Assembly (NCBI GenBank): GCA_949295915.1
Contig: CASFNB010000007.1
Coordinates: 47,416 to 111,415, forward strand
Direction: 5' to 3'
Length of the DNA: 64,000 nucleotides
From: an uncultured Pseudomonadota bacterium
Lineage (GTDB): Bacteria > Pseudomonadota > Alphaproteobacteria > RF32 > CAG-239
Shown: positions 1 to 64,000 of the stretch, in pieces
Layout of the letters: each line of letters starts with the position of its first letter
How positions within the stretch are numbered: the stretch's first letter is position 1
Notes under the pieces: model-generated
Database searches by the model: none
What the model was told of the DNA's origin: nothing
The model's input: only the letters and a program-made list of their open reading frames with translations
Program-made: the position numbers and the translations under genes

Positions 1-307
1 CGTTGGTAACTATTTTTGCTTGCGGAGCTAATTTCATAATAGCCGGAATGCTGCCGGAGTGGTCTTGTTCAATATGATTGGCGATAACATAATCAATCTT
101 AGAAAAATCTACCAAACTTCTGACACGAGCTAATTGTTCTTCAGTCATATAGTGTTTTACGCCATCGACCAAAGTAATTTTTTCATCCATAATCAGATAT
201 GAGTTATAAGTTGAGCCGCGCGGTGTTGTATAACCATGAAATTCTTTCAAGTTCCAATCTTTAGCGCCTACCCAGTAGACATCTTTTTTGATTTCTACAC
301 CATTCAT
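1..307 (-). CDS. flavodiiron protein (FprA/ROO family), N-terminal ~102 codons; the gene continues beyond the window start
   Basis: A minus-strand ATG at 307 opens MNGVEIKKDVYWVGAKDWNLKEFHGYTTPRGSTYNSYLIMDEKITLVDG...VIANHIEQDHSGSIP. This contains the HxExDH di-iron motif of the beta-lactamase-like FDP domain. Hand-translated; absent from the ORF track because it is truncated. Confidence 0.7.
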   Translation of the reverse strand, partial: MNGVEIKKDVYWVGAKDWNLKEFHGYTTPRGSTYNSYLIMDEKITLVDGVKHYMTEEQLARVRSLVDFSKIDYVIANHIEQDHSGSIPAIMKLAPQAKIVTN

Positions 308-368
308 ATTTTTTCTCCTATTTAAAAATTTGAACTATTGCCTATATAGATAATATCTAAAATTGTGA

Positions 369-416
369 TTGACAAGATGTATTTCATCATATAAACAATA
401 ATAAGAATGATTATCA
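369..416 (+). promoter_or_regulatory. candidate sigma70 promoter with an overlapping Fur/PerR-type box upstream of the perR-rbr pair
   Basis: TTGACA (369-374), a 17-nt spacer, then TATAAA (392-397). TAAGAAT-G-ATTATCA at 402-416 matches the 7-1-7 Fur-family box TGATAAT-N-ATTATCA at 12 of 14 positions and lies at the predicted transcription start. Confidence 0.4.
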
Positions 417-432
417 ATTTTATGGAAGAAAG

Positions 433-819
433 ATGAAATATTCAAAACAACGAGAACTGATTTTAAAAACTTTGCAGGAACATATGGTCCACCCTACGGC
501 AGACTATATCTACGAAGTTTTAAAAAAAGAACTTCCTTCCATAAGCTTGGCTACGGTTTATCGCAACTTAAACCAATTGGCAGAAAACGGAATGGTAAAA
601 AAAATTGAAGGATTAGATGGCTCCGTACATTTTGACCACAATCTTTCCAATCATTATCATTTCATTTGCACAAAATGTAATAAGGTATATGATGTACCTT
701 ATGATGTTGCTCCGGATTTGGCCGATAAAGTTCTGTCAAAAACCGGATTAATCATTGAAAATTATGATATTTCCTTCAAAGGTATTTGTCCGGAATGTCA
801 TAAAAAAGAGTTTCATTAA
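433..819 (+). CDS. perR: Fur-family peroxide-responsive repressor (PerR-like)
   Basis: 128 aa with a winged-helix N-terminus (ISLATVYRNL), an HHF motif and two CxxC pairs (CTKC, CPEC), as expected for the Fur family. It lies between a flavodiiron protein and rubrerythrin, which argues for PerR rather than Fur or Zur. Confidence 0.75.
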   Translation: MKYSKQRELILKTLQEHMVHPTADYIYEVLKKELPSISLATVYRNLNQLAENGMVKKIEGLDGSVHFDHNLSNHYHFICTKCNKVYDVPYDVAPDLADKVLSKTGLIIENYDISFKGICPECHKKEFH

Positions 820-840
820 CCTATTTATTGGAGAGATTAC

Positions 841-1383
841 ATGCAATTAAAAGGCTCTAAAACCGAAAAAAACCTTATGGACGCATTTGCCGGCGAATCT
901 ATGGCTCGCAACAAATACACCTATTACGCTTCTAAAGCTAAAAAAGAAGGTTACAATATCATCGCTGAAAAATTTGAACAAACCGCAAATAACGAAAAAG
1001 AACACGCTAAATTGTGGTTCAAACTCTTGCATGACGGGGAAATTGCCGACACAATCACCAACCTCAAAGATGCTGCTGCCGGTGAAAACTATGAATGGAC
1101 CGATATGTACGCACGCATGGCTAAAGAAGCCGAAGAAGAAGGTTTTACCAAAATTGCTTACCTCTTCAAGGCTGTTGCTCAAATTGAAAAAGGTCACGAA
1201 GAAAGATATCAAGCTCTCTTGGATTCTTTGTGCGAAGGCAAAATTTTTGAACGCCCGACAAAAGTTATTTGGGAATGCGGCAACTGCGGTCACCGTGTAG
1301 AATCTCCGAAAGCGCCCGAAAAATGCCCGGTTTGTGATCACCCGCAAGCTTATTTCTTCCAACTGCAAGAAACAGAGTTTTAA
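841..1383 (+). CDS. rbr: rubrerythrin
   Basis: 180 aa. Di-iron four-helix motifs (ExxH: [18 protein letters not shown]) plus a C-terminal rubredoxin-like CGNCG...CPVCD. GGAGAG RBS 7 nt upstream. Confidence 0.9.
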
Positions 1384-1410
1384 GCAAAAGTATATTTAGT
1401 GTTTTCGACA

Positions 1411-1436
1411 GCCTTCCTTTTTAGGAAGGCTTTTTC
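1411..1436 (+). terminator. intrinsic terminator after rbr
   Basis: GCCTTCC-ttttta-GGAAGGC followed by TTTTT. Confidence 0.6.
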
Positions 1437-1444
1437 TTTTATGA

Positions 1445-1665
1445 AATCCCAAAACGAGTTCGGGATGACCTCAATGAGGTCTTTTTTTGGTTGCCACCGG
1501 CTAAACACGGCGTGTTTGACGGCAAAAGTTTGACAAGCTTAGCCAGCTTGACCGCCCTAATCGATTGCCGCGCTGTTCGTGCCCTGAAACCGCGTTGCTT
1601 TCCATGTGCAAGGCGGAGAGTTTGTGCCTTGTTCATTCATCATTGTCATCCCGAATTTATTTCGG
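1445..1665. repeat. hairpin-rich composite repeat (MITE/REP-like), locus A
   Basis: Bounded by an 11-bp inverted repeat: TTCGGGATGAC at 1459-1469 and GTCATCCCGAA at 1645-1655. The internal segment 1563-1655 closely matches 13141-13231 and 12848-12939. ORF-track entries 1439..1636 and 1491..1691 are translations of this repeat. Confidence 0.6.
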
Positions 1666-1687
1666 AAAAAACGAAAGGAGAAAGAAT

Positions 1688-2266
1688 ATGAATACAAGAA
1701 CTGACAAAATTTTGGAAGCAAGTCTCGCGCTCGCGGCTTTCTCCTTTATCACCGCAACGCAGGTAGCGGCTCAAACCTACGTTACTCCCCCAACCTGCGA
1801 AAGTTTGGGATATAATAAAACCACTGCCGATTGCGAAGGAAAAACCATCCTCAAATGCCCGTTTGATACCTCTCAGGTTTATTGCCCCGGAAACAATGAA
1901 GAATCAAACATTACATCTTATAAAGTTGGGGATGATTATTTTATGGCCGGATATAACATAGGAAGAGTTCTAGAAATTAAAGGTAATATAATAAAGGTTG
2001 CATCTACACTTAAAGTAAGTTCTTCAGAAATTACTGATTATTGTGACAATTTATCACCAGGTGTTTGGATAGCTCCGGATAGTACTGATCTTGCCGTAAA
2101 AATATTTAAGATTTTTAAAGGAACATACAAAGATAGTCTAGCATTTTTAAGAATTAATACATCTCCGGGTTGTGTAGATACAGCAGGACTTAATCGTAAT
2201 CTCAAATGTACGGATTCACGTTATACATTTTACAACTCCTGCATTACTTCCGTGCAGGCAAATTAA
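1688..2266 (+). CDS. secreted Cys-rich protein, paralogue 1 (conserved N-terminal module, unique C-terminal domain)
   Basis: ATG at 1688 with an AAAGGAGA RBS; the track start at 1565 lies inside the repeat. Signal peptide MNTRTDKILEASLALAAFSFITATQVAAQ, then TYVTPPTCESLGYNKTTADCEGKTILKCPFDTSQVYC, which is shared with the ORF at 13334. Confidence 0.65.
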   Translation: MNTRTDKILEASLALAAFSFITATQVAAQTYVTPPTCESLGYNKTTADCEGKTILKCPFDTSQVYCPGNNEESNITSYKVGDDYFMAGYNIGRVLEIKGNIIKVASTLKVSSSEITDYCDNLSPGVWIAPDSTDLAVKIFKIFKGTYKDSLAFLRINTSPGCVDTAGLNRNLKCTDSRYTFYNSCITSVQAN

Positions 2267-2298
2267 AAATATTTCACGGTAATTAATCTGTACTAATC

Positions 2299-2336
2299 AA
2301 AATCCCCTTTGAAAATTTTTTTCAAAGGGGATTTTC
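2299..2336. terminator. bidirectional intrinsic terminator between the secreted-protein gene and cysS
   Basis: AATCCCCTTTG (2301-2311) pairs with CAAAGGGGATT (2323-2333), flanked by A/T runs. Confidence 0.6.
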
Positions 2337-3713
2337 TTACATCTTTTTCCAAGTGGTGCCGTTGGGACCGTCTTCCAAGATAATGCCCTGCTCTTTTAAC
2401 TCATTGCGAATTTTATCAGCCGTTGCCCAATCTTTGTTCTTTTTGGCTTCAGTACGCGCTTGGATTTTGGCTTCAATCTCAGAATCATCTTCCTTATCTC
2501 CGCCTTTGAACCAGTTTTCGGCATCTTGCCACAACAAGCCCAACAGATAAGCATTTGCCAGCAACTCGGATTTATATTTAACCTTATCTTCTTCACTCTC
2601 GGCTTTGTTCAAATTATTGACATTTTCATGCAGATAAGTCAGTGCCAACGGAGTGTTCAAGTCATCTGCCAAAGCCTCGACAACTCTTGCATCCGGCTCA
2701 ACTTTTTCTGCCTTAACATCTTTAACTCTTAACAAGGCATTATAGAACTTATCCAAAGTGGCTTTGGCATTGCTTAAGCCTTCAAAAGTGAAGTTAAACG
2801 GTTGGTGATAGTGAGAGCTCAAGAACAACAATCTTAAAGCTTCTGCCGGAGCTTTTGCCAAAACATCATCCAAGATATAAAAGTTTCCCAAAGACTTTGA
2901 CATCTTCACGCCATCGACCATCAACATACCGGCATGGACCCAATAATGCGCAAACTTAGTCCCTTCAAATGCACATCTTGATTGAGCGCACTCATTTTCG
3001 TGGTGCGGGAAAATCAAATCTGAACCGCCACCGTGAATGTCAAAGTCATTTCCGAGCAACTTAGAACTCATGGCAGAGCATTCCAAATGCCAACCGGGGC
3101 GACCGTATCCCCACGGACTGTTCCAACCCGGCTCCGTCGCTTCCGATGGTTTCCAAAGTACAAAGTCTGCCGGATTTTTCTTATAATCAGCCACTTCCAC
3201 TCTGGCGCCTGCCAACATCTCTTTCATGCTTCTGCCTGACAAGCAACCGTAATCCGGCATCGAATCAACCGAAAACAATACATGCCCTTCCGCTTCATAA
3301 GCGTGTCCATTCTCTAGCAAGCGTTTGACCAACTCTATCATCTCGTTGATATAGTCCGTGGCTCTCGGGCGATAGTTCGGCTCCAAGTTACCGAGCTTTT
3401 TCATATCTTCAATATACCAATTATAAGTTTCTTCGGTAATCTCGCGAATCGGCTTGCCGGTTTCTTTGTGTTTATTTAAAATCTTGTCATCAACATCGGT
3501 GATGTTTGAAACATAAGTCACATGGTCGGCACCGTAAACATAACGGAGCAGACGATAAAGCACGTCATAAGACACCGGCGTTTTACCATTGCCCAAATGG
3601 GCTTTATCATACACCGTGGGACCACAGACATACATGCGCACATTGTTACAGTCTATCGGAACAAACTTTTCTTTGCGACGTGTTAATGTGTTATGCAAGT
3701 ATATGTCTACCAC
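2337..3713 (-). CDS. cysS: cysteinyl-tRNA synthetase
   Basis: 458 aa with a class I HIGH-type motif (KAHLGNGKT) and KMSKS (VKMSKSLGN). Global CysRS-like sequence including WHLECSAM. Confidence 0.95.
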   Translation of the reverse strand: MVDIYLHNTLTRRKEKFVPIDCNNVRMYVCGPTVYDKAHLGNGKTPVSYDVLYRLLRYVYGADHVTYVSNITDVDDKILNKHKETGKPIREITEETYNWYIEDMKKLGNLEPNYRPRATDYINEMIELVKRLLENGHAYEAEGHVLFSVDSMPDYGCLSGRSMKEMLAGARVEVADYKKNPADFVLWKPSEATEPGWNSPWGYGRPGWHLECSAMSSKLLGNDFDIHGGGSDLIFPHHENECAQSRCAFEGTKFAHYWVHAGMLMVDGVKMSKSLGNFYILDDVLAKAPAEALRLLFLSSHYHQPFNFTFEGLSNAKATLDKFYNALLRVKDVKAEKVEPDARVVEALADDLNTPLALTYLHENVNNLNKAESEEDKVKYKSELLANAYLLGLLWQDAENWFKGGDKEDDSEIEAKIQARTEAKKNKDWATADKIRNELKEQGIILEDGPNGTTWKKM

Positions 3714-3744
3714 GATTTTTCTCCTCTATTCCAGTTATGTTAAA

Positions 3745-5067
3745 TTATGCAGCTTCGCCTTTTAATCTCTTATAGGCTTTGGCTCTACCCATCAAAGGCA
3801 TCAAGATTTTGAGTTCCGGTCCGTTTTCTTGAGCGGTTAAAGCTTTTCTAATCGGGTGAAACAAATCTTTGCCTTTTTTGCCGGTTTTGGCTTTAACTTC
3901 ATTAACCCAAAGATTGAAGGTTTCTTCATTCCAGGGTTCTGCCGGCAGCAAATCGGCTGCGGTTTCGGTCAAAACAGAATCTTCAATTATCGGTTTAACT
4001 TCTTTGTGGCAAATGTCTTCCCATGCCGTAATATCTGTTACAAAAGTCAAATTACCTTTAACGGCATTCCAGAAGTTTTCATCGGCATCAATACGACCTT
4101 TGACATATTCATACGGTGCACCGTGAATAAATTTGGTATTGAACATTTCCAATTCTTCAACATCAAATTTGGGTTGTGCTCTGCCGATTTTGCTCAGATC
4201 CAAAGATTTTGCCAAACTTTCCAAATCATAAAACGGTTCAATGCTTTCAGACGTACCTAATTTTGCCAAGAAAGAGCTGATGGCCATGGCTTCAATGCCT
4301 TCGGCCTTCAATTCTCTGACACCCAAGCTGCCCAAGCGTTTGGACAATTTTCCTTCTTTACCGGTCAATAACGGCAAGTGTCCGAAAGTCGGCACATCGC
4401 CGCCCAAAGCTTCAAACATTTGAACTTGTGATGCGGTGTTGGTAACGTGGTCTTCACCGCGGATAATATGGGTGATTCCGAAATCATGGTCATCAATAAC
4501 CGATGGCAAGTGGTACAAAAAGCTGCCGTCTTCACGAATGATAATCGGGTCGCTCAAATTTTTGGCATCATATTTTACTTCGCCTCTAACCATATCATTC
4601 CACTTAATTTCACCATCAACAAGTTTGAAACGATAGTGCGGTTTGCGGCCTTCTTTTTCATATGCGGCAATTTGCTCTGCCGTCAACTTCAAGGCGGAGC
4701 GATCATAAATCGGCGGCAGACCTTTGTTCATCAGTCGTTTGCGCATAAACTCCAATTCTTCCGCCGTTTCGTAGCAAGCATATATTCTGCCTTCCTTCTT
4801 TAATTGTTCGACAACTTCGTTATATCTGTCAAATCTTGCCGATTGTCTGGCTTCTTCTTCCCAAACAAGTCCGAGCCATTTTAACGAATCTCTCAAAGAA
4901 AGCTCATATTCTTCTTTAGAACGCAACTTATCGGTATCATCAATACGGAGCATAAACCTGCCGCCCAACTTCTTTGCCAACAACCAGTTAAACAATGCCG
5001 TTCTGGTGTTGCCGATGTGCATATAACCGGTCGGCGATGGTGCAAATCTGACTTTTATTTCACTCAT
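3745..5067 (-). CDS. gltX: glutamyl-tRNA synthetase
   Basis: RFAPSPTGYMHIGNTRTALFNW (HIGH region) and KLSKR. The start is placed at the ATG at 5067 (MSEIKVRFAPSPTG) rather than the GTG at 5082 used by the track. Confidence 0.9.
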   Translation of the reverse strand: MSEIKVRFAPSPTGYMHIGNTRTALFNWLLAKKLGGRFMLRIDDTDKLRSKEEYELSLRDSLKWLGLVWEEEARQSARFDRYNEVVEQLKKEGRIYACYETAEELEFMRKRLMNKGLPPIYDRSALKLTAEQIAAYEKEGRKPHYRFKLVDGEIKWNDMVRGEVKYDAKNLSDPIIIREDGSFLYHLPSVIDDHDFGITHIIRGEDHVTNTASQVQMFEALGGDVPTFGHLPLLTGKEGKLSKRLGSLGVRELKAEGIEAMAISSFLAKLGTSESIEPFYDLESLAKSLDLSKIGRAQPKFDVEELEMFNTKFIHGAPYEYVKGRIDADENFWNAVKGNLTFVTDITAWEDICHKEVKPIIEDSVLTETAADLLPAEPWNEETFNLWVNEVKAKTGKKGKDLFHPIRKALTAQENGPELKILMPLMGRAKAYKRLKGEAA

Positions 5068-5161
5068 AACTAAAATATCCACTTTATTATTAAAAAAACT
5101 AAAGTGGATATTATAAGTTTATGTTTATAAATTCAAGGTTATTTTACAAAAATCTCGCTTT

Positions 5162-5827
5162 TTATTGCTCTATTTTCTCTAATTTTTGCTGATTTGTCTT
5201 TTCCGTGGAGCTGACTATGGTGGCAAAGTCTTCCAAAAACCAGCTCATATCTCCCTCATCTTCCGCTACCATCTGATAGAAACGATTGCGATATGACAAA
5301 ATTAAGCTGCTTTCAGCCAAGGTTAAATCAATGATTTTGATGTCGTCTTTATTTTCTACCAAACGAAAAATGACATTGATTTTTTGAGGCTGATTTTCTT
5401 TATTCTGAAAATTGCCGCCTAGGTCAATCGTGGCAAAAACATCGGTATATGTTTTGGAGGCTATGGCATTATTGATTCTGAATGTTATCGGATATTGAAA
5501 CGTGAGCGGAAACCCTTTGTATACAGCCAAGGCATAGCGTCTGAACAAAGCCAAATACTCTTGTTGCTGGCTCTTATCCATTTCGCGCCAATGTTTGCCT
5601 ATTACAAATTTTCCGATATAATCCAAATCAACATATTTGAGAAATAAATCGTCCAAATTTTGATATTTTTGCGCCAAATCCTTTTCTTGGAAAGTTTCTA
5701 GCAACAAATTTCCCTTATCTTCTGCCCAAGAGATTGCTTTTTGCGGTTGCGGCGCGGCAGCATGCACCGAAAAACTCATCAGCGAAAAACAAACGATAAT
5801 AAGTTGCAAAAATTGCTTACTTTTCAT
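5162..5827 (-). CDS. MlaC/Ttg2D-like periplasmic phospholipid-binding protein
   Basis: Signal peptide (LMSFSVHAAAP) and the family-typical stretch YVDLDYIGKFVIGKHWREMDKSQQQEYLALFRRYALAVY. No other mla genes are adjacent. Confidence 0.6.
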   Translation of the reverse strand: MKSKQFLQLIIVCFSLMSFSVHAAAPQPQKAISWAEDKGNLLLETFQEKDLAQKYQNLDDLFLKYVDLDYIGKFVIGKHWREMDKSQQQEYLALFRRYALAVYKGFPLTFQYPITFRINNAIASKTYTDVFATIDLGGNFQNKENQPQKINVIFRLVENKDDIKIIDLTLAESSLILSYRNRFYQMVAEDEGDMSWFLEDFATIVSSTEKTNQQKLEKIEQ

Positions 5828-5889
5828 TTAAATATATCCTATATTGTTCTTAAATTTATTTTGATTATAACATCAATTGGTTAAAAAAA

Positions 5890-6909
5890 ATGAAACAAAA
5901 AATTTGCTTTTTATATCTTTTGACCTGTTTATTCTCTGCTAATGCCTGGGCAACGGATGCCGGGTTTCGGTTTATTAAAACGCGTGGTGAGGTTCTGTGC
6001 GGAACTGATTTAAACGCAGGAACTTTTGCTCATAAAGATGAAGCCGGTTATTGGCGCGGTATTGATGCAGATCTTTGTCGAGTTTTCTCTACAGCCATAT
6101 TCGGTCGCTCCGACAGGTTTAAATTGGTTGATGTTAAAGCAAATCAGGCCAATGCCGCCATTGCCAACAATAAAATTGATATTATGCTCGGAAATGCGCC
6201 CGGAACCGCATCTCAAGATATTAGCGGGCGATCCACTCAGGCTGCATTACTTTATTATATCCGTCAAATGATCTTGACTCACAAAAATGAAAATGCAACT
6301 TCCATGGATGATTTTAAAGGTAAAAAAGTTTGCGTCATCTCCGGTACAGACGATTATTATAATTTACAAGATTTCAGCGATAAATATAAACTTAATTTGC
6401 GCCCGCTCTTCTTTCAAAATGCCAATGATGCAAAAAATGCTTTTTTGCTTAAACGTTGCGACCTTTATACCGGCAATGAATTATACTTAAAAGGAATTAT
6501 CGATAATATGACCGATACTTCCCTGCAAATTGAAATTTTACCGGAAGTTATTGCAGAAAAACCGGTTTATGCTCAAGTTCTTAAAGACAATCAAAAATTG
6601 CGCACTTCCGTTAAATGGATTATTAATGCTCTCACTTTGGCTGAAAAAAGAGGCATTAACTCTAAAAACGTAGATATATTCATCGGTTTGAAAGATGGTT
6701 CCGTCAAAAACTTGCTCGGTGTTAATCCTGATTTATGGAACAAATTTGAACTTAACCCAACATGGGTACGCTCCACTATTACCGAGCTTGGAAATTATGG
6801 CGAAATTTATGAGAAAAATCTAGGTTCTATTTCTGAGCTGAAAATCGAACGTGGAAAAAATAACCTGATTGAAAACGGCGGTTTAATCGGGTCTCAATCT
6901 TTTTATTAA
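5890..6909 (+). CDS. periplasmic amino-acid ABC transporter substrate-binding protein (AapJ-like), orphan
   Basis: 339 aa with a signal peptide and a family 3 SBP-like sequence (GFRFIKTRGEVLCG...GYWRGIDADLCRV). No permease or ATPase genes are adjacent. Confidence 0.7.
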   Translation: MKQKICFLYLLTCLFSANAWATDAGFRFIKTRGEVLCGTDLNAGTFAHKDEAGYWRGIDADLCRVFSTAIFGRSDRFKLVDVKANQANAAIANNKIDIMLGNAPGTASQDISGRSTQAALLYYIRQMILTHKNENATSMDDFKGKKVCVISGTDDYYNLQDFSDKYKLNLRPLFFQNANDAKNAFLLKRCDLYTGNELYLKGIIDNMTDTSLQIEILPEVIAEKPVYAQVLKDNQKLRTSVKWIINALTLAEKRGINSKNVDIFIGLKDGSVKNLLGVNPDLWNKFELNPTWVRSTITELGNYGEIYEKNLGSISELKIERGKNNLIENGGLIGSQSFY

Positions 6910-7622
6910 GCAATTTTCCTTTGGTTGAGGTGGTGCTTTACTATAAAATCGGCGGCAACTTCCAACCCGTCGGGGGTTATACGGTGTTGTCCACCGTTTA
7001 CAACATAGCTTTCAACGTGAGATCCCAGCTTTTTCAACTCATTTTTTGTAAAATTCAATGCCTCAAAACGCACTAAATTGTCAGCATTACCGTGAATCAA
7101 AAGTGTATCCGGTGTAGATTGAGCATGACGCTCCAAAAACTTATGTCCGGCCATAATGCCACTGAAGCTGATACATCCGGCAATTTTCTTTTCTCTCATC
7201 AAAGAAGTATATATAGCCAACATTGCTCCTTGAGAAAAACCGCATAAATATAAATCTTTATCTTCCAACTGATATTCATTCAAACATTGGTCAATATAAT
7301 CATTAAGATAAGAAAAAGCTTCTTCCAAGCCCAATGTCATTTTGTTGTAGATTTCAACACATTCAGCAAAAGTCGGAACGGTTTTTCTGTCATCATTAGG
7401 GTCAAAGCGGTGCATGGAATACCACTGACGTTTGTCTTCCAAAACCTCACAACAAATCGGAGCTTGCGGTAAATGAATTGCCGTATTATCAAAGGTTTTG
7501 ATAAAATTTTGTAGTTTTCCCTCAAGATAGTCGGCACTATCAATGTAACCATGCAAAAATATTATCAATCTTTGCGGTTGACCGTTAACATAAACAATCT
7601 CTTCATTTATGGCATTTAACAT
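6906..7622 (-). CDS. phospholipase/carboxylesterase-family alpha/beta hydrolase
   Basis: 238 aa. GFSQGA nucleophile elbow, IFLHGY oxyanion region and a late HG..D/H segment. Confidence 0.7.
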   Translation of the reverse strand: MLNAINEEIVYVNGQPQRLIIFLHGYIDSADYLEGKLQNFIKTFDNTAIHLPQAPICCEVLEDKRQWYSMHRFDPNDDRKTVPTFAECVEIYNKMTLGLEEAFSYLNDYIDQCLNEYQLEDKDLYLCGFSQGAMLAIYTSLMREKKIAGCISFSGIMAGHKFLERHAQSTPDTLLIHGNADNLVRFEALNFTKNELKKLGSHVESYVVNGGQHRITPDGLEVAADFIVKHHLNQRKIA

Positions 7623-7730
7623 TTTTATGAATCCGATTCTTAACTTCCGCGTTAATTTAATGTATATTTTCTAAAAAAAACGTAAACAAATACTATCTAT
7701 TCAGCTGCTTGTAAAATTAAATTGCTCATA

Positions 7731-7760
7731 AAAAAAACCCACCGAAGGCGGGTTTTTTTT
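7731..7760 (-). terminator. intrinsic terminator downstream of rpsU (symmetrical A/T flanks)
   Basis: AAAAAAACCCACC-gaa-GGCGGGTTTTTTTT. Confidence 0.6.
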
Positions 7761-7781
7761 GTTTAAGCATTCCGTATAAAA

Positions 7782-7988
7782 CTAGAATCCTTCAGTATCT
7801 AAGCGTTTTCTAAGTTGCTTACGAGCGCGTCTAACAGCTTCAGCTTGACGACGAGCTTTTTTCTCAGAAGCTTTTTCATGACAACGACGCAATTTCATTT
7901 CACGGAAGATACCTTCTCTTTGCATCTTTTTCTTCAAAACTTTCAAAGATTGAGCAACATCATTACCGATAACAGTAACTTGAACCAC
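7782..7988 (-). CDS. rpsU: 30S ribosomal protein S21
   Basis: 68 aa, highly basic, with the typical S21 sequence [39 protein letters not shown]. Confidence 0.95.
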
Positions 7989-8121
7989 TTAAATCACCCC
8001 TTTTCATGTTCTCTAAAGGTTATTACAAAATACAGGTTTCCCTGTTGGCTAACACATTTATCACAGACTTTTTATTTTGGCAAGCCTAAATAAAAAGGCA
8101 AAAATAAATGAGAAATATGTT

Positions 8122-8334
8122 TTAGGCTATAATATTTGGCATAATTGAAGCTTCAACCGTTTTGATTTTGCTTTTTATGCCGTTTCTTTGAGAATTAAGT
8201 TGCTTTGCCTGAAAAAAATCTATAGTTTTATTTTTAGAAACCAAATGTCTGATATCTGAACAAACGCGGCGCTCTTCAAGCTTCAGCTCACAGAGCTGTT
8301 GGTAAAGTTTGTTCATGTTATTTTGATTATTCAT
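8122..8334 (-). CDS. small coiled-coil hypothetical protein (possibly DUF465-like)
   Basis: An ORF with start choice uncertain (M32 of the track ORF). The C-terminal pattern FFQAKQLNSQRNGIKSKIKTVEA resembles the YdcH/DUF465 pattern. Weak call. Confidence 0.3.
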   Translation of the reverse strand: MNNQNNMNKLYQQLCELKLEERRVCSDIRHLVSKNKTIDFFQAKQLNSQRNGIKSKIKTVEASIMPNIIA

Positions 8335-8484
8335 AAAACCAAATTCCCTCATTGTTATTAAAAAAAAGCTGAAAATAAAATTTTTTACTGGAAATCTTTC
8401 CATAAAATTTGTATTAGTATACAACAAAATGACATTAAATGCAATAATTAAAAGTTCTAAAGTAAAAAAAATTAGGAGATTTAT

Positions 8485-9561
8485 ATGAAAAAAAGAATTG
8501 GTATTTTAACCAGCGGCGGCGACTGCGCCGGTCTTAATGCCGTTATCAGTTCCGTTGTACAAGCTGCTTCGCAAAAAGGTTGGGAAGTTTTGGGTATTCA
8601 TAACGGTACCGATGGCATAACCGAAACACCTCATAGCTATGAAGAACTCACCGTTCATAATTTTTCTGATTCTCCGTGGCCGAGATTGAGCGGTTCTTAC
8701 TTAGGCTCTTTAAATAAAGGTGTTAAAATGGAATCTTTGGAAGCCATGAGCCAAAAGTTTGCTCAAGGGGTGAAAGATTTGAAACTTGACGCCGTTGTGG
8801 TCGTCGGCGGTGACGGTAGTATGAATATTGTTTCTAACTACTGCAAAGGTTTGGATGTTCAAGTTATCGGTATTCCAAAGACCATTGATAATGATACTCC
8901 GGTTACAGAATTTTCCGTTGGCTTCCAAACTGCCGTTCAAGTTTGCACCAAAGCTGTTGATGACTTGTATTTAACCGCACGTTCTCACAATCGTGCCATC
9001 ATCATGGAAGTTATGGGACGCGATGCCGGTCACTTGGCTATGCACTCTGCTATTGCCGGTGCCGCCGATGTTTGTTTGGTTCCCGAAATTCCTTACACCA
9101 TTGACGGCATTATCAACAAACTCAAAGCCGTTAAAGCCAGCGGTCGCAACAATGCCATTATCGTTGTTTCCGAAGGTATTAAAACCGAAAGCGGCGAACA
9201 TATGTCTAACAAGAAAAATTTGGTTGGGGAAGCCGTTTATGGCGGTATCAGCCAATATCTGGTAAATGAAATCAGCTCTCGTTACAATGAATTCCAAATT
9301 CGTTCTACCACTTTGGGACATATTCAACGTTCCGGTACTCCGGTTGCTTTTGACCGCTTGCTCGCTTACCTTTACGGAGCTAAAGCCGTTGAACTTTTGG
9401 AAAAAGGTGTTAACCGTCATATGGTTATTTGGAAAGCCGGTCACGTTGAGTCTGCTTCTTTTGACGAGATTGTTAAAGAAGGCACAACCAAACTCAATAC
9501 TCACAGCGATTATGTTAAAGCAGCTCAAGCTTTGGGTATGTATATCGGTGAATGCAAATAA
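8485..9561 (+). CDS. pfk: 6-phosphofructokinase (phosphoryl donor not resolvable by eye)
   Basis: SGGDCAGLNAVI, VVVGGDGSMNI, IGIPKTIDNDTP and MGRDAGHLA motifs. It has GGDGS (ATP-type Gly) together with PKTIDND (Lys typical of PPi-type or group III enzymes). Confidence 0.9.
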   Translation: MKKRIGILTSGGDCAGLNAVISSVVQAASQKGWEVLGIHNGTDGITETPHSYEELTVHNFSDSPWPRLSGSYLGSLNKGVKMESLEAMSQKFAQGVKDLKLDAVVVVGGDGSMNIVSNYCKGLDVQVIGIPKTIDNDTPVTEFSVGFQTAVQVCTKAVDDLYLTARSHNRAIIMEVMGRDAGHLAMHSAIAGAADVCLVPEIPYTIDGIINKLKAVKASGRNNAIIVVSEGIKTESGEHMSNKKNLVGEAVYGGISQYLVNEISSRYNEFQIRSTTLGHIQRSGTPVAFDRLLAYLYGAKAVELLEKGVNRHMVIWKAGHVESASFDEIVKEGTTKLNTHSDYVKAAQALGMYIGECK

Positions 9562-9584
9562 ACTTTTAGCATTTATTGTTTTCA

Positions 9585-9612
9585 AAGCCTCTCTTTTGGG
9601 AGGCTTTTTTTT
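9585..9612 (+). terminator. intrinsic terminator after pfk
   Basis: AAGCCTCTC-tttt-GGGAGGCTT followed by a T-run. Confidence 0.6.
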
Positions 9613-9693
9613 GTACTATTTTCTTGATTATATTGCCAAAACAATCTATATTTTGGTTAGTATTTTTAAGTATTATATTTAATTTTTTTGTTT

Positions 9694-10041
9694 ATGAAAA
9701 AGTTTTTATTTGGGATTTTTAATCTCATAACTGTTGCTTTTTTTCTTATCTTCGGTGTCAGTGGAAGTCTTTGTTTGGAAAAACATTGGGATTTTTTTGT
9801 TGACGCTTACCGAAGCGGAAATGCAAATCAGGCCATTATTGAGACATTGTTTATCAGTTTTTTTGCCTGTTTTTTAATTGCCGCCGTCGGTTTTATCGTT
9901 TCTGCCATTATTTATCTATTCTTTTTGTTTAGAGAAAAGAATAGACCTCGGCGGCATCTTATTTTTGCCGGTAAAAAAGCCTTTATTTTTATCTGGGACG
10001 GAACTTTCTGGAATCGGATGTGGCTTTATATGCAGGCATGA
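9694..10041 (+). CDS. small membrane protein, hypothetical
   Basis: ATG at 9694. Two to three hydrophobic spans (FGIFNLITVAFFLIFGV; FISFFACFLIAAVGFIVSAIIYLFFLF). Confidence 0.4.
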   Translation: MKKFLFGIFNLITVAFFLIFGVSGSLCLEKHWDFFVDAYRSGNANQAIIETLFISFFACFLIAAVGFIVSAIIYLFFLFREKNRPRRHLIFAGKKAFIFIWDGTFWNRMWLYMQA

Positions 10042-10076
10042 AAAAAGAGCTTTCCGCTTGGAAAGCTCTTTTTGTT
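10041..10076. terminator. bidirectional terminator between the membrane-protein gene and the LD-carboxypeptidase gene
   Basis: AAGAGCTTTCC-gctt-GGAAAGCTCTT, a perfect 11-bp stem with A/T flanks. Confidence 0.65.
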
Positions 10077-10080
10077 TAAT

Positions 10081-11064
10081 CTAAATTTCAACAAGAATTT
10101 GATTATTTTCTATTTTTGCCATGCCGCCGATCGGGAATGTGGTCAACGGCGTAGTGTGCCCAAAATCGACATTGGCGATTATCGGCATGTTTTTCAATTC
10201 CGGCTTATTCAAAATAAATTCCAATTTTTCATGGCTGACTTCGGAGGCTTTTTGGAAACGACCGATAACCATGCCTTTGACGTTTTTGAAATCATCTTGA
10301 TACATCAGCGCTTGCAAGTGGCGGTCAAATGCACCGGCATCGCCTGCGGAAGTGAAACAATCTTCGATAAAAAGAATCGTATCTTTTTCAAATTTGGGAC
10401 GATAGGATGAGCCCAACAGCAAATCAAAAGTACCGATATTACCGCCGATAATCGTACCTTCGGCTTTGCCTTCGTTGATTATCCACCAGCCCTCGTTCTT
10501 GATGAAGTTTCTGTCTTCTTGATTGATGAACCACAAGTCATCACTCCATTCTTTTGACGGTTGGAGTTGATTTTTTTGTTCGCCCATTAACATAATTTGC
10601 AAGTTTTCCAAAGTATATTCACTTCCCTTTATGCAGCCGATAGAGCTATAATGCGGTCCGTGAAAAGTTACTAAGCCGGTTTTGGCGTAAATAGCGTTCA
10701 ACAAAGCCGTAATATCAGAGAATCCGCAGAAAATTTTAGGATTATTTTTAATTACGTCATAATCCAAATAAGGTAAAATCTGGTTAGAGTTAGAGCCCCC
10801 GATAATAGTGAAAATGGCTTTGACGTTCTTGTCCTTAAAAGCATCCATCATATCGGAAACACGGTGTTCAACCGTGGAAGAACCCATCAAATCCATTTCC
10901 TCGGTTTCCATATATTTACCGAAGCTTACTTTTAAGCCCATGTCGGCAAAGCGTTTGGCTGCCCATTCGCGACTGTCTTGTCCGATAATCTTAAAGCTGC
11001 GTGCCGGTGCGACAATGCGTACTTCATCACCTTTTTGCAATTTTGCAGGAATAATTTTTTGCAT
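10081..11064 (-). CDS. LD-carboxypeptidase (peptidase S66, LdcA/MccF-like)
   Basis: 327 aa. GFSDITAL nucleophile motif, VDFGHTTP His motif, and an N-terminal KGDEVRIVAPA. Confidence 0.8.
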   Translation of the reverse strand: MQKIIPAKLQKGDEVRIVAPARSFKIIGQDSREWAAKRFADMGLKVSFGKYMETEEMDLMGSSTVEHRVSDMMDAFKDKNVKAIFTIIGGSNSNQILPYLDYDVIKNNPKIFCGFSDITALLNAIYAKTGLVTFHGPHYSSIGCIKGSEYTLENLQIMLMGEQKNQLQPSKEWSDDLWFINQEDRNFIKNEGWWIINEGKAEGTIIGGNIGTFDLLLGSSYRPKFEKDTILFIEDCFTSAGDAGAFDRHLQALMYQDDFKNVKGMVIGRFQKASEVSHEKLEFILNKPELKNMPIIANVDFGHTTPLTTFPIGGMAKIENNQILVEI

Positions 11065-11136
11065 GTTTTTCTCCTTATGCGAATCTAATTGTTTTATAGC
11101 TTAATGCAAAAATTTTAAAAAGGATAAAAAAAATTC

Positions 11137-11181
11137 TTGATTTTTATTTTCCCGCTTTTATCATAAGAACAAAAGTAGAAC
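11137..11181 (+). promoter_or_regulatory. umuDC promoter with an alphaproteobacterial-type LexA (SOS) box
   Basis: TTGATT (11137-11142), 16 nt, then TATCAT (11159-11164). The direct repeat GAAC-aaaagta-GAAC at 11167-11181 fits GAAC-N7-GAAC exactly and sits at the predicted transcription start. Confidence 0.55.
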
Positions 11182-11200
11182 ATTTTAGAAAGGTATGAAA

Positions 11201-11551
11201 ATGAGTTTTGGTTCTCCCGCAAGTGATTATGTACAAAACAACCTCGACTTAAACCAATTTTTGGTTCCGCACAAAGCTGCCACATATTTCTTGAAAGTCA
11301 GCGGCGATGCGATGAAAAATGCCGGTATTCTTGACGGCGATTTTTTGGTGGTCGACCGCTCTTTGGAAATTTGCCACAATCAAATTATTGTGGTTGAACA
11401 AGACGGCGAACTCGTGGTCAGACGCTTCAAAAAACAAAACAACCAAATCTGCCTGATGCCCGAAAACGAAAAATATGCCCCGCGTTTTCTGCGCGAAAAT
11501 GACGAACTCGTCATCTGGGGCGGTGTTTCTGCCGTATTTAGAAAACTCTAA
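11201..11551 (+). CDS. umuD: UmuD-prime-like protein (S24 fold, naturally truncated, catalytic dyad substituted)
   Basis: The ATG at 11201 is 7 nt after GAAAGG. MSFGSPASDYVQNNLDLNQFLVPHKAATYFLKVSGDAM aligns with E. coli UmuD from Gly25 (GFPSPAADYVEQRIDLNQLL...KASGDSM). GDAM replaces GDSM and VVRRF replaces TVKKL. Confidence 0.8.
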   Translation: MSFGSPASDYVQNNLDLNQFLVPHKAATYFLKVSGDAMKNAGILDGDFLVVDRSLEICHNQIIVVEQDGELVVRRFKKQNNQICLMPENEKYAPRFLRENDELVIWGGVSAVFRKL

Positions 11552-11555
11552 GCTC

Positions 11556-12800
11556 ATGTTTGCCCTTATTGATTGCGACAACTTTTTTGTTTCTTGCGAA
11601 CGAATCTTTCAGCCAAACTTAAAGAATCGTCCGGTGGTCGTGTTGTCCAACAATGACGGCTGTGTGGTTGCACGCTCATACGAAGCCAAAGCCCTCGGAA
11701 TCCCCATGGCGGCGCCGTTTTTCAAAATTGAAAAACAGTTCAAAGCTGCAGGCGGTATCGCCCTCTCCTCAAACTATGAGCTTTATGCCGATATTTCTCA
11801 GCGCATTATGAGCCTTATTCGTGATGAATTTCAAAATTTGGAAATTTACTCTATTGATGAAGCCTTTGTTCATCTTCCCGAAAAAGGCGATTATTGCAAA
11901 ATAGCGCAAAATTTTCATAACAAAATTCTTAAATATATCGGGGTTTCGGTTTCTATCGGGGTGGCCCCGACCAAAACACTTTGTAAACTTGCCGGAGAAT
12001 TTGCCAAAACCCATGGCAAAGTTTTTGTTCTTACCGAGCAAGATCTCATCTCGCAAATGCTCAGCCGAACCGATGTCGAGCAAATTTGGGGAATTGGCAA
12101 ACATAGTGCACGAAAGCTCAATTTTATGGGCATATTTACCGGAGAAGACCTGCGCCTTGCTCCTCGTACAATCTTGCGCAAAAGCATGGGTATCAACGCC
12201 GAAAAAACTGCATTAGAGCTTAATGGCTTTCCTTGCTTGGAAGCAGAAAATGACACCCGTCAAAAGACAATTATATCCTCGCGCAGTTTTGAAAAAGAAA
12301 TTTCTGATTTTAACCAGCTCGAGCAAATTATATCTGAATTTGTTGATGGTGCATGCCTGCGTTTGCGCAAGCAAAAATCATTGGCTTCGGGCATTATCAC
12401 ATATATCGCTTCCAATCGTTTTAACCAAAATCAAACTCCTTATCAAAACTCCATTCTCATCTCACTTGCCGCACCCAGCAACAATACGGCTAAGTTTCTA
12501 AAAGCAATGAAACTCGGCTTGCAACAAATTTATCGTGCCGATGTTTCTTACAAACGCGCCGGTGTAACTCTTACCGAGATTCAAGATGAAAACCTGCCGC
12601 AATATGATCTCTTACGTCCGCAAGAAGAAAACGGCAAAGAGCGCAAGCTGATGGCGGCTTTTGATGAAATCAACCGCAAAATCGGCAAAAAAAGCGTCTA
12701 TTTTGGGATTCAAAAAAGCGGTGTGCAATATTTTATTCGGCGCAACCACAAATCGCGCAATTTTACCACCTCTTGGGATGATTTAGCCTCCGTCCACTAA
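11556..12800 (+). CDS. umuC: Y-family translesion DNA polymerase UmuC (Pol V catalytic subunit)
   Basis: The ATG at 11556 comes 5 nt after the umuD stop. MFALIDCDNFFVSCERIFQPNL, SIDEAF and IWGIG motifs. The track start at 11475 overlaps umuD and is rejected. Confidence 0.9.
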   Translation: MFALIDCDNFFVSCERIFQPNLKNRPVVVLSNNDGCVVARSYEAKALGIPMAAPFFKIEKQFKAAGGIALSSNYELYADISQRIMSLIRDEFQNLEIYSIDEAFVHLPEKGDYCKIAQNFHNKILKYIGVSVSIGVAPTKTLCKLAGEFAKTHGKVFVLTEQDLISQMLSRTDVEQIWGIGKHSARKLNFMGIFTGEDLRLAPRTILRKSMGINAEKTALELNGFPCLEAENDTRQKTIISSRSFEKEISDFNQLEQIISEFVDGACLRLRKQKSLASGIITYIASNRFNQNQTPYQNSILISLAAPSNNTAKFLKAMKLGLQQIYRADVSYKRAGVTLTEIQDENLPQYDLLRPQEENGKERKLMAAFDEINRKIGKKSVYFGIQKSGVQYFIRRNHKSRNFTTSWDDLASVH

Positions 12801-12844
12801 CAAGCTGGAGCCAGCCAAACGTGAGGACGTTTGATCCCCAAAGT

Positions 12845-13305
12845 TAGATTGCCGCGCTGTCTGGGAAAAGAAGCCGCGATGCTGTCTATGTGCAAGGCGT
12901 ATCTTCCGTGCCTTGTTCATTCTTCTTTGTCATCCCGAACACACCCTTATCGTCACCCTGAATTTATTTCAGGGTCTCATGAGATGCTGAAACAAGTTCA
13001 GCATGACTGTGTGGGGTATCGGAATGACAAAAAATGTGATGCTGAAACAAGTTCAGCATGACAGTGTGGAATGTTTAGCTGCCGCCGGCCGAACGCAGCG
13101 CGTTCGATCGCCAAGCCGAGCCGGCTTGACCGCACTAATTGACAGCCGCGCTGTCCGTGCCCAGAAGCCGCGTTGCTGTCTATGTGCAAAGCGGAGAGTT
13201 TGTGCCTTGTTCATTCTTCTTTGTCATCCCGAACACACACTTATCGTCACCCTGAATTTATTTCAGGGTCTCATGAGATGCTGAAACAAGTTCAGCATGA
13301 CTGTG
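12845..13305. repeat. hairpin-rich composite repeat cluster, locus B (two full units plus an extra half unit)
   Basis: Module 1 (GATTGCCGCGCTGT...GTGCCTTGTTCATTCTTCTTTGTCATCCCGAA) occurs at 12848-12939 and 13141-13231. Module 2 (CACCCTGAATTTATTTCAGGGTCTCATGAG + ATGCTGAAACAAGTTCAGCATGAC) has the 24-mer at 12984-13007, 13039-13062 and 13278-13301. Both module-2 parts are stem-loops. Confidence 0.75.
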
Positions 13306-13333
13306 AAGAAAAAAAAACGAAAGGAGAAAGAAT

Positions 13334-14134
13334 ATGAATATAATACTTAAAAGAATTTTGGGAGCAAGTCTCGCGCTCGCGGCTTTCTCCTTTATACCCT
13401 ACGCTAAAGCTCAAACCTGTGTCACCCCGCCAACTTGCGAAAGCTTGGGATATACACTGACAGAAACTGATTGTGAAGGGCATAATTTTCTTAAATGTCC
13501 GTTTGACACCAGTGTCGATTATTGTGACTCCGGTAGCGGAAGTTTTGGATTTTATGATAATCCACCTATCGGTGCATTTCTTTACTCTGATATGAATTGC
13601 TCCATCTCCTTAGATAAGAGTAAAACCGTAATCGGGATTATTTTTGATACAGAACACCGTTTAGCGATTGCTTTAAACTCAAAGAGTGCTTCTTGGTCAT
13701 CACAACTATTTGATATTCCCGAATTACCAAATATAGAGATAGCTAGTGATACGGACAGAGGCAAAGAAGTAATATCTGATTGGTCGGGAAAAAGTAATAC
13801 CAAGATAATTATCGATTATTGCCGAGCTAATGGTTATAGTTGCCCAGCTGCTGAATATGCTTATTCATATACAACGGAAGGTACTAAAGCCGGTGATTGG
13901 TATTTACCGGCAGCAGGCGAATTAGAAGCTATGTCTGTTAATATAAGTGTTTTAAATTCAAGTTTATCTTTAATCGAAGGAAGCACGCGTCTGTATAATT
14001 CTTATTGGTCTTCTAACGAAATGTCTACAGATTATGCTTGGGATATGACTTACGATAGTAGATACGGTAGTTTTTGGGGTTACGTCCCTTATAAGAGGGA
14101 TACTCATCCCGTTCGTCCGGTTATTCAATTTTAA
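13334..14134 (+). CDS. secreted Cys-rich protein, paralogue 2, with a DUF1566 (Lcl C-terminal-like) domain
   Basis: Signal peptide plus AQTCVTPPTCESLGYTLTETDCEGHNFLKCPFDTSVDYC, shared with the ORF at 1688. The C-terminus GDWYLPAAGELEAM...YWSSNE...AW...HPVRPV fits the DUF1566 pattern. Confidence 0.7.
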   Translation: MNIILKRILGASLALAAFSFIPYAKAQTCVTPPTCESLGYTLTETDCEGHNFLKCPFDTSVDYCDSGSGSFGFYDNPPIGAFLYSDMNCSISLDKSKTVIGIIFDTEHRLAIALNSKSASWSSQLFDIPELPNIEIASDTDRGKEVISDWSGKSNTKIIIDYCRANGYSCPAAEYAYSYTTEGTKAGDWYLPAAGELEAMSVNISVLNSSLSLIEGSTRLYNSYWSSNEMSTDYAWDMTYDSRYGSFWGYVPYKRDTHPVRPVIQF

Positions 14135-14139
14135 GCAGC

Positions 14140-14763
14140 TCATATTATCCCAATTTTTTGTGCATTGACCAGCGCTTGGGTGCGATTAGTGGCATTTAAG
14201 GCTTTAAGCATTGCATTGATATGCAATTTTATTGTAGCTTCACTAACGCCCATTTCATAAGCAATCTGCTTGTTGGACAGCCCTTTGGATATATATTGCA
14301 AAACTTCAAATTGTCTTGTTGTCAGATTTCCGTTTTTATTTTCATTCGGCACTTTGGATGTTCCCAAACTTTCCAACAAAATCGGAGGTAAATATGTTCC
14401 TCCGTCCAAAACCAATTTCAAGGCCGCTGATATGATTTTGCTCTCTGAGCGTTTGGGAATATAACCACTCACTCCTCTTTCCAGCGCCTGACGAACCACT
14501 TTGGAATCTTCTGTTGCCGATATGACAACAAAATGGGCTTGCGGTGCTTTTGTCATTAAGTCGGCCAAACCTTCCTGCCAGTTTTTGTCCGGCATATCTA
14601 AATCAACCAACACTAATGCAACCTCCGAATTTTCTTCAAGCTGCTTTTCTGCTTGTATATAACTCTCGGCTTGGATAATTTGCGCCTTGTTATCCAACTG
14701 TTCCAATGTCAGTTTTAAGCCATCGCGAAATAAGGCATGGTCATCGGTTATCAATATTTTCAT
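14140..14763 (-). CDS. NarL/FixJ-family response regulator (receiver + LuxR-type HTH), orphan
   Basis: MKILITDDHALFRDGL...VLVDLDMPD receiver domain, then C-terminal LTTRQFEVLQYISKGLSNKQIAYEMGVSEATIKLH. No histidine kinase is adjacent. Confidence 0.85.
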   Translation of the reverse strand: MKILITDDHALFRDGLKLTLEQLDNKAQIIQAESYIQAEKQLEENSEVALVLVDLDMPDKNWQEGLADLMTKAPQAHFVVISATEDSKVVRQALERGVSGYIPKRSESKIISAALKLVLDGGTYLPPILLESLGTSKVPNENKNGNLTTRQFEVLQYISKGLSNKQIAYEMGVSEATIKLHINAMLKALNATNRTQALVNAQKIGII

Positions 14764-14805
14764 TTTTCCCTCTGTTTTTTTTGAAAATATATAATCTTTA
14801 TTAAG

Positions 14806-15270
14806 CTATTTTAAATGTGGTAACTCAATATATTCCACGCCGGCTTCTTCAAACATCTGACGAGAATATTCCAACTTATCGCGCCAAGTATTGTCTTTGA
14901 TATCGTTTCTTTTTTCCAGAGGATTGGTCACAACCATTTTAATGCCGGATTGAATAATGGCTCGGGCACAATCGGTGCAAGGTGTGTGGGTGGCATATAA
15001 AACGCAGCCTTTGAGTGATGTACCGGTCAAGCAAGCATTGTAAATGGCGTTTCTTTCGGCATGTTCAAAAAAGTCATATTTCGTCGGACGTTCCATACGT
15101 TCCGGCTTATCATCATATACACCTCGGACCAAACCGTTGTATCCCGTGGCTCTGATTTCTCTATCCGGACCAACTACTACGGCGCCGGTTTTGGTTGATG
15201 TATCTTTAGACCATGAAGCGACCAAAAAAGCCACTTCCATAAAACGTCTGTGCCATTTTTCCGAAAACAT
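14806..15270 (-). CDS. dCMP deaminase (ComEB/cytidine-deoxycytidylate deaminase family)
   Basis: HAERNAI and PCTDCA zinc motifs. The start is placed at the ATG at 15270 (MFSEKWHRRFMEVA...). Confidence 0.8.
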   Translation of the reverse strand: MFSEKWHRRFMEVAFLVASWSKDTSTKTGAVVVGPDREIRATGYNGLVRGVYDDKPERMERPTKYDFFEHAERNAIYNACLTGTSLKGCVLYATHTPCTDCARAIIQSGIKMVVTNPLEKRNDIKDNTWRDKLEYSRQMFEEAGVEYIELPHLK

Positions 15271-15416
15271 CTTTTTTTCTCCTGTTTTACTTATTGTCTT
15301 TATGATAATTTTTTTTCCACATTTGGCAATAAAAATCTTAAAAAAAGCGAGTCTTTCTCTTGACATTCGGGCTAAAATACCCCACTTTATACCCAGTGCA
15401 TTTTATAATTTATTAG

Positions 15417-16703
<1,287 letters not shown>

Positions 16704-16730
16704 TTTTATCTAAAAATTTCAACTCCTAAA

Positions 16731-16762
16731 AGCAGGGCAAAAATTTTCTCCCTGCTTTTTTT
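16731..16762 (+). terminator. intrinsic terminator after eno
   Basis: AGCAGGG-12 nt-CCCTGCT followed by TTTTTT. Confidence 0.6.
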
Positions 16763-16826
16763 GTTGCTTTTTTCTTGAGGATTACGTATATTCTTGACGA
16801 AATATTTATCATTAAATTTTAAGTAT

Positions 16827-17567
16827 ATGGAAAATTATTATTTTTGGTTGTCTGCATTTAGCAGAAAAAAAATTTTGTTACGGACATTTGTAAAATCTTG
16901 GAAATGGACACTTCCTTCTTTGATCGTTGCCGGATTGGGGTATTTTTTATTGTATGACATTTTAAAAGCCTCCCATTTTAATGCTTTTTTATCTTTGTTG
17001 ACTTCGCTCAGCTTATTTGCCGTGGTCAAATATAAAGATAAACTCAAAAAGAAAAATATCTTTCTTTTTCGGGCATCTTATACGGCTGCTACCGGCATCA
17101 TTTTGTTTTGGATGTTGATTGCCCTCGGTTTACCGAAATTGGGAATTTTGTTAAGTCTGGCATTGGTCTTGTTTTTCATTTCTCCGTTTCTTAATTATCT
17201 GCCGTTTAAGTTATCTAAAGAAAGGATAATGTTTACTATTTGGATTTTGATAATTTTGGCATTGGGAATTGATTTTATAAACTCATTTAACGGAGATTTT
17301 GCTTGTCGTTTTGCCTCCTTTGCCTTTTGTTTCGGCTTTATGCTGTTTAATGCCTATGAGCTCAAACAAATGGATAAAGATCTGCAATACGGATTAACAA
17401 AAGAAGATATAAAAAAAATGACCGATGATTGGTGTTTTGATATTTTTATCAATTTCCTCGGAATGATTTGTTTTGCCGAGGCAGTTCGTCTGGTGGCAAA
17501 AATGATTTACGTTACGCCTGACAAAAAAGTTGTTCTGCCTCAATCTTCTCAAAAAGTTGTTTCTTAA
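16827..17567 (+). CDS. polytopic membrane protein, tandem paralogue 1 (possibly a very divergent BI-1/YccA-like protein)
   Basis: ATG at 16827. About 7 hydrophobic spans. The C-terminal FNAYELKQM...DIFINFLGMICFA resembles the BI-1 family C-terminus (weak, by eye). Confidence 0.4.
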   Translation: MENYYFWLSAFSRKKILLRTFVKSWKWTLPSLIVAGLGYFLLYDILKASHFNAFLSLLTSLSLFAVVKYKDKLKKKNIFLFRASYTAATGIILFWMLIALGLPKLGILLSLALVLFFISPFLNYLPFKLSKERIMFTIWILIILALGIDFINSFNGDFACRFASFAFCFGFMLFNAYELKQMDKDLQYGLTKEDIKKMTDDWCFDIFINFLGMICFAEAVRLVAKMIYVTPDKKVVLPQSSQKVVS

Positions 17568-17650
17568 CGAAACAACTTTTTTTTATTGCCTTTTAGACAA
17601 AAAAATATTATAAAGTCTTTTGCTATTGTATAATTATAAAATTTAAGCTT

Positions 17651-18361
17651 ATGGAAATTATTAATCAAAACAAATCTCTTCCTATTTTTTGGTTGATGTT
17701 GTTTAAAAGTTTTTGCATGTTCTGTACCTCTTTTGTGTGCGGTTGGATAATTCTTAACTTATTTCCGGATTGGATTGAGCTCGATTTCTTGTTCTCGGCC
17801 AAAATATCCGTGGCAGGCATTTTGCTCTTCGGGTGGCTCCTTGTTTATCCAAAGTTTATTTGTCAAAAAAATTGGGGATTGGTATTTATTTCGTTTTTAG
17901 GCGGAATTTTTTGCTCAATCTTACTCATGTTTTTTGGCTTTGCAAATTGCTTGTTTGCTTTTGCTATTACTAATCTCGGTTTGTTTGGCGGGATTTTAAT
18001 CGGAAATTATTGTCAAAATAAAATATCGGCATCTCTGTTCATCAAAATTGTTGCTGCCATTTTTATTTTGATGTTTTTGCTTTACATCTTTTCTGTTTAT
18101 AAATCTGGAACATTTTTAATTTATCACCCCGCATACTTGGCTTTTTCTCTGCTGGCTTGGCTGCATCTGATTTACGTTTGCTCCAAAAAAGAGCAGATTA
18201 TCTCAGAACTGCTATCTTCTCAAGAAAAGCGAGCTTATCATAAATTTGTGATCTTCTTTTTCTTAAATTTTATGGCTCTGGCTCCTTTTATTGATTGCAG
18301 TAGAATTGTGGTTTTAATTTATTTTCAATTTTTGCATCTTTTTAACGTTAATCATAAATAA
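17651..18361 (+). CDS. polytopic membrane protein, tandem paralogue 2
   Basis: 236 aa, about 7 hydrophobic spans, same size class and layout as its neighbours, very AT-rich. Confidence 0.4.
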   Translation: MEIINQNKSLPIFWLMLFKSFCMFCTSFVCGWIILNLFPDWIELDFLFSAKISVAGILLFGWLLVYPKFICQKNWGLVFISFLGGIFCSILLMFFGFANCLFAFAITNLGLFGGILIGNYCQNKISASLFIKIVAAIFILMFLLYIFSVYKSGTFLIYHPAYLAFSLLAWLHLIYVCSKKEQIISELLSSQEKRAYHKFVIFFFLNFMALAPFIDCSRIVVLIYFQFLHLFNVNHK

Positions 18362-18364
18362 ATT

Positions 18365-19084
18365 ATGGAAAGTTTTGTTTTATCACGAAAAGATTGTCGT
18401 GCCATCTATTGGAAAATTTATTTTCTGATTGTGCAACTGGTTGCTGTTAACTTTGTTATTGCTTGGCTAATGACCTATGTCGATAATATCAGTATTTGGT
18501 TTGATGATTATACTCAAGAAAATGTACCTTGGGCTTTTACGCCGTTAGCTCATTTCTTGAGCCTTATGCCCTTTTTTCTGATGATTGTTTATACTTTTAG
18601 GCAAATCGGACATACTTTTAAAATGACATTCATCAACTTGCTTGTCATTTCTCTTGCTGTTTATACGCATAAGCACATGCTGAAACTAGGTTGGGAATTT
18701 ATTTTAGGTTATTATCTTGCAGCTTTAATTGCTATGGGAATTCTTATATTCTCCGCAACCTTACTCAAGATAAAATTAAAACCTAATTATAAAAGCGTCA
18801 GATTTGTATTGATACTTTTATGGACTTTATTCTTAATATCTTTGCTTATCAATGATACTTTAGCTTTTATTGTAAACTTGCTTATTAGCTTGTACGGATT
18901 ATGCTTGGTCTTTTTGGAAACGCAAAAATTTCGGTCTCGTTTAGTAAAAGTACGAACGCAACAACAGCTCGATAATCTGATGTATCCTTTCATCCTCAAT
19001 ATGATTGGAAATTTCTTCCTGATAAATTTTTATTTTGATACGGAAAAATTATTTATTAAATATTTCTCCGTTGATAGAGATTAA
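18365..19084 (+). CDS. polytopic membrane protein, tandem paralogue 3
   Basis: 239 aa, starting 3 nt after the previous stop. About 7 hydrophobic spans and a C-terminal VFLETQKF...ILNMIGNFFLINF. Confidence 0.4.
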   Translation: MESFVLSRKDCRAIYWKIYFLIVQLVAVNFVIAWLMTYVDNISIWFDDYTQENVPWAFTPLAHFLSLMPFFLMIVYTFRQIGHTFKMTFINLLVISLAVYTHKHMLKLGWEFILGYYLAALIAMGILIFSATLLKIKLKPNYKSVRFVLILLWTLFLISLLINDTLAFIVNLLISLYGLCLVFLETQKFRSRLVKVRTQQQLDNLMYPFILNMIGNFFLINFYFDTEKLFIKYFSVDRD

Positions 19085-19121
19085 TCAAAAAAGGCATCTT
19101 TTCTCAAGATGCCTTTTTTTG
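19085..19121. terminator. bidirectional terminator between the membrane paralogue 3 gene and valS
   Basis: AAGGCATCTT-ttctc-AAGATGCCTT, a perfect 10-bp stem with A/T flanks. Confidence 0.65.
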
Positions 19122-19136
19122 TTTTTATCTTTTGCC

Positions 19137-21740
19137 TTAGAAATTGGCTATTCCTGATTGTTCTATATTTAAAACTATATTAGAAACAGACAGCTCTTTA
19201 GCTTCAGTTAACGTAAGAGATGAATCTAATAAGCTACCGACATTCTCAATGTCTTTAATTCCTTGCATAATTTTATTCAATATCTCTTTAGGAGCAGATA
19301 TCTCAACTTTTTTCACTTCTGTTTTTTGAGATACATTTGCTTCTGTTTTAGCTTTTCTTATATAACTTGTTACTTCTGAAATATAATCATATAATTGACT
19401 ATCAATAGAACTTTCTTCAAATAAATTTTTATCAGGCCATTGATTTAAGTGGATTGAATTCTTTTCTCTCCCCCACGGCCTTACCTGATATATTTCCTCT
19501 GTTATAAATGGACAGAATGGCGCAAATACTTTTAAGAAAGTATCTATTGTATAAATTAAAGAAGCTACAGCAGAATTATCTTCTGAAGAATAGGCTCTTT
19601 TTTTGACAATTTCTAAATAATTATCACAAAAATCCCAAAATCTTTTTTCTATTACTTCTAATGCACCAGCATAATCATATGCTTCAAAATATTTACTGGC
19701 CTGTTTTACGCTCTCATTCATTTTTTGCTGCCATGATATATCTGTTGCCTCTGTTATATGCTTTATATAATTTTTATAGTCCTTAAACTGACTAACATCC
19801 ACTATATTAAAGACAAATTTACATGCATTAAAAATTTTGTTAATGAGCTTCTTTCCTTGAGCCATTACCTTTTCTTCAAATGCTGTATCGACACCTAATT
19901 TAGCTCTACTTGCCCAATATCTAACAGAATCCGCACCATAGTTATCTATTAGATGTTGTGGGGTTACAACATTTCCTTTAGACTTGGACATTTTTTTTCT
20001 ATCCGGATCTAAAATAAATCCACTTATTAGGATTTCATTCCAAGGAATAGTATTTTCATGCATTAAAGACTTAGCTATTGTATAAAAGGCCCAAGTCCTT
20101 ATAATATCATGTGCTTGAGGTCTGATATCAAATGGAAGCTTAATTGTTTTATTTTGATTATAGTTTAGAGCAATTTGCGGGGTAAGTGCAGATGTTGCCC
20201 ATGTATCCATTACATCTTTATCCCCCACAAAACCATTAGGCTTATTTCTTTGCGTTTCTTCATAGCCCTCAGGAACATCAGTCATTGGATCTACCGGTAA
20301 CTGTTCTATTTTTGCTATTATAGGCTGAGTATAATCAACTTTTCCATTTTCATCTATCTTATACCATACAGGAAATGGAACGCCAAAAAATCTTTGACGA
20401 GATATGCACCAATCTTGATTTAGCCCTTTTACCCATTCTTCATATCTGGTCTGCATATGTTGGGGTTTCCATTTAATTTTTCTACCGGCCTCTATTAATA
20501 AATCTTTTTTATCTTGAAGTTTTACGAACCATTGACGTGAAGTAACGAATTCAAGAGGGCGATTGCCTTTCTCGTAAAATTTAACCATATGTTTAATGGG
20601 GCGAGGTTCACATTTTAAACATCCTTCTTGTCGAAGCATACTAACAATTTTTTCTCGAGCCTGTTTTGCGCTCAAGCCAACTAATTGGCTATAAAACCTA
20701 TTGGCTTTTTCGGCATTTTTTGAAACAAATGGTTCTTGACCGAATGTTATATTCAATAGACACCCATCTAAACCTATAATTTGTTTTAAAGGTAATCCTG
20801 AGGCTTTCCACCATGCGACATCGGCAGCATCACCAAATGTACATACCATCATTATTCCAGTACCTTTATCCTTTTCCGCATGCTCTGAGGGGATTATTTC
20901 TACAGGCGTTTCAAATAACGGAACTATTGCTTTTTTTCCAAAAAATTTCTTATATCGTTCATCATCGGGATGTGCTACAATTGCAATACATGCCGGCAAA
21001 AATTCCGGTCTTGTGGTTGCAATAGTTATTGTTTCATCACTATCTTCTAGTTTGAAATTTATGTCATGGAAGAAACTTGATATTTCTTTATCTTCTATTT
21101 CTGCTTGAGCTACTGCTGACTGAAATGTCACATCCCACATTGTAGGGGATTCAACTGACTTGACTAATCCTTTATTATATAAATCAATAAAAGATGCTTG
21201 AGAAATTTTTATACTTTCAGGACTTATGGTTGTATATTTAATATTCCAATCATAAGAATGCCCAATATTTCTAAACACGTTTTCAAAGACACCTTCATCT
21301 GAAGCCGTCAAAAGTTCACATGCTTCTATAAAATTTTTACGAGATACTGACTTTTTAGGATTTTCGTCATTTTCTTTATGTTCAAACTGCATATTCTCTA
21401 CATAACTTAATGTCGGATCACATGTGATATTATAGTAATTTTGAACACGTCTTTCTGTAGGTAAACCATTATCATCCCACCCAATAGGATAGAAAACTGT
21501 TTTTCCTTTCATTCTTTGATACCGGGCAATAACGTCTGTTTGTGTATAACTAAATATATGTCCAATATGCAATGATCCTGAAACTGTTGGAGGAGGAGTA
21601 TCTATGACAAATGTTTCCTCTCTTGATCTATTATTATCATAAGCATATGTACCATTTTCTGACCAATATTTTTTGCATCTGGCTTCTATTGCCTGCAAAT
21701 CCATGCGATCATCAAGTTTTTTATTTTCTTTAAATTGCAT
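19137..21740 (-). CDS. valS: valyl-tRNA synthetase, actinobacterial/archaeal-like type
   Basis: 867 aa. TPPPTVSGSLHIGHIFSYTQTDVIARYQRMKGKTVFYPIGWDDNGLPTERRVQNYY, KMSKSKGNVV, and no long C-terminal coiled coil. Much more AT-rich than the flanking housekeeping genes. Confidence 0.93.
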   Translation of the reverse strand: MQFKENKKLDDRMDLQAIEARCKKYWSENGTYAYDNNRSREETFVIDTPPPTVSGSLHIGHIFSYTQTDVIARYQRMKGKTVFYPIGWDDNGLPTERRVQNYYNITCDPTLSYVENMQFEHKENDENPKKSVSRKNFIEACELLTASDEGVFENVFRNIGHSYDWNIKYTTISPESIKISQASFIDLYNKGLVKSVESPTMWDVTFQSAVAQAEIEDKEISSFFHDINFKLEDSDETITIATTRPEFLPACIAIVAHPDDERYKKFFGKKAIVPLFETPVEIIPSEHAEKDKGTGIMMVCTFGDAADVAWWKASGLPLKQIIGLDGCLLNITFGQEPFVSKNAEKANRFYSQLVGLSAKQAREKIVSMLRQEGCLKCEPRPIKHMVKFYEKGNRPLEFVTSRQWFVKLQDKKDLLIEAGRKIKWKPQHMQTRYEEWVKGLNQDWCISRQRFFGVPFPVWYKIDENGKVDYTQPIIAKIEQLPVDPMTDVPEGYEETQRNKPNGFVGDKDVMDTWATSALTPQIALNYNQNKTIKLPFDIRPQAHDIIRTWAFYTIAKSLMHENTIPWNEILISGFILDPDRKKMSKSKGNVVTPQHLIDNYGADSVRYWASRAKLGVDTAFEEKVMAQGKKLINKIFNACKFVFNIVDVSQFKDYKNYIKHITEATDISWQQKMNESVKQASKYFEAYDYAGALEVIEKRFWDFCDNYLEIVKKRAYSSEDNSAVASLIYTIDTFLKVFAPFCPFITEEIYQVRPWGREKNSIHLNQWPDKNLFEESSIDSQLYDYISEVTSYIRKAKTEANVSQKTEVKKVEISAPKEILNKIMQGIKDIENVGSLLDSSLTLTEAKELSVSNIVLNIEQSGIANF

Positions 21741-21834
21741 CTTTTATCTCCATTTAATTTTTTTTGTTATATTAAATCAGATTGAAAAAGTCAATATTTG
21801 CTCATTAATTTATTATTGTCTTCTAAAAAGAAAA

Positions 21835-21862
21835 TTGACAACTAAAAAAACACAACTATTAT
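21835..21862 (+). promoter_or_regulatory. candidate sigma70 promoter for the short peptide gene
   Basis: TTGACA (21835-21840), 16 nt, then TATTAT (21857-21862), about 35 nt upstream of the ATG at 21897. Confidence 0.4.
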
Positions 21863-21896
21863 TTTAATGTATAGTATTTTTTAGAAAGGATTATCT

Positions 21897-21983
21897 ATGT
21901 TAAAAGACTTTAAATTAACAAGACGCAAGCATGCTTATGCTCGCACAATGAAAGCTTCTGTTGACGCAGATTCTTATGAATAA
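21897..21983 (+). CDS. candidate RiPP precursor peptide (28 aa, no Cys)
   Basis: Hand-translated as MLKDFKLTRRKHAYARTMKASVDADSYE*. AAGGA RBS 6 nt upstream, its own promoter, followed by a strong hairpin and then an RRE-radical SAM-SPASM gene. Below the ORF-track length cutoff. Confidence 0.45.
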   Translation: MLKDFKLTRRKHAYARTMKASVDADSYE

Positions 21984-21995
21984 CCTAAACAAATA

Positions 21996-22031
21996 AGTAA
22001 AGGTATTGTTTTTTCAATACCTTTACTTTTT
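21996..22031 (+). terminator. strong intrinsic terminator/attenuator between the peptide gene and the maturase gene
   Basis: AGTAAAGGTATTG (21996-22008), a tttttt loop, CAATACCTTTACT (22015-22027), then TTTT. The 13-bp stem is perfect. Confidence 0.65.
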
Positions 22032-22171
22032 AGATAAAAAATAAGGAAAAATCTAATGGAATATCCTGTATTAATTGTTGTGTCCGTGGAGCATCAGGAG
22101 ATATATATTTACATAATTTCAAAACCGGAAAAGAATATTCGATAGAAAAGTTACATGCAAATATATTAAAT

Positions 22172-23482
22172 ATGTGTAATGGTTTGCATTCACTCGATGA
22201 TATATCATTATCTGTAAATATATCTGTATCTGAAATTCAAGATTTTCTGAATATATTTAAGAATGAAAATCTGCTTAAATATAATTCTTGTCCCAAACAA
22301 GAAATCAATCTACGTTGGAATAACAAAGCACCCTTTTTAAGAGAGGTTCACATTGATATTACGGGAGTTTGTAATTTATTTGGACGTTGTAAGCATTGTT
22401 ATGGACGACAAAATTTACAAAACAGTCATAGAGATGAATTGACCACTGATGAATTATTAACTCTTGTTAATCAAATGGGAGAAATGGGGGTTGCAGATTG
22501 TGTTATTTCAGGTGGTGAGCCTTTTTTAAGACCAGACCTTCCAAAAATTATTAAAGCTTTATCTGAAAATAATATCCATTTAATTGGTCTATTTACAAAT
22601 GGAACGAATTATCGAGAGGATGTTCTTAATGCATTAATTGATGCTCATTATAAAACATTTTTCTTTATCAGTTTAGATGGATATACAAAGGAAGTACATG
22701 AGTTTATGCGTGGTTCCAATACTTATGATAAAACTCTTGACTTTATTGATAAAATTAATCAGCTAGGTTTTCCCGTAATTATTAATACAATGGTTACAAA
22801 ACAAAATGTTAATTCCTTAATGGAATTCTGCCATTTTCTTGAAGGTAAAAATATTAACCGTTGGAGACTAACTGTTCCAAGAGAACAAGGTGAAGCTATT
22901 TTGCATAAAGATTTAATTATGCCTGAATGGAATGATGTTTTCGCATCTTATAAGCAATTGTTAGAATATTGCTTGGTAAAAAAATCAAAAATGAAAGTTC
23001 AAATTGGTTCTATTTTTAAATCAGAACTTTTAGAAGAACCGGAATATTATTTGTATAATGATGGCAATAGTTGTTGTGAATATAAACGTTGGTCCATTGT
23101 CGTTAAACCAAATGGAAATGTTACTCCTTGCACTGCTTTTGACAATTTGATTTTAGGTAATATTAAAAAAGAAAAATTATCTGATATTTGGTATTCTGAT
23201 GCGACACAAGCTGTTAAAAATTTTCCACTAAAACTTTCAGATTGTAAAGATTGTAAAATTAGACAATACTGCGGAGGCGGCTGCAGAAAAATGGCTTGGG
23301 AATTACATGGTAGTTTTTTTGCTAAAGATGATTATTCCTGTCCTCTTTATGAATTTGCAGCAGAAGTTGCTCAGCCCATTTTAGAAAGACACGGAATAAA
23401 AGCATTAAAATTAGAAAAACCACAAAAACATAATTATAACTATTCTAAAATAGATAGTTATATATTAAAAACTAATTGTTAA
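22172..23482 (+). CDS. radical SAM/SPASM-domain peptide maturase with an N-terminal PqqD-like RRE (the 5' end appears frameshifted; the reading frame is open back to 22034)
   Basis: GVCNLFGRCKHCYG cluster motif, GGEPFL, and a SPASM tail (CCEYKRWSIVVKPNGNVTPC...LGNI...CKDCKIRQYCGGGCRKMAW). The in-frame upstream extension ...NCCVRGASGDIYLHNFKTGKEYSIEKLHANILNMCNGLHSLDDI looks PqqD-like. Confidence 0.85.
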   Translation: MCNGLHSLDDISLSVNISVSEIQDFLNIFKNENLLKYNSCPKQEINLRWNNKAPFLREVHIDITGVCNLFGRCKHCYGRQNLQNSHRDELTTDELLTLVNQMGEMGVADCVISGGEPFLRPDLPKIIKALSENNIHLIGLFTNGTNYREDVLNALIDAHYKTFFFISLDGYTKEVHEFMRGSNTYDKTLDFIDKINQLGFPVIINTMVTKQNVNSLMEFCHFLEGKNINRWRLTVPREQGEAILHKDLIMPEWNDVFASYKQLLEYCLVKKSKMKVQIGSIFKSELLEEPEYYLYNDGNSCCEYKRWSIVVKPNGNVTPCTAFDNLILGNIKKEKLSDIWYSDATQAVKNFPLKLSDCKDCKIRQYCGGGCRKMAWELHGSFFAKDDYSCPLYEFAAEVAQPILERHGIKALKLEKPQKHNYNYSKIDSYILKTNC

Positions 23483-23600
23483 TTTATTCAAAAACATACC
23501 TGATTAATTTAAAGTTATCTTATAAACCGCAAAATGCCCTCAACAGAATTTAACCTGTTTGGGGGCAAAAAATTGCAGGTCGGCACACTATAAGGTCAAG

Positions 23601-24917
23601 CTATTTGCCGACCTTTGCCATCACTCGTTCAATTTCTTTCTGAACTGCGGCTTCAACAATAGTCGGTAAATTGGCTTCCAACCAAGCTCTGGTTTGAGCA
23701 TGAATTTCTTTTTGCGCATAAGCAACAATATCTACATTCTTGGCCATTTCCGCATTAACTGAAGAGGCTACAATGCCTTGGATTACACCTTCAACAACTT
23801 GTTCAATGGTCTTGTTAGCATTACCCATACCGGAAACAGCGGTGGAAATTTCGGGTGCGGGTTCTTCTGTTTTTTCCGAATGTTCTTGTGCTTGCTCGGC
23901 AAACATTTTGGCAAAATTGTTAATGATATCTGCCGAAACATCTGTTGCATCTTCTTTTTCTTTACCATTTTCTTCTATGGTTACATCTTCCTCAACCGGA
24001 ATTTCTACAATCTGTTCTTCCTGAATATTGTTATCAACCGATTGTTCTTCCGGCACTTCGGATGGCTCTTCTTCGGGAATTGATATTTCTTCCACTTCAC
24101 TGAACTCGGCTTCGGGAATCTCTTGCGGATCTTCATCAACAGCGGCTGGAATTTCGTTTATCTGACTAACGGAAGAAATATCTTCCGTTTTCTCTTCAAG
24201 AAAAGAATCGTCAAATTCGCTTTGCTGAATATCATCTTCCGCGGTTAAAATATTTTCCGCATCTGTTTGTTCTTCTGAAACAAAATCCATAAAACTATTA
24301 TTTTCTTGTTCAAAAATCGGATCCGAAGTAATATCTATATCCGAAACATCAAAAATATTATCCTCAATATTGTCGCTTCCGCTTTGTTCAATATTTTCAT
24401 TTGATGACATTTCGGAATCTTCAGACATTGCCTCTGAGGCTGATTGCAATATTTCATCTATGTTAAATGAAAAATCATCCTCAGGCATTTTTTCCGATTC
24501 AGAAGATGCCATAACATCCTCTTGAACAACAGATTTTTCATTATCTTCATCAAAAGCTTCATTTTTAAAATCGGGCAAAACCATATCATCGGGAGCTAAG
24601 AGAGGCTCATCTTCTTTCGGTGTTATATCAAAATCAGGACCGATTTCGTCCAGCTCAATTTTAGAATCGCCTTCTTGTGAGGCATCATCAACAATCATCG
24701 CTTTTGATAAATCAAAGACATCATCTTCCTTATTTGGTTCGACAGACTGAAACTCTGTCGGAACTGCAGGTGTAACATCCTCAGGTTCTGAAGGCATTGT
24801 TTCCGCTGTCGTTTTTTCTTGACCATCATTTTCTAGAATATCTTTGATTGAAGATAATATATCTTCCATGGACATATCATTCTGTTGTTCTTCGGGACTC
24901 ATTAATTTTTCCACCAA
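23601..24917 (-). CDS. popZ: PopZ-like polar organizing protein (DUF2497) with a greatly expanded acidic linker
   Basis: The N-terminal MSMEDILSSIKDILEND matches Caulobacter PopZ MEEILASIRRIISED. The C-terminal WLEANLPTIVEAAVQKEIERV matches WLDQNLPRIVETKVEEEVQRI. About 300 aa of D/E/S/P-rich low-complexity sequence lies between them. Confidence 0.65.
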   Translation of the reverse strand: MVEKLMSPEEQQNDMSMEDILSSIKDILENDGQEKTTAETMPSEPEDVTPAVPTEFQSVEPNKEDDVFDLSKAMIVDDASQEGDSKIELDEIGPDFDITPKEDEPLLAPDDMVLPDFKNEAFDEDNEKSVVQEDVMASSESEKMPEDDFSFNIDEILQSASEAMSEDSEMSSNENIEQSGSDNIEDNIFDVSDIDITSDPIFEQENNSFMDFVSEEQTDAENILTAEDDIQQSEFDDSFLEEKTEDISSVSQINEIPAAVDEDPQEIPEAEFSEVEEISIPEEEPSEVPEEQSVDNNIQEEQIVEIPVEEDVTIEENGKEKEDATDVSADIINNFAKMFAEQAQEHSEKTEEPAPEISTAVSGMGNANKTIEQVVEGVIQGIVASSVNAEMAKNVDIVAYAQKEIHAQTRAWLEANLPTIVEAAVQKEIERVMAKVGK

Positions 24918-24971
24918 TTTTAATTATTACCTGACATATAGCTTAACAAGTTTTTTTTATTATTCAACTCA

Positions 24972-26348
24972 TTAATCAACAGATATTGAGAACCATTTGC
25001 CTTTTGTGTCTTGATAATATTTATCGGCATCATACAAATCAACATCCAACTTCAAATCCGCTGCCGTTAATTTACCCATGGCAAGCAAAAGATTTAAGCT
25101 TGATACATAGTAGTTTCTTCTGGCTTTTACTTCTTCTACATTTGAGTTCAAAAGTTCTTGATAAGCATCCAACACATCCAAAATGGTGCGGTTTCCCAAA
25201 GCCTCTTCTTTTTGAACGCCGTCAAGAGCAATTTCATTGGCTTTAACTTGTTCTTTGATAGATTTGATTTTCGAATCGTTAGAGACCATATACTCCCATG
25301 CACTTGATACCAGAGATTTTACGGAACGTTCCGTTTCCAGTAATTTTTCTTGAGATTGCCATTTCAAATACTTACTTTGGCGAATTTCGGCTCTATTTTT
25401 GCCAGCTTCATACAACGGAACGGTCATATTTACTCCGACTTCAACACTATTATTTTTTATTTTAGCCTCATTGGCATCCATGTCATTTTCAACATTCATG
25501 GCTGACGCATCTAAAGAAACAGACGGCAGTAAGGCTCCCGTATTGTAGGAAACATTATAGTTTGCAGCGTCAAATGAATGTTGTGCCGTTTTTATGCTGT
25601 AATTATTTTCCAAGGCATAATTCATGGCTTCATCCATGCTTTTCGGCAACATTCCCGATATATCTTTCGGTTCGGTCAAATCTTCGGGTTCACTTCCTAT
25701 TACCTCTTTATAAACAGCCTTTGAGGCTGCCAATGTTCCTTCTGATGAAATTCTATCAGAAACAGCTTGTGCATGACGAGCTCTGGCCTGAGAAACGTCG
25801 GTTCTGGTCACCTCACCGACATTGAAACGCTGGATGGTTTCATCAAGACGTTTTTTCAGCAATTTTTCGTTATTCATCTGTAATTTTACGATTGCCTGAT
25901 TTTGTAAAACATCCATGTAGGCTGTTGCAGCATCCAAAAACACGGTTTGTTCAACACTATACAAATTATTTTGTTCTGCTTTAACCGAGCTATCGGCTTT
26001 CTTTACGGCATTTACGGTTTGGAATCCGTTAAATATCGGCTGTGACAATGTTGCTCCATAGCTGGTTGTGCTTCCGTCCGTATCTGCATCATCCAGAAGC
26101 GGATTTCCTCCGGGATTTTCCGTAGAACCGCTGGCTTGGCTGTATCCTGCAGTCAATGCTATACTTGGACGATATCCCGAACGAGCTATAGCTACATTTT
26201 CATCAACCGAGCGTAAATAAGCTCTTTGAGCTTGCAAAGTCGGATTAGATTTATATGTTTCACTTAAAGCTTCAAATATTGTTGTTGCCGACGCAGGCGT
26301 CGTTATGGCACTCGCCACAAGCAATCCTGCCACAAAAGTTTTTTTCAT
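24972..26348 (-). CDS. tolC: TolC-family outer membrane efflux protein
   Basis: Signal peptide MKKTFVAGLLVASAITTPASA (start at the ATG at 26348 with a GAGG RBS). Two repeated OEP halves (e.g. YRPSIALTAGYS and ALLPSVSLDAS). Confidence 0.85.
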   Translation of the reverse strand: MKKTFVAGLLVASAITTPASATTIFEALSETYKSNPTLQAQRAYLRSVDENVAIARSGYRPSIALTAGYSQASGSTENPGGNPLLDDADTDGSTTSYGATLSQPIFNGFQTVNAVKKADSSVKAEQNNLYSVEQTVFLDAATAYMDVLQNQAIVKLQMNNEKLLKKRLDETIQRFNVGEVTRTDVSQARARHAQAVSDRISSEGTLAASKAVYKEVIGSEPEDLTEPKDISGMLPKSMDEAMNYALENNYSIKTAQHSFDAANYNVSYNTGALLPSVSLDASAMNVENDMDANEAKIKNNSVEVGVNMTVPLYEAGKNRAEIRQSKYLKWQSQEKLLETERSVKSLVSSAWEYMVSNDSKIKSIKEQVKANEIALDGVQKEEALGNRTILDVLDAYQELLNSNVEEVKARRNYYVSSLNLLLAMGKLTAADLKLDVDLYDADKYYQDTKGKWFSISVD

Positions 26349-26540
26349 TAACGTTACCTCTAAAACTTGCATTCTAAATTGTTTTGATTATATGTTATTA
26401 TCATAATTTTGCAACGGATTTTATTAAAAAACCTATAACTATTTAACGATTATTTTTCTTAAATGTTTCATCTTATTAACCATATTTCAAACATTTTTTT
26501 CTATAACTTGGATAAGTCAGTATGTAAGCCATGGGAGGAA

Positions 26541-29009
26541 ATGAAATTGACAAAAAGTAATTCTGTGATTATCAACGAAATTGATAAAGCTCGCTTAAAA
26601 CTTTCCATTGAGCATTATATTAAATATTTTATCGGTAAAAGAACCAGTGAAATCAACAAAGATGAGGCGCTGAACGCAATTGCATTGGCTGTCAGAGAAT
26701 TTGCCATGGATAAAATGTATGAAACCATGGCTCGCTATAATAAGGTTAACACTAAAAGAATCTATTATCTTTCAGTTGAATATCTTATCGGTCGCTCTTT
26801 GGAAAATAATCTACATAACTTGGGTTTATATCACATTATGCAAGATATTAAAATCGATGGCATGCCCGATTTCAGCTTGCAAGAAATTTTTGATACCGAA
26901 TATGATCCCGCACTCGGAAACGGCGGTCTCGGTCGTTTGGCTGCTTGTTATTTGGATTCAATGGCTTCACTCGGAATTCCCGGGTTCGGTTATGGTATTA
27001 ACTACCAATTTGGCTTGTTCAAACAAAAATTTGAAAACGGTTATCAAGTAGAGCAAGCAGACAGCTGGCTTGGGGAAGACTCTCCTTGGCAGTTTGCTCG
27101 TCCGGACAGAACCGTTAAAATTCCAATCAAAGGACAAGTCGAAGTTATTGATGATGGAACCGGACATAAAAACTTTATTTGGATGAACACACAAAATATT
27201 TACGGTGTTCCGTATGACTTTCCGATTGTCGGATACAATGGTAAATCGGTCAACTATTTGCGCTTGTTCTCAGCAAAAACCGACGATGAACTCGACATCA
27301 ACATCTTTAACGAAGGTGGTTATATTGACGCCGTTAAAGACAAAATTGCTACCGAAACCATTTCTAAAGTTTTGTATCCTTCCGATGCTGTCGAATCTGG
27401 TAAGAAACTGCGCTTAACTCAACAATACTTCTTTGTTTCTTGCGCCATGCAAGATATTATCCGTCGTTTCTTGGAAAAGAGTAATGACTTCCAAAAATTG
27501 CCCGATATGGTGTGCATTCAATTAAACGACACACACCCGGCCATCGCCATTGCCGAAATGATGCGATTGCTTGTAGATATTCACGGTCAAGAATGGGATA
27601 CCGCTTGGGATATTGTTACTCGTACATTTGCTTATACCAACCATACCTTATTACCAGAAGCTCTGGAAACGTGGCCGGCACGAATTTTCCAAGAACTTTT
27701 GCCCAGACACCTGCAAATCATTTATGAGATTAACCGTCGTTTTATGGATTTTGCGCGTGAAAAATTCGGTGATAACTCTGAAAAACTTGCCAAAGTTTCT
27801 ATTGTTTCCGGTGAAGGTAATAATCAAATTATTCGTATGGCCAACCTCTCCATTGTTGGTTCTTTCTCCGTCAACGGGGTGGCTCAAATCCATTCAAATT
27901 TGATTAAGACAAAACTTGTTCCTGAGTTTTACGAACTCTGGCCTGAAAAATTCTGCAATGTAACCAACGGTATTACTCCTCGTCGTTGGCTCTTGCATGC
28001 CAATACCGCTTTGGCTGACCTTATATCGTCTAAAATCGGTCTTGATTGGGTTACGCAACTTGCCGATTTGAAAAAAATTCAAGACTTTGCCAACGACACA
28101 AAATTTGTAACTAAATTTTCTGAAATTAAAAAAGCTAACAAAGAAAAATTGGCAAAAATTATCTTTAGAACAACCGGTGTTATGGTTAATCCCGAAAGTA
28201 TGTTCATTGTTCACGCTAAACGTATTCATGAATACAAACGTCAACTCATGACCATTTTGCAGGTTATCGGAGAATATTTGGCCATCATTAAAGATAACTA
28301 CAAACCCAAACATGCAAAAACTTATATTTTTGCCGGAAAAGCCGCTCCATCATACAACTTTGCCAAACTCATTATCAAACTCATCAACAATGTGGCTGAT
28401 GTTATCAATAATGATCCTCAAGTTAAAGATATGATTAAAGTCGTCTTTATCCCCGATTATAAAGTTTCTCTTGCCGAATCTTTAATGCCTGCCGCAGACT
28501 TGAGCGTTCAATCCTCTACCGCTGGTTTTGAGGCCAGCGGCACCGGAAACATGAAGTTTGCCCTAAACGGAGCCTTAACTATCGGTACACTTGATGGTGC
28601 CAATATCGAAATACGTCAAAACGTCGGAGATGAGAATTTCTACCTCTTTGGTTTGACTGAAGAAGAAATCCAGCGGCAAAGAGCAACTTATAATCCCCGT
28701 TCTTTGTATGATAACAACAATTATATCAAACGTATTTTGAATGCAATCAATTCAAATATGTTCTGCGAAAAAGATTTCCTCCTGCTCTTTAAGCCGATTT
28801 TTGAAGAATTGGTCAATAGGGACTACTTCTTTGTTTTGGCTGATTTACCTTCTTTTGATGAAACAATTAAAAAAGCAGAAACCGATTTTCAAGACAAAAA
28901 GAAATGGGCTAAAAAAGCCATTATCAATGTTGCTAACATGGGATATTTCACCAGCGACCGTGCTGTGGAAGAATATGCTAAAAACATTTGGCATATTAAA
29001 CCCTGTTAA
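26541..29009 (+). CDS. glgP: glycogen/maltodextrin phosphorylase
   Basis: GLGNGGLGRLAACYLDS, EASGTGNMKFALNGALTIGTLDGANIEI (PLP-Lys motif). The start is placed at the ATG at 26541 after GGGAGG. Confidence 0.93.
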   Translation: MKLTKSNSVIINEIDKARLKLSIEHYIKYFIGKRTSEINKDEALNAIALAVREFAMDKMYETMARYNKVNTKRIYYLSVEYLIGRSLENNLHNLGLYHIMQDIKIDGMPDFSLQEIFDTEYDPALGNGGLGRLAACYLDSMASLGIPGFGYGINYQFGLFKQKFENGYQVEQADSWLGEDSPWQFARPDRTVKIPIKGQVEVIDDGTGHKNFIWMNTQNIYGVPYDFPIVGYNGKSVNYLRLFSAKTDDELDINIFNEGGYIDAVKDKIATETISKVLYPSDAVESGKKLRLTQQYFFVSCAMQDIIRRFLEKSNDFQKLPDMVCIQLNDTHPAIAIAEMMRLLVDIHGQEWDTAWDIVTRTFAYTNHTLLPEALETWPARIFQELLPRHLQIIYEINRRFMDFAREKFGDNSEKLAKVSIVSGEGNNQIIRMANLSIVGSFSVNGVAQIHSNLIKTKLVPEFYELWPEKFCNVTNGITPRRWLLHANTALADLISSKIGLDWVTQLADLKKIQDFANDTKFVTKFSEIKKANKEKLAKIIFRTTGVMVNPESMFIVHAKRIHEYKRQLMTILQVIGEYLAIIKDNYKPKHAKTYIFAGKAAPSYNFAKLIIKLINNVADVINNDPQVKDMIKVVFIPDYKVSLAESLMPAADLSVQSSTAGFEASGTGNMKFALNGALTIGTLDGANIEIRQNVGDENFYLFGLTEEEIQRQRATYNPRSLYDNNNYIKRILNAINSNMFCEKDFLLLFKPIFEELVNRDYFFVLADLPSFDETIKKAETDFQDKKKWAKKAIINVANMGYFTSDRAVEEYAKNIWHIKPC

Positions 29010-29030
29010 GTTTTATTAACTTTCATAAAA

Positions 29031-29064
29031 ATAAACGCCTCTGAATTCAGAGGCGTTTATTTTT
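29031..29064. terminator. bidirectional terminator between glgP and the 594-aa ORF
   Basis: AAACGCCTCTG-aatt-CAGAGGCGTTT, a perfect 11-bp stem with A/T flanks. Confidence 0.65.
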
Positions 29065-30849
29065 TTATTCTCTACCGTCTCTTTGCGGAAGCGGCATTGC
29101 GTTATGCTCTTTAAGAGCAATCTCTCTTCCCTCTTTTAAGCGGTTTCTCATGTTTCTTTCAGCTTCTTCTACATTATAATATGTAAGCTTATCCATCTGC
29201 GGAAGTGTTAAATTACTAAAACCTTCATAGCCGACTTTTGATTTAATGGAGAAGATGCTTTTTTGAATTTTTTGATACTCTCGATTCAAAACCTCTTTTA
29301 CATCTTTTGATGACGTTACGCCATCAAGTTTTTTGCGTAAGTTTTTGTGCGTCAGATATAAATTTTTATTATATGATTCCAAATACATTTTCTGTAATTG
29401 TTCATCACTCATTTCTTTCATATTCGGATCTTTGATATATTGCGCCAATAAATCTACATACGCCATTCCCGAGGCCATTTCCATTGCGGCGTTGGTTCCT
29501 TGTCCTTTATCTTTTAGCTCATACAAATCCATTGGAACATCACTCTTATCCGGATATATTTTACCCTGTACATTCTTCTCAAAAAAATTATTAAAGCGCT
29601 TATATTTTTCTTCACTGTTTTCTACGGCAATTTGAATCTTTAACGTCTTAATCATTTTTATATATGGATTATTGGCGCTTTTATCATTTTGCCACATCTC
29701 AATCAAATCGTCTTCCAATTGTTCAGCCCAGCGCTCATAAAATTCCGCACGCTTGGCAGGATCGTCATTGTTTTCTTTGACCAATTTTATCAGGGCATTA
29801 AAGTCTTTTTCTTTTAGCTTTACACCTGTTGGAACTATCATTTTTTTGATACATGAATTCAAAAATTTTCCTCTAAATGCTGCCGCTGCATTAAAACGCA
29901 TATGCGTACATTTGCAAGCGGCAGCTACGGCAACCGATTCATCCATAGCCCAATCCGGTGCATCTCCGTATTTCGGCGTCAATATCGAGACATTAAGATG
30001 GGGCTTGCCATCAATAGTATCTATGGTTGCTTTTAATCCGGCATCAAAATTCGGTGTCACCTTTCCGCTTTTATCTACTTTAGGACCTTCCCTTTTTTGA
30101 TCAGCATCCTTGTACCACATTAACTTATAACCATTACCGATATTTACTTTTCGATAATTATTGGATTTGTCTTTTTGCGTGGCTTTCACATGACCGGCAA
30201 TGTACTTTTCAATATCTTCTTTTGAGGGGTGTATTTCTTCTTTTTTATTATCTTCTTTATTTGTTGTATAAATATTTTTTCTGATTTGCTTTGCCATATC
30301 GCGACGTGCTTTTAATGCTTCTTCGTCACTTAATCCCGTTGTATCCGGCATTGTTACCGGCGCTTCATTTGCATTGGCCGCGGTTGGGTACGGATGTGGC
30401 TGTTCATGGGCTTGTGCAAATCTCGTTTCATAGCCCCCGTCTTCATTCTTTAGTTCTTTTTCGGCTTCTTTGGCTGCTTGTTCAAAGGCGGCATCTCTTT
30501 CGTTCGGATCAAAACTCAAGCCGGATATTCCAAGTTGAGATAAATAAGCATAAACATTTTTGAGCTCATCTTTGCTTAAGCCGAATTTGCTAAAGGTAAT
30601 ATTTCCATGTTCAATGCGAAAATCCACACCATATGGCAAATGGATATTATAACCCTCTTTTCCGTTCTCTTGCGTTTTTTCATAAGTTAATTTATAGTCC
30701 GGATTCCAACCTTCGGAATATTCTTGCAAACGCTCACCCAGAAGCTCCATTTGTTCTTCTGCCGTTAACGGTTGCGGATTTTCTTCCGGCAACACGGAAC
30801 TGTCGGGTTTTATTTGTTGAAATAAGAATTTATTACCATTATATGCCAT
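29065..30849 (-). CDS. large hypothetical protein, no recognisable domain and no signal peptide
   Basis: A 594-aa uninterrupted ORF with host-like composition, rich in K/E/N. I recognise no motif. Confidence 0.55.
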   Translation of the reverse strand: MAYNGNKFLFQQIKPDSSVLPEENPQPLTAEEQMELLGERLQEYSEGWNPDYKLTYEKTQENGKEGYNIHLPYGVDFRIEHGNITFSKFGLSKDELKNVYAYLSQLGISGLSFDPNERDAAFEQAAKEAEKELKNEDGGYETRFAQAHEQPHPYPTAANANEAPVTMPDTTGLSDEEALKARRDMAKQIRKNIYTTNKEDNKKEEIHPSKEDIEKYIAGHVKATQKDKSNNYRKVNIGNGYKLMWYKDADQKREGPKVDKSGKVTPNFDAGLKATIDTIDGKPHLNVSILTPKYGDAPDWAMDESVAVAAACKCTHMRFNAAAAFRGKFLNSCIKKMIVPTGVKLKEKDFNALIKLVKENNDDPAKRAEFYERWAEQLEDDLIEMWQNDKSANNPYIKMIKTLKIQIAVENSEEKYKRFNNFFEKNVQGKIYPDKSDVPMDLYELKDKGQGTNAAMEMASGMAYVDLLAQYIKDPNMKEMSDEQLQKMYLESYNKNLYLTHKNLRKKLDGVTSSKDVKEVLNREYQKIQKSIFSIKSKVGYEGFSNLTLPQMDKLTYYNVEEAERNMRNRLKEGREIALKEHNAMPLPQRDGRE

Positions 30850-30932
30850 AATTAAGCCTCGTACTTTATTATTATTTTAAGTACATCATAGCACATTTTG
30901 AAATAAAAACAACATTTTTTGACAAAAAAATA

Positions 30933-31343
30933 TTAATATGTCATTCGACCTAAATTTCTATACACAGCCATATTTATTGCATTTTCTTTATTTTTTGATT
31001 TGTAAGAGGTGTTTTTCTTTTGTCCATTTTCTTCAACCACTCTGACCTGAGATAAATTTTTACCATTCAAATCTTTTAAGCGCTTATAATTTCCCATTTT
31101 ATCTTGATAATAGCCCTGTGCATTGCCGTTTGCAAATTTTAGCGTCAAACTCTTACCATGATGATGAACTTCCTCTATATCAACACTTTCCGGAAAACGC
31201 TCAATAATACGCATACTTTCTCCGCCGTTAATATATTGCAAAAGAATATTATCACCACCCTTTTCTTTATGCCATTCTACACTATTTTCTATTAATTCTA
31301 CATTCAGACACCCGTCTTGATCCAATTCATTATTTATTTTCAT
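30933..31343 (-). CDS. hypothetical protein
   Basis: A 136-aa ORF between the pgk terminator and the 594-aa ORF. No recognisable motif. Confidence 0.45.
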   Translation of the reverse strand: MKINNELDQDGCLNVELIENSVEWHKEKGGDNILLQYINGGESMRIIERFPESVDIEEVHHHGKSLTLKFANGNAQGYYQDKMGNYKRLKDLNGKNLSQVRVVEENGQKKNTSYKSKNKENAINMAVYRNLGRMTY

Positions 31344-31365
31344 TTTTTTCCTTCCTTAATAACGA

Positions 31366-31392
31366 CAAAGCCCACCAAAAGGCGGGCTTTAT
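31366..31392 (-). terminator. intrinsic terminator after pgk
   Basis: The minus strand reads AAAGCCCGCC-tttt-GGTGGGCTTTG; the stem has one mismatch. Confidence 0.5.
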
Positions 31393-31403
31393 CTTAAGCT
31401 TGT

Positions 31404-32615
31404 TTATTTTTTTAAAACAACTACTCCGGGGAGTTCTTTACCTTCCATCCATTCAAGAAAAGCACCGCCCGCGGTTGATATGTAGCTGAATTTCTTTTCA
31501 ACTCCGGCATTTGCCAAAGCAGAAACCGTATCACCACCTCCGGCAACGGTTAATAATTTACCGGCTTGAGTTAATTCGGCCGCATGAGCTGCAACCTCGT
31601 TGGTTGCCGTATCAAACGGTTTCAATTCAAACACACCCAAAGGTCCGTTCCAAACTAAAGTTTTGCATTCATCCAATTTGGCATTGATAGAAGCAATGGT
31701 TTTGGCGCCGACATCCATCAAAATCCAACCTTCGGCCGGAATATGCTCCAAATCAACGGTTTTGTGTTCAGCTTCGGCTTTAAACTCTTTAGAAACAACA
31801 ACGTCCTTGGGTAAAATGATTTCGCAACCGTTTGCTTTGGCTGTTGCCATAATTTCTTTTGCGGTTTCAATCATATCCATTTGAACAAGAGAGTTTGCTT
31901 CATTAACGGTATCAACACCGCTGGCTTTCATAAAGGTATGAGCCATACCGCCGGAGATGACCAATTTATCAACTTTTTTAACCAAGTTGTTCAAAAGGTC
32001 TAACTTGGTAGAAACTTTAGAACCGCCGACAATAGCCATTAACGGACGTTCCGGATTATTCAAGCCTTTAGACAAAGCATTAACTTCTTCTTCCATCAAC
32101 AAGCCAAAAGCAGCCGGCTTTTCTTTAGCAGCGGCAACCATAGAAGCATGAGCACGGTGCGCGGTTGAGAAAGCGTCAGATACATAAGCATCGGCAACTT
32201 TAACCAACTCTTTGGCAAAAGCTTCATCGCCTTTTTTCTCTTCATTATAGAAACGGAGGTTTTCAAGCAACAAAACTTCATCTTGTTTCATGTTTTTAAC
32301 AGCTTGTTCAACTTTTTCACCAATGCAGTCATCAACAAAAACAACATGTTTCCCCAAAGATTTTTCCAAATCGGCAACGATATGACTCAAAGAGTTGCGC
32401 ATGTCTCCTTTGCCTTCCGGACGACCAAAGTGCGAAATTACGACAACTTTGGCACCTTTTTCCATCAACAATTTGATGGTCGGAACCGTGCGGTCAATAC
32501 GTGCGGTATTGGTAACTTTCAAATTTTCATCAACCGGAACGTTCAAGTCGGCGCGAAGCATAACGACTTTACCGTTCAAATCACCCAAATCTTTAATTGT
32601 TTTATATTCGGTCAT
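31404..32615 (-). CDS. pgk: phosphoglycerate kinase
   Basis: MTEYKTIKDLGDLNGKVVMLRADLNVP (start at the ATG at 32615), SHFGRP, and GGGDT...STAGGAFLE. Confidence 0.95.
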   Translation of the reverse strand: MTEYKTIKDLGDLNGKVVMLRADLNVPVDENLKVTNTARIDRTVPTIKLLMEKGAKVVVISHFGRPEGKGDMRNSLSHIVADLEKSLGKHVVFVDDCIGEKVEQAVKNMKQDEVLLLENLRFYNEEKKGDEAFAKELVKVADAYVSDAFSTAHRAHASMVAAAKEKPAAFGLLMEEEVNALSKGLNNPERPLMAIVGGSKVSTKLDLLNNLVKKVDKLVISGGMAHTFMKASGVDTVNEANSLVQMDMIETAKEIMATAKANGCEIILPKDVVVSKEFKAEAEHKTVDLEHIPAEGWILMDVGAKTIASINAKLDECKTLVWNGPLGVFELKPFDTATNEVAAHAAELTQAGKLLTVAGGGDTVSALANAGVEKKFSYISTAGGAFLEWMEGKELPGVVVLKK

Positions 32616-32712
32616 AATTATTTTCCTATAAAAAAAGCAAAATCCCCGCCCCGAGTTTTTTTCAAAATGCACAAAACATTTTCTCCTCGGAAGGGCGGGG
32701 AAATTTTAAGTA

Positions 32713-33735
<1,023 letters not shown>

Positions 33736-33948
33736 TTAATTTATTATGCGGACAGCCCCGCACTGGCTTTTATCTAAATTTTATCGTCGTTAATGTATCA
33801 TTAATTCTTTTTTTTTCAAGTCAAATCTTGTTTCATTGACAACTTATCGTTTTTTTTAGAAAAAAGCTCTTGACTTTTTGTCCATTAATGATATTTCTTG
33901 CTCAGATTTGATATTAAAGAGATATTATTAACCTAAAAAAAATTTATT

Positions 33949-34326
33949 ATGAAAAATTTTAATTCTTTAAATTTAAAATGTGAAGGGCGTTCACCACAGG
34001 CTACTGCTGAGTATATCACCAAGAGATGCGAGCATCCGGTTCGTCATGAAAAGGTGTTTGCCGGTATGCTGGTTGCCGCTCTGAAAAAAATTGCAGCAAC
34101 GGCTAACGAGAAAAATCGGTGCTATCTTTACAATCAGAAACGTAAAGATTGGTCGGCCGGAACACAAAAAGCCTTTGAAAAGGCAGATAAAATCTATGAA
34201 GAACTCTATGGGGAGAGTGCTCTTCGCGTTTACAAATTCCGCGGAGAGGAAAATGTCAACTATTACCTCGTTGAAGGTAATCAGTTGTCAGAAGCGTTTG
34301 AAATTTTGTTCATCGAAGAGCTTTAG
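33949..34326 (+). CDS. hypothetical protein
   Basis: A 125-aa ORF with a downstream hairpin. No recognisable motif. Confidence 0.4.
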   Translation: MKNFNSLNLKCEGRSPQATAEYITKRCEHPVRHEKVFAGMLVAALKKIAATANEKNRCYLYNQKRKDWSAGTQKAFEKADKIYEELYGESALRVYKFRGEENVNYYLVEGNQLSEAFEILFIEEL

Positions 34327-34381
34327 AGAGGCTCTTCTGATTAAAGAAAAAGCGAGGTTTTTACAAACCCCGCTTTTTTAT

Positions 34382-34912
34382 TTACCATTTTTCCCAGTGA
34401 ATGGCGCTTTCATTATACCTGCCCTCCGGCTGTTTCGGCTCTTCCGCAGGATATCCCAAAACCACAATCGAAAACGGTTTGATATTTTCCGGTAATTTGA
34501 AATATTCTTTCAAACTTGCCATCGGTCCCGTCATCGGCGAAGCCCCGCACCAGCATCCGCCCAAACCTTTGGCATGTGCGGCAAGAAGCAAATTCTCCGT
34601 TGCGGCAGAACAATCAATATCCACATAGCTCCAACCTTCTTTTTCGCGGCTGAATGATTTATCCGTATTTCCGCAGACCAAAATTACCGCCGTGGCAGAT
34701 TCTGCAAATAAGGCCGAGCGCTGAATATGGCGAAACTGTTTCAAAACTTCCGGATTTTCAATGACCAAAAACTCCCATGGCTGGGTATTGTGTGCTGACG
34801 GAGCGTATTGTGCCGCTTTTATCAACTCTTTTATGGTTTCTTTAGAAATTTTTTTAGAAGTATCAAACTTGCGTACCGAGCGTCTGGTTAACAAACCTTC
34901 CATCATTTCCAT
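34382..34912 (-). CDS. nitroreductase-family protein
   Basis: LLTRRSVRKF...APSAHNTQPWEF...GLGGCW, typical of the NfnB/nitroreductase fold. Confidence 0.85.
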   Translation of the reverse strand: MEMMEGLLTRRSVRKFDTSKKISKETIKELIKAAQYAPSAHNTQPWEFLVIENPEVLKQFRHIQRSALFAESATAVILVCGNTDKSFSREKEGWSYVDIDCSAATENLLLAAHAKGLGGCWCGASPMTGPMASLKEYFKLPENIKPFSIVVLGYPAEEPKQPEGRYNESAIHWEKW

Positions 34913-34975
34913 CAGATTTCTCCTTAATTTGTTTTTTTAATGGTTTATTTTTGCATCATAAATTCTAATCTTTGG

Positions 34976-35578
34976 TTAATTAACCACTCGTGCGATACTT
35001 TCTATTCTCGGCAGGACTGAATTTTCAATTATAAAAGCGATTGCTTTTTCTGCCATTTTATCCGTATGCTCTAATGATTTTGAAACTTCATCCAAATCAC
35101 TGCGATTGGTTAATTTTTTTTCCAATGTGGCATAAACTCCCGCTAAATCACTGAGCGAATCTATAACTTCCGCCAAATATGCCGGAATTTTCAAATCTTG
35201 CTTGCCGCCCCAAAAGCCTTCAACATAGCCCCACTCTATTTGGTGATATCGGGCTTCACAATATGCTGCCAAATTATCTTTTTCTTTTTTTACAAAAGGC
35301 AACCCAATTTTATTTTCTTTGACTTCTTCAAAAATTTCATCCCATAAACCCATGAAAAATTTGAAAAATAAGTCGGCTTCTTCTTTGGTTTGCAACCTCG
35401 GCTCTTGTCCTTGTTGCCAAAATGAAGAAATGACATCTGACGGGCGCAATTCCAAATTGGGCGAGCATATTGCTCCGGCAAAACGCATTTTTATTACGTC
35501 TAACGGTGTTTCGCAATTATAATGTTCCAAAAGTTTTTTAAAACCTTCATCACCAATATATTTATTTTCACTTTTCAT
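34976..35578 (-). CDS. UPF0149/YecA-like hypothetical protein
   Basis: 200 aa. The MRFAGAICSPNLELRPSDVISSFW region resembles the YgfB/UPF0149 pattern. Assigned by eye only. Confidence 0.4.
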   Translation of the reverse strand: MKSENKYIGDEGFKKLLEHYNCETPLDVIKMRFAGAICSPNLELRPSDVISSFWQQGQEPRLQTKEEADLFFKFFMGLWDEIFEEVKENKIGLPFVKKEKDNLAAYCEARYHQIEWGYVEGFWGGKQDLKIPAYLAEVIDSLSDLAGVYATLEKKLTNRSDLDEVSKSLEHTDKMAEKAIAFIIENSVLPRIESIARVVN

Positions 35579-35624
35579 TTTAATCTTCTTCGTTTATATA
35601 TAAAGCAAATTTAAGTGTAATTTA

Positions 35625-36011
35625 GTGGAGTTTTGGGAATTGTCCAGCAGAAATTTATTTTTTCTCGTGCTTTTGAGCTTGTTTATCAATGCCTGTTCTT
35701 TTACCGCACCCTTTGTTGATCGCAGACGCGAGGCCGGCGCTTCGACTGCAGATAAGCTTTATGTCGGCAAATCGACTCCCTCTCGCCCCGCAATCTGCTA
35801 TAACGCTCTCACAACCCCTTATGCCGATGTTTTAGCTTTGGCTAATCAAGAATGTATTAAGCAAAAAACGGGAACTTACGCCGTGCCCGAAAAACAAACT
35901 TCTTTTACTTGCCGTTTGTTTATTCCCAATCATTTTTATTTCAAATGTGCAGGAGCCGTTCCGCCAAAAGAAAAAGTGGTGGATATTCCTATCATGGATG
36001 AGAAGAAATAA
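35625..36011 (+). CDS. putative lipoprotein/exported protein, hypothetical
   Basis: GTG start. Hydrophobic leader ending LFINAC, an imperfect lipobox. Confidence 0.35.
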   Translation: MEFWELSSRNLFFLVLLSLFINACSFTAPFVDRRREAGASTADKLYVGKSTPSRPAICYNALTTPYADVLALANQECIKQKTGTYAVPEKQTSFTCRLFIPNHFYFKCAGAVPPKEKVVDIPIMDEKK

Positions 36012-36082
36012 TTTGGGTTGTATTTCTTGATTTTATTTTATAAATTAGGCTTCAATCAATTTGAAAATTTAGGAATTTTGTT

Positions 36083-37846
36083 ATGAATCTGTCTTTGGAA
36101 TATTTGATTAATCAAAAATTGGCTCATGTTTTTGATGTTTTGAATTTGGATAAAAAATTTGCCGTCGTTAAAGTTTCAGACCGTCCCGATTTAAGCGACT
36201 TTCAATGCAACGGTGCTTTGGCTCTGGCAAAGTCTGAGCGTAAAAATCCTCGCGAAATTGCTGCTTTAATTGTTGGTGAGCTTGAAAAAGATGCCGATTT
36301 TGCCAAAATTTCCATTGATGGTCCGGGCTTTATCAATCTTTCTTTAGCAGATAAGTTTCTTGCGCATAATATTGATGCCATTGCCGCCGATAAAAACTTT
36401 GGTTGCGCAAAAGTAGATAAACCGAATCGCGTGGTGATGGATTTTGGCGGTCCTAACGTTGCCAAAGCCTTGCACGTTGGTCACTTGCGTTCTGCCGTTG
36501 TCGGAGAATCCATCCGCCGAATCGAAAATTTTGTCGGCAACGAAACCGTTTCCGATGTTCACTTCGGCGATTGGGGTACGCCGATGGGTATGATTTTGTC
36601 AGAAATCATCCGTCAAGATGGTAACCTTGCAAAAGTTGAAACCTATGACATCAAACAAATTTCTGCTTTCTACAAACAAGCCAATATTCGTTGTAAAGAA
36701 GACGAATCGGCTAAAGAAGAAGCTCGGCTGATTACCACCAAAATTCAAGATAAAGAGCCCGAATTTTACAAAGCTTGGCAACATTTGCGCAAGGTTTCGG
36801 TTGATGACGTGAAGAAAAATTATGCTGAACTTGAGGCTCATTTTGACCTTTGGCTCGGCGAAAGCGATGCGCATGAAACTTGTAAAGAAGTTGTCAAAAT
36901 TGCTCAAGAACGTGGCATAGCGGAAGTTGATGACGGGGCTACAATCATCCGTCTTGATGAAACAAAAAGTCAACGCCCGCCGGTTATTCTCGTTAAAAGC
37001 GACGGCGGTTTCGGCTATCAACTCACCGATATTGCCACCATTAAAATGCGTTATGATGATCTCCACGCCGATGAAATTATCTATGTGGTGGATAAACGTC
37101 AATCCTTGCACTTTGAACAAGTTTTTGAAGTGGCCGAAAAACTTAACCTCGCACCGAATGTCAAATTTTTGCATATCGGCTTTGGTACCGTTAACGGGCC
37201 TGACGGCAAACCCTTCAAAACGCGTGACGGCGGCGTGATGAATTTGGAAGACCTTATCAAACTTTCTAAAGATAAAGTGCGCGAATCGCTCCCTCTCCCG
37301 AATGAAGTTGAAGGTTACGGCGAAAAGGAAATTGAAAAAATGGTCACCCAAATTGCCATGGCGGCTATCAAATTCCAAGACCTCAAAAATAATATTGCCT
37401 CGGGTTATATTTTTGAACTCGAAGATTTTGCTAAATTTGAAGGTAAAACCGGTCCATATATTCAATATGCCGTAGCACGCATTAACTCTATTATTCGTAA
37501 GGCCAATGCTGCCGGCATTAAAGAAGGAAATATCATAATTTCCAATCGCGAAGAAAAGGACTTGGCTCTCAAAATTTCTCAGCTCAGCAATACCATAATG
37601 CGTGCACATACCGAGCATGAACCGAGCATTATCTCTGATTATGTTTACACCTTGGCGCAAACATTCAGCACTTTCTATAATGCTTCTTCGATTATGAATG
37701 CCGAATCTGCTGAGCTCGCCTCCTCTCGTCTCAAAATGTCGCGTCTGGTCAGAGATATTTTGGTGCAACTGCTCTATCTCCTCGGCATTGAAGCTCCCGA
37801 AGTTATGCTCAAACGCGAACGCAGCGCGTTCGATCGCAACAACTGA
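36083..37846 (+). CDS. argS: arginyl-tRNA synthetase with a repeat-derived 12-aa C-terminal extension
   Basis: 587 aa. GPNVAKALHVGHLRS (HIGH) and an anticodon-binding C-terminal domain ending ...LLGIEAPEVM, followed by LKRERSAFDRNN, which is encoded by repeat sequence. Confidence 0.95.
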   Translation: MNLSLEYLINQKLAHVFDVLNLDKKFAVVKVSDRPDLSDFQCNGALALAKSERKNPREIAALIVGELEKDADFAKISIDGPGFINLSLADKFLAHNIDAIAADKNFGCAKVDKPNRVVMDFGGPNVAKALHVGHLRSAVVGESIRRIENFVGNETVSDVHFGDWGTPMGMILSEIIRQDGNLAKVETYDIKQISAFYKQANIRCKEDESAKEEARLITTKIQDKEPEFYKAWQHLRKVSVDDVKKNYAELEAHFDLWLGESDAHETCKEVVKIAQERGIAEVDDGATIIRLDETKSQRPPVILVKSDGGFGYQLTDIATIKMRYDDLHADEIIYVVDKRQSLHFEQVFEVAEKLNLAPNVKFLHIGFGTVNGPDGKPFKTRDGGVMNLEDLIKLSKDKVRESLPLPNEVEGYGEKEIEKMVTQIAMAAIKFQDLKNNIASGYIFELEDFAKFEGKTGPYIQYAVARINSIIRKANAAGIKEGNIIISNREEKDLALKISQLSNTIMRAHTEHEPSIISDYVYTLAQTFSTFYNASSIMNAESAELASSRLKMSRLVRDILVQLLYLLGIEAPEVMLKRERSAFDRNN

Positions 37847-38215
37847 TTGCCGCACCAATCGGGGCTAGAAACCGCGATGCTATCAACGTGCAAGGCGGAA
37901 AGTTTGTAACTCGTTCAGATAAAAATGAGGTAGCTTAACCCCATCGGTTGATTGCCGAACAGACAGTGCCTCGTGTCCGCGATGCTCTTTTTGTTCTTGG
38001 CGGAGCTTTTGCGCCTTGCTCATTCGTCATTCTCATCCCGAACACACCCTTATCGTCACCTTGAATTTATTTCAGGGTCTCATGAGATGCTGAAACAAGT
38101 TCAGCATGACAGTGTGGGATGTTGGGTTGCCGCCGGCGAACACGGCGGTCAAGCTGAGTCAGCTTGACCGCACCGATTGATAGCTTCTCGGTCAGTGCCG
38201 AGAACGGTCTCATTT
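37817..38215. repeat. hairpin-rich composite repeat cluster, locus C
   Basis: GAACGCAGCGCGTTCGATCGC at 37817-37837 is identical to 13091-13111. Module 1 copies lie at about 37845-37915 (partial) and 37950-38040. Module 2 has its 24-mer at 38087-38110. The ORF-track entry 37952..38167 is a repeat translation. Confidence 0.7.
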
Positions 38216-38246
38216 TTTGGCGAGGCAAAAGCGCCTCGTAAGGAAT

Positions 38247-38507
38247 TTAATTGAAATAAATTAAGGAAAGTGATGTGATTAAAAACAACACAGCATATAT
38301 CAACGTATAAAAAGCCATTTTACCCATTTTTTGTTTGATTTTTGGGCGATACAAGAGCGGGAATAAAATATATACCAAAAGATAAACACTTCCCCAAAAA
38401 CCGACAAAAAGCTCATAATCTTGCGGGGTAAAAATAAATGCAGTTATGCCGCCCATCATCATGGGAACAACAAAAAAACCAATTATGAAAAATATTATCT
38501 TCTTCAT
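38247..38507 (-). CDS. small membrane protein (moron-like, at the left end of the phage cluster)
   Basis: The ATG at 38507 follows AAGAGGA. MKKIIFFIIGFFVVPMMMGG... has three hydrophobic spans. AT-rich and separated from the late operon by a terminator. Confidence 0.45.
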   Translation of the reverse strand: MKKIIFFIIGFFVVPMMMGGITAFIFTPQDYELFVGFWGSVYLLVYILFPLLYRPKIKQKMGKMAFYTLIYAVLFLITSLSLIYFN

Positions 38508-38541
38508 GATATCCTCTTTTGTTTCAAGATAATAAAAATTT

Positions 38542-38577
38542 AAAAAAAGGCAATATAAAAATATTGCCCTTTTTTTA
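38542..38577. terminator. bidirectional terminator at the end of the phage late operon
   Basis: A7-GGCAATAT-aaaa-ATATTGCC-c-T7. Confidence 0.6.
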
Positions 38578-38583
38578 TATTGT

Positions 38584-38832
38584 TTATATATTCTTGTTTT
38601 TATGATAACTTTTTCTCGCTTTATTTCCAATGTCTTTACATTTACTTACGCTATTTCTTGAATTTTTTAAACATTTTATTGTTTCTTTTTCGCCAACATT
38701 AAGAGTTTTAATTCCAAAGGCTTCATTTTTTATTTTTTTGTAAGTTTCACTAGCTTTTTCCATTACTTTATTTATACTTTTATTTTTGACCTTCTTTAAT
38801 GCTATTTTTCCTACTTCTATTATTTTATTCAT
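38584..38832 (-). CDS. hypothetical Lys-rich phage-cluster protein
   Basis: An 82-aa ORF, AT-rich, co-directional with the cluster. Confidence 0.3.
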   Translation of the reverse strand: MNKIIEVGKIALKKVKNKSINKVMEKASETYKKIKNEAFGIKTLNVGEKETIKCLKNSRNSVSKCKDIGNKARKSYHKNKNI

Positions 38833-38843
38833 TGTTTTTTCCT

Positions 38844-39041
38844 TTATAATTGTTTGGGATATTTAAACTTAATCGCTTGCCATTTTTCAATCACATCAAT
38901 CAGCTCATAAGGCAAATCGCCTCCTTCTTGCAAAACCATGTCAAAGGCTTTTAAAATAGCATCAAGCTGCTCTCCAATCGGCAAACTTTTCTCATAGGCT
39001 TTTTGTCTTTTTTCTTTATATGTCATTTTTTTTCTTGGCAT
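38844..39041 (-). CDS. hypothetical small phage protein
   Basis: A 65-aa ORF tightly packed after the 122-aa ORF. Confidence 0.35.
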   Translation of the reverse strand: MPRKKMTYKEKRQKAYEKSLPIGEQLDAILKAFDMVLQEGGDLPYELIDVIEKWQAIKFKYPKQL

Positions 39042-39050
39042 TTTTCTCTC

Positions 39051-39419
39051 CTATTTGATGATTTTTCCGGTTGTATCTACAATTGAATCTAGCAAACCAC
39101 TGGTCAGAGAGTTTTCTTTCTCACGATATTTTTGTTTGTAATTATACTCAAAATTATCATTATTATATGCCAGCTCATCATAACCTTCTTTGGCCTCTCG
39201 TTGTTGAGCTGCCGCCGCCGATTTGCTTGAACTCAAACCCATGGCGCTCAGACCGGCTCTTCTGCTTGCCAGCTGCTCATTTAACAAATTTTTGCGTTTG
39301 GTTTGATTGTATTGATATTCTTTTTGCATTTGTTTTAATTGTTTATTTTGATTGTTTGCCTCGTTTAACAAGTTGACTGCGGTCATGCCAACACCAACGG
39401 CAGTTTCAATTCCTCCCAT
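39051..39419 (-). CDS. hypothetical phage protein (possible small internal virion protein)
   Basis: 122 aa with a Gly/Ala hydrophobic N-terminus, then a Q/K/N-rich coiled coil. Its position after the tail-tube genes matches T7 gp13/gp14-like slots. Confidence 0.35.
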   Translation of the reverse strand: MGGIETAVGVGMTAVNLLNEANNQNKQLKQMQKEYQYNQTKRKNLLNEQLASRRAGLSAMGLSSSKSAAAAQQREAKEGYDELAYNNDNFEYNYKQKYREKENSLTSGLLDSIVDTTGKIIK

Positions 39420-39434
39420 TATTTTCTCCTTTCT

Positions 39435-41333
39435 TTAATCTTTGGTTTTTATTTCATTGGCTACCGATAAAAGCATAAATGCGTTCGGCACACTGCTTCT
39501 GATACTCCACATCGGCTTTTGGACATCTCTTATCCAGCCGATTGAGCGCAATTCAACATCTCCGCTAAACTCATCCGGCGGAGAATCTAAAATTTGGTCC
39601 TTGTGCATTTTCTTTAACGGAACATCAAAATAGCCATTGCCAAAATTAAGCCTTAACGATTTTGATTCGATTATCCGAAAAATTCCGTGAATCAAACGAT
39701 ACGCTTTAGGAGGATATGGGCGAGAAGAATCTACCATAAAAGGCAACGGTTCTATGATGTGTTCATATGGCAGACCGACTATGATTTTGCTTGTCTCGTT
39801 TTGAAGCATTATTTTGCCATTTTCAACTAACATATCTTCTATCGGAAAATCATCTGCAACTATAGAAACTTTTTTCCCTTCCCATTGCTCTAAACCGTCC
39901 CATTCTTTTTTTGGTATTTCAGAGGTAAAAATTTTGCCGCAATCGACATACATATCATCAGAAAACGTTTCTAAAAAATATGTATCTCCTCTTTGGATGA
40001 GAAAATATATTTCATTGCCGATTACGGAACAGGATATAAATTTACCATTCGTCACATATTTACTCCAAGCATTAACTTCTTCTGTGCGATAAGATGTTAA
40101 GCATGAAATGCTACCGTCTTCCAATATCAGATATAAAATACTGTCATCTTGGAAATAAACACAATCTACCGGTTTGTTGATAATTTCATCCGACAACAAG
40201 GTCAAATCTTTGGCTTGATAGGCTTGCTCTACATCTGCGTACAAAAACTCTCGCAGTTGTTTGCCGTTTTGAGATATAAACAAAGTTGCTCCATCTACAT
40301 TTTGCGGCGGTAAAGAACATTTTGCATAGGTTCCTATATTGGTTTGACGATTGAGTTTAATACTTGTGGGGGTTAACGGTTCGCCTGAAACCATCCATTC
40401 TGCTCCGGTAGTAAAAACCAATAAGTGCCTCGTTGATACCACATTGGTAACAGCGTTAACCTGATCTGATAAAATGGCAAAATCTATTGACTCATCATCT
40501 AACCCCGTACCAATGTCAAAATTAAATAAGTCGGATGACTTTGATAACCATAGATGATTGGGTAACGATTTGGAACCGCCTATGACCATTCTGTCTTGGT
40601 GAAAAGTTACCGAATTCGGATAGCCTCTGACTGCAGAAAATGCTTGTTCTTCCCATTCCGTACTATTATTTGTATTTTCAAGTTCTTTGACTACATTTGC
40701 ACTGGCTTCGCTGGAATTTGTTACCGATGTTACAACAACTTCTCCGCCATTTATTCTTATTCTGACTCCTCGGTGTTCTGCCTTAAACATCGGAGAACTG
40801 ACATTGAGAGTGATGGCTCCTACTCTGTCACTTGGTTTCATTGTCAATGTGTTTTGATAAAAATTATAATATGGGCAAAAAACCTGTCCGTCTTTTTGAT
40901 AGAATGACCATGCTGCAATTTTCCAGACCTCGTTTTGATTACGGCTGATTTCTTGCGGCGGTACATCAGGATGAACAATCAGCAACGTATCAGCACTTTG
41001 TGTCCAATTGATTTTTTTGAGCTGTTCTTGCGTCCATGGCGTTTCTAATGTTGAAATCAACTCTTTATTTTTATAAATTTTGACTTTTTTATCAACAAAA
41101 CACAATAAATAGGTTTGTTCCGTGTTGAACTCAAAAGAAATTAATCTACCCGCTTCTCCTACCTCATCCACACAAACCAAACCTTTTCTTCTGGAAATGC
41201 CTCCGGTCGGATGAATTTGCACATTCTGCAGTTTGCTTGCACCATTTTCAAAAATGCGCAAATCGCCGCGACCATAAAGTTTGTCAGACAACTGACCTGA
41301 GGTAAAATTGGTTTTGACGTATATTTGATTCAT
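39435..41333 (-). CDS. tail tubular protein B / nozzle-like (phage stabilisation protein family)
   Basis: 632 aa. The N-terminus MNQIYVKTNFTSGQLSDKLYGRGDLRIFENGASKLQNVQIHPTGGISRRKG fits the pattern I associate with BPP-1-type stabilisation/nozzle proteins. It sits directly after the adaptor-like gene. Confidence 0.5.
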   Translation of the reverse strand: MNQIYVKTNFTSGQLSDKLYGRGDLRIFENGASKLQNVQIHPTGGISRRKGLVCVDEVGEAGRLISFEFNTEQTYLLCFVDKKVKIYKNKELISTLETPWTQEQLKKINWTQSADTLLIVHPDVPPQEISRNQNEVWKIAAWSFYQKDGQVFCPYYNFYQNTLTMKPSDRVGAITLNVSSPMFKAEHRGVRIRINGGEVVVTSVTNSSEASANVVKELENTNNSTEWEEQAFSAVRGYPNSVTFHQDRMVIGGSKSLPNHLWLSKSSDLFNFDIGTGLDDESIDFAILSDQVNAVTNVVSTRHLLVFTTGAEWMVSGEPLTPTSIKLNRQTNIGTYAKCSLPPQNVDGATLFISQNGKQLREFLYADVEQAYQAKDLTLLSDEIINKPVDCVYFQDDSILYLILEDGSISCLTSYRTEEVNAWSKYVTNGKFISCSVIGNEIYFLIQRGDTYFLETFSDDMYVDCGKIFTSEIPKKEWDGLEQWEGKKVSIVADDFPIEDMLVENGKIMLQNETSKIIVGLPYEHIIEPLPFMVDSSRPYPPKAYRLIHGIFRIIESKSLRLNFGNGYFDVPLKKMHKDQILDSPPDEFSGDVELRSIGWIRDVQKPMWSIRSSVPNAFMLLSVANEIKTKD

Positions 41334-41899
41334 CCTCTTACCTCCACAAGCGTAAAGTCTTCAAAACAAGAAGGTGTTGATTGTTGGGCATCCACTGAAC
41401 GCGCACGATTAACGCTGTCTTCGGCGATTTTGCTTAAAAATTCCGCTCTGGTTGTGCTCTCGGTTAACGGAATGCAAAATTCATATGCCAATTTGTTAAT
41501 TAAAGCCTCGCAGAAATATGCCGGAAAATTGCTTTCATCCGGTCGGCACAGATAAGTTAAATTTAGTTGCGGTAAATTTGTGTAAATGCAATCTTTGACA
41601 ATTTTATATTCCGTCCCCCGCCCCTTATTTCCATACCCTGCCGAAACAATCCGCAAAAAATCGGACGGAAGTAAATAAGCATAGCTAAAATCAGCTATCG
41701 GCGTATTTTCCAAACGCGCCAACTTGGTTTGAGTTAGAGCAAAGCTCCATGGATATGATGATAATAAGGCATCGCGAATATAGGGATATAAATTGCCGGC
41801 GACTTCGGCTTCTGCCGTTCCGTCTTCAAAACTTGTTATGCTTGAAGCACCTATTTTTAACAGAGCCTGTGAACAGATATTGATACTGGTGTTACTCAT
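41330..41899 (-). CDS. tail tubular protein A / head-tail adaptor-like
   Basis: Start at the ATG at 41899 (MSNTSINICSQALLKIGASSITSFEDGTAEAEVAGNLYPYIRDALLSSYPWSFA), about 189 aa, comparable in size to T7 gp11. Its stop overlaps the next start by 4 nt. Confidence 0.45.
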   Translation of the reverse strand: MSNTSINICSQALLKIGASSITSFEDGTAEAEVAGNLYPYIRDALLSSYPWSFALTQTKLARLENTPIADFSYAYLLPSDFLRIVSAGYGNKGRGTEYKIVKDCIYTNLPQLNLTYLCRPDESNFPAYFCEALINKLAYEFCIPLTESTTRAEFLSKIAEDSVNRARSVDAQQSTPSCFEDFTLVEVRG

Positions 41900-41917
41900 G
41901 TATTCTTTTCCCCTCTC

Positions 41918-41949
41918 AAAAAAAGGAGCCTGCATTTCTACAGGCTCCC
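41918..41949 (-). terminator. intrinsic terminator/attenuator after the capsid genes
   Basis: The minus strand reads GGAGCCTG-tagaaatg-CAGGCTCC followed by T7, immediately upstream of the RBS of the adaptor-like gene. Confidence 0.6.
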
Positions 41950-42020
41950 TATCATTTGCTTAAAGTGTATCTTTTTTATTTAAAAACCTACAATACTACG
42001 AAAGGTATAAATTATTCCCG

Positions 42021-42281
42021 TTATGCGGCGGCAGGTGTTGCCAAAGCAGCAACAGTCACTGTTCCGTCTTCAATTGAAGACACGGACAAAACTGCCGGTT
42101 CTAAAGTACTTGCCGTTCCGGCATTTGCTAAAATCATATCGCCTTTGCGAGCAAACGGAGCAATATCGTTGAAATAACCGCTTCCTTTAACGGTATTTAA
42201 ATCATCTTCAGATGAATAGTTCCACAAAGTAAAACCATTGGCATAAGCCATTACGCTGAAATTTTTTGAATTATAAGCCAT
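42021..42281 (-). CDS. small phage protein downstream of the capsid gene (possible decoration/accessory head protein)
   Basis: An 86-aa ORF between the major capsid gene and the terminator. Confidence 0.35.
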   Translation of the reverse strand: MAYNSKNFSVMAYANGFTLWNYSSEDDLNTVKGSGYFNDIAPFARKGDMILANAGTASTLEPAVLSVSSIEDGTVTVAALATPAAA

Positions 42282-42306
42282 ATTTTTAATTCCTTTCTTC
42301 TATCAA

Positions 42307-43131
42307 TTATTCTTCTTTGCATTTGATGCGGATAACGCCGGTACCGTCAATTAAGCATGCGCCTTGGCTCATCATGTTATTAACAAAGTGAGCGGCATGG
42401 TCGCCGTGCCATGTGATGTCTGATTTTACATCTTGACCGGAAGCATGTCCGACTGCGGTTTTGTGGAAAATGAAGCAATCGCGATTGGTGCCGTCAAGCG
42501 GTAAACCTGTGTGCATAATCCAGTTGATGCCCAACCATTTGCGGCTTTCCGTGCCTTTTAAGAACGGCAAATTGTCACCGGCATAGTCAGAGTTGGAAAA
42601 CTCATCAATGTTCAACAAAGCATTCCATTGCAAAGGACCAACAATGCCAAAGCGTTGTCCATCATCGGGCACATCGTTGCTGTTCAATTTAGCAAAAGCT
42701 TGCAATATAGTGTCTTTGCTCAAAACTTGAGAATAATCACCAACATCATTTTCCTCTGGTGCTTGGCTCAATGCACCGATAATCAATTCATCGGTTTTTC
42801 TGCCCAAAGCATAAGCACCGGCACTGGCAACCACACGGCGTTCATCAATGCTCATTTTGAGCTCATCCAAAGCATCTACCCAATCACCGGCATAGTAGTC
42901 GAGCAATTCGCATTCAACCGGCGTGTGGTCAATGCTCATGACCGGAACCAAACCATGACGAGCCTTGCCGGAGGCAATGCCTTTGCCAACCTTTTGAAAT
43001 ACGGTGGTGGCGCCGACAATATTGCCTTTGTAACGAACGGCATTTCTCAATTTTGAGCCCATTTGTTGGTATGCCAAATGAACATCTGCTTCAAAGTTTT
43101 TAATAAAGGACTTACTTACTTCTGTTGACAT
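42307..43131 (-). CDS. major capsid protein
   Basis: 274 aa, placed after the scaffold-like gene and before the terminator. The sequence (FEADVHLAYQQMGSKLRNAVRYK...) resembles podovirus capsid proteins from memory. Confidence 0.65.
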   Translation of the reverse strand: MSTEVSKSFIKNFEADVHLAYQQMGSKLRNAVRYKGNIVGATTVFQKVGKGIASGKARHGLVPVMSIDHTPVECELLDYYAGDWVDALDELKMSIDERRVVASAGAYALGRKTDELIIGALSQAPEENDVGDYSQVLSKDTILQAFAKLNSNDVPDDGQRFGIVGPLQWNALLNIDEFSNSDYAGDNLPFLKGTESRKWLGINWIMHTGLPLDGTNRDCFIFHKTAVGHASGQDVKSDITWHGDHAAHFVNNMMSQGACLIDGTGVIRIKCKEE

Positions 43132-43173
43132 ATTTTTATTTTCCTTTTCATGTTAAATGTTAATGTTTTAGGT

Positions 43174-43884
43174 TTATTTTTCAGGATAAAGCTTTTCAAA
43201 ACCACGAGTGATTTTGGCGATATAGGCGCTATCCTTATCACGCCAATAACGCGGGTCTTCCATCATTTTACGAAGTCCGGCTTCACTTATATTGCTCATC
43301 TCGCCGTCGTTTTTGTTCAACAACGGTTCCGATGAACTCATCATTTTGTAAAGGGCAATTACACCTTCTGATGTGGAGCCCAGCGCTTCATAAACTTCCG
43401 GATTGACATTTTGTTTGGCCCAGTTGGAAAGTGAACGTGAAACCTCATTAAACTTATCTCTGCCGCCAAAGTAGCGAGATAGTTTTTCAAGTTGTTTTTC
43501 GGCTTCAAAATTGACGGCCATTTCATCTAATACCGGCAAAACTCTCTCGCCTGCCAAGTCATAAACAAACTGAGCTTGATCGTTGGTGAAGCCTTTTTCA
43601 TAAAAACGTTTCATCAAATCTTCATCCACTTCCAAAACCGGTGACGGACTTTTGATTTGATATTGCGTATAATTTTGCGGCATGTTGCGCAAATTGGTTT
43701 CAATCAGATTATCATCTCTTCTTGCCAAATCGTTATAAGAGGCAATCAACTCTTCCAATCTGACCTCTCCGTTTTGCTCGTCCCAAAATTGTTCGGGTAA
43801 GCCTTGCGGTTTGTTAGAATATCCGCCATTTTGAGAAATAGCGGATGTTTCCAAAAGATTTTCTGTTTTTGCTTTTGGTTGCAT
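43174..43884 (-). CDS. scaffolding-like protein
   Basis: The ATG at 43884 follows AAAGGA. About 236 aa, acidic/helical, located between the portal and capsid genes. Confidence 0.45.
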   Translation of the reverse strand: MQPKAKTENLLETSAISQNGGYSNKPQGLPEQFWDEQNGEVRLEELIASYNDLARRDDNLIETNLRNMPQNYTQYQIKSPSPVLEVDEDLMKRFYEKGFTNDQAQFVYDLAGERVLPVLDEMAVNFEAEKQLEKLSRYFGGRDKFNEVSRSLSNWAKQNVNPEVYEALGSTSEGVIALYKMMSSSEPLLNKNDGEMSNISEAGLRKMMEDPRYWRDKDSAYIAKITRGFEKLYPEK

Positions 43885-43907
43885 GTATTTTCCTTTCATG
43901 TAAAAAA

Positions 43908-44135
43908 TTAATTGATGTTACTTAACTGCTCAATTTGACGGACTAATCTTCTTTGTCCTTCCAAATCGCGCAGGTAACGGTCTTCTGCATCCGCACCTAA
44001 ACATCTCTCTATGGTTTGGCGGCGCAAATATGAGAGGACAATTTTGCCCTCTTTACTTATGAAGCACCGGACAAAAGCTTTTTTGATTTCTTCATCGCTC
44101 ATTTGTCGGGTGTCATATTCCTCATGCGGCGGCAT
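43908..44135 (-). CDS. small phage protein (Bbp19-like by recollection)
   Basis: 75 aa. The FVRCFISKEGKIVLSYLRRQT pattern is as in short proteins following the portal in BPP-1-like phages. Overlaps the portal stop. Confidence 0.35.
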   Translation of the reverse strand: MPPHEEYDTRQMSDEEIKKAFVRCFISKEGKIVLSYLRRQTIERCLGADAEDRYLRDLEGQRRLVRQIEQLSNIN

Positions 44136-45663
44136 TTTCTTCGCCTCCGCCGATTAAACCTTGCAACAGATTTTCATCGATGATTTTTTCGTTTATCAGT
44201 TTGTCGGGCACGTTCAAAATTTTGCCTAAAGTTTTGGCTGCTTCAAAAGCATTGACTGCGCCCATACCCAGTGCACCCAAAGATGATACCAATGTCACCC
44301 ATTGACTGATATTGTTGACGTCTTCTCTGGCTTTGAGCATGGCTAACGGCGATTTATACTGCAAATCGACAATCTTACCGTCTAAGTCAAAATTCATAAT
44401 ATCGCCGCGACGACGCAAAATCAGAAATGCGCGCTTGAGCAAGGGTGTCAGCAACTCGGACTGCAAGCGTCCGAAACTTGCTCCCAAAATGCGTGCTATC
44501 TCTGCCGTTCTTTCCAAAACTTCGGTTGCTGTCATGTTCGGCGCATTGACTTGCGATAATCTATCTGCCAGCAAGGCATGATTGATATTCTTTTGCAGAT
44601 TTTCCAAAATCAGCTGCGAAACATCAAATTTTCCGGGGGCTTCCAATGGGGTTAAGCCTTTTGAACCGACCGCCTTTGGAATAATTGCACCGGGGACGAG
44701 TTTGATATTTGCCGGATTTAGAACCCCGTCATCATCAGCCTGCCAAATGCCGGTGACGGAAATGGAAGCGTTTTTCAATATCAACTCCACAACTTTATTA
44801 GCGGTTTTGATATCCGGTAAAGCCTTCATTACCGGAGAGCGACCATAAATCTCTCCGGGGGCTTTAAGCCAACGAAAATTGATGAACGGTGAAGAAGAAA
44901 ATACGCCTTCTTTCAAAACGACATTATCTTCAACTCCGCTGTTTTCATCCCAAACAAAAGCCGTGTATTCATACCCTGCCGCACCGAACTTGCCGTTTTG
45001 CGGAATAACCGCTTCAATCAAACTCAGGCGGAAATCCGGATTTTGAGCTTGGTCGAGCCAGCCGTCTTGCAACTCTGCCTCGGGAAAACGCAGGCGAATG
45101 TCATCTATACTGACTTGCGAACAGCGAAATGTGGTATCCAACTTTCCGTCGGCACTTTCTTCCAATGCAATTTCGCGCAAAGGCACGGCATAGAATCTGA
45201 ACGCCGAAGCCTCTCCTACCGGTGCTTCTTCAAACATCAAACAAGCCGTGCCGACCGTAATTAAATCCAGATAACATTGATGAATTTCCACCGCAAAATT
45301 AGAATGTTCAAAATGCTGCAACATAATATCCGAAGTTTTGCTCAAAGTTTCTGCCACTTGTGAAGCTTCTTCCGGCAACAACTCCGGTCCTGCCGTCAAA
45401 CCAAACCATTTTGACCATGGTGGGGTTAATTCCGCCAGCAAAGAAGATGCTAATTGATCAACCGCATCGGGCGCCGTGGCATCAAACAAATGCAGATTTT
45501 TCTTGGCGCCTTCCACATTTTGAAACATTGAATTACAGACATTTTCTCTTTGGGGAAAAGCATATTCATAACATTCCTGCCAATGGGGCTCCCACAGCTG
45601 TTTTCTTTCTACAGCCTTTTGATAACGTTTGATTAGCTTTTCAATTTTATTATCCATTTTCAC
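44122..45663 (-). CDS. portal (head-to-tail connector) protein, podovirus type
   Basis: 513 aa. The N-terminal IEKLIKRYQKAVERKQLWEPHWQECYEYAFPQR pattern is typical of the T7-like connector family. Size and position fit a portal. Confidence 0.7.
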   Translation of the reverse strand: MKMDNKIEKLIKRYQKAVERKQLWEPHWQECYEYAFPQRENVCNSMFQNVEGAKKNLHLFDATAPDAVDQLASSLLAELTPPWSKWFGLTAGPELLPEEASQVAETLSKTSDIMLQHFEHSNFAVEIHQCYLDLITVGTACLMFEEAPVGEASAFRFYAVPLREIALEESADGKLDTTFRCSQVSIDDIRLRFPEAELQDGWLDQAQNPDFRLSLIEAVIPQNGKFGAAGYEYTAFVWDENSGVEDNVVLKEGVFSSSPFINFRWLKAPGEIYGRSPVMKALPDIKTANKVVELILKNASISVTGIWQADDDGVLNPANIKLVPGAIIPKAVGSKGLTPLEAPGKFDVSQLILENLQKNINHALLADRLSQVNAPNMTATEVLERTAEIARILGASFGRLQSELLTPLLKRAFLILRRRGDIMNFDLDGKIVDLQYKSPLAMLKAREDVNNISQWVTLVSSLGALGMGAVNAFEAAKTLGKILNVPDKLINEKIIDENLLQGLIGGGEENAAA

Positions 45664-45854
45664 TCTCCCAATAGTTTTTTACGATTTAAATCGCGATTGG
45701 TAGGGTCAAATGTTCCGGTATAAGATGTGCGGATTGTGCTTTCCAAACCTCGGCGTTGACGTGCCAAAGCTTCTTGTCTTGCCTTTTCTGCATCTTGTGC
45801 CGAAGTGTCTTCTACCACTTTAATTTTGGGTTCACTACTAAATACGCCTCCCAT
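45660..45854 (-). CDS. small hypothetical phage protein, translationally coupled to the portal gene
   Basis: The ATG at 45854 follows AAAGGAG. Its stop overlaps the portal ATG by 4 nt. Confidence 0.35.
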   Translation of the reverse strand: MGGVFSSEPKIKVVEDTSAQDAEKARQEALARQRRGLESTIRTSYTGTFDPTNRDLNRKKLLGE

Positions 45855-45876
45855 GTTTTCTCCTTTCATGTTGATA

Positions 45877-45905
45877 TAAAAAAAGCCCGAATTTTTTATT
45901 CGAGC
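45877..45905 (-). terminator. intrinsic terminator after the lysis cassette
   Basis: The minus strand reads GCTCGAAT-aaaaa-ATTCGGGC (one G-T pair) followed by T8. Confidence 0.5.
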
Positions 45906-45926
45906 CGGTTCTTGTTTAAGTTAAAG

Positions 45927-46421
45927 TTATTGTTTTTTGTTTGGCTTTTCGGTTCCGCTTTTGACAACCTGAATGCCTAATACACCCAAAGCCACGCTCC
46001 AAAGTGAAGTGGTTTCAACCAAAGCATTGATTATGTTTTCGGCATTTTCATATTTGCTCAAAATGACATAGCAAATTGTGCCGATCATACCAAACCACGC
46101 CAAAGCAACCGAATAACCAAACGCCGGACGCCAAAAACGCACAAATTTGTCTTCGGCATTCAACTCTTGACGTATGGTCTGATGAATCTGCGATAACGTA
46201 TTGTTATCAAGCTCATTTTCCAGTTCTTTCATTTTTTCCAAATGTCGATTGGCTTCACTCACCGCGGCATTGGATATTTTTTGTTTTTCAATATCCGAGC
46301 TCACTTCACCCAAAGCCAAATTAGCTTTGAGAGCCGTATCTCCGCCGATTTTTTCTAATCCCGACCGCACCATTTTAATCAAAAACGGCAGTCCGAATTG
46401 GCTTAAAAGTTTTATCAGCAT
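45927..46421 (-). CDS. holin, 3-TM gene-transfer-release type
   Basis: 164 aa with an N-terminal amphipathic segment, a central coiled coil, and a C-terminal RPAFGYSVALAWFGMIGTICYVIL plus a further TM span. Resembles the GTA_holin_3TM family. Abuts the endolysin gene. Confidence 0.55.
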   Translation of the reverse strand: MLIKLLSQFGLPFLIKMVRSGLEKIGGDTALKANLALGEVSSDIEKQKISNAAVSEANRHLEKMKELENELDNNTLSQIHQTIRQELNAEDKFVRFWRPAFGYSVALAWFGMIGTICYVILSKYENAENIINALVETTSLWSVALGVLGIQVVKSGTEKPNKKQ

Positions 46422-46841
46422 TTATCTCTCCACGTCGTTGTAAAAGACATGATTGCCGATTTCGGCACAAGGAATTTTACCAATGGACCAGCGTGGACGC
46501 ACTTTTTTGGTGTGATAATGCGTCGCACCGTAAGTTCTGTCCGGCAATAATCCTGCCATCGCCCTTTTGGCTATTCGCTTGCAGGTAGCATAAATAGGAT
46601 TGCTCTCATCCACACGCAGCAAAAGCCGATAGTTGACATCGTCCAAATTCCAACAAGAAAATTGTTTGTCCTTTTGGCAGACGCTTGCGACGTCATTACC
46701 CCACCAATAGCTGCCTTTCTTCTCACTCAAAGCGACGCGGTTCATTATCACGTTGGCAACCGCTTCTTGTCCGGATAATGGTTCTCCCCTTGCCTCACCG
46801 AAAATGGTTTTGGCAAAGATGTCCGTTGTTAAATCTGTCAT
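46422..46841 (-). CDS. SleB/CwlJ-type cell wall hydrolase (endolysin)
   Basis: IFGEARGEPLSGQEAVANVIMNRV...FSCWN...ATHYH is the Hydrolase_2 family signature. Confidence 0.8.
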   Translation of the reverse strand: MTDLTTDIFAKTIFGEARGEPLSGQEAVANVIMNRVALSEKKGSYWWGNDVASVCQKDKQFSCWNLDDVNYRLLLRVDESNPIYATCKRIAKRAMAGLLPDRTYGATHYHTKKVRPRWSIGKIPCAEIGNHVFYNDVER

Positions 46842-47125
46842 GTATTTCTTCCCACCCCATCTAATTTTTTTTCAATTCTCAGCAAATGGTCAGTTAAGCG
46901 GTTTTCCACATCTTTCAAATAGTTGACCGAAACATAATTGCGGGCGACATGAAGTTTGAAATCAGCCAGCGCATCTTTCAAATTTGAAACATGAGCATCG
47001 TGTGCTTCTTTCAAATGTTCTATGCCCGTATCCGCTTCTTTTTTGTTACGGTTGACCAATCTAAATAACGCGGCAAAAACCGGCAGCTCAACCATTGCTA
47101 TCCAGTTTGTCAGTTCGTTAAACAT
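46838..47125 (-). CDS. membrane-anchored coiled-coil protein (lysis accessory or unknown)
   Basis: 95 aa with a hydrophobic N-terminus (WIAMVELPVFAALFRLV) and then a coiled coil. Its stop overlaps the endolysin start by 4 nt. Confidence 0.35.
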   Translation of the reverse strand: MFNELTNWIAMVELPVFAALFRLVNRNKKEADTGIEHLKEAHDAHVSNLKDALADFKLHVARNYVSVNYLKDVENRLTDHLLRIEKKLDGVGRNT

Positions 47126-47133
47126 TGTTTTTC

Positions 47134-48648
47134 CTAATCTATTGTAAAAGTTGTTTGTGCCGAAAATTGCTTGTTACTGCCCTGCCATTTGTTATATTTT
47201 GGCGGTGTGTTGCCGACAAAACTAACATTCAAGCGCAAAGGTTCGCTGCTCAGGCAACCGGCAACGGCATCTAGAGCATCATCATGTCCGGTTCCGTCAA
47301 CCGAGAACTCGCGCATTTCTTCAACAAACGGCGTGTTCCAAATTTTTTTATGAACATTCAATGCCCTTTCCGCCAGCAGCACCTCAAATGCCGAAATTAT
47401 CCTCTCGACTTTGTTTTTGCTTGAATACATTTCCAAAACAGCAACACGCATATTTTTTTGCGCCAAAACCTGTTTTAATATCCCCGGCAAAAACTTACCG
47501 ATACCGTTGGCTTCTACCCGAACGGCATTCAAATGATTGCGCTCGATAAAAGCTGCCACTTTTTGACATTGTAATGACGCCGCATTATCTCTGACCTCAT
47601 CTTCAATTTTGATATATTCCAAATCGTGCAGCCAATAGTGCCCGTCTTCATCGGTAAAGACGCAGGCAATAACCGAATTATCTCCCTTTGAAGATGCAAA
47701 AGAAGGATCCCACCAGCAAGATGCCGACAACATTTTCTTCTCCCCGATTTTCAAAAAATCGCGCCCGTTTGATGCAACGATATTGATTTCGGCCTCATAA
47801 GGCTTCAAACAATCCGGATTCAAAATGCTATCGTTGAAGTTGACCGGTGTCAGCATCATTTGTGACAAAAATTTGTTCTCTCCCGAGCGAATGCGGATTG
47901 ATGCAATCTTTTCTTCGCTAAACCTTTCCGGCCAAGCAGATTTGCCTTCTTTATTCAAAATCGGCAGTTCCAACTTGGTAAAGCCAAGCAAAAAAGGTTC
48001 GGTCTCCGGCTTTTTATCATCGTACGCTACCTGATAGATGGTATAAAACGTATGCGGCGTGCCGATATAAAGCTGCATGCCTTCCGGTGTTAAGATATAA
48101 TCCAACTCCTCGAGCTTTTCTCTCATATCGGCTCTTTTGGCAGGAGAATCCGAATTTTTCGGAACCTCAACGTCATCACAAATAATCAAATCTGCTCGCA
48201 GGCCGGTAATGTTTGCGCCTAAGCCTTTGGCTAACATCGACGGATCTCTGAGCTCAAGCGGACGATTGATGGTAAATTGCCCTGCCGCCCATTGATCCGA
48301 CTTTTGCGGTTTCAATCCTTTGGTCAAAGGATGCTGTTCGATAATACGTTTGACGTTTCTAACCATTTTTTTAGCCAAAGCATGATCTGCCGCCATGACC
48401 AAAATTCTGGTTTCGGGCTTATAATATAAAACCCAAGCACAAAACAAACCGACAATCGTTGACTTGCCGGAGTTGCGAAACGCCATTAACAAACCTTGCC
48501 TTTGCTTAGACGTTGTAAACAACTTTGACAACCAATGTGCCATTTTGTTTTGGTGCTTGGGTACTTTCAGCCCCTGCAAACGCATCCAGACATATACAAA
48601 ATCAAAAAAGCTGACTTTTTTGTTTAAGTCAGCTTTCATCATCTTCAT
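47134..48648 (-). CDS. terminase large subunit
   Basis: Walker A-like FRNSGKST, Walker B LIICDDVE, and a C-terminal nuclease-like half (HDDALDAV). The start is placed at MKMMKADL (48648). Confidence 0.8.
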   Translation of the reverse strand: MKMMKADLNKKVSFFDFVYVWMRLQGLKVPKHQNKMAHWLSKLFTTSKQRQGLLMAFRNSGKSTIVGLFCAWVLYYKPETRILVMAADHALAKKMVRNVKRIIEQHPLTKGLKPQKSDQWAAGQFTINRPLELRDPSMLAKGLGANITGLRADLIICDDVEVPKNSDSPAKRADMREKLEELDYILTPEGMQLYIGTPHTFYTIYQVAYDDKKPETEPFLLGFTKLELPILNKEGKSAWPERFSEEKIASIRIRSGENKFLSQMMLTPVNFNDSILNPDCLKPYEAEINIVASNGRDFLKIGEKKMLSASCWWDPSFASSKGDNSVIACVFTDEDGHYWLHDLEYIKIEDEVRDNAASLQCQKVAAFIERNHLNAVRVEANGIGKFLPGILKQVLAQKNMRVAVLEMYSSKNKVERIISAFEVLLAERALNVHKKIWNTPFVEEMREFSVDGTGHDDALDAVAGCLSSEPLRLNVSFVGNTPPKYNKWQGSNKQFSAQTTFTID

Positions 48649-48949
48649 CTTGCTCCTGAGCATGTGCTTCTTCCAAAATGGAAGATATATCAAAATTATC
48701 ATTCTGCGGCAAAGACATCGGCTCGTCTTCGGTCCAACGCGCGAGTTTTAACAAAGTTTCGGCATGAACCACCGCCGACTTGCATGCACTGTGATGCGCA
48801 CTAAAGCCTTTGGCATCGACCGGTGCCGGTTGCTCGGCAAAATTTTCGTAACTTTCAATCACCTCCGATATTTTTTGTGGTAATGTTTTTTTCAAATTTG
48901 CTTTTAATGATTTTAGTGTTTTTATTTTTTTACTTGGCATTATGTGCAT
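48629..48949 (-). CDS. hypothetical protein in the small-terminase position
   Basis: A 106-aa ORF immediately upstream of and overlapping terL, with a basic N-terminus and acidic C-terminus. No motif recognised. Confidence 0.35.
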   Translation of the reverse strand: MHIMPSKKIKTLKSLKANLKKTLPQKISEVIESYENFAEQPAPVDAKGFSAHHSACKSAVVHAETLLKLARWTEDEPMSLPQNDNFDISSILEEAHAQEQDEDDES

Positions 48950-48956
48950 ATCCCAT

Positions 48957-48980
48957 AAAAAAAAGCTCCGTCATCGGAGC
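48957..48980 (-). terminator. intrinsic terminator located between the late promoter and the first late gene
   Basis: The minus strand reads GCTCCG-atga-CGGAGC followed by T8, ending 8 nt before the ATG at 48949. Confidence 0.5.
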
Positions 48981-49021
48981 CTTATTTTGTTTTAGATACA
49001 CTACCAGCAAGTGATATTATG

Positions 49022-49050
49022 CTTATAAATTAAAAAAAATGAAATGTCAA
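49022..49050 (-). promoter_or_regulatory. strong candidate sigma70 promoter upstream of the phage late operon
   Basis: On the minus strand, TTGACA (49050-49045), 17 nt, then TATAAG (49027-49022). Confidence 0.45.
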
Positions 49051-49069
49051 GACTTTTTTCCTACCATTT

Positions 49070-49471
49070 TTAAGAGTTTGTTAAAAAAATATATAATTGA
49101 TACGGCGTAATGATGCTAACCTTATGAATTCCCAATATTCTTTTGACAAATTCCACACAAGTAAAAATGCCGAGCGGTGCACATTTTAACGGCGCTTGGC
49201 GAAACTTCACCGGCAAAATTTTGACATTTTTGCTTGTTTTTAAGTGATTTATATAATCCAAACCCAACAAAGATTCGTGTTTGAAGATATACAACTGATT
49301 CGACATAGGATTAAGTTCCAACCATAGGTTGTGTTCTTTTGATATGCAAATTAGCATATAACAGTGTCTGTAGCCTTTTTTTAAGAATCTTAACCACCAC
49401 AAACTGGTGTTGTTTTCAAAAACCACATAGCCTTTAAAAAAATATCCGCTTTGGAATCCAGAATTACGCAT
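49070..49471 (-). CDS. hypothetical protein (early/regulatory region of the phage cluster)
   Basis: A 133-aa ORF with no recognised motif. Confidence 0.35.
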   Translation of the reverse strand: MRNSGFQSGYFFKGYVVFENNTSLWWLRFLKKGYRHCYMLICISKEHNLWLELNPMSNQLYIFKHESLLGLDYINHLKTSKNVKILPVKFRQAPLKCAPLGIFTCVEFVKRILGIHKVSIITPYQLYIFLTNS

Positions 49472-49480
49472 TTGTTTCTC

Positions 49481-49810
49481 CTACAAAATTTTATAATATC
49501 TTAAATAAACATCAAAATTGCGTAAGCCTTCTTCCCACAAGCGGATTTCACTGCGTTTAGCTCTCTTATCATCCCATGGCGTCAACTGCTTTTCTCCCCA
49601 CTCCGTCATCACACGCAAATGCCTATTGCTGATATGATGATGAAGTTTCATATTTTTTATTATCCGAGAGATATCTGTTATTTCGCAACATCTTGGTTTA
49701 CCGCAATAATCTGACCGAGAGCGCAGCCCCCCTGCTCTTGCTTGCACCGAGGTGCAAAACCAAAACCAAACTTCTTCGGCATTTTCAAATGGTTCAAAAT
49801 ATTCTTTCAT
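49481..49810 (-). CDS. hypothetical protein, possible regulator
   Basis: ATG at 49810 (MKEYFEPFENAEEVWFWF...). Cys-containing central region and a Trp-rich C-terminus. First gene of the leftward early unit, divergent from the CI-like gene. Confidence 0.35.
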   Translation of the reverse strand: MKEYFEPFENAEEVWFWFCTSVQARAGGLRSRSDYCGKPRCCEITDISRIIKNMKLHHHISNRHLRVMTEWGEKQLTPWDDKRAKRSEIRLWEEGLRNFDVYLRYYKIL

Positions 49811-49841
49811 TCCCTTCTTTCTCCCCTGAATTGTTAGCACA

Positions 49842-49860
49842 ATTAACTAAATATTAACTA
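49842..49860. promoter_or_regulatory. direct-repeat candidate operator in the divergent control region
   Basis: ATTAACTA at 49842-49849 and again at 49853-49860, 11 nt centre to centre. Further inverted repeats AGGAAT..ATTCCT and CTAT..ATAG lie at 49893-49945. Confidence 0.3.
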
Positions 49861-49973
49861 TAAAGTTTTATACATTAGGTTGTAGGAATTTCAACACAAA
49901 AAGGATTGATTCCTATTTCGTCTTTTGTTATGATAGGAAAAATTGCCTTTAACCCTTTCTGAAAGCAAAAAAA

Positions 49974-50594
49974 ATGAAATATGAAAATGTTTGGGATGCT
50001 GTTGATAAGTTAGCTCAAAAGCATGGTCTTTCCCCTTCCGGTTTGGCAAAACTTGCCGGTCTTGACGCTACTACCTTTAATAAAAGTAAACGCATTCGCC
50101 CTGATGGCAAAAAGCGCTGGCCATCCCTTGATAGTATTAATCGGCTGCTTGAAATATTTAATATTACTTTTGAACAATTTTATGCACTCAGTGCCGGCGC
50201 GGAAGAAAAAGAAAACGGCTCCATTCCTTTTATTAAACTTTCTGAATTAAATGCGCAAAAATTTTATGTTGATTTTAAACTTGCTTCTCAAAATTGGAGT
50301 AAAGTACTTTTCCCTGATTTTAAAGAGTCTCTTTATGCCGTGGAAGTTGATACTGAAAACTATCTGCCTATGTATCGTTATGGTACGTTGATTATTGTTT
50401 CCGAAAATTCTGATATTCGCAAAAATGACCGCGTGGTTATCTACCTGAAAAACAATTCTATCTTATTGCGCGAATTTGTCAGAAGAACCCCCTCAAAACT
50501 GATTGTTGTTGATATTAATCATAAAGAAGTTGAAGAAACTATCGCAATTGCTGATATTAACCTCATTAACCGCATTGTATGGGTAAGCCAATAG
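49974..50594 (+). CDS. CI/LexA-like HTH regulator with a degenerate (non-catalytic) S24 domain
   Basis: N-terminus VWDAVDKLAQKHGLSPSGLAKLAGLDATTFNKSKR...RWPSLDSINRLL and C-terminus ...NRIVWVSQ match the alphaproteobacterial HTH-S24 family. EVDTENYLPMYRYGT replaces EVSGDSMLPLYRDGD, and LLREF replaces the Lys motif. Confidence 0.7.
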   Translation: MKYENVWDAVDKLAQKHGLSPSGLAKLAGLDATTFNKSKRIRPDGKKRWPSLDSINRLLEIFNITFEQFYALSAGAEEKENGSIPFIKLSELNAQKFYVDFKLASQNWSKVLFPDFKESLYAVEVDTENYLPMYRYGTLIIVSENSDIRKNDRVVIYLKNNSILLREFVRRTPSKLIVVDINHKEVEETIAIADINLINRIVWVSQ

Positions 50595-50604
50595 GAGATG
50601 TTCT

Positions 50605-50850
50605 TTGAATATAAAAAAATATTTGCAATTAAGTGATAAAAAACTGCTCGAATTGGAAAATAAATATCAGTTTCTTCCAAATGAAGAAGAAATTGATGAT
50701 TTAGAATTGTCTTTTGATAAATCTTGCTTAAAAGAAACAGCCAGAATTGCCAGACTTCATGCCCTGCAAAGACAAACTCAAAAAGCTGAAAAACTCCTCG
50801 CTGAAAAGCGTAAACAAGCTATTTTGCAACGTTTTATTCGCCCCGAATAA
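50605..50850 (+). CDS. hypothetical coiled-coil protein
   Basis: TTG start 6 nt after AGGAGA, 81 aa. Overlaps the convergent downstream gene by 17 nt. Confidence 0.35.
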   Translation: MNIKKYLQLSDKKLLELENKYQFLPNEEEIDDLELSFDKSCLKETARIARLHALQRQTQKAEKLLAEKRKQAILQRFIRPE

Positions 50851-51331
50851 GCTGTTCTTGATGAAATGTTTTATAAATTTGCTCTAATGTTTGTTCCGGA
50901 TCTCCGGTAAAATCTATAGATATTTTATTTCCTAAAGTGCATTTTCGGTTTTGTGCATCATAAAAACAAAACGGGGTTGAAAACCAATCGGCATATTCTT
51001 TGCTATCATCAATATGAATGGTGATTTTTTTCTCGGCACAATATTCTCCTTTGGCCATGTTCCACAACATATCCGGAACTTTATATTCACCGTTTTTATA
51101 ATATTCAACCATCCCTTGCGCATCATAATAATCTAATATGGCAAACAGTTCTTTATATATTATTTTATGATCTTGTAAAAATCTATCAACAACTTTCCTC
51201 GGACCACCCGTAATGATATATACTTCTATCCCTTTTTGTTTAGCTAAATGCGTAAAACGACTGAAGTATTCAGGATATTTATCAACAACGCCGTGAAAAT
51301 CCAAACCTATACGAATCGGCTCGTTATTCAT
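50834..51331 (-). CDS. HAD-like hypothetical protein
   Basis: 165 aa. The N-terminal IGLDFHGVVD resembles HAD motif I with His in place of the second Asp, and a later IHIDDS could be motif IV. Weak. Confidence 0.35.
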   Translation of the reverse strand: MNNEPIRIGLDFHGVVDKYPEYFSRFTHLAKQKGIEVYIITGGPRKVVDRFLQDHKIIYKELFAILDYYDAQGMVEYYKNGEYKVPDMLWNMAKGEYCAEKKITIHIDDSKEYADWFSTPFCFYDAQNRKCTLGNKISIDFTGDPEQTLEQIYKTFHQEQLIRGE

Positions 51332-54300
51332 CTTTATCTCCTCCGAATATTGAACCCATTAAATCTTTTAATGAACTCGGGCTCAATGCCGATAACGGGT
51401 TGATGTTAATGGCCGGATCATCCAAGCCTCCCGTTATGGTGTAATTGGCAGCAAATACCGTTCCGTCTTTTCCGCTCAATATATTTCCAACTATAGGTAA
51501 TTTTCCGATAAAATTATTTAGACCGTATGCCGGAGCAATAACACCTTTTATATTCAGTTCTGCAGAATTACGATCAAAATCGCCATTAACCGTAATTCCC
51601 ATAACATTACCAAAGGCTTTTCCTTCATGGAAACTCAAAACTTGATTTTGGTAAGTGAACGGAATGTCTAAATGCGAAAAGGCTATTCCCTCACCGGTTA
51701 ACATATTCACCATTCCGCTGAAAGAAGCCACGGTTAAAAGTTTGGCTAACAACGGTGTATTATGAATATTGAAATCTCTTATCTGGGCATGACCGATAAA
51801 TTGTTTGTTCTTCTCCCGCTTGCCGTTAATGCTCAATCGACCACCGCGCATGTTGTCATATGCACGCAAGAACTTTAACGTTCCGCCGGCATCATTACTA
51901 TCTATGGATAGCAGATATTCATTGTTCGGACGCGGAGAATAATCCAATTTCAAATATTTCTTTTGTGAACTGTCAAAATTGCCAATCAAGTGCATATCTT
52001 CTATACCGACACCATTACGCAACTTGGCTGAACCGGCAAAGTTTTTAACGGAAATATATTCGTTGGTCCATATGTTATTTACAGCAATAAATATATCCGT
52101 ATCGGTTACATTTTCCAGCGCATCTTCATCTTCTTTAACGCCGGTATTTTTCTTGCCGTCCGGCATGGTTTTAACCTCATCTTCTTTAAAAAATTCGGAT
52201 AAATCATAACTGCTTCCCGATACATTAATCTTGATTTTTTGCTTTGCCGTGTTGGCAAATTCTATTTTGGCTTTGGCATTGGTTTTGGGCGCTTTGATTT
52301 CTGTGATATCAATGACTTTGATTTTTCCGTTTTTATCCACGCTTATTTGACCTTTTAAGATAAAGTCTTTTTTCTTAAAACCTAAATTGGGAATTTCGGT
52401 CAATTTTCCGTTTTTGAAATCTAAACGTACCGATGCCTCTCCATTTTGTTGTTTTGGTTTATATAAACCTAAGAAAGAATAATCCACTTCAGCATCGGTC
52501 ATGTCTGCGGTTAAATCAACTTGTATGTGTTTATCGTCAAACTTGGTGATTGTGGCTAAAACGATTGTTTTGCCATTGATATACGGCGGATTGACAAACT
52601 CGGTATCAATGCCTGCTTTTTTCTTGACATTATCATCAAAAACAAAGCCCAAATTATACTTACTTTTATAAAGCTTATTGGCAAAATTTTCATTCCAAGA
52701 CAGTTTGAGCGGAATATTGTCAAGTTTGGCATCTCCTTCTACAAGCAAGCCATTGTTATCAACATTTAACAAAAGCTTTTTAGATGTGATTGCTTGTTTA
52801 TCCAAAACATCGGGAATTTCAACATCGGTCAAAACAGATGAAACTTTCACTTTGACTTCATCCGGAGCCAAATCTCGTTTTAATTCAAAATCCAAATACA
52901 AATCGGTAGTTGCATTGCCCTTAAAAGAATCCGGCTTAATCCCCATTTCCGTGGCATAATTTAAGGGCTTGTGATCAATCAGTTTCAAAGCATCGGAAAT
53001 ACTTGATTCGGCTTGCAAACTGATTTCGGCAAAATTATCATATTTATTCAAATCATACAAGCGAACAAAACCGCTATTGACTAAAACGTTGTTCGATACA
53101 GCTTTATCAAAATCTATTTTGATAGTGTCATTGGAAAAATGTGCCGTTCCATACATATTGGTCACACGCGGCATTCCGGTTAAATAATCCAAGCTCACAT
53201 CGGCTACCGAGCCAACACCTGACAATGTTTGAAAAGCAAAAGATTTGCTCTTTTTATCATAGCCGAAATTAAATTCGAAATCGGCATTTTTGATTTCTCC
53301 GCCAAAGAGACTGCTCTTGCACCAATCCCATGCCAAAGTTCCGGCATAACGCGGCCAGTAGTCATAGAGCTCATCAAACTTAACACTATCAATATGTGTT
53401 TTTAATTTGAGTTTCAAATTATCCATAGAGCGTTTGAGCAAATAGTCTTTCATACCATCGACATAAACGCTTATCAAAGCTTTTTGCGCCCCCAAATCAA
53501 ATGAAGCATTTTCAATTTGCAATTTATCCAAACCGGCTGATAAATCTCCGGTCAGCATAAAGCCATCAATTTTATAATCTTCATCTGCTTTATCGGTAAA
53601 GTGAATGGTACCGCTTCCACCTTCAAAATTAAACTTTAATTTTTCAATAGCGGAATCCAAACTTTGGATAACATCATCTTTGTTTTTTAGAACCTCGGCA
53701 AAATCAATCAAAGCATCTACTCTGCCGCTGACCGGTACCGTAATTTTTATAAATTTTTGCGCTTCTTCTTCACCAAATAAACTTTCAATAATATCATTGG
53801 GGAGAAGTTCAGAAAAATAGAACTGCACCCCTACTTTATTTCTGAAAGGACGATACTCGGCATCCAAGCCGATGGATGCTTCATGATTGTTGGCCTTGAT
53901 TAACGCATTAAAGCTGGTTTCAATATTGGAAAAATTGCGTTCAAAATGATAGTTTAAATCTGAAAACACCCATTTTCTGCCTAAATCCACCTCATGAAAC
54001 TCAACCGACGCATTTTCAATTGCTATATCATTAATATAACTTTCCGGATACACTTTGTCTTCCGAATTAAAGCGGTCAATAAACTCTTCAAAACTATCAA
54101 AATAATATTCTATTTTTTTCTGGTTAACTTCGTTTTTATTTTCTTCTTTAATGCCATAATCGGTAAAGACATAAACCGTCGGCTTGCTTACTTCAATAGA
54201 ACTCGGCGCAATAATACCTCGAAGCAAAGCTCGAATACTGAAAGATAAGGAGGTTCTTGGAGCTGTGATGGCAAAACTTCCGTCTGCTTTGCGATAATCT

Positions 54301-54548
54301 ACATTATTGGCTATAATTTTTATGGGCTTGATGGAACGAACCAGCTCAATATTCACACTATCCAAGGTCACTTGATATTGGCTGTCATCATGATTCAAGG
54401 CTTTGATGATATATGGCTTTAAAAAAGGAACCTCAACCGGTCCGCGATACAACTGCCACAAAAAAAGCAAGAAAAAGGCTAAAAATATCACGCCAACAAA
54501 ATCTAAAATTTTGTGCATACGATATGCCTTAAGCCCCATCTTTTTCAT
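51324..54548 (-). CDS. AsmA-like / YhdP-type (DUF3971) large envelope protein
   Basis: 1074 aa. N-terminal TM anchor (ILDFVGVIFLAFFLLFLW), long beta-rich body, and a C-terminal ...INPLSALSPSSLKDL typical of this family by recollection. Confidence 0.6.
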   Translation of the reverse strand: MKKMGLKAYRMHKILDFVGVIFLAFFLLFLWQLYRGPVEVPFLKPYIIKALNHDDSQYQVTLDSVNIELVRSIKPIKIIANNVDYRKADGSFAITAPRTSLSFSIRALLRGIIAPSSIEVSKPTVYVFTDYGIKEENKNEVNQKKIEYYFDSFEEFIDRFNSEDKVYPESYINDIAIENASVEFHEVDLGRKWVFSDLNYHFERNFSNIETSFNALIKANNHEASIGLDAEYRPFRNKVGVQFYFSELLPNDIIESLFGEEEAQKFIKITVPVSGRVDALIDFAEVLKNKDDVIQSLDSAIEKLKFNFEGGSGTIHFTDKADEDYKIDGFMLTGDLSAGLDKLQIENASFDLGAQKALISVYVDGMKDYLLKRSMDNLKLKLKTHIDSVKFDELYDYWPRYAGTLAWDWCKSSLFGGEIKNADFEFNFGYDKKSKSFAFQTLSGVGSVADVSLDYLTGMPRVTNMYGTAHFSNDTIKIDFDKAVSNNVLVNSGFVRLYDLNKYDNFAEISLQAESSISDALKLIDHKPLNYATEMGIKPDSFKGNATTDLYLDFELKRDLAPDEVKVKVSSVLTDVEIPDVLDKQAITSKKLLLNVDNNGLLVEGDAKLDNIPLKLSWNENFANKLYKSKYNLGFVFDDNVKKKAGIDTEFVNPPYINGKTIVLATITKFDDKHIQVDLTADMTDAEVDYSFLGLYKPKQQNGEASVRLDFKNGKLTEIPNLGFKKKDFILKGQISVDKNGKIKVIDITEIKAPKTNAKAKIEFANTAKQKIKINVSGSSYDLSEFFKEDEVKTMPDGKKNTGVKEDEDALENVTDTDIFIAVNNIWTNEYISVKNFAGSAKLRNGVGIEDMHLIGNFDSSQKKYLKLDYSPRPNNEYLLSIDSNDAGGTLKFLRAYDNMRGGRLSINGKREKNKQFIGHAQIRDFNIHNTPLLAKLLTVASFSGMVNMLTGEGIAFSHLDIPFTYQNQVLSFHEGKAFGNVMGITVNGDFDRNSAELNIKGVIAPAYGLNNFIGKLPIVGNILSGKDGTVFAANYTITGGLDDPAININPLSALSPSSLKDLMGSIFGGDKDE

Positions 54549-54551
54549 TTT

Positions 54552-55640
54552 TTACCCCACTTTGGCAGCCAAAGATGCTGCTAAAAATAAGTCTATATCA
54601 CCATCCAACACAGCTTTGGTGTCAGAAGTTTCAACCTCGGTACGCAAGTCTTTGACCAACTTGTAAGGCTGCAAAACATAAGAGCGAATTTGATACCCCC
54701 AACCGTTGTCGCCTTGATTATCTCTGGCTTCTTCGGCTTTGGCTTCGCGTTTCTTCAATTCCATTTCATACAAACGCGCTTTTAACATATTCCATGCACT
54801 TTCACGGTTTTGAAACTGAGAACGCTGGTTTTGGCACTGAACCACAATACCGGTCGGGATATGAGTGATACGTACCGCAGAATCTGTTTTATTAATATGT
54901 TGTCCGCCGGCACCGGATGAACGATAGGTATCAACACGACAATCTGCCTCGTTAATTTCAATATTTATCTTATCATCAACTACCGGATATACACCAACAG
55001 AAGCAAAGCTGGTATGACGTCTGGCGCCGCTGTCAAAAGGGGAAATGCGCACCAAACGATGCACCCCTGTTTCTGACTTGAGCCAGCCATAAGCATTGTG
55101 ACCGATGATTTTGATGGTAACCGACTTGATACCGGCAACATCTCCCTCTTCTTCTTCAACATATTCCACCTTATATTTATGAGCTTCAGCCCAGCGGCAA
55201 TACATTCTGAGCAGCATTTGTGCCCAATCCTGAGCTTCGGTTCCTCCGCTTCCGGAGTGGATTTCCAAAAAGGCATCATTTCCATCGACCTCGCCGGAAA
55301 GCAATGCCTCCAACTCGCCTCTTTTGGTTTGTTGTTGAAGTTCGGATAAATGTTTTTGCACCTCATCCAAAATTGCTTCATCGCCTTCGGATTCAGCCAT
55401 TTCTGCCAATTCTTCATTATCTTGCAAATTCTGTTGCATATTTTGGAAGTTTGCCAAACTGTCTTCCAAATTGGTCTTTTCGCTCATCAGCTTTTGTGCT
55501 TTTTCGGGATTGTTCCACAAATTGGCATCTGTCGAAAGCGCATTCAATTCTTCCAAACGAAGAAGAGCGTTATCGTAGTCAAAGAGACCTCCTCAGCAGT
55601 GCTAAAGACTGCTTAATCTCATCTATCATATTACTTATTT
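54552..55640 (-). CDS. prfB: peptide chain release factor 2, expressed through a programmed +1 frameshift
   Basis: The ATG at 55640 opens [26 protein letters not shown]. The +1 frame continues [15 protein letters not shown]... into the 334-aa track ORF, which carries SPF and GGQHINK motifs. Confidence 0.93.
55569..55583 (-). promoter_or_regulatory. prfB +1 frameshift site with internal Shine-Dalgarno
   Basis: The minus strand reads AGG AGG TCT CTT TGA C. CTT is at 55574-55572 and TGA at 55571-55569, with AGGAGG 3 nt upstream of the CTT slippery codon. Confidence 0.9.
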
Positions 55641-55661
55641 CTGCACGCATTTTCTTCTCCG

Positions 55662-58151
55662 TTAATATTCTGTTCCCAACATAAACTCATCTTCATCATT
55701 CGGCTGATAAATATCCGGCTCGGTAACTACAGGCTCTTCATTTCCGCCTACCGTTCCACCGCCGATTACGCGTTGCTTATTTTTATCGAAGCTATAATCG
55801 GGCTTTAATGCTTCTATGATAACAGATTTATCGGTCGGGGTTGCCGGACGTCCCGTATCATAATTAATACGAACCAATTTAATGCCGGTCGGAATACGGA
55901 ACGGAATATCCGGTTGATTAGCCAAGGCCTCTGCCATAAAGTTTTTGAAAATCGGCAAAGCTGCGGAAGCTCCGGTTTCATAACGACCTAAAGTACGCGG
56001 ATTGTCAAAGCCAACATAAGCGGCAACAACCAGATCCGGTGAAAAACCAACAAACCACGCATCTTGGCTATCATTTGACGTACCGGTTTTACCGCCCAAG
56101 TGTTTGTTGATTGAACGCAAACGCGCACCCGTTCCTCTTACGGCAACACCTTCCAAAATGGAGGTGATTTGATAAGCACTCAAAGGATCGACAATTTGTT
56201 CTCTAGCATCCGGCAACTGCGGAATTTCTTGGCCTTCTCCCCAAGCATCAACATTACAAGTTTCACATTCGCGTTTGTCTTGTTTTAAGATATTGCGGCC
56301 GTAACGATCTTGAATTTGCTCTACAAAATAAGGCTTAATATCTTTACCGCCATTAACCATGATACCATAGGCTCGTGCCATATCTATAACATGCGTTTCA
56401 CCTGCCCCCAAAGACATGGACAATAAATGCGGCAAGTGGTCATTTACACCAAGTTTTTTTGCATATTCGGCAACCTTATCCATACCTAAATCTTGAGCCA
56501 GCCGAACCGTCATCAGGTTTTTAGATTTTTCTACACCTTGACGCAAAGTCATCAAACCATAGAATTTTTTTGAATAGTTTTCCGGTTTCCATTTCGGCAA
56601 GCCCGGGCCTTGATCCAAAACAAAGGGCGCATCCAAAATTAAATCATTGGGAGAATAGCCATTATCAAATGCGGCCAAATAGACCACCGGTTTGAATGCC
56701 GAACCGGTTTGACGCAAAGCCTGAGTGGATCTGTTGTATTGCGATTTTTTGAAGTCATATCCGCCAACAGCCGCCAAAACTTTACCGGTATGCGGATCTA
56801 GCGCAAGCAAAGCACCTTCTACGTTCGGAATTTGGCGAAGATAATAGCTGTTATCACTCAGACCTTTAGCCTGAGCCGTTTTTTCCGAAACTTTTTCAAC
56901 CAAAATAACATCGCCTTTTGTCAAGACCTTCGTCATGCTATTCGGCTCATCCGTGATACCTTGGTTTTTCAAAGTTTTACGTGCCCATTTGGCGATAGAT
57001 AAAGGAATAATTCCTCTTTCTCCGAAAGCTGTTTCAATAACGGCTTTGTCGGTTACCACTTCCAAAACAACAGCTTTTTCCCAACCTTTTTTGGCGCCTC
57101 CGGGAATTTTAATTTCAGCTAAGGCTTCTTTGTATTTTTCATCAAGCGGAATATTAGTTAATGCGCCTCGGTATCCATGGCGTGTATCATAATTTTCAAT
57201 TTCTTGACGGAAAACTTTGGTAGCGATTTTTTGCAAACGCGGATCAACCGTGGTTCTGACAATCAAACCACCTTCATACAAAGCCTCTTTTCCAAATTTT
57301 TCACTGATTTCACGTCTGACTTCTTCACTGAAATATTCAGCATCTTGAATGAACTCATTATCGCGATCGATTGTTACGAGTGGTTTACTTTGCGCAATTT
57401 CAGCTTCTTCTTCGGTAATATAACCTTCTTCAAACATACGTTGAATCACCCAATTGCGGCGAGCAACGGCAGCATCATATTTGGTTTTAGGATTATAATT
57501 ATTCGGTCCTTTCGGTAATGCTGCCAAATATGCAACTTCTTCAATTTCCAACTTATCAAGCGGTTTACCGAAATAATTTAATGCGGCGGCAGCCACACCG
57601 TAAGAACGATTGCCTAAATAAATTTCATTTAAATATAATTCCAAAATATGATCTTTGGTAAAGGTTTGTTCCATACGCATGGCTAAAATGGCTTCTTTGA
57701 TTTTGCGCGTGTAAGACAATTCGGAAGAAAGCAAAAAGTTTTTTGCCACTTGTTGCGTAATGGTGGATGCTCCGGCCGGACGACGTCCGGTTCCAATATT
57801 TTTGATATTGCCGATTATGGCACGTGCAATTCCCAAGAAATCGACACCGGAGTGATGATAAAAGTTTTTATCTTCTGCAGAAATGAAAGCCTGCTTGACT
57901 CTTTCCGGAATCTTATCTACCGGAACAAACAAACGTTTTTCGCTGGCATATTCTTTCAGCAATTGACCATTGCCGGCATACAAGCGCGTTGTAACCGCAG
58001 GCTCATATTTTGCCAGCTGATGATAATCCGGTAATTGTTCCGAATATTCCCATAAAGAACTAATGACCAGTATGAATGCTATTACGGCAAAGAAAAAGCA
58101 TGTGCTTATCAATGAAGATAATGTTTTTAACATTTTACCTCTGTTTATCAT
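55662..58151 (-). CDS. mrcA: penicillin-binding protein 1A (bifunctional glycosyltransferase/transpeptidase)
   Basis: 829 aa. GT51 motifs (AEDKNFYHHSGVD, GASTITQQVAKN, RKIKEA), transpeptidase SAFKP and KTGTS. Confidence 0.9.
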   Translation of the reverse strand: MINRGKMLKTLSSLISTCFFFAVIAFILVISSLWEYSEQLPDYHQLAKYEPAVTTRLYAGNGQLLKEYASEKRLFVPVDKIPERVKQAFISAEDKNFYHHSGVDFLGIARAIIGNIKNIGTGRRPAGASTITQQVAKNFLLSSELSYTRKIKEAILAMRMEQTFTKDHILELYLNEIYLGNRSYGVAAAALNYFGKPLDKLEIEEVAYLAALPKGPNNYNPKTKYDAAVARRNWVIQRMFEEGYITEEEAEIAQSKPLVTIDRDNEFIQDAEYFSEEVRREISEKFGKEALYEGGLIVRTTVDPRLQKIATKVFRQEIENYDTRHGYRGALTNIPLDEKYKEALAEIKIPGGAKKGWEKAVVLEVVTDKAVIETAFGERGIIPLSIAKWARKTLKNQGITDEPNSMTKVLTKGDVILVEKVSEKTAQAKGLSDNSYYLRQIPNVEGALLALDPHTGKVLAAVGGYDFKKSQYNRSTQALRQTGSAFKPVVYLAAFDNGYSPNDLILDAPFVLDQGPGLPKWKPENYSKKFYGLMTLRQGVEKSKNLMTVRLAQDLGMDKVAEYAKKLGVNDHLPHLLSMSLGAGETHVIDMARAYGIMVNGGKDIKPYFVEQIQDRYGRNILKQDKRECETCNVDAWGEGQEIPQLPDAREQIVDPLSAYQITSILEGVAVRGTGARLRSINKHLGGKTGTSNDSQDAWFVGFSPDLVVAAYVGFDNPRTLGRYETGASAALPIFKNFMAEALANQPDIPFRIPTGIKLVRINYDTGRPATPTDKSVIIEALKPDYSFDKNKQRVIGGGTVGGNEEPVVTEPDIYQPNDEDEFMLGTEY

Positions 58152-58254
58152 GATAACTTATTAATATACGTATAGTTTATGCTTATAAAACATTTAATTT
58201 AAAATGCCAAAGCAATTTTTTATTTATTCAGAAATACACACAAGAAATGTTTGC

Positions 58255-59505
58255 TTAAAAGACGGATGCGTGTTGCATATTATCAAAATAACGGTTGATT
58301 GCTTTTACCGTAGCCTCACCCAACTTTTTGCGATAGGCTTTTTGTTGCAGCTGTTTTTCTTCCTGACGGTTGGAAAGATAACCCATCTCCAGCAAAACAG
58401 CCGGAACATCAGGACCTTTCAAAACGGCAAAACCGGCAAAACGGTGGGTGTTGTTGACAAGTTTCACTTTTTTCTTCATTTCTTCAACCATAAAACCGGC
58501 AAATTCCGAAGAGCGGTTCATGGTTTCTCTTTGCGCCAAGTTGATAAGGATATCGGAAACTTCTTTGGAATGTTCAACCAAATTAAGTCCGGCTATAACA
58601 TCAGCTTTATTTTCACGCTCAGCCAAAGCCGCTGCTTCCTTATCTGACGCGGTTTCGGACAAAGTATAAACAGACAACCCCGTTGCACTGCGATTTTTGG
58701 CACTATCGGCATGAAGTGACATGAACAAATCCGCCTTATATTTACGGGCAATTTTAACGCGATCGCGCAACGGAATGAATTTGTCGCTACTGCGCGTTAA
58801 ATAGACCTTGTATTTGCCGGTTTTATCAAGCAAAGCTTTCAATTCTCGCCCAAAAGCCAAGGTGATGTTTTTCTCATAGACACCAGAATAGCCAATGGCT
58901 CCGGGGTCGTGTCCGCCATGCCCCGGGTCAAGAACAATAATTTTTTTCTTATTACTGTCTTCTTTAATATATTGACGATTGGATGATGCCTTTTGCGACA
59001 TTTTGCTTTCTTTATAATTTTTGTTGGTAACAGCATGCGAGCTACCCAATCTGGAAGCAAATTCGCGCTCGGAAACAAGCTCTAAATCAATAACAAAACG
59101 CCAACCGAAGCTACTTTGCGGCGCAAGTAAGAAAGCTTTTTTTACAATGGCCGGTTTTTGCAAATCAAAAGCAATGCGCACGTCATCAACACCAACCGTC
59201 CCTAAGCGCAAATTTTTTACAAAAGCATTAGAATCCAAATCTTTGACAATTTTTGGGTTAACCTTTACGTTTTGCGTATCTACTATCAAACGGCGCGGTT
59301 CGCTTAGCAGAAAAACTTTATAGTCAAAACTTTGATCGGCATCAAAAACCAGACGCACACTTCCGACTCCTTGTCCAACACGCAAAGAGTTGATTCCGGC
59401 ACAAGCATTTGAAACATAAAAAAACATTCCATATACGACGAAAAAGACTGCCAATACAAGATTGCAGCCAATCTGTCCGAAATATTTTTTTACATTACAT
59501 AACAT
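58255..59505 (-). CDS. amiC: N-acetylmuramoyl-L-alanine amidase (AMIN domain + Amidase_3)
   Basis: 416 aa. N-terminal AMIN-like RLVFDADQSFDYKVFLLSEPRRLIVD and catalytic domain IIVLDPGHGGHDPGA...SLHADS...LLEMGYLSN. Confidence 0.85.
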   Translation of the reverse strand: MLCNVKKYFGQIGCNLVLAVFFVVYGMFFYVSNACAGINSLRVGQGVGSVRLVFDADQSFDYKVFLLSEPRRLIVDTQNVKVNPKIVKDLDSNAFVKNLRLGTVGVDDVRIAFDLQKPAIVKKAFLLAPQSSFGWRFVIDLELVSEREFASRLGSSHAVTNKNYKESKMSQKASSNRQYIKEDSNKKKIIVLDPGHGGHDPGAIGYSGVYEKNITLAFGRELKALLDKTGKYKVYLTRSSDKFIPLRDRVKIARKYKADLFMSLHADSAKNRSATGLSVYTLSETASDKEAAALAERENKADVIAGLNLVEHSKEVSDILINLAQRETMNRSSEFAGFMVEEMKKKVKLVNNTHRFAGFAVLKGPDVPAVLLEMGYLSNRQEEKQLQQKAYRKKLGEATVKAINRYFDNMQHASVF

Positions 59506-60004
59506 TCAGAGCTCTCAAAAAAAACTTATCTAGTGCTAACATCATTTATTATACGGGATTACTTATTACCAATCTCTTAAAAAAAATCGGAATAAAATAA
59601 TAATTAGTTGTTGAGTTTTAAAACATTTCGTATATTTTAATGATGTCGGAACGGTTTTATATATTTGCCAGCCCTTAAGTAAATAATCAATAAAAAAAAT
59701 GGGCGCATTGAAAAATTTTAACCAAACCCGATAAAAGAAAAGTTTTTTTTGCCGGATGATATCCGCCCTGCTGGCTTTGTAGGAAAAGAGTTTGAGAGTT
59801 TAAGCCCAGCAGAAAAAAAGAGTTTTTTATATATGCAGCCGTGCTTTTATATGCGAAGTGCTGTAGTTTTGAGCGAATTTATAGAGGGGAAAGTTTAAAC
59901 TTTTCTTACGCTCGTAAATATATACTAAATTTCTTGGCATTCTCCTCCGGCAGCGGATAAATTTATTTCACATTATTATATGTGAACGGACGGAGTTATT
60001 ATAT
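59506..60004 (+). promoter_or_regulatory. long structured leader upstream of rne (candidate autoregulatory 5' UTR)
   Basis: A 499-nt non-coding gap with several hairpins, e.g. CTGCTGGCTT...AAGCCCAGCAG (about 59770-59812), GAGCG..CGCTC (about 59872-59915) and CACAT-tatta-ATGTG (about 59970-59985). Confidence 0.35.
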
Positions 60005-62614
60005 ATGACTAAAAGAATGTTGATTGACAGCACGCAAGAGGAAGAAACCCGCGTTGTTGTCATTGATGGAAATAAACTCGAAGATGTTGAGTTTGAAACT
60101 TGCCACCGCAAACAAATTAAAGGTAATATCTATTTAGCCAAAGTTATGCGTGTGGAGCCTTCTCTTCAAGCATGTTTTGTTGATTATGGCGGGAACAAGC
60201 ACGGATTTTTGGCTTTTGGCGAAATTCATCCCGATTATTATAATTTACCGCAAGAGCAAATTGATGCCATTGATAAAGAAGTAAATGATATTATTGAGGC
60301 TAAAAAACAAGCCTTGAAAGAACGCGAAGCCGAAAGAGAGCGTATTCGCGCCGAAAAAGCTACCGCTTATGCTCAAAAAATGGCAGAAAAAGCCAAAGCT
60401 GAAGCTGAAGCGCAAGCTCTGGAAGAACAACGCCTGACCGAAGAGCAAAATGCTTCCGAAAACAATTCCGAAGTTCAAGCGCAAGCCGGTGAAGAAACTC
60501 AAGCAAATGTTGAGCCAGCTCAAGTTCAACCCGAAAACGAATCTGAACATGTCAACACAGAAGATACGGATGCTAAAGCTCAAGAAGTTGTTGAACAAAC
60601 AGAAATTGTCGGAGCTGCTCCCGAATTGACACCGGAACAAGCGCAAGCCGTTGTTGAAGTTGTTAATGACAAAATCACCGATGAAGAAATTGCAGCCGAA
60701 GCTGAAGAAGGTGGTAAAAAACACCCCTTGAAAAAACGTGTTGCCAAAAAAAGAATCCGCAAGAAAAAAGAAGAAAAAAAAGAAGAACTCAAAGTTTTGG
60801 CGGAAGATACCGGCTTAGCTGATGAAGAACAAATTTCTGATGAAGTTGAAGAATGCGAATCTCAAACCTCACAAACCGAAACAAACGCAAGTAAAGTTGC
60901 TTCCGTCAACGATAACATCAATGAAGATGATGACGATGATGAGGATGATACCGACGACGACGATGATGATGAGTTGGAAATGGATTTTGAGTTACAAAGA
61001 AAACTTCTTCGCGCACGTAAACTTTATCATTCCAGCAAAATTCAAGATGTTATCAAAGAAGGACAAATCCTTCTCATTCAGGTTGTAAAAGAAGAACGCG
61101 GTAACAAAGGCGCAGCACTTACAACTTATCTTTCTTTGGCCGGTCGTTATTGCGTTTTGATGCCAAACCGCATCAAAAGCGGCGGCGTTTCTCGCAAAAT
61201 TACCAATGTTGCCGACCGTAAGCGTCTTAAAGCCATTGTTAAAGAATTGCCGCTTTCTACCGATATGTCTTTGATTGTTCGTACTGCCGGTGAAGAAAAA
61301 ACACGCGCCGATATTGTTCGTGACTATAACTACCTCATTCGCAGCTGGAATCTTATCCGTTTAGCGGCCTTGAAAGGTAAAACGCCTTCCATGATTCATG
61401 AAGAAGGCAACCTTATCAAACGTGCGTTGCGCGATATTTACACCAAAGATATTTCCGAAGTGATTGTTGCCGGTGATGAAGGTTATAAAACCGCTCGCGA
61501 TTTTTGCCGTATTCTTTCTCCAAATAATGTGAAGAAGATTAAAAACTATCGTAACAACGATATGCCTTTGTTCCAACGTTTTCAGGTTGAAGGACAATTA
61601 GATAAACTTCATGAAGCCAATGCTCAACTCGAATCCGGCGGATATTTGGTGATTAATCCGACCGAGGCTTTGGTTTCCATTGATGTGAACTCCGGTCGTG
61701 CCACCAAAGAAAAAGATTTGGAAGAAACTGCGCTTAAAACAAACTTGGAAGCCTGCGATGAAATTGCTCGTCAGCTCCGTTTGCGTAACTTGGCAGGCTT
61801 GGTTGTGGTGGACTTCATTGATATGGAAGATCCGGCTAACAATCATGCCGTCGAAAAACGTATGAAAGAAGCCTTGAAAAAAGATCGTTCACGCATTCAG
61901 GTTGCTAAAATGAGCTGCTTTGGCTTATTGGAAATTTCTCGTCAAAGAATGCACTCCTCCTTTATGGAAAGTAACTATCAAGTTTGTCCGTATTGCCACG
62001 GTCAAGGCATGGTCAGAACACTTGAATCCAGCACCGTTTTTGTTTTGCGCGGTATTGAAGAAGAAGGAATCCGTAATCGTTCTTCTCAAATTAATGTTTA
62101 TGTTCCTTCCAATGTGGCTATTCATCTTTTGAACCACAAGCGTCAGACTTTGCTTAATTTGGAACAAAAATACAAGATGAGCATTATTATCTGCGCCGAT
62201 GATTCAATCTTGAACATTACCGATTACAGAATTGAAAAAGTTAAAGGTATTGTTAAAGAAGAAGCTGCAATGACCAAAGCTGTTGTTGAAAATATCGATG
62301 ATACTTCTTGGGAAGAACAAGAGGACAATAACGAACCGGAAGTTGATGTTTCTGACGATAATTCCGGCGAAGAAAATAACAGTCGTCGCGACAGACGCAT
62401 TAATCGCCGTCGTGACAGGCGCAACCGCCGCGGAAGAGATCGCCGTCGCAATAACAATGATTATGACAACAAAGAAAATACCGAGGGAAAAAAGCAAGAA
62501 GCCGTGATTTTGTATGACAGTCATGATGATGCTAAAGCTTCGGGCGGAGAATCTGATAACCAAGAAACTCCGCAAAAGAAAACCGCATGGTGGAAAAAAC
62601 TGATTAAAAGTTAA
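60005..62614 (+). CDS. rne: ribonuclease E with a low-complexity insertion in the S1 domain and a short Arg-rich tail
   Basis: MLIDSTQEEETRVVVIDGNKLEDVEFE...GNIYLAKVMRVEPSLQACFVDYG, then an insertion of about 250 aa (E/A/K-rich, poly-D), then ILLIQVVKEERGNKGAALTT, DVNSG, and the Zn-link CPYCHGQG. Confidence 0.9.
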   Translation: MTKRMLIDSTQEEETRVVVIDGNKLEDVEFETCHRKQIKGNIYLAKVMRVEPSLQACFVDYGGNKHGFLAFGEIHPDYYNLPQEQIDAIDKEVNDIIEAKKQALKEREAERERIRAEKATAYAQKMAEKAKAEAEAQALEEQRLTEEQNASENNSEVQAQAGEETQANVEPAQVQPENESEHVNTEDTDAKAQEVVEQTEIVGAAPELTPEQAQAVVEVVNDKITDEEIAAEAEEGGKKHPLKKRVAKKRIRKKKEEKKEELKVLAEDTGLADEEQISDEVEECESQTSQTETNASKVASVNDNINEDDDDDEDDTDDDDDDELEMDFELQRKLLRARKLYHSSKIQDVIKEGQILLIQVVKEERGNKGAALTTYLSLAGRYCVLMPNRIKSGGVSRKITNVADRKRLKAIVKELPLSTDMSLIVRTAGEEKTRADIVRDYNYLIRSWNLIRLAALKGKTPSMIHEEGNLIKRALRDIYTKDISEVIVAGDEGYKTARDFCRILSPNNVKKIKNYRNNDMPLFQRFQVEGQLDKLHEANAQLESGGYLVINPTEALVSIDVNSGRATKEKDLEETALKTNLEACDEIARQLRLRNLAGLVVVDFIDMEDPANNHAVEKRMKEALKKDRSRIQVAKMSCFGLLEISRQRMHSSFMESNYQVCPYCHGQGMVRTLESSTVFVLRGIEEEGIRNRSSQINVYVPSNVAIHLLNHKRQTLLNLEQKYKMSIIICADDSILNITDYRIEKVKGIVKEEAAMTKAVVENIDDTSWEEQEDNNEPEVDVSDDNSGEENNSRRDRRINRRRDRRNRRGRDRRRNNNDYDNKENTEGKKQEAVILYDSHDDAKASGGESDNQETPQKKTAWWKKLIKS

Positions 62615-62618
62615 AACC

Positions 62619-63977
62619 ATGTCAAAACAAAGTTTCATAAAACGGCTATTGTGCAGATTTTTTCTGCCTTTAGCCGTTTTGGCTTTTATGAGCAATAATG
62701 CTCAGGCTATCAGCCTTATCTCTGATGAAGAAACCGAACTTTTTTTACAAAAAATTACCGCACCTATTTTTAAGGCGGCCGGTCTTCCCTATAATCGCAA
62801 CAAAGTATTTATTGTTAATGATGATACACTGAACGCTTTTGTCAGCGACGGGAACTATCTTTTTATCAATACGGGAACCATTGTTGCCGCCGATGATGCA
62901 GAAGAATTGAGCGGCGTTATTGCTCATGAAACCGGACATATTACCGGAGGACATATCATCACACAAAAAATCAAGGCACAAGAGATGCAACGTGTCAGTC
63001 TTGCTTCCATGATTTTGGCTGGCGGAGCAGCTGCCGCCAGCGGTGACGGGAATGTGGCTATGGCAGTGGCCTTGGGTAGCCAATCTTCCATGATGACAAA
63101 CTATTTTCGTTATCGCACAGAGCAAGAGCGCAGTGCTGACGAAAGTGCCGTAACTTTTTTGAAAAAAACACAACAATCGCCAACAGGCTTATATCGTTTT
63201 ATGAAAAAAATTAATCACGATAACGAGATGAGCGGTGTTGAAGAAACACCTTATTTCAGAACGCACCCCATGAACCAAGAACGATTAAAGTTTTTGGAAA
63301 AAGCCGTTAAAGAATCGCCTTATCCGGCAAACAAAGCTCATCAAGAAGAGTTTTCTCGCATTCAAGCCAAGCTGTTTGCCTTTTTATCCGAACCGAAAGA
63401 AACTTTTAGAAAATATCCTTTGCAAAATACATCTGTTGCTGCGCAATATGCTCAAGCCATTGCCTTTTATAAGTTATTAAATATGAATCAGGCGATCCGA
63501 TTGATAAATGGTTTAATTGCCAAAGAACCAGACAATCCGTTTTTTCATGAACTAAAAGCGCAAATGTATATGGAAACCGGAAATGTCAACCAAGCCAAAA
63601 CAGAATATCAAAAAGCTTTGAAACTACTTCCGACTGCTGCTTCTTTGCAAATTTCTCTAGCGCAAGCAACTTTAGAAACCGAGCCGACACCCGCAGAGCT
63701 TAAAAACATTATCAATATTTTGAACAAAGCTAACATATCGCAGCCTTCTTCTATGGGCTGGATGTTGCTTTCCAGAGCTTACGGCATGCAAGGCAACCGA
63801 GCTTATTCCACCTATGCCGCGGCTGGTTACAGTTCTGCCATCGGAGAATATAAAACAGCATTAAAACAATTAGATGCAGCGAAAGAATATGCAAAAGGAA
63901 ATCCGGCATTGCTTTTAAAAATAGCTGATTTAGAGAATCGCATAAAACCTTTGAGCGAACGTCAACGTCGTTATTAA
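62619..63977 (+). CDS. M48-family metalloprotease with C-terminal TPR repeats (BepA/YfgC-like)
   Basis: Signal peptide, HETGHITGGH (HExxH), and a TPR-like C-terminal half. Starts 4 nt after the rne stop. Confidence 0.8.
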   Translation: MSKQSFIKRLLCRFFLPLAVLAFMSNNAQAISLISDEETELFLQKITAPIFKAAGLPYNRNKVFIVNDDTLNAFVSDGNYLFINTGTIVAADDAEELSGVIAHETGHITGGHIITQKIKAQEMQRVSLASMILAGGAAAASGDGNVAMAVALGSQSSMMTNYFRYRTEQERSADESAVTFLKKTQQSPTGLYRFMKKINHDNEMSGVEETPYFRTHPMNQERLKFLEKAVKESPYPANKAHQEEFSRIQAKLFAFLSEPKETFRKYPLQNTSVAAQYAQAIAFYKLLNMNQAIRLINGLIAKEPDNPFFHELKAQMYMETGNVNQAKTEYQKALKLLPTAASLQISLAQATLETEPTPAELKNIINILNKANISQPSSMGWMLLSRAYGMQGNRAYSTYAAAGYSSAIGEYKTALKQLDAAKEYAKGNPALLLKIADLENRIKPLSERQRRY

Positions 63978-64000
63978 ATAAAAACAATCATTTATATCAT

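Follow-up and report, generated by a model that had tools for sequence, protein, structure and literature searches.

A conserved putative precursor peptide gene and its predicted RRE-radical SAM-SPASM maturase recur beside valS

Organization of the locus

The window, i.e. the whole stretch of 64,000 nucleotides that was analysed, comes from an uncultured alphaproteobacterium and contains a pair of plus-strand genes placed between two minus-strand genes, valS (19137..21740) and popZ (DUF2497; 23601-24917). An earlier note on this DNA had put the pair at this position and had given popZ and valS as neighbours in other Alphaproteobacteria. Both statements are correct: the two genes flank the pair, and their adjacency is documented for Agrobacterium and Caulobacter (PMC5686542). 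The valS gene is divergent from the pair and is of the archaeal-like 'alt_ValS' type (NF000540, 1098 bits vs a cut-off of 900).

The first gene of the pair is a 28-codon open reading frame (21897..21983, plus strand) that reads MLKDFKLTRRKHAYARTMKASVDADSYE. It is preceded by a Shine-Dalgarno site, AAGGA (21886..21890, plus strand), 6 nt before its ATG, and by a predicted sigma-70-like promoter (21835..21862, plus strand), where a motif scan finds TTGACA (21835-21840), a 16 nt spacer and TATTAT (21857-21862). All three elements are present as they had originally been described. With 11 of 12 positions matched, the promoter ranks first among 17 promoter-like matches in the scan, against 12.2 +/- 3.2 matches in shuffles of this AT-rich DNA. 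Further, its sequence is identical in six other assemblies of the same species. In homologous loci a strong Shine-Dalgarno sequence, of the AAGGAGGTG or GGGAGGTGA type, is found at the same place before the peptide reading frame; in strains L004 and L005 the spacer after this site carries a 5-nt deletion.

A stem-loop separates the peptide gene from the second gene. The latter has its own Shine-Dalgarno site (AAGGA, 22043..22047, plus strand), 8 nt before an ATG at 22056, and its main frame (22061..23482, plus strand) encodes an RRE, a radical SAM core and a SPASM domain, as judged from Pfam, AlphaFold2, Foldseek and motifs. The single promoter would give one transcript with peptide, hairpin and enzyme. 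This order of precursor, hairpin and maturase, which the earlier note had called classic, is itself conserved among the homologous loci.

The predicted maturase gene is frameshifted in the window

The enzyme gene had been read as intact. In the window it is not: a 4-nt deletion (ATTA) shifts the frame at codon 7. The ATG at 22056 opens MEYPVLIVVSVEHQ..., and translation in this frame gives a 5' fragment (22056..22145, plus strand) of seven correct codons (MEYPVLI) that runs out of frame past the deletion at 22069/22070 and ends at a stop codon at 22143-22145. The enzyme frame does not open before 22061, and the first ATG, GTG or TTG in it is found at 22172. A start there would lose the first 40 residues, and with them helix one and all three beta strands that open the RRE.

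All six other assemblies of the species, which are 98.5-99.3% identical, have the extra ATTA at codon 7: they read gtATTAattaattg where the window reads gtattaattg, and they encode an intact protein of 476 residues, P0001 (MEYPVLINCCVRG...). Judged by this comparison of assemblies, the frameshift is specific to the strain of the window. As the deletion breaks the maturase frame, the system is probably inactive in this strain, unless the deletion is an assembly error. The window itself should be read with this caution: its maturase allele is frameshifted, and it is the sister assemblies that hold the intact one.

Domains and class of the enzyme

The enzyme matches the Pfam models Radical_SAM (E 2e-27) and SPASM (PF13186, E 2e-11), in agreement with the radical SAM core and SPASM tail assigned earlier. 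RRE-radical SAM/SPASM maturases canonically carry a CX3CX2C motif, and their SPASM domain has seven cysteines, including the CX2CX5CX3C motif, and two auxiliary clusters. In the window enzyme the radical SAM motif is CX5CX2C (CNLFGRCKHC). Among 26 members of the family the three radical SAM cysteines are invariant, with CX5CX2C (CNL[FY]GxCKHC) in 22 and the canonical CX3CX2C in four. The SPASM motif CX2CX5CX3C is found in all 26, and the domain has four more invariant cysteines; the invariant SPASM cysteines are C341, C342, C360, C398, C401, C407, C411 and C430.

The N-terminus had been described as PqqD-like. It does not match the Pfam PqqD/RRE model, but its predicted structure and its alignment with CteB, TigE and SuiB do identify it as a winged-helix RRE. 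The AlphaFold2 model of the enzyme has a pLDDT of 91 and a pTM of 0.91, and in it the N-terminal domain (residues ~3-78 of P0001) is predicted to be beta-beta-beta-alpha-alpha-alpha-beta with a pLDDT of 88-96. The HMM alignments to CteB and TigE begin inside this domain. The best Foldseek match is SuiB, which aligns over its full length (463-470 columns, E 7e-18), followed by SkfB, PqqE, TigE and ChlB, and by sequence the matches to solved structures are PqqE, CteB, SkfB, SuiB and TigE.

None of the 26 members reaches the cut-off of any NCBIfam model. The best match is StsB, at ~136-145 bits vs a cut-off of 625, and NirJ, AhbD, PqqE and MftC are also far below theirs. The source annotations of the homologues say only 'radical SAM' or 'SPASM domain-containing'. 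We also considered an anti-phage defence family and rejected it: the similarity to viperins is just that of a generic radical SAM core.

Could the enzyme be a SPASM protein unrelated to RiPPs, for instance an anaerobic sulfatase maturase (anSME) or a heme or cofactor enzyme like NirJ and AhbD, next to a short reading frame that arose by chance in AT-rich DNA? NirJ, AhbD and anSME are indeed among the weak matches, and anSME is a distant structural neighbour that matches over the core and SPASM (TMq 0.58-0.60). However, all these matches are far under their cut-offs, and the enzyme has an RRE, which anSME, NirJ and AhbD do not have. Further, the peptide does not contain the sulfatase motif C/S-x-P-x-R, and the short frame is conserved across phyla with its own Shine-Dalgarno site. 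We give this explanation hardly any chance at all, and the NCBIfam result, which places the enzyme in no non-RiPP SPASM clade, agrees with the earlier RiPP reading. The radical SAM motif, the SPASM domain, the RRE and the adjacent short gene are all found, as in an RRE-dependent radical SAM/SPASM maturase.

Conserved core of the peptide

A short upstream reading frame is present in nearly every homologous locus that retains upstream DNA. We aligned 20 distinct peptides, i.e. the window peptide and 19 homologous ones. The core shared by the main clade reads T-[LM]-K-x-[AS]-V-D. The K, V and D (K19, V22 and D23 in the window) are invariant across the 20 peptides, while R10 and T17 are kept in at least 90% of them. 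All synonymous codons of K, V and D (2, 4 and 2, respectively) are in use among the homologues; the conservation is at the level of amino acids. In the window peptide the leader covers approximately residues 1-16 (MLKxFxLxxR...) and the core residues 17-28 (T-M-K-A-S-V-D-A-D-S-Y-E).

Outside the main clade the motif becomes looser. The spacing is unchanged in sister clades, whose peptides have L-K-x-x-[VIL]-[DHN]...G-P-D, and the wider group keeps only an aliphatic residue (V, I or L) followed by D, H or N. In two sister clades H or N stands in place of the core K, and in others H or N stands in place of the core D. The C-terminal tails differ in length among the 20 peptides, so the distance from the core to the stop codon varies.

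The earlier note had listed Tyr, His, Lys, Arg, Asp and Glu, in HAYAR and DADSYE, as the modifiable residues. Of these, Tyr and His, and the two motifs, turn out to be confined to the alphaproteobacterial clade, and the residues that are conserved are those of the core given above. No aromatic column is conserved: the Phe in ...SFG... and the Tyr in ...DSYE are clade-specific, and Trp occurs only as the C-terminal residue of the peptide in locus L007. The window peptide has no Cys, and elsewhere in the alignment Cys is sporadic and found in leaders only.

At E <= 1 NCBIfam gives no match for the window peptide or for the 19 homologous ones, and Pfam gives none for the window peptide. Inside the peptide gene there is also a hairpin (21923-21946). 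By eye, and from the sequence only, it is apparently absent in L007, and we treat it as incidental.

The intergenic hairpin

Folding of the region between the two genes gives a stem-loop (21995..22028, plus strand) with a perfect stem of 14 bp (21995-22008 / 22015-22028) and a 6-nt loop, TTTTTT. It starts 11 nt past the stop codon of the peptide gene and has an energy of -19.2 kcal/mol (z = -4.7); none of 200 shuffled sequences folds as well. The perfect hairpin reported earlier is thus confirmed, but its stem is 14 bp instead of 13, and the T-run amounts to only TTT. With only TTT after the stem on the plus strand it is at most a weak terminator, and a terminator scan calls it terminator-like on the minus strand only. 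The stem-loop probably acts between the two genes as a leaky terminator, or else in RNA stability or processing. A search of Rfam over 21600-22200 finds no known RNA at E <= 1.

Among the homologous loci, 16 have a spacer of 44 nt or more, and in 15 of these a hairpin is found 3' of the short reading frame (z -2.3 to -6.4); the exception is L112 (z +0.6). L179 likewise has a hairpin after the short frame. The hairpin sequence differs in each lineage while the structure is kept. In four further loci the spacers, of 5-23 nt, are too short for a hairpin, and the peptide is still kept.

Comparison with known maturases

In architecture the pair resembles that of the streptide Lys-Trp cyclase SuiB/StrB (PDB 5V1S/5V1T). 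The RRE, radical SAM and SPASM domains come in the same order, a small precursor gene lies directly upstream, and the core Lys precedes the partner position by four residues (KxxxW in streptide, K-x-x-V-D in this family). However, the enzymes share just 17-18% identity, neither Trp nor another conserved aromatic residue is found in the core, and CX5CX2C, instead of CX3CX2C, is the motif of 22/26 members. Further, there are no shp/rgg quorum-sensing genes and no exporter, and the hosts are CPR and Alphaproteobacteria, in contrast to streptococci. A streptide-type cyclase (StrB/SuiB, KxxxW) or WgkB (NCBIfam 112 bits vs a cut-off of 650) was rejected, as no core Trp is conserved and the resemblance is in fold alone.

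Among sactipeptide and ranthipeptide maturases (StsB, AlbA, CteB, PapB), StsB is the top NCBIfam match, although its 136 bits are far under the cut-off of 625. CteB (PDB 5WGG) aligns from the RRE to the SPASM domain, and the AlbA model gives weak matches in 4/26 members only. In contrast to the substrates of StsB and CteB, the peptides here have no conserved core Cys, so Cys donors are missing and membership was rejected. The absence of a conserved core Cys excludes thioether chemistry, as the earlier note had argued from the Cys-free window peptide.

Of the solved structures, PqqE is the closest in sequence (E 6e-22), and the PQQ and mycofactocin systems share with the pair a short precursor, modified residues near its C-terminus and the lack of an exporter. 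But the scores are under the cut-offs, with 113.6 bits vs 381 for PqqE (TIGR02109) and 96 bits vs 265 for MftC (TIGR03962). The RRE is fused to the enzyme here, whereas PqqD and MftB are separate proteins there. The core lacks the conserved Glu...Tyr of PqqA-type chemistry, Tyr being found in the alphaproteobacterial clade only, and the peptides end in acidic tails and not in Val-Tyr. No pqqBC or mftDEF genes are found in the flanks of the pair. With scores, core motifs and partner genes all against it, membership in the PqqE and MftC families was rejected.

TvgB/TigE (PDB 8VPO) likewise combine RRE, radical SAM and SPASM domains in a protein of similar length, and the residues they modify are Val or Ile (PMC10878394); the sole residue class conserved in all clades here is Val, Ile or Leu. 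The GYW motif, which is diagnostic of cyclopropylglycine synthases and supplies the Tyr ligand of Aux I (PMC10878394), is absent in 26/26 members, so a cyclopropylglycine synthase was rejected. Further differences are the single motif in the precursor, compared with TVGG or TIGSVS repeats, and a weaker structural match (TM 0.54, rmsd 14.7).

Triceptide and ryptide-type crosslinkers (omega-x-x, Arg-Tyr) were rejected since there is no conserved aromatic column in the core. The PQQ-, streptide-, ryptide- or triceptide-like aromatic cross-links that had been proposed for this peptide are for the same reason not supported by the conserved core, and the fallback offered with them, a new chemistry, is the better reading. 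Peptide epimerases (YydG/EpeE, PoyD) convert L- to D-residues, including Val and Ile, by means of a catalytic H-donor Cys and with no change in mass. EpeE is a weak structural neighbour of the enzyme (TMq 0.38).

Distribution and neighbouring genes

Homologues of the ~470-aa enzyme were found in 35 dereplicated loci. The hosts are Alphaproteobacteria, Patescibacteria/CPR, Bdellovibrionota and DPANN, and members come mainly from Patescibacteria/CPR, DPANN and small-genome Alphaproteobacteria. Full-text searches of the literature, for the core motifs, for valyl-tRNA synthetase with radical SAM/SPASM and for CPR with RiPP, did not find the family.

The pair had been called stand-alone. This describes the window, where no homologue of the genes that recur elsewhere, namely a methyltransferase, a GNAT and a 7TM histidine kinase, is found within the 64 kb at E <= 1e-5. 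It does not describe the family. A class I methyltransferase is located directly downstream in 12/35 groups and a GNAT in 8/35, a 7TM histidine kinase recurs beside the pair in some loci, and above all valS recurs. The closest matches of the GNAT are the amine acetyltransferases SpeG, RimI and YycN; it also has a weak similarity to the arsinothricin-resistance ArsN1 type. Three tandem membrane proteins of the window (16794-19084) were considered as HisKA_7TM relatives and rejected (nothing in Pfam, hhalign probability 0.4%). In L007 no methyltransferase or GNAT is found near the pair, and the protein downstream of the pair shows no similarity to PopZ, for which it had been considered. No tRNA linkage of the pair was found.

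Linkage to valS

The gene most often linked to the pair in other genomes is valS, which lies within ~1.2 kb of the maturase in 14/35 dereplicated groups, in four orientations. In eight groups it follows the enzyme gene directly and on the same strand. The spacer is 12 nt in L177 and 15 nt in L104, and by tblastn the gaps are 31-41 nt in six of the eight. In this arrangement transcription to valS must pass through the hairpin. In the window and L179 valS is divergent, and in L113 and L180 it is convergent.

The linkage is not explained as inherited synteny or as a single co-transferred unit, since the pairwise identities of enzyme and ValRS are uncorrelated (r = 0.04, 76 pairs). L097 and L112, for instance, have ValRS proteins that are 69% identical and enzymes that are 34% identical; for L107 and L177 the values are 84% and 32%. 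Different clades of the pair are repeatedly found beside different valS types, and we know of no precedent for such repeated pairing with valS among RiPPs.

The position of the hairpin so close behind the short frame, together with the same-strand valS genes behind it, would fit a peptide that is a regulatory leader or arrest peptide instead of a substrate, with its translation controlling the hairpin, the enzyme and any downstream valS. Against this, the enzyme has a predicted peptide-binding RRE, and the peptide of the short frame is the only conserved peptide nearby. Its amino acids are conserved across phyla, yet the distance from core to stop varies. In the four loci without room for a hairpin the peptide is nevertheless kept, and a divergent or convergent valS makes control in cis impossible. 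Moreover, there is a single Val codon, with Leu or Ile at this position in sister clades. We therefore consider a leader peptide highly improbable. Attenuation of valS at the Val codon was likewise rejected as a general explanation, given the divergent and convergent loci and the Leu in a valS-linked sister locus.

Another explanation is that the peptide is a scaffold from which a small molecule is excised: a cofactor like PQQ or mycofactocin, or an antimetabolite derived from Val/Ile/Leu or Lys, tailored and related to ValRS. The methyltransferase and the GNAT would then act on the small molecule, and ValRS would be its target or have to discriminate against it. The recurrent valS linkage, the amine-type GNAT, PqqE as nearest solved structure and the lack of a conserved exporter or dedicated protease beside the pair are all in line with this. 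However, genes for a peptidase or for other steps of a cofactor pathway do not recur (Peptidase_S51 is encoded near the pair in one locus only), the PqqE and MftC models are far under their cut-offs, and the window and L007 have no nearby methyltransferase or GNAT. Further, the Leu at the aliphatic position in the valS-linked sister locus indicates that a valine analogue is not general. In our judgement an excised small molecule is improbable, though less so than a leader peptide.

Proposed function

On these grounds we regard the 28-codon frame as a putative precursor and the RRE-radical SAM-SPASM protein as its predicted maturase, in an uncharacterised family of RiPP type, with a probability of roughly 80%. 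The earlier note had named three points on which its RiPP reading could fall. On all of them, i.e. the neighbouring short frame, its amino-acid conservation and the class of the enzyme, the results support that reading.

In such a system the stem-loop would end or stabilise most transcripts, and a minority would reach the enzyme gene. The peptide would then be in large excess over the enzyme. The fold and the conservation of the leader suggest that the basic leader, MLKxFxLxxR, is bound by the winged-helix RRE at the N-terminus of the enzyme. The radical SAM cluster, with its unusual CX5CX2C motif, would cleave SAM, and the 5'-deoxyadenosyl radical would attack the core T-[LM]-K-x-[AS]-V-D by hydrogen abstraction. 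The most likely target would be the aliphatic position, where all clades have V, I or L, or else the Lys that precedes it by three residues. The second electron would be taken by the two SPASM clusters. Our best guess for the product is an intramolecular link (-2 Da) to the neighbouring D/H/N or K side chain; alternatively the aliphatic residue may be epimerised or dehydrogenated. In other genomes the downstream amine-type GNAT and/or class I methyltransferase would probably tailor the product, and the system is genomically coupled to valS and sometimes to the 7TM histidine kinase. No protease or exporter is conserved beside the pair among the family loci, and the product may be a secreted peptide, an intracellular effector or a cofactor precursor.

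Radical SAM-SPASM RiPPs are a main source of new peptide chemistry, and to our knowledge nearly all characterised ones cross-link via Cys or an aromatic residue. Since here only K/V/D in the main clade, and an aliphatic residue followed by D/H/N in the wider group, are kept, the reaction is likely new or rare.

The valS linkage leads to a more speculative idea, which we consider doubtful: that the modified peptide, through a new type of radical SAM reaction, is functionally tied to valyl-tRNA synthetase, either as an inhibitor of ValRS or as its modulator or partner in the cell. Self-resistance synthetase genes lie beside the clusters of several inhibitors, e.g. mupirocin (IleRS), borrelidin (ThrRS) and albomycin (SerRS). 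As in these clusters, a housekeeping-type aminoacyl-tRNA synthetase gene here repeatedly adjoins natural-product-like genes. Unlike in them, valS looks ordinary, may be the only copy in these small genomes and comes with no known inhibitor. We take the analogy as a lead only.

Patescibacteria/CPR, DPANN and small-genome Alphaproteobacteria are thought to be poor in secondary metabolism and dependent on other cells. If the peptide were a ValRS inhibitor, the target would be the ValRS of a competitor or a host, and the adjacent valS would be an insensitive copy. More generally, a true tie to ValRS would mean that the target of a radical SAM reaction is an aliphatic residue or a Lys within a core that has neither Cys nor aromatic residues, and that a RiPP system is wired into the translation apparatus of small-genome bacteria, where it would possibly drive the replacement of valS by horizontal transfer.

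Conservation of the peptide

The peptide encoded at 21897-21983 on the plus strand (28 residues, product MLKDFKLTRRKHAYARTMKASVDADSYE) has counterparts beside homologues of the adjacent maturase. These enzymes form a tight family of about 470 residues, 35-74% identical over the full length, with hosts labelled, as MAGs, Alphaproteobacteria, "uncultured Gammaproteobacteria", Patescibacteria (Komeilibacteria, Saccharibacteria), Pseudobdellovibrionaceae and Aenigmatarchaeota; members also lie on many metagenome contigs. The earlier note proposed looking for a co-conserved short ORF: one ends 5-100 nt 5' of the maturase in nearly all loci that retain upstream DNA, behind a ribosome-binding site of the AAGGAGGTG or GGGAGGTGA type. 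Examples of the products are MLKGFKLIRRKHAYARTMKASVDADSYSW, MLKNFVLKKRSNVASRTLKDAVDMDAE, MLKVFRLVPRKCMRAHTLKASVDSFGPDD and ...VHTKASVDMDLPD.

Across 20 distinct peptides, once aligned, residues K19, V22 and D23 never vary, and at least 90% of the peptides keep R10 and T17. At the three invariant positions both Lys, all four Val and both Asp codons occur. Taken together, the fixed residues, the free use of synonymous codons and the ribosome-binding sites argue that the ORF is under selection at the level of its protein sequence. The Tyr and His residues that had been put forward as candidates for modification are restricted to the alphaproteobacterial clade.

Sister maturase clades carry peptides in the same register, ...QLKVAIHPVG(P/I)D(D), ...WLKLPLNAGPGPGD, ...TPNGMVDSFGPSD and ...RTHASVDMDQPD. 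Two adjacent positions are constant across this wider group, an aliphatic V, I or L and then D, H or N; usually a Lys stands three residues ahead of the aliphatic residue, and the tail is acidic, of the G-P-D type. One sister-clade pair, that of the ...TPNGMVDSFGPSD peptide (L175:314-2387), has neighbours that suggest a mobile context, namely a phage-type integrase and a HicAB toxin-antitoxin pair.

Domains and classification of the maturase

That the enzyme is of the RRE-radical SAM-SPASM kind proved right on several grounds. Pfam finds Radical_SAM (E 2e-27) and SPASM (E 2e-11) in the window maturase, with no match to PqqD. In an AlphaFold2 model of the intact protein (pLDDT 91, pTM 0.91), residues 3-78 form an N-terminal winged-helix domain of the order beta-beta-beta-alpha-alpha-alpha-beta. 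Foldseek ranks the streptide cyclase SuiB highest, with a full-length match (463-470 columns, E 7e-18), ahead of SkfB, PqqE, TigE, anSME and ChlB, and the family HMM alignments to CteB and TigE start within the RREs of those two proteins. The radical SAM cluster motif is CX5CX2C (CNL[FY]GxCKHC) in 22 of 26 members and the canonical CX3CX2C in the other four; the SPASM part holds CX2CX5CX3C and four further invariant Cys.

Classification with the NCBIfam SPASM subfamily HMMs, another suggested check, left every model well short of its cut-off, both with the window protein and with each of the 26 members. The top score, about 136-145 bits against a cut-off of 625, belongs to the sactipeptide maturase StsB, and the ScmE, NirJ, PqqE, WgkB, AhbD, MftC and DynA models all score far under theirs. 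The sources go no further than the names "radical SAM protein" and "SPASM domain-containing protein". The sister clade whose peptides are of the QLKVAIHPV type has the RRE in a separate short ORF 5' of the radical SAM ORF (L118:3008-3247; L117; L121/L122 around 3937-4032), either because the RRE is genuinely split or because frameshifts have recurred.

Promoter, hairpin and gene order

The order promoter, ribosome-binding site, short ORF, hairpin and maturase gene is found complete on the plus strand, between valS (19137-21740, minus strand, divergent from the pair) and a popZ-like gene (23601-24917, minus strand, convergent with it). The promoter-like TTGACA-16-TATTAT at 21835-21862 (plus strand) ranks first in the scan, with agreement at 11 of 12 positions; since the region holds 17 promoter-like matches and shuffled sequences 12.2 +/- 3.2, this top match alone is notable. 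A plus-strand Shine-Dalgarno AAGGA (21886-21890) lies 6 nt 5' of the peptide ATG, and a second (22043-22047, plus strand) precedes the maturase ATG at 22056.

Between the genes, on the plus strand, 21995-22008 pairs with 22015-22028 around a TTTTTT loop (-19.2 kcal/mol, z = -4.7 by folding); the stem is perfect, as had been claimed, but of 14 bp rather than 13. With only three T behind it and a terminator-like call in the scan for the minus strand alone, it would be at best a weak terminator on the plus strand. Rfam matched no known RNA over 21600-22200.

A strong hairpin (z -2.3 to -6.4 by folding) is present in 15 of the 16 loci where peptide and maturase are at least 44 nt apart, and absent from four loci with spacers of 5-23 nt. 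The sequences are unrelated between loci and often GC-rich, with T-runs after some, and a 74%-identical relative (L179) has its own hairpin. The precursor-hairpin-maturase layout therefore holds at the level of the family. The hairpin may set stoichiometry by partial termination, RNA stability or processing.

The peptide ORF itself contains another hairpin (21923-21946, 10 pairs including G-T) where it encodes RKHAYAR; this one is probably incidental, and judged by eye it is seemingly not kept in a 71%-identical relative (L007). Within 21500-23500 the GC content of the pair is 0.29; the genes flanking it have about 0.30-0.39, and those farther off reach 0.45. The low GC is compatible with acquisition by horizontal transfer, a weak sign on its own.

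A frameshift in the window allele

The maturase gene is frameshifted in the window, which the earlier note missed. Its ATG at 22056 starts MEYPVLIVVSVEHQ... and meets a stop at 22145. The radical SAM frame opens no earlier than 22061, and its first standard start is an ATG at 22172. A database protein that is 100% identical (P0001, 476 residues) starts MEYPVLINCCVRG..., and the gene is intact in six other assemblies of the species (L001-L006), which read gtATTAattaattg at the site of the window's gtattaattg, so that the window lacks 4 nt within a short ATTA repeat. A start at 22172 would cost the first 40 residues, among them, in the AlphaFold2 model, the RRE's three beta strands and its first helix, and the window allele is therefore probably inactive.

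The window is a separate strain, 98.5-99.3% identical to the six assemblies over 9.4 kb, and the deletion is its sole indel against L001 across this length. It is possibly an assembly error. Two of the assemblies (L004, L005) have a 5-nt deletion (window 21891-21895) that shortens the spacer between the peptide Shine-Dalgarno and its ATG from 6 nt to 1 nt, as well as one extra T in the hairpin loop, aligned to 22008/22009. Over the 9.4 kb, the internal indels of these strains are all confined to a stretch of about 180 nt inside the system, and there are no substitutions between 20631 and 22513. Possibly, loss-of-function variants are segregating in this species, and the clustered indels may reflect on/off variation of the system or its decay.

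Neighbouring genes and linkage to valS

The pair had been described as stand-alone, which does not hold at the level of the family. Among 35 groups of loci, dereplicated at 90% enzyme identity, a class I SAM methyltransferase lies directly downstream of the maturase in 12; a GNAT of roughly 140 residues, whose acetyl-CoA loop reads Q-x-x-G-x-G and which comes closest to YycN, SpeG and RimI, is downstream in 8; and a HisKA_7TM histidine kinase, often with response regulators, is upstream in 4. The 64-kb window has no homologue of these three.

Within about 1.2 kb of the maturase, valS is found in 14 of the 35 groups. In eight it follows the pair on the same strand, with spacers that can shrink to 12 nt (L177) and 15 nt (L104), and in two (L112, L173) it precedes the pair on that strand. 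Another two (the window, L179) have it divergent from the pair, and in the last two (L113, L180) it is convergent after the methyltransferase. As a gene would lie within two genes of valS in about 0.4% of cases (own arithmetic, for a genome of about 1000 genes), this linkage is far beyond chance.

Adjacency of popZ and valS is documented for Agrobacterium and Caulobacter (PMC5686542), and in the window the pair does sit between these two genes. L179 has valS between popZ and the pair, which is nonetheless divergent from valS. Inherited synteny as the source of the linkage is ruled out by pairwise identities of enzymes and ValRS, which are uncorrelated (r = 0.04, 76 pairs): L097 and L112, with pairs on opposite sides of valS, share 69% identity in ValRS and 34% in the enzymes, and L107 and L177 share 84% and 32%. 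The synthetase itself varies in type. The window ValRS is the archaeal-like alt_ValS (NF000540, 1098 bits), not the common bacterial type, and those of L097 and L112 are of the PRK13208 type. In L101, L104 and L173 it is bacterial, of about 713-750 residues, and stops near profile position 697 of 860, so that these linked bacterial-type enzymes appear to lack the C-terminal extension. Outside the window, every ValRS linked to the system belongs either to the archaeal-like kind or to this bacterial type.

Some further features of the surroundings were observed. A frameshift or an assembly error of the L179 contig splits its valS (951-3571, minus strand) into two called ORFs, of 636 and 244 residues. 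The PopZ-like protein of the window is long (438 residues) and extremely acidic, its DUF2497 match is confined to roughly the last 26 residues, and its gene adjoins tolC (24972-26372, minus strand). Just past valS, at 16794-19084 (plus strand), lie three tandem polytopic membrane proteins of 257, 236 and 239 residues, distant paralogues (17-20% identical) that have no Pfam or PADLOC match and are unrelated to the HisKA_7TM sensors beside homologous systems. A secreted Cys-rich protein (13334-14134, plus strand) has a weak match to the Lcl C-terminal domain (E 7e-4, under the gathering score), and beside its gene is a LuxR-type response regulator (14140-14763, minus strand) without an adjacent kinase.

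Comparison with known systems and proposed function

We consider it likely, at roughly four in five, that the short ORF is a precursor and the RRE-radical SAM-SPASM enzyme its maturase. The system would work like an RRE-dependent radical SAM-SPASM RiPP system and falls into no named family. Sactipeptides and ranthipeptides are ruled out, since no Cys is conserved, which bears out the exclusion of thioethers made from the single peptide. The PQQ, mycofactocin, streptide/WGK, triceptide and ryptide types are rejected as well: no aromatic residue is conserved, their models score under cut-off and their accessory genes are missing. With them go the PqqE-, streptide-, ryptide- or triceptide-like crosslinks offered earlier. 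A cyclopropylglycine synthase is ruled out by the lack of a GYW motif, and anSME, NirJ and AhbD by the presence of an RRE and by scores far under cut-off.

In the proposed mechanism the RRE would bind the basic leader of the peptide, the radical SAM cluster would generate a 5'-deoxyadenosyl radical that abstracts H in the K-x-[AS]-V-D core, and the SPASM clusters would take the second electron. For the product our best guess would be a link within the peptide, from the aliphatic residue or the Lys to the adjacent D, H or N, any specific chemistry being much less certain than the precursor-maturase reading. The K-x-x-x-D spacing of the core resembles the K-x-x-x-W of streptide, whose cyclase SuiB is the closest fold. 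Alternatively, the V, I or L residue would be epimerised or dehydrogenated. Where present, the methyltransferase and the GNAT would tailor an amine or carboxylate.

The finding of the earlier note is real and its interpretation holds with three corrections: the frameshift, the candidate residues and the recurrent neighbours. The searchable literature, to which this statement is limited, makes no mention of the peptide motifs or of any radical SAM peptide system linked to valS. The precursors form an uncharacterised family, and their chemistry is probably new. The peptide-maturase system is concentrated in small-genome lineages and repeatedly linked to valS.

Follow-up and report, generated by a model that had tools for sequence, protein, structure and literature searches.

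Does the block of podovirus-type genes in this genome represent a decaying prophage, or a unit retained for the particles that it forms? The block covers 12 kb (38.8–50.9 kb) of the window, the whole 64-kb stretch of DNA that was analysed, and its head, tail and lysis genes lie on the minus strand. An initial annotation had read it as a podovirus-derived head/tail-tube/lysis cluster, either a prophage remnant or a candidate GTA-like element. We consider it rather probable, taking the statement as a whole, that the cluster goes back to a temperate podovirus of the T7/HTVC010P kind, domesticated long ago and since inherited vertically, and that it has a GTA-like particle function. Domestication under selection is the part held with high confidence; transfer of host DNA by the particles is plausible but tentative.

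Gene content and limits of the element

Gene calls were checked against Pfam, PHROGs and NCBIfam, and the assignments agree with the cluster as first described. They comprise a T7-type TerL, portal, Bbp19-like protein, scaffold, major capsid protein, tubular protein A and nozzle. Lysis is represented by an endolysin of SleB type and a 3TM holin of GTA type, and the cluster also has small ORFs and four intrinsic terminators. From the packaging genes to the left end, the features are:

48629..48949, minus: s106, small ORF at the TerS position (phrog_31793, E 4e-37)
47134..48702, minus: TerL, T7 class (NF033889 termin_lrg_T7, E 3e-125; Terminase_6C and T7 RNaseH-like domains)
46838..47125, minus: 95-aa ORF, hydrophobic N-terminus and coiled coil, opens the lysis cassette (phrog_29007, E 4e-37)
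46422..46841, minus: SleB-type cell-wall hydrolase, endolysin (Pfam Hydrolase_2, E 5e-22; phrog_938 endolysin)
45927..46421, minus: holin, GTA 3TM family (PF11351 GTA_holin_3TM, E 3e-9; phrog_3427 holin)
45884..45906, minus: intrinsic terminator after the lysis cassette, position kept, stems differ
45660..45869, minus: 69-aa ORF overlapping the portal start, in all group loci and outgroup elements
44122..45663, minus: portal, T7 gp8-type head-to-tail connector (PF12236 Head-tail_con, E 1e-126)
43908..44135, minus: Bbp19-like small protein (PF25181, E 6e-11)
43174..43899, minus: T7-type scaffolding protein (PF05396 Phage_T7_Capsid, E 2e-15)
42307..43131, minus: major capsid protein (PF19821 Phage_capsid_2, E 1e-72)
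42021..42281, minus: 86-aa ORF after the capsid gene (phrog_18004)
41923..41950, minus: intrinsic terminator after the capsid module, T7 T-phi position (dG -15 to -23 in 15 loci)
41330..41935, minus: tail tubular protein A/adaptor (phrog_394, E 1e-51; phrog_9239 'tail tubular protein')
39435..41333, minus: nozzle/tail tubular protein B (PF25675 Phage_nozzle; phrog_376, E 3e-141)
39051..39419, minus: 122-aa Gln/Lys-rich coiled-coil protein at the first internal virion protein position
38844..39041, minus: 65-aa ORF, last conserved cluster gene (60–95% identity across the group; dN/dS 0.05–0.14)
38542..38575, minus: final terminator-like hairpin, after strain-specific ORF 38584–38832

The s106 ORF is always immediately upstream of TerL, outgroup elements included, and by this position is a putative TerS. 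TerL probably starts at 48642, giving 502 aa, and tubular protein A probably downstream of 41935, because homologues are called at 189 aa. The 95-aa ORF always precedes SleB, and the 86-aa ORF is conserved as far as pelagiphage Hodr. Two segments of the nozzle evolve fast by windowed identity and dN/dS, aa 121–240 (40614–40973) and aa 421–540 (39714–40073). The 122-aa protein, to which profile searches assigned no family, follows the nozzle in every element group, and a similar ORF was read in its place in locus L146.

No cluster ORF matched integrase, replication, fibre or large core families in the profile searches. ARAGORN found no tRNA, a search for att-like repeats flanking the cluster found none, and neither a fibre homologue anywhere within the window nor gp15/gp16-like ejection proteins were found. 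These absences had been noted at the outset and stand, as do the host-like composition except at the extreme left (GC ∼0.37–0.45 in the cluster against a window mean of ∼0.39, dropping at 38–39 kb) and the flanks in this strain, argS on the left and an asmA-like-prfB operon on the right, the latter being yhdP-prfB-PBP1A-amiC.

The limits required revision. The main cluster was placed correctly, but the plus-strand repressor gene at 49974–50594 had been omitted, and with 50605–50850 it belongs to the element. Conversely, two ORFs counted as cluster parts are strain-specific and not conserved: 38584–38832, with a homologue in L009 only among species representatives, and 38247–38630, with dN/dS 0.26–0.6. 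The alternative raised at the outset was a left end clipped at a repeat locus. A dispersed ∼140-nt repeat is present at the left junction, but clipping by deletion is ruled out, since orthologous clusters in other species stop at the identical gene. The cluster thus has its ancestral left end, and the peculiarity of this strain is that 30.6 kb of housekeeping genes separate it from its ancestral flank.

Synteny, selection and co-divergence

Identical gene order is found at one site in 15 species-level genomes (GTDB representatives) of gut CAG-239/RF32 and in ∼30 metagenome contigs. The conserved site has yhdP-HAD on one side and hydrolase-SBP-mlaC-gltX-cysS on the other; the metagenome tally of order plus flanks is 21/32 informative loci, plus 11 short contigs. 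YhdP identity is just 48–63% in the more distant of the 15 species. All conserved cluster genes have dN/dS of 0.01–0.15 (portal, 0.011–0.06; major capsid, 0.011–0.035; 95-aa ORF, 0.016–0.03; TerL, 0.03–0.07), similar to the flanking gltX and cysS, and the ORFs are unbroken in nearly all loci, ∼30 in number. Distances within the cluster follow those of the host flank (Mantel r 0.98–0.99, p <= 0.0003). Terminators keep their positions, with compensating changes in the stems, after the late promoter, the lysis cassette and the capsid module (13/13, 7/8 and 15/15 loci, the last with covarying stems), and a control spacer between the capsid gene and the 86-aa ORF holds no terminator.

The purifying selection that the initial annotation had suspected is thus borne out, and no full-length prophage occupies the cluster site among related genomes. 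The question it raised, whether relatives carry the cluster at the same locus, is answered positively by the genomes and contigs above but not throughout: the yhdP-HAD|hydrolase site is empty in three related species, and in one species three contigs lack the head-tail half, which other contigs retain. Absence from close relatives had been named at the outset as counter-evidence, and it is thus seen in part. What remains in the deletion variant is regulation together with the terminase and the lysis genes. Empty sites and head-tail losses together indicate that the element is dispensable. On both counts, same locus and dN/dS, a particle-forming unit maintained by selection agrees better with the data than a prophage truncated recently.

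Capsid relatives with 63–100% identity occur in at least 554 species genomes, and ∼57 Ca. Enterousia-type species carry a rearranged version with TerL split in two genes. The parent family is a large, apparently undescribed one of compact (10–18 kb) alphaproteobacterial elements. Replication and integration genes are missing from them, and their coding is limited to a repressor and two early proteins, the terminase, a head of T7 type with a stubby tail, and the lysis genes; in gut CAG-239/RF32 the element sits at a single fixed chromosomal site, held by purifying selection. Ca. Enterousia genomes measure 0.8–0.9 Mb (PMC8035907), and retention in genomes of this size counts for domestication.

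The regulatory end and a proposed mode of action

The right end of the element carries the following features:

50605..50850, plus: conserved 81-aa ORF downstream of the repressor (homologues 56–99% identical, same position, loci L001–L022)
49974..50594, plus: CI-like repressor, Cro/C1 HTH and degenerate S24 (LexA-like) domain (Peptidase_S24, HTH_26, phrog_4 'transcriptional repressor')
49883..49915, no strand: inverted repeat TAGGAATCAA...TTGAAATTCCTA, putative operator that shares bases with the early -35, kept across 14 diverged loci
49867..49894, minus: putative early promoter read from the sequence (-35 TTGAAA, 49894–49889; -10 TATAAA, 49872–49867)
49843..49858, plus: TTAA-N7-TTAAC, CtrA-box-like motif between early promoter and first early gene
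49481..49810, minus: early gene 1 (s119), helical, true length ∼109 aa, candidate regulator or antiterminator
49070..49471, minus: early gene 2 (s133), alpha/beta protein, 87 homologues
48953..49065, minus: late control region (TAGGAA half-site, promoter, leader, intrinsic terminator)
49050–49045 and 49027–49022, minus: late promoter, -35 TTGACA and -10 TATAAG, conserved in 14 loci
49016–48990, minus: late leader, conserved in 14 loci
48983–48953, minus: intrinsic terminator after the late promoter (terminator call at 48983–48962), stem sequences differ yet compensate

The repressor gene diverges in orientation from the cluster. A LexA identity was rejected by NCBIfam, and both catalytic residues, the Ser (GDSM) and the Lys, have been lost in the CAG-239 group only, outgroup elements retaining them. 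The 81-aa ORF has dN/dS of 0.085–0.088 against L009 and L011, with dS saturated against L010 and L012, and matched nothing in Pfam or PADLOC. Alignment of 14 loci showed that the intergenic DNA around the inverted repeat is not conserved; both early hexamers lie inside a conserved alignment block. The TTAA-N7-TTAAC box, possibly a CtrA site by its motif, is present in 23/23 loci of the CAG-239 group versus 0/15 outgroup elements, and is one of three matches to TTAA-N7-TTAA in the whole window.

The early gene 1 family has 50 members, all linked to a cluster-type element, and dN/dS of 0.06–0.09. A fold search with its AF2 model (pLDDT 85) returned nothing significant; the top TM-scores, to the Q21 antiterminator (TMq 0.45–0.46, E 4–7), are a weak hint of a similar protein. 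Early gene 2 is found in outgroup elements too, and its homologues align with invariant His36-Cys37 and Cys105-x-Glu107; its model (pLDDT 86) gave no significant fold match. The non-significant matches of both early proteins count against a GTA reading.

The scheme that follows, from induction through to the release of particles and the transfer of DNA, is inferred throughout. The non-self-cleaving CI-like repressor would block the early promoter through the conserved inverted repeat, until a host signal, possibly CtrA at the TTAA-N7-TTAAC box, leads a subpopulation to express the two early genes. An early product would then allow RNA polymerase to pass the terminator ∼60 nt after the late promoter, in a Q/BrrG-like antitermination. 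The late operon would yield TerS/TerL, procapsids, portal, adaptor and nozzle, chromosomal DNA would be packaged without excision or replication, and holin and SleB would lyse the producer, releasing fibre-less podovirus-like particles. A GTA-like or in-situ transducing role appears the most probable one for such particles, and the retention of the intact block at one chromosomal site across many species makes it a strong candidate for a gene transfer agent of a novel, T7-like type.

Two features fit this scheme poorly. T7-class TerL is treated as sequence-specific in the GTA literature (PMC7947584), whereas known GTA terminases cluster with headful packagers; the TerL of the cluster is thus at odds with random headful packaging. 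With no fibre in the window and no gp15/gp16-like proteins, delivery into a recipient is unaccounted for. Moreover, the capsid protein has the length of the Hodr capsid (274 aa), and Hodr packs 34 kb; a T7-size head could, judged by capsid length, therefore hold the whole 12-kb cluster, whereas the heads of classical GTAs cannot hold their own.

Known systems and competing readings

RcGTA-type agents (Rhodobacter capsulatus, Caulobacter crescentus) are likewise phage-derived head/tail/packaging clusters without replication or integration genes, vertically inherited under purifying selection, and their holin is of the same Pfam family, GTA_holin_3TM. CtrA is a known regulator of RcGTA, and the conserved box matches the motif of its binding site. 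Transcriptional activation and anti-termination are reported for CcGTA (PMC11150451), the late operon of which is terminator-gated, as that of the cluster appears to be. RcGTA is siphovirus-like, with a headful P22-like TerL, whereas in the cluster TerL is of the T7 class and the portal, scaffold, tubular proteins and nozzle are all of T7 type. Unlike RcGTA-type agents, the cluster holds lysis genes and a CI-like repressor inside, and no tail fibre was found.

BaGTA of Bartonella is also an alphaproteobacterial domesticated phage module. Its late genes require a Q-like antiterminator, and its late capsid operon is terminator-attenuated and freed by the Q21-like BrrG (bioRxiv 10.1101/2024.11.20.624540), a design matching the one proposed here. 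The proteins are different: portal, TerL and capsid are ∼620, ∼447 and ∼372 aa in BaGTA (PMC3610622) versus 513, 502–522 and 274 aa in the cluster. BaGTA is tied to a run-off replication origin, and none was seen at the cluster.

The initial annotation knew of no podovirus-based GTA, which is outdated by the 2026 report of podovirus-like FpGTA in Faecalibacterium prausnitzii (PMC12946183). Its ∼10.5-kb operon encodes TerS, TerL, portal, scaffold, capsid and short-tailed-phage proteins, its fibre, receptor-binding and lysis genes lie in a second locus 125 kb away, and particles of ∼40 nm with ∼8.5–9 kb of DNA were shown experimentally (PMC12946183). Both systems come from gut bacteria (the human gut for FpGTA) and, as described, are podovirus-like with a similar gene set; FpGTA has a Firmicute host and demonstrated particles, and the cluster is alphaproteobacterial and known by its genes. 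The second FpGTA locus illustrates that absent fibres can be encoded elsewhere in a genome.

The closest isolated phages are HTVC010P-type pelagiphages such as Pelagibacter phage EXVC031P Hodr (OQ414635.1), with 42% capsid and 35% portal identity and a like order (portal ... scaffold-capsid-small ORF-tubular A-nozzle). The Hodr TerL has no detectable similarity to that of the cluster, and the 34-kb Hodr continues beyond the nozzle with many further genes that the cluster lacks, among them a fibre gene and genes for proteins of 159, 783 and 1247 aa.

An unlikely alternative is a helper-dependent satellite or self-transducing element, in which packaging would begin at a pac site close to the TerS-position gene and take up chiefly the element's own locus. 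Such an element would depend on a co-resident or superinfecting podovirus for fibres, ejection proteins and perhaps replication, and would spread horizontally among related strains. A presumably sequence-specific T7-class TerL with its own small subunit, a head with room for the entire element, empty sites, and relatives both with and without a fibre gene agree with this, and IMG/VR tools label such regions viral. Compared with L010 at the nucleotide level, the window is 89–96% identical from s119 through tubA, 73–86% in the nozzle and distal end, and 72–82% on the adjacent yhdP side, with the dS minimum at the TerS-position gene; the higher identity of the cluster and this low dS suggest recent cluster exchange. 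However, integrase, excisionase, primase/replicase and att repeats are missing, the site is fixed over deeply diverged species with distances that follow the host flanks, the repressor lacks the SOS-cleavage residues expected in a helper-sensing element, and among complete phages no close relative was found, the nearest isolate being Hodr at 42% capsid identity.

We give an equally low probability to a domesticated module with no part in DNA delivery. It might serve regulated altruistic lysis that sets free DNA, nutrients or other contents of the cell, supply killer or decoy particles, or guard against related phages. The lysis cassette and its regulation are conserved to the same degree as the structural genes, missing fibre and ejection proteins mean that the particles may not inject DNA, and the split TerL of the Enterousia group might impair packaging. 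Yet purifying selection is strong on each of terminase, portal, scaffold, capsid, adaptor and nozzle (dN/dS 0.01–0.09), a pattern not easily accounted for unless it is complete particles filled with DNA that count; PADLOC gave no match to a defence family, and the deletion variant shows that lysis is separable while the full set is the usual state.

Very improbable is an ordinary cryptic prophage remnant, in which a deletion would have taken away the genes for integrase, replication, core proteins and fibre and which would now be decaying neutrally. The gene content is indeed a subset of a podovirus genome, ending at the point from which Hodr goes on to its fibre and its core genes of 783 and 1247 aa, and the element is absent from part of the strains and species, but this reading is largely refuted by the low dN/dS of each conserved gene, the unbroken ORFs, the synteny across species with flanking YhdP ∼50% identical, the covarying terminators, the conserved operator and promoter DNA, and the persistence of the element in the reduced Ca. 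Enterousia genomes.

Gene content and nearest phages

The cluster (~38.8–50.9 kb) is established as a phage-derived module that has been held at one site since before the CAG-239 radiation, with purifying selection in every gene and with control DNA that is conserved and in part rewired. Its gene content was determined from a six-frame ORF listing together with Pfam, PHROGs and NCBIfam scans of the window, which bore out almost every item in the gene list of the initial annotation. The core gene set proposed there stands; the divergent repressor at 49974–50594 had been overlooked, and the two left-most ORFs counted as cluster parts (38584–38832 and 38247–38630) are poorly conserved among related loci.

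Features of the cluster, in transcription order after the divergent repressor
49974–50594, plus strand, divergent: CI-like repressor with Cro/C1 HTH and S24 domain (family scans)
49481–49840, minus strand: early ORF 1 (true length ~109 aa), first in transcription order
49070–49471, minus strand: early ORF 2, second in transcription order
48629–48949, minus strand: ORF in TerS position, directly ahead of TerL
47134–48702, minus strand: large terminase (TerL), T7 class (NF033889, E 3e-125)
After TerL, minus strand: 95-aa hydrophobic/coiled-coil ORF (ORF listing)
After the 95-aa ORF, minus strand: SleB-type hydrolase (family scan)
After SleB, minus strand: holin, GTA_3TM family (family scan)
Between holin and portal, minus strand: 69-aa ORF (ORF listing)
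After the 69-aa ORF, minus strand: portal (PF12236, E 1e-126)
After the portal, minus strand: Bbp19-like ORF (family scan)
After the Bbp19-like ORF, minus strand: T7-type scaffold (PF05396)
After the scaffold, minus strand: major capsid protein (PF19821, E 1e-72)
After the capsid, minus strand: 86-aa ORF (ORF listing)
After the 86-aa ORF, minus strand: tubular protein A (phrog_394)
After tubular A, minus strand: nozzle (PF25675)
After the nozzle, minus strand: 122-aa and 65-aa ORFs, the last two genes (ORF listing)
Behind the early genes, the holin and the 86-aa ORF, and at the left end, minus strand: terminator-like hairpins

The T7-like podovirus set is complete for portal, scaffold, tubular A and B proteins, and terminase. 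A T7-like replication/transcription module, gp14–16-like core proteins, and a tail fibre are absent from the cluster, which ends two small ORFs past the nozzle. With all ORFs scanned, no tRNA, integrase, replication, fibre or large core gene was found in it, as had been stated, and the phage-derived cluster holds only structural, packaging, lysis and regulatory genes, with none for self-replication or integration. A search for att-like or terminal direct repeats flanking the element found none, an Rfam scan of 36–52 kb returned no family, and no PADLOC defence family matched the small ORFs of the cluster. The base composition is host-like, and the cluster is flanked by argS on its left and by yhdP, prfB, a class A PBP gene and amiC on its right, both in agreement with the earlier description. 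The 206-aa S24 protein was considered as the host LexA and ruled out, having no LexA NCBIfam match. Satellites of the cf-PICI type carry an integrase, an AlpA-type regulator, and a primase or replicase along with their own capsid and packaging genes; neither an integrase nor a replication gene was found in the cluster or within 10 kb of it at any locus of the group.

Homologues of the capsid sit on contigs from uncultured gut Alphaproteobacteria, the close relatives including Ca. Scatocola and the human-gut ‘Azospirillum sp. CAG:239’ lineage, and the capsid cluster that includes CDB52859.1 of the latter occurs on at least 1000 contigs. This origin, and BaGTA proteins of sizes unlike those of the window cluster (PMC3610622), speak against a first identification of the window as Bartonella and of the cluster as BaGTA, which is rejected. 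Among isolated phages, Pelagibacter phage Hodr comes closest (42% identity in the capsid, 35% in the portal), with other HTVC010P-type pelagiphages next. The head and tail genes of Hodr are ordered alike; past the nozzle its genome goes on to encode a fibre and proteins of 159, 783 and 1247 aa, whereas the window cluster stops after two small ORFs. The capsid protein is as long as that of Hodr, a 34-kb phage, and the cluster is only ~12 kb. A plasmid collection contained no relative except one remote Legionella match, and we found no account of the element or its family in the literature searched on CAG-239, RF32, Rs-D84, Enterousia and Scatocola.

Site occupancy and selection

Relatives of the capsid were found in at least 554 genomes in a scan of one genome per GTDB species. 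Among the matches listed, the 15 closest species representatives (capsid 77–100% identical) have the gene order of the window, at a fixed site. The order is yhdP, HAD-like gene, (81-aa ORF), divergent repressor, early genes 1 and 2, TerS-position ORF, TerL, 95-aa ORF, SleB, holin, 69-aa ORF, portal, Bbp19, scaffold, capsid, 86-aa ORF, tubular A, nozzle, 122-aa ORF and 65-aa ORF. Genes for an alpha/beta-hydrolase and an SBP follow the cluster in 13 of the 15, and in most of those 13 mlaC, gltX and cysS also lie within the fetched flank. The arrangement is old, since YhdP of the more distant members is only 48–63% identical.

The hydrolase-to-cysS block is present in the window at 2337–7622 in the expected orientation, and in this strain a 30.6-kb housekeeping block (7623–38246; argS, gap, pgk, phosphorylase, tolC-like genes, aminoacyl-tRNA synthetase) separates it from the cluster. 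The initial annotation had considered, as the mundane alternative, a left end clipped at a repeat locus. Since the ancestral flank persists beyond the inserted block, the cluster is not clipped on the left. A dispersed repeat of ~140 nt lies at the junction (37977–38118), in the 400-nt gap between argS and the left end of the cluster, with copies at 12874–13015, 13034–13166, 13168–13305 and 1565–1655 that are 77–88% identical; it is probably the repeat locus at which the clipping had been placed. Elsewhere in the window, three consecutive ORFs of 236–257 aa at 16794–19084, beside an aminoacyl-tRNA synthetase gene, have no Pfam match and lie in the part of lowest GC (~0.29–0.36 over 17–24 kb).

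Occupancy of the site was surveyed with the hydrolase flank as bait in metagenome contigs, which gave 32 loci with at least 2.5 kb upstream. The cluster adjoins the hydrolase in 21 of the 32, and 11 shorter contigs also end inside cluster genes. An empty site, with yhdP-HAD directly followed by the hydrolase, was seen on three contigs from three separate species, one of them (L204) syntenic with the window over ten genes. In one further locus (L191) everything from the 69-aa ORF to the 65-aa ORF is gone and the repressor, early genes, terminase and lysis cassette are kept; two shorter contigs of the same species (L190, L203) have the identical holin–hydrolase junction, and other contigs of that species carry the full cluster. 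In the remaining seven, the upstream genes are unrelated housekeeping ones (for flagellar export, mipZ, pgm and polysaccharide genes). These seven loci are chromosomal rearrangements like that of the window, and the distal junction of the cluster is a recurrent rearrangement point. From this survey, the element is usually kept, yet dispensable.

The initial annotation had offered a truncated prophage as the mundane alternative, and had taken relatives that lack the cluster or carry a full prophage in its place as evidence against a selected particle-forming unit. No larger prophage was present at any locus, the clusterless hydrolase flanks holding flagellar, cell-division or polysaccharide genes instead; empty sites and partial deletions do occur, in a minority of loci, and are an exception to a pattern of vertical inheritance and purifying selection. 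Relaxed selection, frameshifts and sporadic strain-specific presence, the signs of a decaying prophage, were not seen among the loci compared, and the element spans many species. Reading frames are whole in about 30 loci, the few apparent ‘stops’ being N-terminal over-extensions of the query ORFs, and the low coverage of the holin and 122-aa ORF across loci reflects divergence. Nei-Gojobori dN/dS between the window and four related genomes was about 0.01–0.15 for the conserved cluster genes, in line with the purifying selection proposed earlier (capsid 0.011–0.035, portal 0.011–0.06, TerL 0.03–0.07, nozzle 0.06–0.09, early genes 0.06–0.14, repressor 0.06–0.19), and neighbouring host genes fall in the same range (gltX 0.03, cysS 0.03–0.045). 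Distances between cluster proteins vary in step with those of the host flank on either side (Mantel r 0.98–0.99, p ≤ 0.0003), and well-resolved clades agree between the concatenated cluster and the host flank.

Over 38000–53120, nucleotide identity between the window and one species representative (L010) is 89–96% from early gene 1 through tubular A, 73–86% in the nozzle and distal end, and only 72–82% in the neighbouring repressor, HAD and yhdP genes; the lowest dS is that of the TerS-position gene (0.04 against another representative, L009). The high identity of the cluster to L010 suggests recent recombinational exchange between lineages, or strong codon constraint. In the nozzle, two segments evolve fast (aa 121–240, 40614–40973; aa 421–540, 39714–40073), the core being 95–98% identical. 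Residues 181–240 are 52% identical, with a local dN/dS of ~0.4, between genomes whose capsids are 99–100% identical. These segments could be an exposed, receptor-contacting surface in a fibre-less particle.

Control DNA and the early genes

The spacer between the repressor and the early genes is variable between species save for three conserved features:

49915–49883: inverted repeat TAGGAATCAA...TTGAAATTCCTA, overlapping the −35/−10 pair
Repressor–early-gene spacer: early −35/−10 pair
49843–49858: TTAA-N7-TTAAC motif (TTAACTAAATATTAAC)

TTAA-N7-TTAAC is the consensus CtrA box, and the copy in the element is regarded as a putative CtrA-box-like motif. It was found in 23 of 23 loci of the CAG-239/RF32 group versus 0 of 15 related elements outside it. 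Only three matches to TTAA-N7-TTAA occur in the 64-kb window, and two of them fall in the two control regions of the element. The second of these (49070–49084) is found where early gene 2 ends, ~20 nt ahead of the late −35, and unlike the copy at 49843–49857 is kept only in the closest relatives.

The repressors of the outgroup elements retain the LexA-type G(D/E)SM serine and the lysine. In the CAG-239 group the serine is lost in almost all (one representative, L012, may retain it), and the lysine is also lost in most, including the window. A phage-type repressor and the early genes are still in the cluster beside the lost autocleavage residues and the motif present in 23 of 23 loci. Since the loss of self-cleavage coincides with the gain of TTAA-N7-TTAAC, we read this as a putative shift in control of the element, away from SOS and towards a regulator of the host.

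The spacer that separates the early genes from the TerS-position ORF contains, in order, a conserved TAGGAAAAAAGTC-TTGACA with its −10, a leader of ~27 nt and an intrinsic terminator. The stem of this terminator varies in sequence by species, and pairing is always kept (13/13 loci). Terminators with compensating stems also follow the holin (7/8 loci) and the capsid module (15/15), and the spacer between the capsid and the 86-aa ORF, taken as a control, has no hairpin. Lambdoid Q antitermination has the same layout as the cluster, with a strong promoter and then a terminator within ~60 nt, before all late genes. Q-type antitermination of late genes has been shown for BaGTA (bioRxiv 10.1101/2024.11.20.624540), and antitermination has been reported for the Caulobacter GTA (PMC11150451).

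Both early proteins, either of which may be the antiterminator, gave confident AF2 models. No match to the PDB was found by sequence, and Foldseek searches of the models against PDB and BFVD gave nothing with E < 0.4. The best TM-scores of early protein 1 were to Q21 (0.45–0.46) at a non-significant E of 4–7. Early protein 2 (alignment A3) has an alpha/beta fold with invariant His36-Cys37 and Cys105-x-Glu107 (FRHC, TCVEF), and its weak top Foldseek matches include the Aichivirus 2A protein. The latter is a protein of the H-box/NC motif type. The resemblances to Q21 and to Aichivirus 2A are hints only; for early protein 2 they would suit a thiol enzyme better than a regulator that binds DNA. 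Homologues of early gene 2 accompany the portal in all element groups, and in the locus L093 the homologue lies beside a GcrA-like gene.

Related elements and the possible purpose of a predicted particle

IMG/VR holds at least 595 contigs with related capsids, many of them ~18-kb regions and some from isolate genomes. The ~18-kb order is divergent repressor, early 1, early 2, 69-aa ORF, portal, Bbp19, scaffold, (cargo), capsid, 86-aa ORF, tubular A, nozzle, coiled-coil ORF, tailspike/fibre, TerS-position ORF, TerL, 95-aa ORF, SleB and holin. These elements likewise lack integrase and replication genes, and fibre-less versions of ~10.5 kb also exist (L097). Since an element with a capsid 78% identical (L096) retains both the fibre and the ~18-kb order, the CAG-239 group has apparently lost the fibre gene and relocated the terminase-lysis block ahead of the portal. 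The N-terminal domain of the fibres is common to the Hodr fibre and to a 182-aa mini-ORF in part of the Enterousia group; queries with the fibres and large proteins of related elements and of Hodr found no fibre or core homologue in the 64-kb window.

In a second group, made up of Ca. Enterousia and its relatives (GTDB order Rs-D84; ~57 species), the genes are rearranged and interleaved with host genes. Genomes of the Ca. Enterousia type measure 0.8–0.9 Mb (PMC8035907). Here a birA-like gene is followed by SleB, a small TM ORF, scaffold, capsid, 86-aa ORF, tubular A, nozzle, coiled-coil ORF, (mini fibre) and, as a ~200-aa ORF, the N-terminal ATPase domain of TerL. Next come an unknown gene, an XRE-XRE-S24 regulator and dnaB, all three on the reverse strand, and then the C-terminal nuclease domain of TerL as its own ORF, portal and Bbp19. 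In L029, for example, the ATPase half is at 13758–14351, the reverse-strand genes including dnaB at 14348–17917, and the nuclease half at ~17700–18533. This layout, with ~3.4 kb between two intact halves, is found in most of the loci L024–L088. TerL is split exactly at the ATPase/nuclease boundary in nearly all loci of the group whose flank could show both halves; in L031 the nuclease half follows the portal instead. The retention of all ORFs in such small genomes argues for function.

As judged from sequence, the element is a GTA-like, domesticated phage particle module. Since constraint extends to terminase, portal, scaffold, capsid, adaptor, nozzle, holin and endolysin alike, the module most likely still makes DNA-filled short-tailed particles and lyses its producer. 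What the particle would be for can be read in several ways: transfer of host DNA, as by a GTA; packaging of its own locus and neighbours, by in-situ or lateral-type transduction or as a helper-dependent satellite; or some other purpose. A GTA in the viriform sense is phage-derived and coevolves with its host, packages essentially random host DNA, and not its own genome, into a head smaller than its gene set, is controlled by host regulators, and delivers DNA to recipients (PMC9662315). Against a classical GTA, the terminase is of T7 class, which argues for some sequence specificity of packaging, and the head would by homology take ~34 kb, exceeding the length of the cluster. The polymorphic losses of the element also weigh against it, as do the fibre and ejection proteins missing from both the cluster and the 64-kb window. 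This last objection is eased by FpGTA of Faecalibacterium, which holds its fibre and lysis genes at a second locus (PMC12946183), and the case against a GTA is further softened by the two fast-evolving nozzle segments and by a cluster more similar to L010 than is the adjacent yhdP side. The initial annotation knew of no podovirus-based GTA; a podovirus-like GTA-like element has been reported, in 2026 and only for Faecalibacterium (PMC12946183).

The fullest form of the GTA reading is that the element is a third, independently domesticated alphaproteobacterial GTA lineage and the first from a T7-like podovirus. SOS control would have been rewired to cell-cycle (CtrA-type) control with Q-like antitermination, and a fast-evolving nozzle domain would recognise the receptor in place of fibres. 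The lineage would be near-ubiquitous in human and animal gut Alphaproteobacteria (CAG-239/RF32, Rs-D84/Enterousia), including 0.9-Mb genomes in which the terminase is made as two polypeptides. We put this forward tentatively, as a combination that is rather unlikely to hold in full. Only a few GTA lineages have been characterised to our knowledge, and the origin and purpose of GTAs are still debated. If true, a T7-type lineage in hundreds of gut alphaproteobacterial species would be an additional independent domestication event, would test whether headful packaging is a prerequisite for GTA status, and would provide a route of gene exchange in abundant, uncultured human-gut bacteria. The related elements form a graded series from which steps of domestication can be read: SOS-competent elements with a fibre; fibre-less ones with a dead-peptidase repressor and the CtrA-box-like motif; and scattered ones, in 0.9-Mb genomes, whose terminase is split. 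Such regions receive a viral label from prophage- and virus-calling pipelines, as in the IMG/VR contigs, and that label may be wrong.

Further arrangements were seen among the relatives. In the high-GC elements of ~18 kb from isolate genomes, a 795-aa ORF (L146:5697–8084) lies in the gap between scaffold and capsid and is adjoined by a 204-aa ORF on the opposite strand; it resembles GGDEF-EAL (cyclic-di-GMP) proteins by sequence, and looks like cargo within the structural operon. Two loci, L093 (3214–20626) and L077 of Oleispirillum naphthae Y-M2, show a third arrangement, on a 2.8-Mb chromosome and in a cultured species. It runs from a GcrA-like gene and an early-2 homologue through portal, Bbp19, scaffold, capsid, tubular A and nozzle to ORFs of 152, 373 and 669 aa, a fibre of 618 aa, a lysozyme and a GTA-type holin; chemoreceptor genes flank it, and no TerL homologue lies within 10 kb. 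A 5084-nt record from human faeces in Mexico (MT838907.1), with capsid 77% and portal 73% identical to those of the element family, is labelled ‘UNVERIFIED: Bacteriophage sp.’ in GenBank; such regions are thus deposited as phages, and the record may represent element DNA recovered in virus-like-particle preparations.
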